A stretch of DNA of 32,000 nucleotides. It comes from Halalkalibacterium halodurans (GTDB lineage Bacteria > Bacillota > Bacilli > Bacillales > Bacillaceae_D). Made by a program: the position numbers and the translations under genes. The first letter of the stretch is position 1; each line of letters begins with the position of its first letter. Where the stretch lies: NCBI RefSeq assembly GCF_004376175.1, contig NZ_SNUY01000014.1, positions 30,777 to 62,776 of the forward strand, given 5' to 3'. Shown here one piece after another: positions 1 to 32,000 of this stretch. The notes under the pieces are model-generated. The model ran no database searches. It saw nothing but the letters and a program-made list of their open reading frames with translations, and was not told the DNA's origin.

Positions 1-498
1 GGGGGGAGGATAGAGGTCAATGGTCAGCCTATCACAGATAAGCACATTGATCATTACCGCCAGCTCTTTTCTACAGTGTTCTCAGATTTTTATCTTTTCG
101 AGCAATTTATTGGTATCTCAGAAGACAAAGTAAAAGAGGAAGCGGAAGAGTACCTGCGGCTTCTTCAACTAAATCATAAGGTAAAGGTTGAAGAAGATCG
201 CTTATCAACAACAGATCTGTCAGGAGGACAAAGGAAGCGACTTGCGTTGTTAGTTTCATATCTGGAGGATAGACCATTTTATGTATTTGATGAATGGGCG
301 GCAGATCAGGATCCGCTGTTCAAAGACTTCTTTTATACAAAACTTCTACCAGCTTTGAAAGGTAAGGGCAAGACGGTGCTTGTAATCTCACATGATGATA
401 AATATTTCAACGTGGCGGACAGAATCATTAAGATAGACTACGGGCAAGTGATAAAAGATGAGCCTATTGAAGCACTATCACAGCAAGCAGCTGAGTAA
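1..498 (+). CDS. ABC transporter, C-terminal ATP-binding domain only (cyclic-peptide/siderophore-type exporter, SyrD/PvdE-like); 5' end is off-window
   Basis: Frame 1 is open from base 1 (GGRIEVNGQPITDKHIDHYRQLF...). ABC signature LSGGQRKR, Walker B FYVFDEWAADQD, H-loop VISHDD. Lies directly upstream of an MbtH gene. Confidence 0.85.
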   Translation, partial: GGRIEVNGQPITDKHIDHYRQLFSTVFSDFYLFEQFIGISEDKVKEEAEEYLRLLQLNHKVKVEEDRLSTTDLSGGQRKRLALLVSYLEDRPFYVFDEWAADQDPLFKDFFYTKLLPALKGKGKTVLVISHDDKYFNVADRIIKIDYGQVIKDEPIEALSQQAAE

Positions 499-577
499 TC
501 GGTGGGTTGCCACATATGCTATTTAAGTAATAGAAGATTCATTATACAGAAACTTCATTGAAAGGGGGTGATAAACC

Positions 578-787
578 ATGGAGAACACAAACATCCAATA
601 TAAAGTTGTATACAATCACGAAGAACAGTACTCAATTTGGCCAGCTCATAGAGAGCTGCCGAACGGATGGTTTGAGGAGGGTACGATTGGAGAGAAGGAA
701 GAATGTCTTCAACGGATCGAGGAAGTATGGACAGATATGAGACCACTAAGTCTAAGAAAGCAACTATCTAAGGCTGAAGGCAATTAA
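578..787 (+). CDS. MbtH-like protein (NRPS adenylation-domain chaperone)
   Basis: 69 aa with the diagnostic pattern YKVVYNHEEQYSIWPAHRELPNGW...CLQRIEEVWTDMRPLSL. SD GGGGGTGA lies 6-7 nt before the ATG. Confidence 0.9.
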   Translation: MENTNIQYKVVYNHEEQYSIWPAHRELPNGWFEEGTIGEKEECLQRIEEVWTDMRPLSLRKQLSKAEGN

Positions 788-838
788 TATAAAGCTTTAT
801 ACATGTATTGATCTTTTAAAAAGGGGTGCATACGTGAG

Positions 839-1264
839 GTGAGCAACACTAGATATGAAGAAAAGTTACCTGATCTCTATTCTCTTAATAGAGATCAGGC
901 TCAGCAGCATATTCTGAAATACCTAGAGCAGCTATTAATCGAACATACTGAATATGATGCGCAGCTCGAGATCGAAAATGTGAAGATCATGGAATGGGTA
1001 CAGGACTCATTAACAGCAATTAAGCTAAAGGCACACATAGAAAAAGATATAGGAATAGAGATAGACGTATCTGAACTGTTTGAAGAGCAATCACTATTAC
1101 AGTTAACAGCAATGATGATTGACCTCGTAGATGAACTGAGGCATTCATCCAGCTCTTCTATTGATTCGGGTGAGGAAAAGGATTTCTTCACTGAAGAGCT
1201 ACAAAAGATGAGTGACGAAGAGATCAATGAATTATATGAACAAATACAAAAAAGCAAGTCATAA
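839..1264 (+). CDS. Stand-alone carrier protein (PCP/ACP-like) with a Ser/Asp/Glu-rich C-terminal tail
   Basis: Phosphopantetheine-site-like motif VQDSLTAIKLKAHIEKDIGIEIDVSELF followed by a helix-III-like LLQLTAMMIDL. GTG start. The ~43-aa tail reads RHSSSSSIDSGEEKDFF...EEINELYEQIQ. Confidence 0.65.
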   Translation: MSNTRYEEKLPDLYSLNRDQAQQHILKYLEQLLIEHTEYDAQLEIENVKIMEWVQDSLTAIKLKAHIEKDIGIEIDVSELFEEQSLLQLTAMMIDLVDELRHSSSSSIDSGEEKDFFTEELQKMSDEEINELYEQIQKSKS

Positions 1265-1323
1265 ACGGATATTTTACAGGAAGAAGCTATAAATTCCTTA
1301 ATATTGAGGGGTGAGATAAAGAT

Positions 1324-2061
1324 TTGCAGACAAAAGGTGTAATTGTAACAGGTGGTTCAAGGGGGATAGGAAGGGCAACAGTAGAATTGCTAGCAAGAGA
1401 AGGAGTTGATGTTGCTTTTACCTACAACACAAACCATGAAGCCGCACAGGAAGTATGCGAATGCACAAAGCATGACAAAGGGAGAGTCAAGGGATTTCAA
1501 GCTAGTGCAAAATCGTTCAGTGAAGCAAAAGAAGTCGTTCATGAAATGACAGCATTTTTAGGGAGAATAGATGGCTTAGTACTGAATGCAGGAATAAATA
1601 AGGATATGCCGTTAATGATGATGAGCGAAGAAGACTGGGACAATGTCATTACTACAAACATTGGTGGTGTATTCAATTATACGAAGCCTGTTATTTATCA
1701 GATGATGAAGCAAAAGCATGGAAAAATTGTCTGTATCACATCCGTCAGTGGCTTAAAAGGGATATCTGGTCAGACAAATTATTCAGCTTCAAAAGCAGCA
1801 CAAATTGGCTTTGTCCGTTCTCTATCAAAAGAGGTCGCACGATTTAACATTAACGTTAATGCTATTGCACCAGGGTTTATCGAAACGGATATGTGGTCTT
1901 CAATTGCTCAAAAGCAGAGGGAGGAGATTCAACAGGAGATTCCCTTCGGTAGACCAGGAAAAGTAGATGAAGTATCAGAGGTGATTAAGTTTTTATTATC
2001 TGATAAATCAAGCTATATGACTGGAAGTGTCATTGTTGTTGATGGTGGCTTAAGCTCATAA
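1324..2061 (+). CDS. 3-oxoacyl-ACP reductase-type SDR (FabG-like ketoreductase)
   Basis: TGGSRGIGRA cofactor motif, NAGI, and the catalytic S...YSASKAA triad. TTG start after SD GAGGGGTGAG. Confidence 0.9.
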   Translation: MQTKGVIVTGGSRGIGRATVELLAREGVDVAFTYNTNHEAAQEVCECTKHDKGRVKGFQASAKSFSEAKEVVHEMTAFLGRIDGLVLNAGINKDMPLMMMSEEDWDNVITTNIGGVFNYTKPVIYQMMKQKHGKIVCITSVSGLKGISGQTNYSASKAAQIGFVRSLSKEVARFNINVNAIAPGFIETDMWSSIAQKQREEIQQEIPFGRPGKVDEVSEVIKFLLSDKSSYMTGSVIVVDGGLSS

Positions 2062-2152
2062 CCAACAATGGCTATACATTGATATACGCTTGACTAATAC
2101 AAGGATGGGCACGAATTGAACATCTAAATACACAAATCTTGGAGGGATAATA

Positions 2153-2404
2153 ATGAAAATTTTAAAGGAAGATTTAAAAGAATTAATCGTAGAAATCATT
2201 GAGGAAGAGGATTTACAAGATACGGATCATTTTGTTGACGATCTTGGTGTAGACTCGATGATGGCTATTGAAATTGTCGCACAAATCGAAAAGAAATATA
2301 AAATTACAATTTCAGAAGAATACTTACCAAAAGTAACTTCATTGAATGACGTTTATGAAGTGGTCACAAATATTGTGGAAAGCACTGTAGTAAAAGAAGG
2401 GTAG
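2153..2404 (+). CDS. Acyl carrier protein
   Basis: 83 aa, acidic, with the DDLGVDSMMAIEIV phosphopantetheinylation motif. SD GGAGGG is upstream. Confidence 0.85.
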   Translation: MKILKEDLKELIVEIIEEEDLQDTDHFVDDLGVDSMMAIEIVAQIEKKYKITISEEYLPKVTSLNDVYEVVTNIVESTVVKEG

Positions 2405-2408
2405 CTCA

Positions 2409-3626
2409 ATGGAAAGAAAGAGAATTGTCATAACTGGAATAGGTGTACTTACTCCTATCGGTTCAGGAAAAGAAGTGTTCTGGGAGAATTTATGTCAAGG
2501 TAAAGTTGGAACAGAAGAAGAAGTGACAGCCTTTAATACAGAAAAATTTGACTGTCATATTGGTGGAGAAGTAAGAGATATTGATCCTGAACAGTTTTTT
2601 GAAAAGAATGCTCCTAGCTTAGTAGGGAGAACGACCCAGCTAGCAGTGGCTGCTGCAAAGATGGCTGTCAAAGATGCTAACATACCAGATTTCTGTGCAA
2701 ATGCTGATAGAGTCTCAGTTTGTATGGGCACGACAATGGGAAACAATAGCGTGATTGAAAAGTATCATGAGAACAGTTTAACGAGTGAGCAAGAAGCGAG
2801 TACCGAGTATATGACAAATTATTCTCTAAATCGGTTATCTTCAGTCGTTGCAGAAGAACTAGGCGCAGAAGGGACATGTATGGTGGTCCCTACTGCCTGC
2901 GCCGCAGGAAACTATGCGATTGGACTTGGAAAGGATTTGATTGAAGAAGGGAAAGCAGATAAGGCCATTGTAGGTGGTGCTGATGCAATGTCCCGTGTCA
3001 TATACACAACATTTTCTCGTTTAGGTGCGATGGCTCAAAGCGCTTCAAAGCCCTTTGATAAAAATAGAGACGGCATTAATGTGAGTGAAGGAGCAGGAGT
3101 ATTAGTTTTAGAGGATTATGAAAAGGCTAAACAACGAGGGGCAAGAATATATGCCGAGCTGCTTGGGCATGGATTAGCATGTGATGCACATCATCCCACA
3201 GCGCCTCACCCTGAAGGAGAAGGGGCTGAACAAGCAATTAAAAAGGCTCTCATCGACGCAGGAATATCTGTTGAAGATGTTTCATATATAAATGCACACG
3301 GAACGGGTACAAAAGCGAATGATCAAACAGAATCGATGGCGATTAAAAATGTTTTTGGCCCATACGCTGACCAAGTTCCTGTTAGTTCAGTTAAATCGAT
3401 GTTAGGCCATACTATGGGGGCAGCAAGTGCGATAGAAGCAATCGTCTGTACCCTATCAATCTATCACTCACTTATTCCCCCAACGATGAATATCGAAGTT
3501 CTGGATGAAGAATGTTTAAGTAGTGTGGTTGTAAAAGAGCCTATAGCAAAGCCGGTGAAATTCGCTATTAGTAATTCATTCGCCTTTGGTGGGAACATTT
3601 CGATTATATCTTTAGGGAGTGTATAA
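2409..3626 (+). CDS. Beta-ketoacyl synthase (KS-alpha/FabF-like, catalytically complete)
   Basis: Active-site Cys in VVPTACAAGNYAIG, His in ACDAHHPTAP and His in INAHGTGT. C-terminal NSFAFGGNI. Confidence 0.9.
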   Translation: MERKRIVITGIGVLTPIGSGKEVFWENLCQGKVGTEEEVTAFNTEKFDCHIGGEVRDIDPEQFFEKNAPSLVGRTTQLAVAAAKMAVKDANIPDFCANADRVSVCMGTTMGNNSVIEKYHENSLTSEQEASTEYMTNYSLNRLSSVVAEELGAEGTCMVVPTACAAGNYAIGLGKDLIEEGKADKAIVGGADAMSRVIYTTFSRLGAMAQSASKPFDKNRDGINVSEGAGVLVLEDYEKAKQRGARIYAELLGHGLACDAHHPTAPHPEGEGAEQAIKKALIDAGISVEDVSYINAHGTGTKANDQTESMAIKNVFGPYADQVPVSSVKSMLGHTMGAASAIEAIVCTLSIYHSLIPPTMNIEVLDEECLSSVVVKEPIAKPVKFAISNSFAFGGNISIISLGSV

Positions 3627-4883
3627 ATGATGAATGACCTACAGGATCCAATAGTTATAAGTGGAATTGGTCAGGTTTCACCGTATGGGATTGATAAGGA
3701 GCTATTATGGAACGTACTGTTTAAAACAAAAAGCGAAATTGATCAACTGAAAAAAAGTAGGATTGGAAACATTGATGAGGAGAATGGTTTATTCATTCCC
3801 TCCGATTGGAATCCAAAAGAGCTATTAGGTAAACGTGGGCTCCAATTCTTGAATGCGAGTACTAAGTATCTAATGGCTGCGACTAATCTAGCTCTAGAGC
3901 ATGCACAATTATCTAGCGAAACGGTAAATGCCGAAGAATTAGGAGTCGTTGTAGGCTGCAACTATACAGGATTAGCCGTTTCAATAGAATATGATCAAAT
4001 CGCAATTACGGAAGGGCCAAGATACGTTAGCCCAATGCAAGCTCCAAATATTTTAGCAAATGCTCCTGCATCTCACTTAGGGATTAGGGTACAGGCTCAA
4101 GCTTGTAATACAACGATATCTACCGGTCAATGTGCGGGCTTAGATGCACTCGGCTACAGTATGAACCTACTAAAAAGAAACAGGGCCAAATATGTCATCG
4201 TTGGTGGTGTTGAAGAGTTAAACGAAAGTGTCATACAGTACCTCAAGCGTTCGGACCATACTCCTAAGAATATGACTGATAAACAAGGGATACCGTATGC
4301 ACCAGATTCAGCTGGAATTCTGCCTAGTGAGGGAGCTGTCACGGTCATACTAGAAAGAAAATCTACTGCAATCGATAGAGGAATCCAACCTTTAGCAGAG
4401 CTGGTTTCTTGGGATAATGTGTTTGCTGCACGGAAGGACGAATCTCATCGAGTTGCAGCGGTGAGAAGAGCACTAACCTCTGTAGTAAATGCAGCTTCAG
4501 CATCCATAGAAGATATAGGCCTGATATTTTCAGGGGCAAATGGGGACTATGAAATAGATCGAGTAGAACTGCTCGCATTGCAAGAACTACTAGAAATGGG
4601 AGAAAAGCAAGTGAATAGCCCTAAGGTTTTTCCTATCAAATCAGTAGTAGGAGAGGCATTTGGTGCGAGCGGTTTGTTTCAACTGTCAGGAGCTTTAGGC
4701 TTTTTAAACAAAAAGAAATGGCCAAGCCCGTATGGAAATGATGCGGATCAAGTTGATCCAACCTTTGCCTCTCTACTGAACTATAATCAAGCGTGGACTG
4801 AAGAAAATGAATGTCCATATATTGCGCTTACTTCCCATAGCCGATCAGGAGAAACGAGTGCAATCCTTATTCGTTCAACATAG
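3627..4883 (+). CDS. KS-beta / chain-length-factor-like ketosynthase paralogue (active-site Cys replaced by Gln, catalytic His residues absent)
   Basis: ISTGQCAGLDALG aligns with the TACAAGNYAIG of the preceding KS, placing Gln at the Cys position. FSGANGDYE occupies the place of NAHGTGT. Its start abuts the KS stop (TAAATGATG). Confidence 0.8.
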   Translation: MMNDLQDPIVISGIGQVSPYGIDKELLWNVLFKTKSEIDQLKKSRIGNIDEENGLFIPSDWNPKELLGKRGLQFLNASTKYLMAATNLALEHAQLSSETVNAEELGVVVGCNYTGLAVSIEYDQIAITEGPRYVSPMQAPNILANAPASHLGIRVQAQACNTTISTGQCAGLDALGYSMNLLKRNRAKYVIVGGVEELNESVIQYLKRSDHTPKNMTDKQGIPYAPDSAGILPSEGAVTVILERKSTAIDRGIQPLAELVSWDNVFAARKDESHRVAAVRRALTSVVNAASASIEDIGLIFSGANGDYEIDRVELLALQELLEMGEKQVNSPKVFPIKSVVGEAFGASGLFQLSGALGFLNKKKWPSPYGNDADQVDPTFASLLNYNQAWTEENECPYIALTSHSRSGETSAILIRST

Positions 4884-4924
4884 ATTTAACAAGATGAACA
4901 GTGGAAAGAAGGAGTGGTATATGA

Positions 4925-5371
4925 ATGGATCAGAACCTTAGTTATGAACAAGTGCGATCTCTGCTACCTCAAAAACATCCCTTTATCTTCATAGATACAG
5001 TAGAGCAGATAGAGCCAGATAACAGAATTGTATGTGTTAAAAATCTGACAGGGAATGAGTGGTACGTTCCAGGCCATTTCCCTGACCAAACCGTTTTTCC
5101 GGGAGTGTTACTCGTTGAGGCGATGGCTCAATCAGGTATTTTATTATACAAGCTAAGTCAGGAGGATATCAGTAGTACTGAGAAACAACAGTTTCTTCTA
5201 TCAGGAGTGAAAGTGCGCTTTTTAAATCCGGCTGTACCAGGTAATCAAATCAGAATTGAAACAGAGTATGTCAAAATGACGGCAAATGCTGGGATTGTAA
5301 CGTCAACAGGCTGGGTTGGTGAATCAAAAATTGCTAAAGCAGATATTACGCTTGCAATATCTAATAAATGA
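4925..5371 (+). CDS. FabZ/FabA-type hot-dog fold beta-hydroxyacyl-ACP dehydratase
   Basis: HFPDQTVFPGVLLVEAMAQ motif. 148 aa. SD GAAGGAG is upstream. Confidence 0.85.
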   Translation: MDQNLSYEQVRSLLPQKHPFIFIDTVEQIEPDNRIVCVKNLTGNEWYVPGHFPDQTVFPGVLLVEAMAQSGILLYKLSQEDISSTEKQQFLLSGVKVRFLNPAVPGNQIRIETEYVKMTANAGIVTSTGWVGESKIAKADITLAISNK

Positions 5372-5382
5372 GGATGGATGCA

Positions 5383-7110
5383 ATGAATAATTCGTTTAAC
5401 CGCTTAACGGATGTTATCTTATCAAAACGTAACGTGCACGACAGAGGAATCACATTTATTAAGGAGGAAAATATAGAGCATTTCGTATCCTATCATGACC
5501 TTCTGGACTCAGCTCTATCAATCACTGGGTACCTTCAGCAGGTTGGAATCAAACCAGGAGATGAGGTTGTTTTACAAACGGAAGATGTTGAGCAATTTGT
5601 ATATGCTTACTGGGCGTGTATATTAGGGGGATTTGTACCTGTACCGTTAAGTATTGGTGTGAATAAAGATCAACGTTTAAAGTTGTTGAACGTATGGGAG
5701 TACCTCAACAACCCGTTCTTACTTACGAACGAAAAAAATACCCAGAGATTAGTGCGTTTTGCACAAAAATATTCCGTCACACAGCAATTTAAGCCGATAT
5801 TAGAAACAAAAATAATCATTGAACAGGCGGTCGAACAGGGTTCACCTGGATCGGTTTACACCCCAGAAGTGGACGATGTGGCGATGATACAGTTTTCTTC
5901 AGGGTCAACAGGGAGACCTAAAGGGGTGGCACTAACTCATCTAAATGTAATGACAAATATTAAAGACATTATTAGTGTAGGTCGAAATAAATGGGCTGAT
6001 GACAGATTTGTTAGTTGGTTACCAATGACACATGATTTTGGGCTTATTGCGCTACATTTGTTTCCGTTAACAGCGAACGCAAATCATATGATTATGCCAA
6101 CACAGATGTTTATCATGTCGCCGTTACTATGGTTACGCAAAGCGAGTGAGTATAAGGCAACATGTCTAGCTTCTCCTAACTTCGGCTATCAGTACCTACT
6201 TAAATATCTTCAAGCATCGCGACTGAATCAATCGAAGTTAGATTTGTCGTCTGTAAGGTATATTTTCAATAGCGCAGAACAAATATCGCCTCAATTAGCT
6301 CGGTTATTTGTTGAAGCGTTGGAACCTTACAATTTAAAAAGAAATGTAATTGTTCCAGCCTACGGCCTAGCAGAAGCAAGCGTAGCAGTTACAGTCTGTG
6401 AATTGTTTCAACCAATGAAAACGTATGCCATCTCCCGTGATCAGTTAGATATTGGTTCAGAAATTCAAGAGGTACAGCAAGGTGGACTTGAATTAGTTGA
6501 TTTAGGAAAATCCTTGCCGTCTGTTTCTATCAGGGTTTGTGATGATCAAGATAATGACCTTGGTGAAGATAGAATTGGACATATCCAAATGAGAGGGAAA
6601 AATGTAACCAAAGGCTATTATAATAGCCCGGAAAGAAATGAACAATTATTTACACATGACGGTTATCTTAGAACGGGTGACATCGGATTTATTAAAGAAG
6701 GGAGCCTTGTTATAACTGGAAGAAAAAAGGATTTGGTTATAATTAATGGTCAAAATCTATATCCTTATGATATTGAAAGAGTGGCAGAAGAAGTTGAAGG
6801 ATTAGAATTAAATACGTTTGCTTGCACTAGTGTTTATAATGACCAACTTGGCGAAGAAGAAGTGATTGGATTTTTGTTACATAGAGGCGACCTAAAAGAT
6901 ATCGTTCAACTAGCCCAAAAAGTCCAAAAGCATATCAAAGAACAAATGGGAGTGTTGTTAAAACAGTTCATTCCTGTGAAAAACATCCCTAGAACAACAA
7001 GCGGAAAAATTCAACGTTATCAATTAGCGAAAGATTATGTACAAGGCGTTTATGATCAACAAATACAGGAATTTAACAAACTTTGTATGCACGAGTCTAC
7101 AACGTTATAG
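5383..7110 (+). CDS. Fatty-acyl-AMP ligase (FAAL, FadD32-like adenylating enzyme). Start is ambiguous: ATG 5368 overlaps the dehydratase stop, ATG 5383 has the better SD.
   Basis: Adenylation core motifs FSSGSTGRPKGV, YGLAEA, TGDIG, GRKKDLVIINGQNLYP and PRTTSGKIQR. LPMTHDFGLI resembles the FAAL-typical HDMGLI. Confidence 0.85.
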   Translation: MNNSFNRLTDVILSKRNVHDRGITFIKEENIEHFVSYHDLLDSALSITGYLQQVGIKPGDEVVLQTEDVEQFVYAYWACILGGFVPVPLSIGVNKDQRLKLLNVWEYLNNPFLLTNEKNTQRLVRFAQKYSVTQQFKPILETKIIIEQAVEQGSPGSVYTPEVDDVAMIQFSSGSTGRPKGVALTHLNVMTNIKDIISVGRNKWADDRFVSWLPMTHDFGLIALHLFPLTANANHMIMPTQMFIMSPLLWLRKASEYKATCLASPNFGYQYLLKYLQASRLNQSKLDLSSVRYIFNSAEQISPQLARLFVEALEPYNLKRNVIVPAYGLAEASVAVTVCELFQPMKTYAISRDQLDIGSEIQEVQQGGLELVDLGKSLPSVSIRVCDDQDNDLGEDRIGHIQMRGKNVTKGYYNSPERNEQLFTHDGYLRTGDIGFIKEGSLVITGRKKDLVIINGQNLYPYDIERVAEEVEGLELNTFACTSVYNDQLGEEEVIGFLLHRGDLKDIVQLAQKVQKHIKEQMGVLLKQFIPVKNIPRTTSGKIQRYQLAKDYVQGVYDQQIQEFNKLCMHESTTL

Positions 7111-7169
7111 TAGAACAGTTGTTATAAAGGAGCATACACCTTATAACAATTGATTAAGGAGGAAATGCG

Positions 7170-8531
7170 ATGAATTATCTGAATATAAAGACTACCCTTC
7201 CGGGGCCTCGCTCCAAAGAAATTTTAAATGAAAAGAATTCAGTGGCAAGAGCATTCGGTACATTTGTACCAGCAATAATAGATTATGCTCGTGGTGCCCA
7301 AGTGTGGGACCTAGATGGAAATCAATTCATCGATCTTGCTGGAGGAGTAGGTTCGTTAAACGTGGGACATAGTCATCCAAAAGTGGTTGACGTTATACAA
7401 AAGCAAGCGGATAAATTTACACATACAGACTTCACAGTTATTCCTTATCAATCCTATTTTAAACTAGCAGAAAGACTCTGTTCCAAAATGCCTGGAGTTG
7501 AAGAAAAAAAAGCATGTTTCTTTAATTCTGGTACAGAGGCAGTTGAAAATGCGATAAAGATTGCACGGAAAGCAACAGGACGCAGGTCTGTCATTTGCTT
7601 TAAAGGAGCCTTTCATGGGAGAACGATGCTGTCATTATCGCTTACGAGCAAGATAAAGCCTTATAAAGAAGGAATGGGTCCATTCTTCAATGATATCTAT
7701 CGTGTCCCTTATCCTTACGTGTACCGTTGGGAGGATAGGGTCTGCTCAGAAGAAGTATCAAATCGAGCAATAAAAATGTTAAAGGAATTGTTTGTTAAGC
7801 AGGTTGATCCAAATGATGTCGCAGCACTGATAATCGAGCCGATTCAAGGAGAAGCAGGCTTTATTAATCCACCTATGCCTTATCTCCATCAAGTTCAGGA
7901 AGTATGTAATGAGTATGGTATCGTTTTCATAGTCGATGAGGTTCAAACAGGATACGGGAGAACGGGATGCTTTTTAGCGTCTGAATACTATGGTATCGAA
8001 CCAGACTTAATCACGTTAGGAAAATCTATCGCTGCTGGCCTTCCGCTTTCAGCCATTATCGGAAAAGAAAGAATCATGGACAGTGCAGGTGATGGAGCGG
8101 TTGGTGGTACATTTGTTGGAAATCCGATTGCCTGTACTGCAGCACTTGCAGTGCTAGACATATACGAAGAAGAAAACCTAGGTGAGCGGGCGAATAAAAT
8201 AGGAGAAAAGATTGATCAATGGTTGCATCAATTGAAGAATAAATCACACCTTATTGGTGATATACGTGGAGTAGGAGCAATGAAAGCTTTTGAGCTTGTA
8301 AGAGACCACGAGACAAGAGAGCCAGCAGATGAAGAAACGTATGAAATTATTCAGCGCTGTTTGCATAAAGGGGTCATTCTATTTAAAGCAGGATTATATA
8401 ACAATGTAATAAGGTTTTTAGTTCCGTTGGTGATTACTGACGATCAACTAGAAGAAGCGCTAGACGTGATAGAAGAGTGTGTAATCGAAGTCACGCATCA
8501 ATATGAACGTCAGACGGTCGCTCATGGGTAA
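7170..8531 (+). CDS. Class III PLP aminotransferase, GabT (omega-amino acid:2-oxoglutarate) family. The present stop codon is supplied by the IS end.
   Basis: GGVGSLNVGHSHPKV, SGTEAVENAIKIAR, DEVQTGYGRTG and TLGKSIAAGLP (PLP Lys) are collinear with GabT as I recall it. The last 5 nt (8527-8531) belong to the inserted IS. Confidence 0.9.
   Translation: MNYLNIKTTLPGPRSKEILNEKNSVARAFGTFVPAIIDYARGAQVWDLDGNQFIDLAGGVGSLNVGHSHPKVVDVIQKQADKFTHTDFTVIPYQSYFKLAERLCSKMPGVEEKKACFFNSGTEAVENAIKIARKATGRRSVICFKGAFHGRTMLSLSLTSKIKPYKEGMGPFFNDIYRVPYPYVYRWEDRVCSEEVSNRAIKMLKELFVKQVDPNDVAALIIEPIQGEAGFINPPMPYLHQVQEVCNEYGIVFIVDEVQTGYGRTGCFLASEYYGIEPDLITLGKSIAAGLPLSAIIGKERIMDSAGDGAVGGTFVGNPIACTAALAVLDIYEEENLGERANKIGEKIDQWLHQLKNKSHLIGDIRGVGAMKAFELVRDHETREPADEETYEIIQRCLHKGVILFKAGLYNNVIRFLVPLVITDDQLEEALDVIEECVIEVTHQYERQTVAHG
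8519..8526. repeat. Target-site duplication CGCTCATG (left copy) of the IS6-family element
   Basis: An identical 8-mer is found at 10360-10367, immediately outside the two inverted repeats. Confidence 0.8.
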
Positions 8532-8598
8532 TGTCAAAAGTTCTATGAAAACTCACTAGGCATTCAGTTCTTTTCTCTTTTGTGGGTGGAGGAGCCCC

Positions 8599-8748
8599 GC
8601 AATCGCTCTTGACAAACACGCCAATGGTTTTGACTAAGGCTAAACAAGGGCGAAGGGGACAAAAGAAGGCATACCAAATAGCCCTTGGTTATTTCCATTT
8701 TAAACCATTGGCAAGTTCGGTTTGTCAAGAGTTCGCTACGCCGATTGC
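8599..8748. repeat. ~150-nt imperfect palindrome inside the IS, between the IR and the transposase stop
   Basis: Three matched arm blocks pair: GCAATCG/CGATTGC, CTCTTGACAAAC/GTTTGTCAAGAG and CCAATGGTTT/AAACCATTGG. An inner pair TAAACAAGGGC/GCCCTTGGTTA adds to the stem. Confidence 0.7.
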
Positions 8749-8775
8749 TGATGTTAGGGCTCAGCTAAACAAAAG

Positions 8776-10209
8776 CTAGGCAGTCTGATCAATCAACCAT
8801 TGTTGAGCTAAGTCAATCAGCTTGGTCCAGCGTGCTGGCATGTTTGGAAGTTGTTCTAACTCTGGAATGAGAACAGGAACTTTACCTTCCAAGGCTGAAT
8901 GCGGTCTTAGAAAGTTGAAGTAAGCCACAAATAAGGTCACAAATGATACGGATCCTTGTTCTGACCCGAATCCGTGAGTGGATCGGTAGTTGCCTTTAAA
9001 GGTTCGATTCAGTCTCTCAATAATCTGTTTTAGCGGTCTATATTCCTTGGAGACTTCATCTTCATTGGTTAAGCCGATGACTTGTATTACGTCAAATGGA
9101 ATCTCATGTTGGGAAAAGAAATGCTGTGCTAACAAGTAGATTGGGTTTCCATCGACAACGAATGTAAGGTTCTCAGGAATCTCTTTCAGCTTAAGTAATA
9201 CTTCGTCAATCGCTCGAATGGCGGTCGCTGTGTCTCGATTTGGTGAGACAGGGTATGAGAGAATCACCTTTTTCACCGCATCAAAAAAGAAAAACAGATA
9301 GTGCCAACGACCATTCACACGGATATACGTTTCGTCACCACAGAATTGATCTGAAAGCTCATAAGGGTAGTGGTCGACGTAAGGCTTAAGCGTAAGTGCT
9401 ACACTGTTTTCGTAGTTTAAAATGCTTTGGTGAGAAATGGATACACCATGAATATCTTTCATCAGTGCAGCTGTTTTACGAGCGGATAGCCCGTAATTCA
9501 CGTGATACGTCAGAATGAGTCCAAGTGTATGTGGAGACACATAAAGCCTTGATAAATCGACTTTTGGCTTCTTGGGTGAATGTTTCGCTAACGGTTGATA
9601 GTCAATGTGAAACTGGCGGTAAATATACCGCATTTTAAAGGCTTGAGGGTCTTCTTTGAACCGTTTTTTCTCTTTTTGTGACATTCTACTCAATTTCTTT
9701 TGGTAGTAGGAACAGTCATTGTTTTTACACTTAAACACATTAAAGTCTTTTCTTTCCTTGATTTTTTCAAGAGTCTTGGCACAGTGAGGGCACTTAAGGA
9801 TGGCCTCTTTGAGATAGCGGCTTTTTTGATTAAAAAGACAGGAACACACCTTACATTGAAACTGTCCTTTCCCTCCATTATTGGCATACAAATACTCGGA
9901 TGGAGCACCACACTTTGGACATTTCATTGACGCAGGAACAGGTGTTGAATTAGAACGTCTCTGTACCGGTTTAAGAGGCTTTCCATTCGCCGCCAGATGC
10001 TCAGTTAATAACTGTTTAAAATCAAGTTTTTCTGGTACTTCAATGATCGGCAGATCGTCGACTTGAAGTTTCCGATAAGGTTTGTTCACTGGCGCTTCTA
10101 TTGGCTTATCAAACATGCTTTTCCCAATCAGTAGGGTAAGCAACGTTCGAATCATTTGTTCTTGATAGTTTATTAACATAAGTAAATAGGTTATAATTTG
10201 AGGTAACAA
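8776..10209 (-). CDS. IS6-family DDE transposase with N-terminal Cys-rich zinc-finger region
   Basis: GDETYIRVNGRWHYLFFFFD closely resembles the IS26 DETYVKVNGRWAYLYRAVD, followed by VDGNPIY and IERLNRTFK...HGF. The N-terminus carries CPKCG...CKVC...CPHC...CKNNDC. TTG start. Confidence 0.85.
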   Translation of the reverse strand: MLPQIITYLLMLINYQEQMIRTLLTLLIGKSMFDKPIEAPVNKPYRKLQVDDLPIIEVPEKLDFKQLLTEHLAANGKPLKPVQRRSNSTPVPASMKCPKCGAPSEYLYANNGGKGQFQCKVCSCLFNQKSRYLKEAILKCPHCAKTLEKIKERKDFNVFKCKNNDCSYYQKKLSRMSQKEKKRFKEDPQAFKMRYIYRQFHIDYQPLAKHSPKKPKVDLSRLYVSPHTLGLILTYHVNYGLSARKTAALMKDIHGVSISHQSILNYENSVALTLKPYVDHYPYELSDQFCGDETYIRVNGRWHYLFFFFDAVKKVILSYPVSPNRDTATAIRAIDEVLLKLKEIPENLTFVVDGNPIYLLAQHFFSQHEIPFDVIQVIGLTNEDEVSKEYRPLKQIIERLNRTFKGNYRSTHGFGSEQGSVSFVTLFVAYFNFLRPHSALEGKVPVLIPELEQLPNMPARWTKLIDLAQQWLIDQTA

Positions 10210-10359
10210 CTTGTCACATCCTTTTTTCTTAAGGGGATTGATGTCGTGTGGTTACCTCATCAATACCTTAGAATTCAGGGGGGTGGCAAGTTTTTTGCTT
10301 ATAAAGCCCTCTAATATAGGATTTATTAACCTATTTCTATATAAAGTTTTGACAATACG

Positions 10360-10367
10360 CGCTCATG
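10360..10367. repeat. Target-site duplication CGCTCATG (right copy)
   Basis: See 8519-8526. Confidence 0.8.
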
Positions 10368-10383
10368 TAGGGGGGATAGGCAG

Positions 10384-11856
10384 ATGATTCAAGCTCAAAA
10401 CTTTGTTGGTGGTACTTGGAAGAGTGGAAGTGGTGAGAAAATACTAAACTATAATCCAGCTACAAGAGAGCCCGTTTCTGAAGCAAACTCCTCCTCTGAA
10501 CAAGACGTTCAAGAGGCGGTTGTGAAAGCGGGAGCTGCATTTGAGCTATGGAGAAAGAAACCTGCACCTTTAAGAGGGGAATACCTTTATCAGATAGGAA
10601 TGCTTTTAAAAGAAAGGAAGCAAAGAATTGCGCGACTAATATCACTTGAGGTAGGTAAAACGAAGGTTGAAGCAGAGGGGGAAGTACAGGAAGCAATAGA
10701 TATGGCCTTCTATATGGCTGGAGAAGGACGGAGAATGTTTGGACATACGATTCCATCAGAGCTACCTGATAAATGGACAATGTCAGCACGAGAGCCTGTG
10801 GGAATCATCGGGGCAATAAGTGCATTTAATTTTCCTGTAGCGGTCCCTTCGTGGAAAATACTCCCATCCCTTATACTTGGAAATACAGTCGTATGGAAGC
10901 CGTCTCCTGAGACACCAGCAACTGCTACAGAATTTACCAGATGTTTTGAGGATGCAGGCCTACCTCCAGGAGTATTTAATCTAATACTAGGGGATGCTCA
11001 GCCAGGTCAATTTCTTGTTGAGGAGCCGAGAGTGGCACATATATCATTTACAGGCTCAACAGAAACGGGAAAAGTGGTTTACGAGAGTGCTGCAAAACAG
11101 CTCAAACGAGTCTCTCTAGAACTAGGGGGAAAGAATGCGATTATTGTGCTTAAGGATGCCAACCTGGAGCTTGCAGCCGAAGGAATTGTTTGGGCTGCGT
11201 TTGGTACAAGTGGTCAACGTTGTACAGCTGCAAGCAGAGTAATAATCGAAGAAGGCATATACGATCAATTATTACAAAGAATATTGCAGATCACCTCCCA
11301 GCTCAATATTGGTGATGTAAGAGATGAAAATGTTGATGTTGGACCACTGATTAATGAAAATAGTATCGAAAAGGTAGAGGCTTATATTAAACGAGCTGTC
11401 GAAGAAAACATCAAGGTTCATTGTGGTGGAAAAAGACTAGAAGGGCTTCCGGGTCATTTCTTCGCCCCAACAGTATTAGGTCCTGTTGACCCAACGAGCC
11501 CACTCGCCAAGGAAGAGATATTCGGTCCTGTACTATGCTTGATCAAAGCACAGGGGTTAGATGAGGCAATTAAAATCAATAACTCGGTAAGCTATGGGTT
11601 ATCCACAGCCGTATTTACTAGGAACGTTAATCATGCTTTCACAGGGATAAAAGGGATTGATACAGGCATCGTATACGTTAATCACGGAACGACTGGTGCA
11701 GAAATTCAGTTACCATTTGGAGGAACAAAAGATACAGGTAATGGTATGCGTGAGGCGGGACAAGCCGCACTTGATGCATTTAGTGAATGGAAAACGATAT
11801 ATATTGACTACAGCGATAAACTGCAGCGAGCACAAATAGATACAGATCTACTTTAA
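10384..11856 (+). CDS. Aldehyde dehydrogenase, ALDH7 (antiquitin / piperideine-6-carboxylate = alpha-aminoadipate-semialdehyde dehydrogenase)-like
   Basis: EGEVQEAIDM, the ALDH7-typical AFNFPVAV (instead of PWNFP), ELGGKNA, GQRCTA, EEIFGPV, GAEIQLPFGG and a C-terminal IDYSDKLQRAQ resemble ALDH7A1 as I recall it. Confidence 0.85.
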   Translation: MIQAQNFVGGTWKSGSGEKILNYNPATREPVSEANSSSEQDVQEAVVKAGAAFELWRKKPAPLRGEYLYQIGMLLKERKQRIARLISLEVGKTKVEAEGEVQEAIDMAFYMAGEGRRMFGHTIPSELPDKWTMSAREPVGIIGAISAFNFPVAVPSWKILPSLILGNTVVWKPSPETPATATEFTRCFEDAGLPPGVFNLILGDAQPGQFLVEEPRVAHISFTGSTETGKVVYESAAKQLKRVSLELGGKNAIIVLKDANLELAAEGIVWAAFGTSGQRCTAASRVIIEEGIYDQLLQRILQITSQLNIGDVRDENVDVGPLINENSIEKVEAYIKRAVEENIKVHCGGKRLEGLPGHFFAPTVLGPVDPTSPLAKEEIFGPVLCLIKAQGLDEAIKINNSVSYGLSTAVFTRNVNHAFTGIKGIDTGIVYVNHGTTGAEIQLPFGGTKDTGNGMREAGQAALDAFSEWKTIYIDYSDKLQRAQIDTDLL

Positions 11857-11966
11857 GGCTATGATTTCTAAGAATCACTTGGAACGTAGCTTTCGAAGGG
11901 GAGAAAAAGACTTGATTATCTCCAATCAAATCATTTATCCATCTTGCAACAACGAATACGGTAAGC

Positions 11967-12104
11967 TTGAAAAAAGTGATCGTATGTCCACCAAAGTATT
12001 TAAGAATCGAAGAAATTATTAATGAAACTCAGCGTTACTATCAAAGTAAAAACAACCTCTTAAAGAGTCGGAAAGCGATGAAACAGTATCATCAGTTTTT
12101 TTAG
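11967..12104 (+). pseudogene. Possible N-terminal fragment (~45 codons) of an amidinotransferase/DDAH-fold (YkgA-like) enzyme, truncated
   Basis: (L)KKVIVCPPKYLRIEEIINETQ...KAMKQYHQFF* resembles the VVVCxPxxxxIxxxINxxQ...A..QH..F N-termini of that fold. The similarity is short and weak. Confidence 0.25.
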
Positions 12105-12174
12105 AGGTACCAAAATGAGGTAGAGGTTATATGCACATAACCCCTGTCAAGTAGACAATGAAAAAAAGAGTATT

Positions 12175-12225
12175 TTAAGCTGCGGCCTTTTCTCGGTATT
12201 CAATCGGGGAAAGGCCTTTAAATTT
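12175..12225 (-). pseudogene. Very short C-terminal remnant of an IS3-family transposase (OrfB end)
   Basis: KFKGLSPIEYREKAAA* resembles the conserved L-K-G-L-S-P-V-E-Y-R end of IS3/IS150 OrfB. Only ~16 codons remain. Confidence 0.3.
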
Positions 12226-12660
12226 GGCTCTACAATAAATGTTGGGGTTTTCGCTCAAAAGAGGAAAAAAATGCACACAGGCTCCTTTATCCATTATCCT
12301 TGAATTGCCTAGAAACAAAGAAAGGATAGGAGCTGCGTGTACGATGAATTTTACCATGGATTTGCCCGGATTAAAAGGTGTGAAGGTCACAAAGATGGAG
12401 GAACGAGAGGACTATATCGCACTCCATTTAGAAATGCCGCGAACGCCTCATTGTTGCCATCCTGTGGGAGAGAACCGAAAGAATTCATAATAATCGTATT
12501 CAAAAAGTTCAATCTCAAGCTCTTTGAACGGCGGATGTATCTCTATTCTTATCGAAAGCGCCGGTACGCGTGGTAGATGCGGAAAGCGGTTTATGTTGAT
12601 ATCGTATCTGGGAAACCGTTGTTTAGCTCTAAGGATAAGATGCTGGCTACGGTTGGCCAA
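12226..12660 (+). mobile_element. Decayed 5' part of an ISL3-family element (left IR plus frameshifted transposase N-terminus)
   Basis: A GGCTCT... end at 12226 looks like an ISL3 IR. From ATG 12344 the reading frame gives MNFTMDLPGLKGVKVTKMEEREDYIALHLEMPRTPHCC, then stops and frameshifts. ...FKKFNLKLFERRMYLYSYRKRRYAW continues in another frame. Confidence 0.55.
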
Positions 12661-13089
12661 GCTTTACCAAACCAATCGATGAAGAAGAAATTATTCAAAA
12701 AGAAGATCGTAGTCACGGAATGATTCGGGCTTAGGTGCGAAGTAAGCAGGCGGATTCTTATTTAGGTACGTATTTCCAGATGGCCCTGGACCGAACGGTC
12801 TAAGTACTGCATTTTAACTCGGATGCCTCCAAAGGCTGACCTTGAGAAAGAAGGATACGGAAAGTACAAAGAATTAATTAGAACACTTGGCGGTATGCCA
12901 AGTGTTCATGCGAAAAGTATCGATTTCTGGCACTTTGCCCTTTTACAGAAGTGATATAAGAAATAATTCAGACTATAACCGATACTAAATCCGATCATCG
13001 GGTAACACGTAACGATTATACGTTCCAATCGGTTCGGAAAGTTAAGAAAGCGCTAACGATCCAGTAGAAATAATCATCCTATGAGAGCC

Positions 13090-13773
13090 TTAAAAGGCTG
13101 TAACAATTGTTTCCAAGGAAATTCGCTGAACACTTTTTGGGAAGTGTGGATGGCTCTGACATACAGCTAATTTATATTGTGGATCAACTTCATATTGCCT
13201 AAAATAGGCAGGTATCTGCTCTTGAACTGAACTGAAATATACCTGACTATTTATGACTCTGCAGCTAAACGAATTGAGTGGAATAGAAAGCCCTTTTCCT
13301 ACCATTTTAATATAGCTTTCTTTGAGTGACCATAAATCATAGAAATAGGATTGCTTAGCTTTGCCTGTTTTCTCTTCTAGATCCCGAATCTCTGATTCCG
13401 AAAAAAAGCGCTCTGCAATCTCAAATTCAATCGGCCGGACTTGTTCTATATCTATGCCAACTGGTTGATCATCAGTAGCACAGACTACCCAATTTCCGGA
13501 ATGTGAAATGTTGAAATGGAACGATGGCAGCCCTTTGACGAAAGGCTTTCCGTATGTATTGGTTTCGAACTGAATTTGGTCATTAGATATTTGAAGTTCC
13601 GTACGGATGATCTTTCGTACCAGCAGATCCGCCACTAAGCTCCGCAACGCATCTTCACGAAAAACGAATCGTTGAATTGTTTTTTGTTTCTCTTCGGAGA
13701 GCTCGGATAGCAAACGATGATATTGTCCTTCTGTAACATTGTAGTCTAATTGAATTGCATAAATACGGGACAT
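13090..13773 (-). CDS. sfp: Sfp-type 4'-phosphopantetheinyl transferase
   Basis: 227 aa with GKPF...FNISHSGNWVVCA...VGIDIE...WSLKESYIKMVGKGL motifs. Confidence 0.9.
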   Translation of the reverse strand: MSRIYAIQLDYNVTEGQYHRLLSELSEEKQKTIQRFVFREDALRSLVADLLVRKIIRTELQISNDQIQFETNTYGKPFVKGLPSFHFNISHSGNWVVCATDDQPVGIDIEQVRPIEFEIAERFFSESEIRDLEEKTGKAKQSYFYDLWSLKESYIKMVGKGLSIPLNSFSCRVINSQVYFSSVQEQIPAYFRQYEVDPQYKLAVCQSHPHFPKSVQRISLETIVTAF

Positions 13774-14148
13774 GGTTGCCTCCTAGTCTATTTGATCGAA
13801 AGACATTGTAAGGTGTCTGCACACATGAAGCGCCAAACACGCGTTGGGAGACGGCGCTTTAAGGCAAGTGTGGGTTTAGAATTAACAAGAAGCAAATATC
13901 ATGATTACTTTATGCTATTTTATAATAATATGAGGGAATAGCAGTATCAAATATAGTCATTCCCATAGGATTAAACACAAGGATCACATCTACGACGAAA
14001 AACGTTTTAAGGGTTGATGGTGTATTTGTGCATTTTTTACTCACGGATTTAGGTACTTTATTAAAACACCCGATTGTTGAACAGGGGTTACCTCACCAAT
14101 TGGTATCCTAATAAAAGGCTGAATATCGGAACAATCACAGGGGCATGA

Positions 14149-14736
14149 TCATGTTGCGTTTGCTCGCTCCATGATTTCTTGGACAATTGAGCTTTTAGCA
14201 TCTGCGTAGTGTTGCACTTGTCGCCATTCATGCTGAGCAAGTTTGCGTTTAACACGAGCGTAGTTGTCCCGGTCTGAATTGTTGGCCCGTAACCAATCTC
14301 GGAAGCGCAACATTCGATCAATCTCGGATGTTCCTTTGCTGAATACGTGTAGGTTGATGTCTGTATCAGGTCCTTTGAAAACACGGTGCTCAAACCAATC
14401 AGGTTCACGAATACGTAACGTATAGCCGACTTTCTCTAAGTCGGGAACATAGGTCGTTTCGTCAGCAGAATCAGTCACAACGAGTAGGATATCAATGATG
14501 GGCTTAGCACACAGTCCCGGCACTGAAGTTGATCCTACGTGTTCCACTTGTAATGCCTTGTTGCCAAGTACTGAACGTATTCGTTTAGCTTCTCGGTCGA
14601 ATAGTTTAGGCCAACGTGGATCATATTCCAAGAGAGTAATGGAGGCATTATGAGGCTTAAGCTCTCCAACCGTAACCTCTTGGAGTTCTTCATCAGTTCT
14701 AGGCGTTGAATTTGAACTATCCTTCATTGGTGGCAT
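14149..14736 (-). CDS. GrpB-family protein (nucleotidyltransferase fold, UPF0157)
   Basis: VEHVGSTSVPGLCAKPIIDILLVV and HVF...RFRDWLR pattern. Confidence 0.8.
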   Translation of the reverse strand: MPPMKDSSNSTPRTDEELQEVTVGELKPHNASITLLEYDPRWPKLFDREAKRIRSVLGNKALQVEHVGSTSVPGLCAKPIIDILLVVTDSADETTYVPDLEKVGYTLRIREPDWFEHRVFKGPDTDINLHVFSKGTSEIDRMLRFRDWLRANNSDRDNYARVKRKLAQHEWRQVQHYADAKSSIVQEIMERANAT

Positions 14737-14763
14737 TTAAACGACCTCCTTCATGATTATGTT

Positions 14764-15741
14764 TTAGAAAGACTTTTGAAGTAACCCCTCCTTTTCTCCA
14801 TTATATTTAGAAAGTAGTTCACGTAATGACTTTTTTATGAGAGTCACAAGTTGTACAGGCTGTTTGACAGTTGCGTCATGGCCGAACCCGATAAAATAGT
14901 AGGAGAAATAGGGAACCTCGCTTTCAGGGAAGGGACCTTCAAGCCAACCTGACCCATCTTGACGAATGTGTAGGTGAGGTTTCAGCCATTGTTCGGCAAC
15001 ACAACGTTGAACGCCGTCTTGTGACAGTTCCACATAAAAATCGAGAACGTTTCTTTCTTGTTTCATATAGGACTGCCAATTCCCTAGATGAACATGCCGA
15101 AAGTTTAAAGGGTTGTTTGTTGTTTGCTCGGTTACATATGTGATCCGATCACAGCGAAAAAGACGCATGTCCTCTCGTAAAAAACAATAAGAAGGACAAT
15201 ACCAGAAACCATCTCGTGCATAGACCCCAATCGGTTGGATTTCTCGTTTTGTCTTCTCCTGGCTCGTTTCATATTCGATGGATACTACGTTCTGTTTAAT
15301 CGCTGCATCAAGCAAGGTTGGCAAATACGGTGTAGCCAATGGTCTCATCGGGGTTTCAAAATCAAACCGATTTTTCAATTGATCGATCCGCTCTTTAACG
15401 TCTTCTGGCATGTACGAATAGAACTTATGATTAACAGAGGAAGATTCCGCTTGGAATGGAAGGGCTGAAAAGTGGCGTAGGGCATGGACGGTAAAGAAGA
15501 TGGCGACCGCTTCTTCCTCTGTAAATGCAATAGGTGGCAGTACTCGCTCATTGAGTACTTCATAACCGCCATGAGGGCCTACCTCTGAATAGAAAGGCAC
15601 TCCAAGCTCACTTAATTCCTGTAAATCTCTTAAAATCGTTCGTGATGAAACACTAAATTCCTCGGCAAGTTCCTTCACTGTAAATCTCCGCTTTCGGTTG
15701 ATAACCATCATTAGCTCCATGAGGCGTTTCGCTTTTGACAT
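14764..15741 (-). CDS. YafY-family transcriptional regulator (N-terminal HTH plus WYL domain)
   Basis: FTVKELAEEFSVSSRTILRDLQELSELGVPF forms the HTH. The WYL-like core is PIGVYARDGFWYCPSYCFLREDMRLFRCDRI. Confidence 0.85.
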   Translation of the reverse strand: MSKAKRLMELMMVINRKRRFTVKELAEEFSVSSRTILRDLQELSELGVPFYSEVGPHGGYEVLNERVLPPIAFTEEEAVAIFFTVHALRHFSALPFQAESSSVNHKFYSYMPEDVKERIDQLKNRFDFETPMRPLATPYLPTLLDAAIKQNVVSIEYETSQEKTKREIQPIGVYARDGFWYCPSYCFLREDMRLFRCDRITYVTEQTTNNPLNFRHVHLGNWQSYMKQERNVLDFYVELSQDGVQRCVAEQWLKPHLHIRQDGSGWLEGPFPESEVPYFSYYFIGFGHDATVKQPVQLVTLIKKSLRELLSKYNGEKEGLLQKSF

Positions 15742-15895
15742 GATGTTCCCACCTTTTCTCCGTAACTATGACAAGTTTTGTCACTATTATATGCTAGACT
15801 TTACCTTGTGAACAGAAAAATGTCAGCTTGGTCGCTAAAGGAGGGCGGCTTTATAGAGGCTAAGCACATGTTTCAAAATAAAAGGAGGTCTCAGT

Positions 15896-16397
15896 ATGTA
15901 TACGAAGGTGACACAATTTTTGCAAGAGTGGAAGGAAGAAGCATCGATAACGGAGAAAGTAATCGCAGCGTTAACAGATGAATCGTTAGATAAACGCTTT
16001 TCTGAAAACGGCCGGACGCTTAGAAGGTTGGCTTGGCATATATCACAAACGATACCCGAGTATTTAACGGAGTTTGGTTTTGAACTGGAAGAGGTGGAAA
16101 TGCCAGCGAATATTCCAACAAAAGCGAAGGAAATAGCCGATTATTTTCGTATGGCTAGCAAGGCTGTCTCCCGCTCAGCAGAGCAGCGATGGACGGATGA
16201 ATCGTTATCCTACGTCCAAGATGCCTGGGGGGGAACCGTTATCGAAAGCAGAGCTCCTCTCGCTTTTCATTAAGCATATGATTCATCATCGCGGACAGAT
16301 GACCGTTCTTATGCGGCAAGCGGGGGTAAAGGTTCCTGGCTGTTACGGGCCTTCATTTGAAGAAGGACAAGAGATGGGTTTTATTCCGGAAGTGTAA
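15896..16397 (+). pseudogene. DinB-family (DinB_2) metal-dependent protein, frameshifted in a G7 run (16227-16233)
   Basis: ORF 15896-16273 ends ...YVQDAWGG. ORF 16197-16397 carries ...GEPLSKAELLSLFIKHMIHHRGQMTVLMRQAG. Deleting one G joins them in frame. Confidence 0.75.
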
Positions 16398-16415
16398 GAC
16401 GAAAGGAGACGAACG

Positions 16416-17345
16416 ATGCAGTTAACTCGAGAGCAATTTGATCGCGTGAAAGCGTATGTTATGCGAGAGGCTAGACCGCTCGACAGGCAGTTGTTTCGCT
16501 ATTATTTTGAAGGTGGGGACAGCGATAAAGTGGCGCGCGAGCTCGCAGCTTTCCAAAATGAAGATGGAGGGTTTGGCCACAGTTTAGAGCCTGATTTTCG
16601 CTTAATTGCCTCGTCCTCATTAGCTACGACGGTCGGGATGCAGTATGCTCGTGCGATCGGTTTACCTAGTGAACATCCGATTGTGAAAGGAGCAATTGGT
16701 TATTTTCTCAATAAATACGATGAAAAGAAAAAGAAGTGGCAAATGGTCCCGAAAGAGGTAAACAACGTCCCCCATGCTCCGTGGTGGCATTTTGATGAAA
16801 GAAACGATTTCCCGGGTGAACACGATTCATGGGCGAACCCAGGGGCAGAAATTGTTGCCTACCTTTACGAACATCGCAGCCTCGTTCCAGCCACTTTTTT
16901 AGCGGAAGTAACTGAAAACGCCATGCACGCCGCCAGAACTGCGCCACTTGAGATGGAGATCCATGATTTTTATTGCTTTGCTCGTTTATTAGACGTCATT
17001 CCTGATCCATATAAGACGGAGTTATTCGACAAGCTTAGTTCATCGGTTCGCGTCATAACCGCGCTCGTTCCTTCAGAGTGGGACGATTATGGAGCAAAGC
17101 CTTTGCACATCGCACCATCTCCTCATTCTCCCTTTGCGCCGTTACTAGAAAAACAAATTGCTGAGAATCTTGATTATGAAATCAAACAGCTAGGAGAGGA
17201 GGGATATTGGCAACCTAATTGGTCTTGGTTCGGTCACTATGAAGACGTTTGGAAACAGGCTGAGATAGAATGGAGAGGCTATTTAACGGTGCACATGCTT
17301 AAAGTGTTGCAAAACTATGAAAGAATCGAAACTTCGCAAGATTAG
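16416..17345 (+). CDS. Conserved hypothetical protein, 309 aa (a possible alpha/alpha-toroid, prenyltransferase/terpene-cyclase-like repeat motif NEDGGFG)
   Basis: Long ORF with SD GAAAGGAG. Motif FQNEDGGFGHSLEPDF and a Trp-rich C-terminus. Function is not assignable by eye. Confidence 0.6.
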   Translation: MQLTREQFDRVKAYVMREARPLDRQLFRYYFEGGDSDKVARELAAFQNEDGGFGHSLEPDFRLIASSSLATTVGMQYARAIGLPSEHPIVKGAIGYFLNKYDEKKKKWQMVPKEVNNVPHAPWWHFDERNDFPGEHDSWANPGAEIVAYLYEHRSLVPATFLAEVTENAMHAARTAPLEMEIHDFYCFARLLDVIPDPYKTELFDKLSSSVRVITALVPSEWDDYGAKPLHIAPSPHSPFAPLLEKQIAENLDYEIKQLGEEGYWQPNWSWFGHYEDVWKQAEIEWRGYLTVHMLKVLQNYERIETSQD

Positions 17346-17439
17346 ATTACTGTAATGATGTTATGTAAACAAAAGTGAGGAATTCTCTCTTCTTGAGCGA
17401 GAGTTTCTCACTCTTTTATGATCCTTCACCTTCAAAAAA

Positions 17440-17916
17440 ATGGAAAAGATAGGAGTGATCCGAGTGTTACACTTATTTTTGTACAACTGGGACGTCCGGA
17501 GCAAGTGGTTTGACTGGTGTGAAAACTTATCGTTTGAACAGTTAACGGCCGAGCGAATAGGAGGAGTAGGCTCAATCTTACAAACGCTCTTTCATATCGT
17601 CGATGTGGAGCACAGCTGGATTCGAGCGATGAAAGGAGAAAAGGATCTGATTTTAGATTACGAATCAATGAAGTCTCTTACATACATTCGCCAACATTCT
17701 GAAGCGTGTCAGCCGGAAATCTATGAATTTTTACAAACATGGACAGATGAGCAGGAGGAGGATCTAGTTGACCCCCGTTGGCTTGAAGGTACTTATCGAA
17801 AAGGCGAGATTCTACGTCATGTGATTGCCCACGAAATTCATCATATGGGGCAGCTGTCTGTCTGGGCAAGAGAGCTAGGGCGGGAACCAGTCTCTGCTAA
17901 TTACATTAATCGGTAA
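17440..17916 (+). CDS. DinB-family protein
   Basis: HIVDVEHSWIRAM and HEIHHMGQLSVW His-triad motifs. 158 aa. Confidence 0.85.
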   Translation: MEKIGVIRVLHLFLYNWDVRSKWFDWCENLSFEQLTAERIGGVGSILQTLFHIVDVEHSWIRAMKGEKDLILDYESMKSLTYIRQHSEACQPEIYEFLQTWTDEQEEDLVDPRWLEGTYRKGEILRHVIAHEIHHMGQLSVWARELGREPVSANYINR

Positions 17917-18058
17917 GGAAGGGGGCTTGCGGAACAATCTGTGTTTTTTTCGAATAACCGAAACGAAACATTAGCGGGAGCCGTATATGAAGGGGAGACC
18001 GATCAAGGAGTTCTATTTGGTCATGGATTTGTCTCAAGCGAAAAAAGGAGCCGATAAG

Positions 18059-18505
18059 ATGGGATACATGGAAGATTTACGTAAACGAGTCGGAACAAGG
18101 CCGCTTATATTACCAGCATCTGTGGTCATCATTTTAAATGAACAGGATGAAATTTTACTGCAAAAGCGGCTCAATGGACGATGGGGGTTGCCCGGCGGTT
18201 TAATGGAGCTCGGTGAAAGCTTTGAAGAAACAGCGAAGCGTGAAATACTTGAGGAAACAGGTTTGACAATCAGAAACATCACCTTCCTCGATGTATTTTC
18301 CGGTAAAGATTTATACGTTAAAGTCGATAATGGTGATGAATTTTACGCGGTCACGGCTCTGTTTATGACCCGTGATGTAGCGGGGAGTATTCAAATGGAC
18401 CCGCGAGAATCGTTGGACCTACAATACATAGCACTTGATCAATTCCCGCCAAATGTCACGAGAACAAGCAGGATTTTCCTCGATCGGTTTATGGAGTTAA
18501 AATAA
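18059..18505 (+). CDS. NUDIX hydrolase
   Basis: Nudix box GLPGGLMELGESFEETAKREILEETGL. I chose ATG 18059, which is preceded by AAGGAG, over the upstream ATG 17987. Confidence 0.85.
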   Translation: MGYMEDLRKRVGTRPLILPASVVIILNEQDEILLQKRLNGRWGLPGGLMELGESFEETAKREILEETGLTIRNITFLDVFSGKDLYVKVDNGDEFYAVTALFMTRDVAGSIQMDPRESLDLQYIALDQFPPNVTRTSRIFLDRFMELK

Positions 18506-18632
18506 CAGGAGCTTTTCCCTGAACCGTTTGTGCGATTTCCTTTATCCTACCTCTACCATTTGATCTCATAATATGATAGGATCATATTGTTGGAAGTTCA
18601 TTCCTTTCATGAAAATTTGAGGAGGACTTAAA

Positions 18633-20723
18633 ATGGAGAAAGCTCCGCGGAAAAAGCGTCATCATGTGACGCTTCGATTAAATGTGTTATTTTTTGCAAT
18701 TTTTATCTTATTTTCCTTACTCATTTTGCGCTTAGGTATGGTGCAAATTGTTGAAGGAGACGTCCACAATGCAAACTTGCAACGAACGTCGAATAATGTG
18801 GCGCGCATTGACGCCCCGCGCGGTATAATGTTTGATCGGTACGGTCATGTCGTTGTGGATAACCGCTTAGAACTGTCACTAACCTACACGTCTCAAGGGA
18901 ACACTCGTGATATGGAAGAAATGCTGGATGTGGCTAAAAAGCTAGAAAAAATTATAACGGTTGAAACGGATAAAATTACCGAAAGGGACCGTAAAGATTA
19001 CTGGCTGCTGACAGCGAGCGAAGAAGATCGCTACGAGCTCGTTACACTTGAAGAGCGAAAGGATCTGCCACAAAAAGAGGAATACGACCTTGAAATCGAG
19101 CGGGTTTCCGATGTGCATTTGCAAACATTAACGGAAGAAGATGAACGAATTTTAGCGATTTTCCGTGAGATGAATCAAGGATATGCGATGACTCCGCAAC
19201 GGATTAAGCGAAACGTCACCGAAGAAGAAGCCCATATGATCGGGGAAATGCTTGATGAATTACCGGGCGTCGACTTGTTGCGTGACGCCTCTAGAGAATA
19301 TCCTTACGGTGACTCACTCATGGGGGTATTCGGGAAGACCGGGCAAATTCCGCGAGAAAAGTTAAACTATTATTTATCGGTCGGTTATGACCGTTCAGAC
19401 ATCGTCGGAACAAGCTATTTAGAAGAGCAATACGAGGATGTCCTTCGCGGGCAAAAAGCGGAAGTCGAGAGCGTTACAACGATGACGGGTGGACAGGAAG
19501 TTGACCGCTTAGTGAATGAACGATTAGGCTCCCGGGGCTATGACTTAGTGCTCTCAATCGATATGGAGATGCAGCAACACTTAGAAGAGATCGTGGAAAA
19601 GAAGATTTCAAATAGCCGTCATGGTTTTGTCGATGTCGGCTCAGCCTATGTCGTCATGCTCAATCCGAAAACGGGTGACGTCATCGCCATGACCGGCTAT
19701 CGTACTGACCGTGGACCGGATCAACTCGGAGTTGTGAACGCGGCCTTTGAAATGGGCTCTTCGATTAAAGGAGCGTCTGTATTAACAGGTTATCATACGG
19801 GGGTCGTTTCCCCGGGAGAATCGTTGTACGATACGCCGATTCAATTACCAGGTGCTCCTCCAATGGGCTCCTATACAAATATGGGTTGGGTGAACGGACA
19901 AACGGCGTTAGAGCGCTCTTCCAACGTTTACATGTTTCGTATCGCCATGGCGCTCGCTGGCTACAATTTAAGTTCTAACTGCTGCTGGAACTTAGAAAAA
20001 GGGTATGGCGAAGCACGCTATTACTTCGGGCAGTTCGGTTTAGGCGTTGAGACCGGGATTGATCTCCCTTCCGAATACATCGGGGTTAATGGGGGTATTC
20101 AACAAGGGGGGAACTTGCTCCACTTGTTTATCGGGCAGCTCGATACGTACACGACACTACAGCTAGGACAGTACATTGCAACGATTGCCAACGACGGCTA
20201 CCGGATGCAAACACGGCTCGTCACGGAAATTCGTGAGCCGAGCACGGAAATAGGCAGCCCTGGGGCGCTCGTGCAACAGTTTGAACCGCGGGTGTTAAAC
20301 CGGATCGATATGAGCGAAGCCCACATTCGTGACGTCCAGCAAGGGTTGCGACGGGTCGCAGTTGGAGGTCGAGGAACGGCGAGAGACAAATTTTCTGGAA
20401 AGAGCTATCAGCCAGCGTTGAAAACAGGAACGGCACAGGTGTCGGTTGTCGTCGGTGAAGGGGACAATCGTAGAGTCGTAAAGGGGAACAATCAAGCATT
20501 GGTTGGCTATGCTCCATACGACGATCCGGAAGTGGCGTTTGCCATCATCGTACCAAATGCGAGGGTCGATTCAGCACCAGGTGCAGTAAGGGGTATGGCG
20601 CAGGATATTGGTAGTGAGATGCTCGATCAATATTTTAAGCTCAAAGAAGAAAGACGCGGGCCAAAGCTTGCAGATGAACCGTTAGTCAATGATGAAGATG
20701 ATGAGGAAAATGAAGAAAACTAG
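18633..20723 (+). CDS. Class B penicillin-binding protein (PBP2/PbpA/SpoVD-like transpeptidase) with an acidic C-terminal tail
   Basis: N-terminal membrane anchor LNVLFFAIFILFSLLILRL. SxxK (SSIK), SxN (SSN) and KTGTA motifs. The tail reads NDEDDEENEEN. Confidence 0.9.
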   Translation: MEKAPRKKRHHVTLRLNVLFFAIFILFSLLILRLGMVQIVEGDVHNANLQRTSNNVARIDAPRGIMFDRYGHVVVDNRLELSLTYTSQGNTRDMEEMLDVAKKLEKIITVETDKITERDRKDYWLLTASEEDRYELVTLEERKDLPQKEEYDLEIERVSDVHLQTLTEEDERILAIFREMNQGYAMTPQRIKRNVTEEEAHMIGEMLDELPGVDLLRDASREYPYGDSLMGVFGKTGQIPREKLNYYLSVGYDRSDIVGTSYLEEQYEDVLRGQKAEVESVTTMTGGQEVDRLVNERLGSRGYDLVLSIDMEMQQHLEEIVEKKISNSRHGFVDVGSAYVVMLNPKTGDVIAMTGYRTDRGPDQLGVVNAAFEMGSSIKGASVLTGYHTGVVSPGESLYDTPIQLPGAPPMGSYTNMGWVNGQTALERSSNVYMFRIAMALAGYNLSSNCCWNLEKGYGEARYYFGQFGLGVETGIDLPSEYIGVNGGIQQGGNLLHLFIGQLDTYTTLQLGQYIATIANDGYRMQTRLVTEIREPSTEIGSPGALVQQFEPRVLNRIDMSEAHIRDVQQGLRRVAVGGRGTARDKFSGKSYQPALKTGTAQVSVVVGEGDNRRVVKGNNQALVGYAPYDDPEVAFAIIVPNARVDSAPGAVRGMAQDIGSEMLDQYFKLKEERRGPKLADEPLVNDEDDEENEEN

Positions 20724-20747
20724 TGATAGAGTTTAACCGATTTTGCC

Positions 20748-20780
20748 AGGCTGTTAGGGGCTTCCTAGCAGCCTTTTTTA
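20748..20780 (+). terminator. Rho-independent terminator after the PBP gene
   Basis: AGGCTGTTAGG-ggctt-CCTAGCAGCCT stem (one G.U pair) followed by TTTTT. Confidence 0.75.
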
Positions 20781-21035
20781 TCGTTTGTTTTTCTACTAGT
20801 GATTCGTTTGTTAACGAATGTCCTAAACCCCGAAAGGCTCTCCCAGTAAAAAAGACGGAGAGTTATCCGTAAATGTTTCCATTTAACCTCATGTTTACGT
20901 TTTTTTAACATCATTTTTTAACCTGTTTCATAGGATTTTTACAGTCTCGTTGCGAAATAGAGACATAAGCATTTTTGAGCCGGGAAAGGGGGGGAGCAGA
21001 CGAACGGCTATCAATCTTTTGGGGGAGAGGTACAA

Positions 21036-22529
21036 TTGAAAAAAGTAGTTGGGTTGATGATGATGATGTTTCTTTTGATAATTCCAGTTGACGCATTTGC
21101 AGGGAAATTCGATCCACCAGGGAACCCTGGTCATTGGTATGCAGGCGACGACCCGGGGAATATAGACCCTAATAAAGCCCCGATTGTGTTCGTCCATGGT
21201 CTCAATAGTTCATCACATACGTGGTGGGATGGAAACGACATGTACGATACCGCACGAGCCAACGGCTACCAAACGGCCTTCGTGGATTTATACCCTGTGA
21301 AGGATATGTGGGACAACGGCTCGATGTTAGCCACCATGTTAGAGGAGATTTATCATCACTTCGGTAGAAAGCCTCTCGTATTAGTCACCCATAGCAAAGG
21401 GGGGGTTGATTCACAAACAGCTCTAGTTCATTATGGCGCCCATCCTTATGTTTCCAATGTGATCACCTTGTCGACACCCCATCATGGCTCCCAACTCGCT
21501 GATCTAGCTTATAGCAGTTGGGCTGGTTGGCTAGCAGAAATTATCGGTGGGAGGAATGATGGGACGTATTCATTGCAAACAGGTCATATGGCGTACTATC
21601 GTAGCTTAACAGACTCCCACGCGCATCATCGCACGAATCCAATTTATACATTAGCCGGTACGAGCTGGGGGAGCTTTGGAGGCTCTCTTTACTGGGGTGG
21701 TCTTTATTTAAGTCAGTATGGCCAAAATGATGGAGCTGTCACAGTCTCATCCTCTCGGTTACCTTATGCAAGGGAACTTGCCGTCAGTAACTGGGATCAT
21801 TACAACATCAATAATGGTCGCACGACTTTTCAACATTTTCGTTCTTATTTGACCCCTAATCGTCATACAGTTTCCACAATGAACGCACAAGCGGAGGTTG
21901 ATCAACCATTGGCCAGTGCAACAATTTTTCGCGGTGGGGAAGAGCAAGGAGAAGTAAAGGAAGTCGTGACGGTTGAGGATGGTGTCCAAACAATTACATT
22001 TGATTATTTATCCGATGCACCGTTGCAAGATGTGACCGTAACGGCTCCTAACGGCGACAAGTATCCTCTCAATCAAGTAGTCGAAGTAGAGGGTGAGTTC
22101 GCTGGTGCTTGGCAGCATATAGCAACTGTTACGAACCCACAAGTAGGGGAATGGACGGTGACAGCCAAACATGTGAAAACACATCCGTATCTTCTAACGG
22201 TTCAGCTAGAGGGAGGCGTAACCGATCAGCTTGAGATCGAAATCCCTACGGTGACGAATGAAAAAATTAAAACGAAGGGCGCAAAAATAAATAAGCAAAA
22301 GTTGAAATACGATGTTCAAGTTGAGTATACGAACCCAGCGAATAAAACCGTTACCCAGAAAGTAAAAGCAAGAGTCACGAAGGACGGCGAACTGTATCTT
22401 CCGTTAAACAAAGAAGGCTCTTACACGATCACACTCGATGTTTCTGGGGAGACGACGAACAAGGCGCCTTTTGAGCGAACCATTGTCAAAAATGTTTATG
22501 TCGATAAAAACGGAAAATTGTTTCAATAG
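21036..22529 (+). CDS. Secreted alpha/beta-hydrolase lipase/esterase with a ~200-aa beta-rich C-terminal domain
   Basis: Signal peptide MKKVVGLMMMMFLLIIPVDAFA. VFVHGLNSS and a nucleophile elbow VTHSKGG (compare the Bacillus lipase AHSMGG). TTG start after GGGGGAGAGG. Confidence 0.8.
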   Translation: MKKVVGLMMMMFLLIIPVDAFAGKFDPPGNPGHWYAGDDPGNIDPNKAPIVFVHGLNSSSHTWWDGNDMYDTARANGYQTAFVDLYPVKDMWDNGSMLATMLEEIYHHFGRKPLVLVTHSKGGVDSQTALVHYGAHPYVSNVITLSTPHHGSQLADLAYSSWAGWLAEIIGGRNDGTYSLQTGHMAYYRSLTDSHAHHRTNPIYTLAGTSWGSFGGSLYWGGLYLSQYGQNDGAVTVSSSRLPYARELAVSNWDHYNINNGRTTFQHFRSYLTPNRHTVSTMNAQAEVDQPLASATIFRGGEEQGEVKEVVTVEDGVQTITFDYLSDAPLQDVTVTAPNGDKYPLNQVVEVEGEFAGAWQHIATVTNPQVGEWTVTAKHVKTHPYLLTVQLEGGVTDQLEIEIPTVTNEKIKTKGAKINKQKLKYDVQVEYTNPANKTVTQKVKARVTKDGELYLPLNKEGSYTITLDVSGETTNKAPFERTIVKNVYVDKNGKLFQ

Positions 22530-22537
22530 TCTGTATG

Positions 22538-22570
22538 AAAAACGTTGGACTTTTCGTCCAGCGTTTTTTA
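22538..22570 (+). terminator. Rho-independent terminator after the lipase gene (A-tract and T-tract, potentially bidirectional)
   Basis: AAAAACGTTGGAC-ttttc-GTCCAGCGTTTTT. Confidence 0.8.
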
Positions 22571-22612
22571 CACTTTTAGAAGGTAAAGATTTGAATAGGG
22601 AGTTCAAGAGAA

Positions 22613-23173
22613 ATGAGTAAACCAGTTATGCATGTAAGTTTAGTGATCGGTCCAAATTGTGAAATGGAATCCTACGCGTTGCGCTCAACATTAGAATATT
22701 TTGGCGCGAGGGTGAACGTCCATTGGGTTGGACGGCCAAACGATTTTGTTGATGTATTATCAGGCGTTGATCGGGAGCAGCAAGTAGACTATTTACTGTT
22801 AAATTTTCATGGTGATGAGGGAAGGTTTTGTCTTCCGGTGCTTAGTGAGGACATCTATGAGCCCGGTGAGCCGAAAGGGGAATTTTTCAGTGCCGATGAT
22901 GTGATTCGGTCTGCAAGTGTAAAAGGTGTCAAGGTGTTGGCCACTGGTTGCACCCTAGGAGTAGAACGGTTAGCCGAGTCGTTTCTTCAGTGTGGTTGCC
23001 CGTCGTTTATAGGTCCTATTGATTATATTGATGGCAATGCCAATCTAATGTTTGTGACACGGTTCATGTACGAGCTGATCACGAACGGGAAAAGGGAGCA
23101 AGAAGCGTTTACGATCGCGGCTGCGATGGATCAAGAGACCTCCTTATATAGGCGCTACACGGCTGTGGGATAA
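22613..23173 (+). CDS. Hypothetical 186-aa protein with a CHAT/caspase-like His-Cys arrangement
   Basis: LLLNFHGDEG (His) and VKVLATGCTLG (Cys) are followed by FLQCGCPSFIGPIDYIDGNANLMFVTRFMYEL, which resembles the C-terminal CHAT-domain pattern. SD AGGGAG. Confidence 0.5.
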   Translation: MSKPVMHVSLVIGPNCEMESYALRSTLEYFGARVNVHWVGRPNDFVDVLSGVDREQQVDYLLLNFHGDEGRFCLPVLSEDIYEPGEPKGEFFSADDVIRSASVKGVKVLATGCTLGVERLAESFLQCGCPSFIGPIDYIDGNANLMFVTRFMYELITNGKREQEAFTIAAAMDQETSLYRRYTAVG

Positions 23174-23242
23174 GGCCCCTTTTCGAGCGTCTGTATACTG
23201 GTGTTTCACCAAAGGCTAATAAACGTAAAGAGACGCGGTAGG

Positions 23243-24670
23243 ATGGGAGAGACTAAAGAAGAGGTGGTAGAATTGCAACCGAGACTGGTGATTGCAGGGA
23301 CTCATAGTGGAGTCGGGAAAACAACTGTTACGTTAGGATTAATGGCGGCATTTGTTGAAAAAGGAAACATCGTCCAAGGGTTTAAATGTGGCCCTGATTA
23401 TATCGATCCGAGCTACCATCGTGCGGTGACAAAGCGTGCATCGCGAAATTTAGATAGCTGGATGGTGAGCGAGGACGTCGTGAATGATATTTTTATTGAA
23501 GGCTGTAATGGAGCGGATTTGTCGATTATTGAAGGAGTCATGGGGTTCTATGATGGCAAAGCCTCCACAAGTGATAAAGGAAGTACAGCGGATATTTCCC
23601 TTCTTTTGCAGGCGCCGGTTCTGCTCGTTGTCGACATTAGTGGGATGGCTCGGAGTGCAGCTGCGGTCGTCAAAGGCTTCCAACAATTAAATGAGAAGGT
23701 GAAGATCGCTGGCGTCATTCTCAACGGGGCAGGAAGTGAGAGACATGCGGAAATGTGCAGTGAAGCGATTAAGGAAGCGTGTGGAATTCCCGCTTTAGGC
23801 TACTTGAAAAAAGGGGACGTTCCATCGATCCCAGAACGGCATTTAGGGCTCGTTCCTGCCCTTGAGCGTGGAGAGCATGATTCGCTTTTTTCACAGTTAG
23901 CGGCAGTTGTTTCAAGGCAATTTGATCTTGAACGAATCGAGCGGCTGGCTTTGGAAACATCTGCCCTTTCAAGGCGAACGAACCTGTTTCAACAAACGAA
24001 ACGCCCATCAGTTGTGAAAATTGCGGTCGCTTATGATGCGGCTTTTCATTTTTACTATGAGGAAAATTTCACATTGCTCAGGCAAGCTGGTGCTGAGCTT
24101 GTTTATTTTAGCCCCCTTCGCGGTGAAGATTTGCCGAGTCATTGTGATGGTTTGTATTTAGGCGGCGGCTTTCCAGAAGAGTTTGCAGATGAGCTCTCTC
24201 AATGGATAAAAGACCATCCCCAGCTTAAAAAGCGAGTCCAAAGCGGACTGCCTACATTAGCCGAATGTGGTGGCTATATGTTTTTAGGCGAACAGCTGAC
24301 CACGACTAAAGGAAAAACAGTTGAGATGGCTGGTGTCATTCCAATGGTCGTTCAAATGGAGAACAAGCTCGTTTCCCTCGGCTATCGAGATGTAACCCCA
24401 TTAGACGATTCGTTTTTACTTTCGAAAGGACAACAAATTCGTGGACATGAGTTCCATTATTCAAAAGCAGTTTACACGGAAACAGAAAGGCCGGCTTATT
24501 TTGTGAAAGGATTGTTTGGGGAAGGGAAGGAAGGCTACATGTCTGATCATTTACTTGCTGGCTACACCCATCTACATTTTGCTTCCGAACCAGCTGTTGC
24601 TACGCAATGGGTAAAAGCCTGTGAGGTGTACAAAAATCGGCGTTTACATAGGGGCCAAGTAAGTCAATAA
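23243..24670 (+). CDS. cbiA: Cobyrinate (or related tetrapyrrole) a,c-diamide synthase, CbiA/CobB family. Start is ambiguous (GTG 23201, ATG 23243 or TTG 23273).
   Basis: P-loop [12 protein letters not shown], and a GATase-type C-terminal half with [10 protein letters not shown] and the HEFHYS pattern. Confidence 0.85.
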
Positions 24671-24797
24671 CGAACTTTACGAGATCAACCGTCCTTTTTT
24701 CAGTAAGTTTCTTCCGTCCAATGTGGATAGATGCCCAAACATTCAGGGCATCAACCTAATAGGATACTAAGGAACATAGGAAAAAGGAGCGAAAAGA

Positions 24798-25097
24798 ATG
24801 AGCGAGAATGAACGACATCAAGAAGAAAACGAGCAGGAAGGAGAAACCTTTCAAGAGCAAGCAACATCGGTTGATCCGTGGAACGAGATCATGTTTGGCG
24901 GTACGATGGAAGAACCGGCACCACAGACAGAGGAGACTCCAGTCCAAGAACGTTCGAGTGAAGCTGAAGATGAGTGGTATGGGTTTATGTTCGGAAGACG
25001 GTCAGAAAATATAGAGCAGGAAGCTCCCATCCCCGATCCGTGGCTCGGCTTTTTGTTTGGCATGCCGGCTGTTGTAGAAGAGGAACAGGAGGAATAG
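24798..25097 (+). CDS. Small (99 aa) highly acidic protein with three D-[PE]-W-x-[EG]-[IF]-[ML]-F-G repeats
   Basis: Good SD (AAAAAGGAG, 8 nt spacer). Repeats are DPWNEIMFG, DEWYGFMFG and DPWLGFLFG. A terminator follows. Confidence 0.6.
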   Translation: MSENERHQEENEQEGETFQEQATSVDPWNEIMFGGTMEEPAPQTEETPVQERSSEAEDEWYGFMFGRRSENIEQEAPIPDPWLGFLFGMPAVVEEEQEE

Positions 25098-25105
25098 CTG
25101 ACGAG

Positions 25106-25135
25106 AAATCCTTCAGATAACTGGAGGATTTTTTC
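25106..25135 (+). terminator. Rho-independent terminator
   Basis: AAATCCTTCAG-ataa-CTGGAGGATTT followed by TTTT. Confidence 0.7.
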
Positions 25136-25163
25136 GCATGACGCTAGGACATGAAATTCAGCC

Positions 25164-25197
25164 TTGACATGGGGAAGTTTCCAAACTATGCTATAAA
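25164..25197 (+). promoter_or_regulatory. Candidate sigma-A promoter for the ABC-F leader
   Basis: TTGACA (25164-25169), a 17-nt spacer, then TATGCT. This overlaps an extended -10-like TGcTATAAA (25189-25197). Confidence 0.5.
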
Positions 25198-25562
25198 TGT
25201 GTGTTGCCTACAGGATGTAGGCCCTAGCATTGCGTTTTGATCAGCTTACCATTTTGAGAAGCCAATTTTCAAAACGTAACAATGATAAGGAAAGGATCGG
25301 TACTTTGCCAATGAAGCAGTAATCCTACACTTCAGACAATCGTCATAAAAGAACAGATGATTTTGTCTAGATAGGATTAGTCTGCCATTTTTAGGGTACT
25401 GGTTCATCCTTTTACGGTTAAGAAGTGATTGCAGAAGCGCGAGTAAAGACGATTTTGTGCACTATTTAGGCACATGCTCCTTCCGGCGTTTTTTGCGATG
25501 ATTTAAGGATGTTATTAGCCCGATCGGATTAATCCTCTCTAGCAACGCAGGGAGGGTTTTTT
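25198..25562 (+). promoter_or_regulatory. ~360-nt structured leader of the ARE ABC-F gene (candidate ribosome-mediated attenuator)
   Basis: Hairpins at 25206-25222 (GCCTACA/TGTAGGC) and 25320-25379 (TAATCCTA...AGACAA...TTGTCT...TAGGATTA). CCTCTCT (25534-40) pairs with the SD AGGGAGG (25549-55). Mini-uORFs end at 25314 and 25322. Confidence 0.5.
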
Positions 25563-26594
25563 ATGTTGTTATTAGAAGCAAAACAACTCGAGAAAACATA
25601 CGGGGATCGCCAGGTGATACAGGCGGAAGAGCTCTTCGTCTACGAAGGGGACCGAATTGGAGTGGTCGGGAAAAACGGGGAAGGAAAATCGACCTTGCTC
25701 AAAATGTTGGCTGGCGTGCTAGCTTCAGATGGCTCTGGCTTTGTGAAGGCTTATGGAGACATCGCCTATATCCCCCAGCTTGAGGATCGTGATGCGAGCC
25801 TCGATGGACGAGTGAAAAAGCAGTGGAATGTTTCTCAGGCTTCAAACGAAAGGATGAGCGGTGGGGAACAAACGAGAAAAAAGATTGCCCAAGCCCTTTC
25901 CACATCGGCAAAGATACTCATTGCAGACGAGCCAACAAGTCACCTCGATTTGAAAGGAATTGAAAAGCTAGAAGCTGAGCTTATTCATTTTCCAGGAGCC
26001 CTCATTCTCATTTCTCATGATCGTGAGCTATTAAATCGTGTCTGTACGTCGGTATGGGAAGTGGAATCTGGCGAAGTGAATCAATATGACGGAAATGTGG
26101 ATGCCTATTTACAGCAAAAGGAGCACGAGCGCGAGAGGCAACAATTTGAATATGTACAGTTTCAGAAAGAGAAAAAGCGACTCGAGGAGGCGGCAAGGAA
26201 ACAGAGCGAAACATCGAAATCGCTCCGCAAGGCACCGAAACGGATGGGCAACTCAGAAGCCAGGCTTCATAAGCGGAGTGTCGGTCAAAAGAAGGCGAAG
26301 CTTGACAACCGAGCCAAGGCCATTCGCAGCCGAATCGAGCAATTAGACGTGAAGGAAAAACCGAAAGAGGCCAAACCGATTCAGTTCGATGTCCAAACGT
26401 TTCAGGCGATGCATAGCAAGACGGTCCTTTCATTCGAAAATGTCACGATTCAAGTTGGAGAATCGTTGCTAGTCTCACGTATCTCTGGATCCATTCAACC
26501 GGGAGATAAGCTAGCGATCACAGGTCCGAATGGCGCAGGAAAGACGACGCTTCTTCATCTGATTGAAAAGGCAAACGCACCAGGTATAAAACTT
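25563..26594 (+). pseudogene. ARE-type ABC-F protein (Vga/Lsa/VmlR-like ribosome-protection ATPase), 5' part (NBD1, linker and start of NBD2), interrupted by an IS
   Basis: GKNGEGKSTLL, SGGEQTRK, LIADEPTSHLD and ISHDRELL. A long Lys/Arg-rich interdomain linker, then a second Walker A GPNGAGKTTLL. The ORF then runs into the IS and stops. Confidence 0.85.
26587..26594. repeat. Target-site duplication TAAAACTT (left copy) of the IS256-family element
   Basis: An identical 8-mer is found at 28046-28053, directly outside the IRs. Confidence 0.85.
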
Positions 26595-26700
26595 GAGAGT
26601 ATAAAATATTTTGTGTAAATGAAAATTCCATGTAAAAAGGAAGACCCTTTCTTGGTAGAATAAAGTCACCATAACCAATTCTAGAAAAGAGGTCTTCCCT

Positions 26701-27897
26701 ATGAATCAGTTTACAACAAAAATTGTCGATGCACTAGTAAAAAAACAAGATATTACAGAGGTTTTTCGTTCGCACTTGGAAATGGCGATTAACTCGTTAC
26801 TTGCGACAGAACTAACGGAATTTCTGGACTATGAAAAATACGATCGTATCGGGTTCAACTCAGGCAATTCTCGCAATGGGTCTTATTCGCGTACACTTCA
26901 CACGGAGTACGGCGATTTAACGCTTCAAATCCCGCGTGATCGCAACGGCGAGTTCAAGCAACAGACAGTGGCACCGTATAAGCGCTCGAACGATACGCTG
27001 GAAGAAACCGTGATTCACCTGTTCAAAAAAGGCATTACGATGGCGGAAATTGCGCAATTAATCGAGAAAATGTATGGGCATCACTATACGCCGCAAACGA
27101 TTTCGAATATGACAAAGGCTGTTTCAGAAACGGTAGAAGCCTTTAATAACCGTCCGTTGCACAATCGTTACGTAGTCGTGTATTTAGACGCGACATACAT
27201 TGCCGTGCGTCGTGATACGGTGTCAAAAGAAGCCGTTTATATTGCGGTTGGCATTCGTGAAGACGGCTCCAAAGAAGTGCTTGGCTATACGATTGCCCCA
27301 ACGGAATCTGCTTACAACTGGCAGGAGCTATTAGAAGAGCTGAAGGACCGTGGTGTAAAAGACGTGCTGTTATTCGTATCAGACGGCTTAAAAGGCATGG
27401 CAGACGCTGTGTTCAACGTGTTTCCAAAGGCAAAGTATCAAGTGTGCCTTGTCCATGTGGCGCGCAACATCATGCATAAAGTACGCGTAGAAGATCGCAA
27501 GGAAGTATGCGAGGACTTTAAAACGATTCACCAGGCAAAGGACGCCGAAGCAGCGAAAGAAGCGCTCGAGACGTTTTGCGAAAAATGGGGCAAATCGTAT
27601 AAAAAGGTCGCACAAGGCTTACGAGAAAACCCGTATTTACTAACGTTTTACAGCTTTCCCAAGGCGATTTGGCGAAGCATTTATTCAACGAATTTAATCG
27701 AATCGTTGAATAAGCAAATCAAGAAATATACAAAGCGCAAGGAACAGTTCCCAAATGAAGAATCATTGGAGCGCTTTTTAGTGACGCAGTTCGAGGACTA
27801 CAATCAACGTTTCGCCACGCGCTGCCACATTGGCTTCAATCAGGCCCGTGCGGAGCTAGAAGAGATGTTTGAGCAGCTGCACGAACCGGCAAACTAG
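26701..27897 (+). CDS. IS256-family (Mutator-type) DDE transposase
   Basis: 398 aa with LDATYIAVRRD...VYIAVGIREDGSKEVLGY...FVSDGLKGM...CLVHVARN...STNLIESLNKQIKK motifs. Confidence 0.9.
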   Translation: MNQFTTKIVDALVKKQDITEVFRSHLEMAINSLLATELTEFLDYEKYDRIGFNSGNSRNGSYSRTLHTEYGDLTLQIPRDRNGEFKQQTVAPYKRSNDTLEETVIHLFKKGITMAEIAQLIEKMYGHHYTPQTISNMTKAVSETVEAFNNRPLHNRYVVVYLDATYIAVRRDTVSKEAVYIAVGIREDGSKEVLGYTIAPTESAYNWQELLEELKDRGVKDVLLFVSDGLKGMADAVFNVFPKAKYQVCLVHVARNIMHKVRVEDRKEVCEDFKTIHQAKDAEAAKEALETFCEKWGKSYKKVAQGLRENPYLLTFYSFPKAIWRSIYSTNLIESLNKQIKKYTKRKEQFPNEESLERFLVTQFEDYNQRFATRCHIGFNQARAELEEMFEQLHEPAN

Positions 27898-27919
27898 ACC
27901 GGGACGCGCCAGCGCGAAA

Positions 27920-27963
27920 TTTGAGTGTGTAGGAAAGGGCTAGCCCTTTCCTACACACTCAAA
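27920..27963. repeat. Perfect 21-bp-stem hairpin inside the IS, downstream of the transposase stop
   Basis: TTTGAGTGTGTAGGAAAGGGC-ta-GCCCTTTCCTACACACTCAAA. Confidence 0.8.
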
Positions 27964-28045
27964 TCAACACTTCGAACAAGTGACACAGGTGATGATCTAC
28001 CTTGAACGGGTAAATGGTCATTTACACAAAATTATTGACAGTACC

Positions 28046-28053
28046 TAAAACTT
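28046..28053. repeat. Target-site duplication TAAAACTT (right copy)
   Basis: See 26587-26594. Confidence 0.85.
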
Positions 28054-28638
28054 GCCAGACCAGCCGTTTTGGCAACATTTCATCAACGGCTCGAACAATT
28101 AGACGAGGAGCGCTCGATCCTAGAAAATGTGTCTGACTCAAGTGCTTATGAGGAAACGTTTGTACGGACGGTTTTAGCTCGGCTACTGTTTAGGGAGGAA
28201 GAAGTCCATAAAAAGGTCGGTGTCCTTAGCGGTGGTGAGCGGATGAAGGTGGCGCTAGCCAACGTTTTATTAAGCCAGGCAAATGTTCTCCTTTTAGATG
28301 AACCGACCAATTATTTAGATCTCCAGTCAAGGCAAGCCCTTGTGGATGTACTGCAAGCCTATCCCGGTACCGTCGTATTTGTGACCCATGATCGGCATCT
28401 CCTCCAATCGGTTGCCACCCATGTCCTTCCTTTAGAGAAAGGGGTGATTACTGAGGTAGGGAGAAGAACGACTGCACCTGTAATGAAAAAGGACAAGGAG
28501 CTCTTAACGATTGAAATCGAGTTAACGGAAACGATTAGCAAGCTATCAATTACTACTGATGAAGCAGAAAAAGATGCGCTTGAGAAACGATATGAGCAGT
28601 TGCTTGAGAAAAAAAGATCTCTTGCAAAGCGAAGCTAG
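28054..28638 (+). pseudogene. ARE-type ABC-F protein, 3' part (rest of NBD2 plus C-terminal extension)
   Basis: In frame with 25563-26594 once the IS and one TSD copy are removed (...APGIKL|ARPAVLATFHQRLEQL...). LSGGERMKVALA, LLLDEPTNYLD and VTHDRHLL motifs. Confidence 0.85.
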
Positions 28639-28650
28639 GGAGAGTTCTTG

Positions 28651-28685
28651 AACCAGCCACGTGATGATACGTGGTTGGTTTTTAC
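28651..28685 (+). terminator. Rho-independent terminator after the ABC-F gene
   Basis: AACCAGCCACGT-gatgat-ACGTGGTTGGTT followed by TTTT. Confidence 0.75.
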
Positions 28686-28783
28686 GTTCTCAGTGGCATT
28701 AATTAGACGGCCATTCGCTTTTGGTATAGCTTCCAAAATGTAGCGAATAAAAGTCAAAAGAAATGTAAAAAGGGGTAGCTTCG

Positions 28784-30403
28784 ATGCTGAAAAGTGGTTT
28801 TTTCGTTCGAAACGGAAGCGGAAACAAAAAGAGGTTGTTCATGAAGTGGGGTTTCAAGCAGATAAGCGACCACTTCAAAAAAACTTAGACGAAATGATTC
28901 ACAGCATTCGTCATGAGCTCGGAGATTGTCCGGACGTTGTGGTACGCATGTTTCATGTTGGCCACAAGCAAAAAAGACGGGTTGCGGCGATTTACATAGA
29001 GGGCATTATAGATGAGGAAAAGGTAAATGATTTTGTCGCCCGTTCCTTGCTGCTTGAATCTGTAGAAGCTGATGCTCCGCGAGGAAAAGGCTCTACCACG
29101 AGTCAAGTAAAGTGGATATACAATATGATTTGGAAGCGAGCGCTAACAGTCGGCGATGTAAAAGACATTAATGAATGGAATGGGATGATCTATTGCATTT
29201 TATCTGGGGATGTCGTCATTTTGATTGACGGCTGTGCCACAGCGATCGTCGGGAGCACGAGAGGCGGGGAAACGAGAAGCATCTCGGAACCGAAAACTGA
29301 GGTAAACATTCGGGGGCCGCTTGACAGCTTTACGGAATCGATCGGAAAAAAATACATCGCTCATCCGCAGGCGGTTAAAAAGCCCAAATTTGCGCCTGGA
29401 ACGGATGCGCGTCGGAAAAATTTCGCAGACAGAAATTTCTCTCATTTATTTAAAAGGAATTGCGGAAGATCGATTGGTTGCTGAAATTAAACAACGATTA
29501 AATGATATTCAAATTGATGCCATTCTGGAATCAGGAAATCTTGAGGAACTAGTGCAAGATGAAACGTTTACACCATTCCCGACGGTGTTCAACACAGAGC
29601 GCCCAGATGTAGCGGTTGGTAACTTACTTGAAGGACGAATTGCTCTACTTGTTGACGGGACACCTAATACTCTCATCTTGCCGACGACATTCTCGCAGTT
29701 CTTCAAAGCAGCAGAAGATTATTACCAGCGATTTGACTTTGCGGTTTTTATGCGACTGATTCGCTATTTTAGCTTTTTTACCCTTTTGCTCCTTCCATCT
29801 ATTTATATCTCGGTGACCGCTTACCATCATGAAATGATTCCAACACCGCTAGCGATCAATTTAGTCGCTCAGCGTGAAGGGGTTCCGTTCCCGGTTGTGT
29901 TCGAAGCTTTACTAATGGAAGTGGCCTTTGAAACGATGCGAGAAGCGGGTACTCGCATGCCGCGAGCGGTTGGTCAAGCCGTCTCGATCGTCGGGGCCGT
30001 TGTGCTCGGTCAAGCGGCAGTTGAAGCGGGGATTGTCACCGCGATGATGGTCATTATTGTGGCATTCACGGGAATTGCTAGCTTCACAATGCCTGGCTTC
30101 ACCTTGGCGACTTCGGCACGATTGATTCGTTTTCCGATGATGCTGGCGGCAGCGACACTTGGGTTTTATGGCGTGATTATGGGTGTCATTTTACTCGTGG
30201 CCCACATGTCGAGCTTGCGGTCTTTTGGCATTCCATATTTGTCTCCGTTTGCGCCATTCGGCTTCAAGCATCAAAAGGATACGATCTGGCGTATCCCTTT
30301 CAAGAAACCTACAACCCGTCCAGATATGAAAAATTCGGTTCATCATGATGTAAGTTCTTCTTCAAGTCAAAGTTCACAAAAAATAGAGTCTCGGAATAAA
30401 TAA
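28784..30403 (+). pseudogene. Spore germination receptor A subunit (GerAA/GerKA family), disrupted by homopolymer frameshifts
   Basis: The N-part gives ...LQKNLDEMIHSIRHELG...RGPLDSFTESIGK. The frame switches in the A7 run 29346-29352 to NTSLIRRRLKSPNLRLE...LIYLKGIA...ESGNLEEL, followed by a multi-TM C-terminus. A second probable shift lies near 28790 between ATG 28784 (SD AAGGGG) and the ...WFFRSKRKRKQKE frame. Confidence 0.8.
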
Positions 30404-30536
30404 CAATTTTCCGGGTGAAATGAACCAAAATTACTGGAAATTGGATTGGAATGGCCTGCACACTCATTATTTTCATTGTATTTTCAAAAATGTGCATGAC
30501 AAAGAAACCTATTGCCATTATTTTTTTAAAAATTGA

Positions 30537-32000
30537 CTAGGCGGCTTTAGGAAAGATGATTTCTTCAATATTTAACTGCTCTTTCTGACTGCTGTACCAA
30601 GCATCGATGTGCTGACACATCATTATGGCGTATAGGCGAATGTACCACATTTTTGTTGACCGGTGGCGTCCAGATTCCAAGTGATAATCTATTTTTTCTC
30701 TTTTATTAGAACGTTCAACAGAGGTTCTTCGTTTGTATATAAGTTTCCACTTTTCAGAGGACCTTGGTGTTTTGGTAAATAATCGTAGATTATCCTCTCT
30801 GAATGTATGGAATGTCCGACCATATTTTGCTTTTGAACACGGTGATGAGCATGTATTTTTGGTACCGCAAGCAAGTGGACAACGCCATTTTTGCCGATTT
30901 TGAGATTTGTCAAACCCGTTGGGCTTCATCTCCTTCCCAATCGGACAGATTGGAACACCTGTTGGAGATATTTGAATATCACTTTCTGTACTAAAGTTCT
31001 TCTTTGTTCGAACATTTAAATCGATGAAGGGTTCCACATTTTGATGTTCAAGTAGCTCATAAATGGCCTCAGCATCGTGCGCTGCATCAAGAAGAATTTT
31101 ATCAATCGTGCCCAAGGTGTACCGTTGCGAAAATTCAATTGAACTAACCACTAGGCTGACTGAATCATGCCGGGAAGCAGGATGCAGCCGTGGATATAGC
31201 GGTAAGTCGTATTGGCTATCGCTAGTGGATATCATGTAGAGATGATATCCGTTGAAGTACTTTTCCTTAGAACTATCCCAGCCTGAGTCGATGTCGGGTT
31301 GTGAATACTGGCGTGGGTGAGTACAGTTCGTTAGTCCTTGGGCACTACAATTACAGGTTGATTTACTTCTCGGGTACCTAGCTGTTTCAATTGGTGTCCC
31401 ATCTCCAACTACACCTAGAGCTTCGGGATCCCCAAGAAGACCAAGTTTCGTAGAAACCGCTAAAAATTGGGATTGAAAAAACTCAAATAATCGGTCTCCT
31501 GGCAGTTGTTTTTGTTTGGAACCATAACGCATTGCCCGATCAACGAGTTTACGAACAATTCCGGGATTCTTAGGTTCAGCTTTTTCACCCTTTTTAGGCT
31601 TCTTTTTCTTTTTTGACTTTTTCTTTTTAGGTTTGACCTTCGGCATAACATTCGGGCTTTCGAAGGCCCATAAACGTTTGAAAAAGTCTTCAAATGTTCC
31701 AACACCTGGTGTGTCACCGGGTTCAAAACCGCTAAGAATTGCATACAACGGAACGCGACGAAGTTGATCAACCCAATGAGTAATACCTTTTGTAGGTTGA
31801 ACAAATAATGAAAGCAGATAAGAACGCATCATAGAAGCAGGGTCACGAGGCTTTGGTCCCTTTTTGGAATAGGAATCACCAAGCCATGTAGTTACCGAAG
31901 AGAGATCAGTTATCCAAAGCTTTTTAATTACTGGCCAATCCTTATTAACAAGGGTAAGAATGCCGCCAGAATAATGGGCATTTAACTGATTTAGAACGAA
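30537..32000 (-). CDS. IS4/IS5-superfamily DDE transposase (YREK signature). The N-terminus continues beyond the window end.
   Basis: C-terminal Y-x2-R-x3-E-x6-K motif (YKRRTSVERSNKREK). The frame stays open upstream of Met 31832 to base 32000 (...KKGPKPRDPASMMRSYLL, a DUF772-like N-domain). Cys-rich insert and Lys-rich stretch are present. Confidence 0.75.
   Translation of the reverse strand, partial: FVLNQLNAHYSGGILTLVNKDWPVIKKLWITDLSSVTTWLGDSYSKKGPKPRDPASMMRSYLLSLFVQPTKGITHWVDQLRRVPLYAILSGFEPGDTPGVGTFEDFFKRLWAFESPNVMPKVKPKKKKSKKKKKPKKGEKAEPKNPGIVRKLVDRAMRYGSKQKQLPGDRLFEFFQSQFLAVSTKLGLLGDPEALGVVGDGTPIETARYPRSKSTCNCSAQGLTNCTHPRQYSQPDIDSGWDSSKEKYFNGYHLYMISTSDSQYDLPLYPRLHPASRHDSVSLVVSSIEFSQRYTLGTIDKILLDAAHDAEAIYELLEHQNVEPFIDLNVRTKKNFSTESDIQISPTGVPICPIGKEMKPNGFDKSQNRQKWRCPLACGTKNTCSSPCSKAKYGRTFHTFREDNLRLFTKTPRSSEKWKLIYKRRTSVERSNKREKIDYHLESGRHRSTKMWYIRLYAIMMCQHIDAWYSSQKEQLNIEEIIFPKAA

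What the first reader, a model, noticed from the sequence alone, without database searches (positions are those of the whole stretch)
1..13773. Highly-reducing type II PKS/FAS-like cassette attached to an NRPS-type cluster in a Bacillales-like genome
MbtH and a cyclic-peptide-type ABC exporter normally accompany NRPS genes, which would lie upstream, off-window. They are followed co-directionally by discrete KR, ACP, KS, CLF-like KS, FabZ-like DH and FAAL genes, with an Sfp-type PPTase closing the locus. Discrete KS/CLF plus KR plus DH sets build polyene or cinnamoyl acyl units in actinomycete pathways (ishigamide, asukamycin/colabomycin, skyllamycin) and in Gram-negative aryl-polyene loci. I know of no characterised equivalent feeding a lipopeptide in Bacillaceae. 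The gene order and tight spacing (2404/2409, 3626/3627, 5371/5368) indicate a single operon.
Basis: partly seen in the sequence, partly recalled or inferred. Interest (0 to 1): 0.8.

Follow-up and report, generated by a model that had tools for sequence, protein, structure and literature searches.

The report
Discrete polyketide cassette inside a Bacillus peptide cluster
The window holds the tail end of a strain-specific peptide-antibiotic-type gene cluster of Halalkalibacterium halodurans, in which stand-alone fatty-acid/polyketide-like enzymes probably build the lipid cap of the peptide; it is an uncharacterised variant of a known design, and this copy has been damaged by mobile elements.

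Summary
Window 1-7110 encodes, co-directionally and tightly spaced:
- the C-terminus of a cyclic-peptide ABC exporter, then MbtH;
- a FabG-like KR, an ACP and a KS with its catalytic residues intact;
- a KS-like partner lacking Cys/His/His (CLF-like), and a FabZ-like DH;
- a FAAL-like loading adenylation enzyme.
An Sfp-type PPTase lies at 13090-13773 on the minus strand.

The predicted upstream NRPS exists. A contig 99.99% identical to the window carries NRPS genes ending C-A(Thr)-PCP-C-A(Ser)-PCP-TE directly before the exporter.

The KS groups with the ishigamide highly-reducing type II KS, not with FabF. It is not cispentacin-type.

KR-ACP-KS-CLF-DH is a portable five-gene cassette found in 24 loci of the species-representative genome set, in Bacillales, Ktedonobacteria/Chloroflexia and one Acidobacteriota MAG, often next to NRPS genes.

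The GabT-like aminotransferase (7170-8531) and the aldehyde dehydrogenase (10384-11856) are conserved cluster members. They belong to the NRPS family rather than the cassette, because a Cytobacillus firmus-type cluster keeps them and lacks the cassette.

In this strain a 1833-bp IS splits the aminotransferase from the dehydrogenase, and a DDAH-like gene is truncated.

I found no characterised member. Verdict: a new variant of a known kind, of moderate interest.

The parts
1..498 (+). C-terminal 165 aa of a cyclic-peptide-type ABC exporter (533 aa in the intact contig L032)
   Evidence: PF00005 and TIGR01194 hits; full-length gene at L032 8320-9921
578..787 (+). MbtH-like NRPS accessory protein (69 aa)
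   Evidence: PF03621, 67 bits; conserved at the same position in L001, L003, L006, L026, L030, L034
839..1264 (+). 141-aa stand-alone carrier protein (QDSL serine motif). Present only in the window/L032 and L001, together with the adenylation enzyme
   Evidence: PF00550 partial hit, 28.5 bits; 61% identical homologue in L001, absent from L003/L006/L026/L030
1324..2061 (+). FabG-like beta-ketoacyl-ACP reductase (KR)
   Evidence: adh_short_C2 204 bits; TIGR01830 275 bits, below the 297.75 cut-off; YxxxK motif read in the sequence
2153..2404 (+). Dedicated acyl carrier protein (83 aa, DSM motif)
   Evidence: PF00550, 45 bits; below every housekeeping ACP cut-off
2409..3626 (+). Ketosynthase with catalytic Cys164, His262, Lys329 and His297 intact
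   Evidence: Pfam; active-site alignment; PDB best hits 9S5H_B 376 bits, Iga11 324 bits, FabF about 307 bits; tree
3627..4883 (+). KS-like partner without condensation residues (Gln at the Cys position, Lys and Gly at the two His positions): chain-length-factor-like subunit
   Evidence: AlphaFold model pLDDT 81.5 with a FabF-like fold
4925..5371 (+). FabZ/FabA-like dehydratase (His and Glu motifs present)
   Evidence: PF07977; FabZ NF000582 112.1 bits against a 113 cut-off, AmcE 87 bits against 140; precomputed ApeI/ApeP-like hits on the orthologues
5368..7110 (+). Stand-alone FAAL-like loading adenylation enzyme. It is 41-45% identical to the N-terminal A domain of NRPSs that follow the same cassette in Lysinibacillus, Cytobacillus and Cohnella
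   Evidence: PF00501; PDB best hits McyG 4R0M 317 bits, StsA 6ULW 303 bits, FAALs 3PBK/3KXW about 215 bits
7170..8531 (+). GabT-like class-III aminotransferase. The last residues are replaced by the IS insertion (453 aa here, 458 aa in the IS-free allele)
   Evidence: PF00202 417 bits; TIGR00700 525 bits, above the 506.65 cut-off; E. coli GabT 391 bits with Arg141/Lys268/Arg398 equivalents conserved
8527..10359 (-). 1833-bp insertion sequence (477-aa DDE transposase at 8776-10209). It has imperfect terminal inverted repeats and an 8-bp target duplication CGCTCATG at 8519-8526 and 10360-10367
   Evidence: Pfam DDE_Tnp_IS240, NCBIfam IS6-like; inverted repeats; IS-free allele L032
10384..11856 (+). 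Aldehyde dehydrogenase with Glu/Cys catalytic motifs, nearest to the ALDH7/Pcd and GucD types. In the IS-free allele its ATG overlaps the aminotransferase stop codon
   Evidence: PF00171 540 bits; NCBIfam GucD 467 bits against 770, P6C dehydrogenase 435 against 730; PDB; L032 17966/17969
11888..12146 (+). Remnant (about the first 88 of 293 codons, frameshifted) of a DDAH/arginine-deiminase-family gene that follows the dehydrogenase in L001
   Evidence: tblastn with the L001 protein, 46% identity over 84 aa plus 72% over 29 aa in another frame; Pfam on the L001 protein
12172..13089 (.). Non-coding debris, probably the edge of a repeated mobile element. Contig L032 ends exactly at window 12171
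   Evidence: The resemblance to an ISL3 transposase N-terminus is from memory only; there was no database hit
13090..13773 (-). Sfp-type 4'-phosphopantetheinyl transferase. The homologous B. cereus plasmid cluster carries a 40%-identical one
   Evidence: PF22624 + PF01648; tblastn with the B. cereus cluster PPTase

Best explanation
Window 1-13773 is the downstream half of a strain-specific nonribosomal-peptide gene cluster of Halalkalibacterium halodurans.

Shown:
- An NRPS ending in Thr and Ser modules plus a thioesterase lies directly upstream of the exporter on a 99.99%-identical contig.
- The exporter and MbtH are followed by a self-contained five-gene set, KR-ACP-KS-CLF-like-DH.
- The KS of this set belongs to the highly-reducing type II PKS lineage (with ishigamide Iga11), not to FabF.
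- The KS partner has lost the Cys/His/His catalytic residues.
- The same five genes, in the same order, occur as a portable cassette in 24 loci of the species-representative genome set (Bacillales, Ktedonobacteria/Chloroflexia and one Acidobacteriota MAG), about half of them beside NRPS genes.

Inferred:
- The KS/CLF-like heterodimer elongates a starter with malonyl-ACP. Malonyl transfer would be done by the housekeeping FabD.
- KR and DH process each beta-keto group.
- No ER is encoded, so the chain is unsaturated unless FabI/FabL acts in trans.
- The resulting acyl chain is condensed onto the first amino acid of the NRPS, giving an N-acylated (lipo)peptide that the ABC transporter exports.
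- In the H. halodurans lineage a stand-alone FAAL-like adenylation enzyme and a 141-aa carrier protein are added. The enzyme is the free-standing counterpart of the A domain of the A-CP-C loading region that follows this cassette in Lysinibacillus, Cytobacillus and Cohnella. The pair therefore either primes the KS with a dedicated starter acid or re-loads the finished acid for the starter condensation domain.
- The Sfp-type PPTase activates all carrier proteins.
- The translationally coupled GabT-like aminotransferase and ALDH7/GucD-like dehydrogenase (plus the DDAH-like enzyme) belong to the NRPS family, not to the cassette. They most likely convert an omega-amino compound derived from a basic amino acid into a carboxylate building block or cosubstrate for the peptide.
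- In this strain the cluster is partly disabled: an IS separates the dehydrogenase from the operon, and the DDAH-like gene is truncated.
For: - Gene content and motifs.
- Upstream NRPS on a 99.99%-identical contig.
- Synteny with L001 (65-89% identity), Metabacillus arenae, 'B. thuringiensis s1930', Cytobacillus purgationiresistens and B. cereus plasmid pVKMB-370_1, the last with a full NRPS set plus PPTase and type II thioesterase.
- KS tree: cassette KS clade 100%, separated with Iga11 and 9S5H_B from FabF 100%.
- All four FAS-like proteins fall below the FabF/FabG/FabZ/ACP equivalog cut-offs.
- Cassette conserved in 24 genome loci.
- The A enzyme is 41-45% identical to the N-terminal A domain of A-CP-C-A-PCP NRPSs placed directly after the cassette.
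- The B. cereus relative's first NRPS begins with a condensation domain (HHxxxDG at residue 137).
- The cassette-less orthologous cluster L034 keeps MbtH-AMT-ALDH.
- No internal + strand terminators.
- IS boundaries and the IS-free allele.
Against: - No product is known for any member, so chain length, degree of saturation and site of attachment are all inferred.
- The first NRPS module of the H. halodurans cluster was not retrievable, so a starter condensation domain is shown only in relatives.
- The KS partner is not homologous to the established CLFs Iga12 (40.6 bits) or act CLF (67 bits) beyond the general fold. Heterodimer formation was not tested.
- Absence of an ER gene does not prove a polyene (FabI acts in trans in cispentacin synthesis, PMC10698177).
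- The order of action of the A enzyme/CP relative to the cassette is unresolved.
- The function of the aminotransferase-dehydrogenase pair is a guess from family resemblance.
- The tree uses only four FabF-type outgroups and no aromatic or aryl-polyene KS.
Confidence: 0.62

Rival explanations
1. The cassette plus the aminotransferase makes a polyketide-derived beta-amino acid, in the manner of Adda or cispentacin. The KS produces a beta-ketoacyl-ACP and the class-III aminotransferase aminates it using an omega-amine donor such as Lys, Orn or GABA. The dehydrogenase then removes the semialdehyde by-product, and the NRPS incorporates the beta-amino acid.
For: - Precedent: AmcC, a class-III aminotransferase, aminates an ACP-bound beta-keto acid using Orn/Lys (PMC10698177).
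- AMT-ALDH lie immediately after the cassette and are translationally coupled.
- The ALDH resembles aminoadipate-semialdehyde/P6C dehydrogenases.
- The A enzyme's best solved relative is the McyG loading domain of the Adda pathway.
Against: - The orthologous NRPS cluster L034 (Cytobacillus firmus type) keeps MbtH-AMT-ALDH at 73%/67% identity but has no KR/ACP/KS/CLF/DH at all.
- Conversely, cassette-plus-NRPS loci of the other subtype have no AMT/ALDH.
- The aminotransferase keeps both carboxylate-binding arginines of GabT. This suggests free omega-amino acid / 2-oxoglutarate substrates.
Confidence: 0.1
2. The locus is an evolutionary relic in this strain and makes no finished product. The IS insertion is polar on the dehydrogenase, and the DDAH-like gene is destroyed. 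This rival is compatible with the best explanation for the intact ancestor.
For: - IS at 8527-10359 on the opposite strand, between genes that are translationally coupled in the intact allele.
- DDAH-like gene reduced to about 88 frameshifted codons followed by debris.
- The window carries further IS copies and split genes.
Against: - All other ORFs of the cluster are intact.
- The perfect 8-bp duplication and a single mismatch to the IS-free allele indicate a very recent insertion.
- The ALDH keeps its own ribosome-binding site and could be read from an outward IS promoter.
- The DDAH-like gene is equally truncated in the IS-free contig.
Confidence: 0.3
3. The five genes make a free polyene or aryl-polyene-like lipid or pigment that is not attached to the peptide. 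Their position in the NRPS operon would reflect co-regulation only.
For: - Several cassette loci (Brevibacillus, Tumebacillus and Ktedonobacteria MAGs) show no NRPS within 10 kb.
- The DH orthologues carry ApeI/ApeP-like Pfam hits.
- The KR gives a partial hit to the flexirubin reductase FlxB.
Against: - In five related loci the cassette sits between MbtH and NRPS-family accessory genes.
- In five other loci an NRPS follows the cassette, and in three of them it starts with a loading A-CP-C region directly after the DH.
- The window has no thioesterase, lipid-transfer or outer-membrane export genes typical of aryl-polyene loci.
Confidence: 0.1
4. The genes are a cispentacin / coronafacic-acid-type KS-CYF system that builds a cyclopentane carboxylate from 2-oxoglutarate.
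For: - The gene inventory overlaps: ACP, KS, KS partner, hot-dog protein, adenylating enzyme and class-III aminotransferase.
- Weak NCBIfam hits to AmcB, AmcF and AmcE.
Against: - All Amc hits fall below their cut-offs: AmcF 254 against 325, AmcE 87 against 140, AmcB 38 against 80.
- The KS partner gives no AmcG hit, and is instead a full-length KS-fold protein.
- An extra KR is present.
- The adenylation enzyme groups with NRPS loading domains.
Confidence: 0.03
5. The genes are a duplicated housekeeping FAS II set (FabG, AcpP, FabF, FabZ) supplying ordinary fatty acids.
For: The best family names are FabG/FabF/FabZ, and PGAP annotates the relatives that way.
Against: - All scores are below the equivalog cut-offs.
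- One 'FabF' lacks every catalytic residue.
- The KS clade is separate from FabF with 100% bootstrap.
- No FabD, FabH or FabI is encoded.
- The set is embedded in an NRPS operon on a strain-specific island.
Confidence: 0.03

Closest known systems
Ishigamide highly-reducing type II PKS (Iga10-16; KS/CLF structure PDB 6KXD) and the related polyene or cinnamoyl-forming sets of actinomycete lipopeptides such as skyllamycin and WS9326A (the latter from my own knowledge)
   Same: - Discrete KS with Cys-His-His, an inactive KS-like partner, and dedicated ACP, KR and DH; no ER and no AT.
- The KS is the sister lineage of Iga11 in the tree and scores 324 bits against it.
- The cassette is coupled to an NRPS, as in the cinnamoyl lipopeptides.
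   Different: - The host is a Bacillaceae member.
- The KS partner is not an Iga12 homologue (40.6 bits, against 95 bits to a FabF).
- The fixed gene order KR-ACP-KS-CLF-DH behaves as a portable cassette.
- A FAAL-like loading enzyme and a second carrier protein are added.
- The product is unknown.
PDB 9S5H/9S5I chains B and C (an unpublished or not retrievable KS / KS-like heterocomplex annotated only as 3-oxoacyl-ACP synthase)
   Same: It is the best solved match for both subunits: KS 376 bits and partner 154 bits. The pairing is the same, an active KS with an inactive partner.
   Different: Identity is only about 45% (KS) and about 30-37% (partner). The partner has Val where the window protein has Gln. 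I could not identify the organism or pathway.
Cispentacin / coronafacic acid type II PKS-like system (AmcB-H; PMC10698177)
   Same: Both combine discrete ACP, KS, KS partner, hot-dog enzyme, adenylate-forming loader and class-III aminotransferase, and both depend on housekeeping FabD/FabI.
   Different: The curated Amc models are not met. The partner is a full KS fold, not a CYF. A KR is present. The aminotransferase follows the NRPS family, not the KS.
FAAL/ACP lipoinitiation of lipopeptides (for example DptE/DptF of daptomycin and the N-terminal FAAL-ACP of mycosubtilin; from my own knowledge) and the McyG loading A-PCP (PDB 4R0M)
   Same: A stand-alone acid-activating adenylation enzyme is paired with a small carrier protein next to an NRPS. 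The enzyme is homologous (41-45%) to cis A-CP-C loading regions of related clusters. McyG is its best solved relative.
   Different: Here the loader co-occurs with a complete elongation/reduction cassette. Its substrate and its order of action are unknown.
Fusaricidin lipid-tail genes fusB-G of Paenibacillus polymyxa (annotation list in PMC7931354)
   Same: It is a Bacillales lipopeptide cluster carrying discrete DH, KS, aldehyde dehydrogenase and acyl ligase genes beside the NRPS.
   Different: The fus set has a ThDP enzyme and an enoyl reductase, and has no KS/CLF pair, KR, ACP or aminotransferase. I made no sequence comparison.

Membership tests
Highly-reducing (polyene-type) type II PKS | Discrete KS with the Cys-His-His catalytic residues | tested here: met
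   Cys164, His262 and His297 (plus Lys329) align with the FabF/Iga11 motifs
Highly-reducing (polyene-type) type II PKS | Adjacent KS-like partner that lacks the active-site Cys and forms a heterodimer with the KS | tested here: inconclusive
   The partner has Gln/Lys/Gly at the Cys/His/His positions and its gene abuts the KS stop codon. Heterodimer formation was not tested. The partner is not a homologue of Iga12 (40.6 bits)
Highly-reducing (polyene-type) type II PKS | Dedicated ACP, KR and DH in the same operon, with no cyclase/aromatase | tested here: met
   No cyclase-like gene in the window or in L030-L032
Highly-reducing (polyene-type) type II PKS | KS groups phylogenetically with known HR type II KS rather than with FabF or aromatic KS-alpha | tested here: met
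   NJ tree, 100% bootstrap for {cassette KS + Iga11 + 9S5H_B} against four FabF-type enzymes. Bit scores: Iga11 324, FabF 307, act KS 230. Outgroup sampling is small
Highly-reducing (polyene-type) type II PKS | Product is a polyene or otherwise highly reduced linear chain | not testable with these tools
   The only indication is the absence of an ER gene in the window and in relatives
Cispentacin/CFA-type KS-CYF system | AmcF-type KS, AmcG cyclisation factor and AmcE decarboxylase reaching the curated NCBIfam scores | tested here: not met
   AmcF 254.3 against 325; AmcE 87.1 against 140; no AmcG hit for the partner
Aromatic (actinorhodin-type) minimal type II PKS | KS-alpha/CLF pair with a conserved CLF Gln, plus cyclases/aromatases | tested here: not met
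   Gln is present in the window but replaced by Ser (L001) or Lys (Metabacillus) in the nearest relatives. Scores against act KS/CLF are only 230 and 67 bits. No cyclases
Housekeeping type II FAS (FabF, FabG, FabZ, AcpP) | Scores above the NCBIfam equivalog cut-offs, in a primary-metabolism context | tested here: not met
   FabF 406.7 against 493.75; FabG 275.2 against 297.75; FabZ 112.1 against 113; ACP 40 against 71. The genes sit in an NRPS operon on a strain-specific island
Fatty acyl-AMP ligase (FAAL) | Reaches the FAAL family score, and loads a carrier protein rather than CoA | tested here: inconclusive
   NF006624 341.8 against 600. Closer to the McyG and StsA loading A domains (317 and 303 bits) than to the solved FAALs (about 215 bits). 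Homologous to cis A-CP loading domains. The FAAL insertion motif and the substrate were not examined
GABA shunt pair GabT/GabD (primary metabolism) | GabT equivalog score together with a succinate-semialdehyde dehydrogenase, in a catabolic context | tested here: not met
   The aminotransferase passes TIGR00700 (525 against 506.65), but the ALDH fails SSADH (365 against 646). The pair is syntenic with this NRPS family in six or more species
Fusaricidin-type lipid-tail gene set | Homology to FusB-G, including the ThDP enzyme and the enoyl reductase | not tested
   No fus sequences were available. I compared only the gene lists

The most novel reading that the evidence does not exclude
KR-ACP-KS-CLF-DH is a Bacillota/Chloroflexota lineage of highly-reducing type II PKS. 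Its inactive partner subunit arose independently of the actinomycete CLFs. It has spread as a portable five-gene lipoinitiation module that plugs into different NRPS clusters: inserted between MbtH and the aminotransferase here, and placed ahead of A-CP-C loading regions elsewhere. If so, it yields the first polyenoyl or unusually primed lipopeptides of Bacillaceae.
Probability: 0.35. Interest if true: 0.65.

Novelty: new variant of a known kind. Interest (0 to 1): 0.48.

Why it matters
Lipopeptides of Bacillus and relatives (surfactin, iturin, fengycin, polymyxin, fusaricidin) take their lipid from primary fatty-acid metabolism or from modular PKS domains. A discrete, iterative KS/CLF-type machine feeding an NRPS is so far known, to my knowledge, only from actinomycetes.

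If the cassette works as inferred, three things follow:
- It adds a new lipoinitiation route in Bacillota.
- It offers a compact five-gene unit for engineering acyl tails in low-GC hosts.
- It provides a natural series for experiment: Cytobacillus firmus type without the cassette, B. cereus plasmid type with it, and H. halodurans type with an added loader and carrier protein. Comparing these would show what each layer contributes.

The finding also flags an uncharacterised NRPS family with unfamiliar adenylation-domain codes and a conserved aminotransferase / dehydrogenase / DDAH-like trio.

Tried and rejected
- **Cispentacin/CFA-type system.** I considered it first because of the KS + partner + hot-dog + adenylating enzyme + class-III aminotransferase inventory. 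Rejected on the NCBIfam cut-offs and the nature of the partner protein.
- **A neighbouring housekeeping gabT-gabD operon.** I suspected that the aminotransferase and ALDH were merely adjacent primary-metabolism genes. Rejected because the pair is syntenic in all relatives.
- **Aminotransferase aminating the polyketide, with the ALDH scavenging the semialdehyde.** Attractive, but weakened decisively by the cassette-less cluster L034 that keeps AMT-ALDH.
- **Identifying PDB 9S5H.** No paper holds the code. The Foldseek PDB copy, up to April 2026, lacks the entry. Its partner chain is only 30-37% identical to the cassette CLFs.
- **Stachelhaus-type code for the stand-alone A enzyme.** The alignment to GrsA was too poor to trust.
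- **First tree attempts.** One timed out. The combined KS+CLF tree had invalid distances for very divergent pairs, so its deep bootstraps are unusable. Only the KS-only tree is cited.
- **Exact-protein look-ups.** They never returned the NCBI contig of the window's own strain, so the first NRPS modules of this cluster remain unseen.
- **ISL3 identity of the debris at 12172-13089.** Not supported by any database hit.
- **Literature searches for a characterised Bacillales member.** They found none. This is absence in an open-access library, not proof of absence.

Full report
**1. What is in the window**

ORF listing and translation, with Pfam and NCBIfam, give the following co-directional genes on the + strand:
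- 1-498: C-terminus of a cyclic-peptide-type ABC exporter
- 578-787: MbtH
- 839-1264: a 141-aa carrier protein
- 1324-2061: FabG-like KR
- 2153-2404: ACP
- 2409-3626: KS
- 3627-4883: KS-like protein
- 4925-5371: FabZ-like DH
- 5368-7110: AMP-binding enzyme
- 7170-8531: class-III aminotransferase

After these come a transposase on the minus strand (8776-10209), an aldehyde dehydrogenase (10384-11856), about 1.2 kb without intact genes, and an Sfp-type PPTase on the minus strand (13090-13773).

No + strand terminator-like site lies between 1 and 8600. The cluster region has 37-43% G+C (about 40% on average), against mostly 44-48% in the part of the window beyond 16 kb.

**2. Source organism**

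Exact-sequence look-up shows that the window is from Halalkalibacterium (Bacillus) halodurans. The flanking YafY regulator and PBP2 are within the same 90%-identity clusters as proteins BH1889 (BAB05608) and BAB05613 of the reference strain C-125. The KS, adenylation enzyme, aminotransferase and PPTase occur on a single NCBI contig (62,776 bp) and a few metagenome or SRA assemblies. The cluster is therefore a strain-specific island whose right edge lies between 13773 and about 14150.

**3. The upstream NRPS**

Contig L032 (Logan SRR31300264) was retrieved through the exact MbtH sequence. It matches window 1-8526 with one mismatch and window 10360-12171 without any. Its first 9.4 kb are therefore a valid proxy for the sequence upstream of the window. 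They encode:
- the end of a 1057-aa C-A-PCP NRPS;
- a 2498-aa NRPS, C-A-PCP-C-A-PCP-TE, whose adenylation codes read DFWNIGMVHK (Thr) and DVWHISLVDK (Ser);
- after 58 bp, the 533-aa exporter.

**4. IS damage**

The same comparison defines a 1833-bp insertion sequence at 8527-10359. It has imperfect terminal inverted repeats and an 8-bp target duplication, CGCTCATG.

In the IS-free allele the aminotransferase is 458 aa and its stop codon overlaps the ATG of the dehydrogenase (ATGA). The two genes are therefore translationally coupled. In the window the aminotransferase ends five residues early, and the dehydrogenase is cut off from the operon.

Directly after the dehydrogenase, tblastn finds the first ~88 codons of a DDAH/arginine-deiminase-family gene, frameshifted. 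This gene is intact (293 aa) after the dehydrogenase in relative L001. L032 ends at window position 12171, which suggests a repeated element starts there. Nothing in 12172-13089 matches a family.

**5. Nature of the KS pair**

- The KS keeps Cys164, His262, Lys329 and His297. The partner has Gln, Lys and Gly at the Cys and His positions.
- The Gln, reminiscent of aromatic CLFs, is replaced by Ser in the closest relative (L001) and by Lys in Metabacillus. Decarboxylative priming is therefore not a conserved property.
- Against solved structures the KS scores 376 bits with 9S5H_B, 324 with the ishigamide KS Iga11, about 300-307 with FabF enzymes, 230 with the actinorhodin KS and 181 with 6QSP (a beta-ketoacyl synthase; from memory, the aryl-polyene KS ApeO).
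- The partner scores 154 bits with 9S5H_C, 70-95 with FabFs, 67 with the actinorhodin CLF and only 40.6 with Iga12. Its AlphaFold model (pLDDT 81.5) has an ordinary FabF-like fold.
- A KS-only NJ tree with 200 bootstraps makes the 24 cassette KSs monophyletic (100%). Iga11 and 9S5H_B are successive sister branches, and all of these are separated from four FabF-type enzymes (100%). The five NRPS-embedded relatives of the window form their own clade (100%).
- All FAS-like proteins fall below NCBI's equivalog cut-offs, and the cispentacin models AmcB, AmcF and AmcE are also not reached.

The set is therefore a highly-reducing type II PKS-like system by KS ancestry and gene content. Its partner subunit is CLF-like by loss of catalytic residues, but it is not an orthologue of the known CLFs.

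**6. The cassette elsewhere**

A scan of one genome per species returned 24 loci. All but two fragmentary contigs (L017, L029) carry KR-ACP-KS-CLF-DH in the same order, as does every complete locus. They fall into three groups:
- **Subtype A:** NRPS - exporter - MbtH - cassette - aminotransferase - dehydrogenase. Members: the window, L001, Metabacillus arenae, 'B. thuringiensis s1930', Cytobacillus purgationiresistens, and B. cereus plasmid pVKMB-370_1.
- **Subtype B:** cassette followed by an NRPS. Members: Lysinibacillus sphaericus, C. purgationiresistens (a second locus), Cohnella, B. gaemokensis and Gorillibacterium.
- **Others:** loci with a second KR and no nearby NRPS (Brevibacillus, Tumebacillus and an Acidobacteriota MAG), and further loci with no NRPS within 10 kb (several Ktedonobacteria/Chloroflexia, Paenibacillus and Shouchella).

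The complete B. cereus plasmid cluster shows the full design:
- a divergent PPTase and type II thioesterase;
- an ADI-family enzyme and a flavin amine oxidase;
- four NRPS genes with five adenylation domains, the first protein starting with a condensation domain;
- a TauD-type dioxygenase;
- exporter, MbtH, cassette, aminotransferase, dehydrogenase;
- then PadR and an RND pump.

A related but distinct KS/CLF cluster without an NRPS sits on Staphylococcus epidermidis plasmids.

**7. The adenylation enzyme and the second carrier protein**

These two genes occur only in the window/L032 and L001, and always together. The enzyme's best solved relatives are the McyG loading A-PCP (317 bits) and the keto-acid-activating StsA (303 bits), ahead of canonical FAALs (about 215 bits).

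In three subtype-B loci the gene directly after the DH is an NRPS whose N-terminus is A-CP-C-A-PCP. That A domain is 41-45% identical to the window enzyme over about 550 residues. The window enzyme is therefore the free-standing version of a lipoinitiation loading domain that recurrently accompanies the cassette.

Two orders of action remain open. It may load the starter that the KS elongates. Alternatively it may re-activate the finished acid for the condensation domain.

**8. The aminotransferase and the dehydrogenase**

- The aminotransferase passes the GabT equivalog cut-off and keeps the Arg141, Lys268 and Arg398 equivalents of E. coli GabT.
- The dehydrogenase has the hydrolytic ALDH motifs. 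It is nearest to 2-oxoglutarate-semialdehyde, piperideine-6-carboxylate and ALDH7-type enzymes, without reaching any cut-off.
- Aminotransferases of 70% identity or more come from Bacillaceae. Those whose loci I examined sit in this NRPS family. A Paenibacillus ehimensis homologue at 61% lies outside any gene cluster.
- Decisively, a Cytobacillus firmus-type contig (L034) carries NRPS genes orthologous to the last two NRPS genes of the B. cereus plasmid cluster (60-62% identity), then exporter, MbtH, aminotransferase (73%), dehydrogenase (67%), PadR and the RND pump, but no cassette gene at all.

The pair therefore belongs to the peptide pathway, and the cassette looks like an insertion between MbtH and the aminotransferase.

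My best guess is that the pair processes an omega-amine derived from a basic amino acid into a carboxylate building block. It would work with the DDAH-like enzyme and, in B. cereus, with the amine oxidase. The logic resembles the Dav/Gab or LAT/Pcd routes. This is inference from family resemblance only.

**9. Mechanism, with status**

Shown:
- gene content, catalytic motifs, KS ancestry and synteny;
- the upstream NRPS;
- the IS insertion and the intact allele;
- independence of the aminotransferase/dehydrogenase pair from the cassette.

Inferred:
- KS/partner heterodimer, and malonyl loading by FabD;
- iterative KR/DH processing;
- an unsaturated chain, unless FabI acts in trans as it does for cispentacin (PMC10698177);
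- transfer of the acyl group to the first NRPS module, and export by the ABC transporter.

Unknown:
- the starter acid, chain length and product;
- the role of the aminotransferase/dehydrogenase/DDAH trio;
- whether this IS-bearing copy is expressed.

**10. Novelty**

Coupling a highly-reducing type II PKS to an NRPS is established in actinomycetes (my own knowledge). Type II KS-CLF pairs in Firmicutes and Chloroflexi have been catalogued (PMC10132072). I found no characterised member of this cassette family or of this NRPS family. Automated tools would already flag the locus as an NRPS plus HR-T2PKS hybrid.

I therefore rate it a new variant of a known kind, of moderate interest. Its value lies mainly in the natural series of cluster variants and in the portable cassette.

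Noticed in passing
window 8527-10359: A 1833-bp IS (477-aa DDE transposase, IS6/IS240-like domain plus zinc ribbon) with an 8-bp target duplication CGCTCATG. An IS-free allele of the same locus exists in SRR31300264. The identical transposase is present on at least six H. halodurans contigs.
   Followed up: yes
window 11888-12146 and 12172-13089: Truncated, frameshifted 5' end of a DDAH/arginine-deiminase-family gene, followed by about 0.9 kb of non-coding debris. The near-identical contig L032 breaks exactly at 12171, as expected at the edge of a repeated element.
   Followed up: partly
window 25563-28638: An ABC-F type ATPase gene appears split into 25563-26618 and 28069-28638 by an IS256-family element (transposase 26701-27897). 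Its transposase is within the same 90%-identity cluster as copies in other Bacillales genera (Kurthia, Sporosarcina, Cerasibacillus).
   Followed up: partly
window 28846-30403: A GerA-family spore germination gene is divided into two overlapping ORFs (28846-29484 and 29321-30403), which suggests a frameshift. Another DDE transposase lies at 30537-31832 (-). Together with the other IS copies this points to ongoing IS-driven gene decay in this strain.
   Followed up: no
window 15896-16397: A DinB-family ORF covers only 125 aa of a ~165-position profile and is followed by an overlapping short ORF. It may be another disrupted gene.
   Followed up: no
L004/L005 (Staphylococcus epidermidis plasmid contigs), about 3700-17700: A distinct plasmid-borne KS/CLF-type cluster without an NRPS: KAS III, PPTase, AMP-ligase, KR, ACP, KS, CLF-like, two flavoenzymes, a second KR, a methyltransferase, a second ACP and a hydrolase. 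The index lists the protein in 61 blocks of the collection. I know of no described product.
   Followed up: no
L030/L031 (B. cereus VKM B-370 plasmid pVKMB-370_1, NZ_CP070340.1, about 37-73 kb): A complete relative of the cluster on a conjugative 334-kb plasmid. Four of its five adenylation-domain codes are unfamiliar to me (DSVLIAEVW, DPENAGFTC, DAKNLGLSN, DYFYMSQVE). It also carries a TauD dioxygenase, a flavin amine oxidase and an ADI-family enzyme, which suggests non-proteinogenic residues.
   Followed up: partly
PDB 9S5H/9S5I chains B and C: The best solved match to both KS subunits is an entry annotated only as 3-oxoacyl-ACP synthase. No paper in the library holds the code, and the entry is absent from the Foldseek copy. 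Its origin could matter for classifying this KS lineage.
   Followed up: partly
L034 (Logan ERR10087459 contig, Cytobacillus firmus-type): The same NRPS family occurs without the PKS cassette (MbtH directly followed by aminotransferase and dehydrogenase). This gives a natural with/without comparison for the cassette's contribution.
   Followed up: yes
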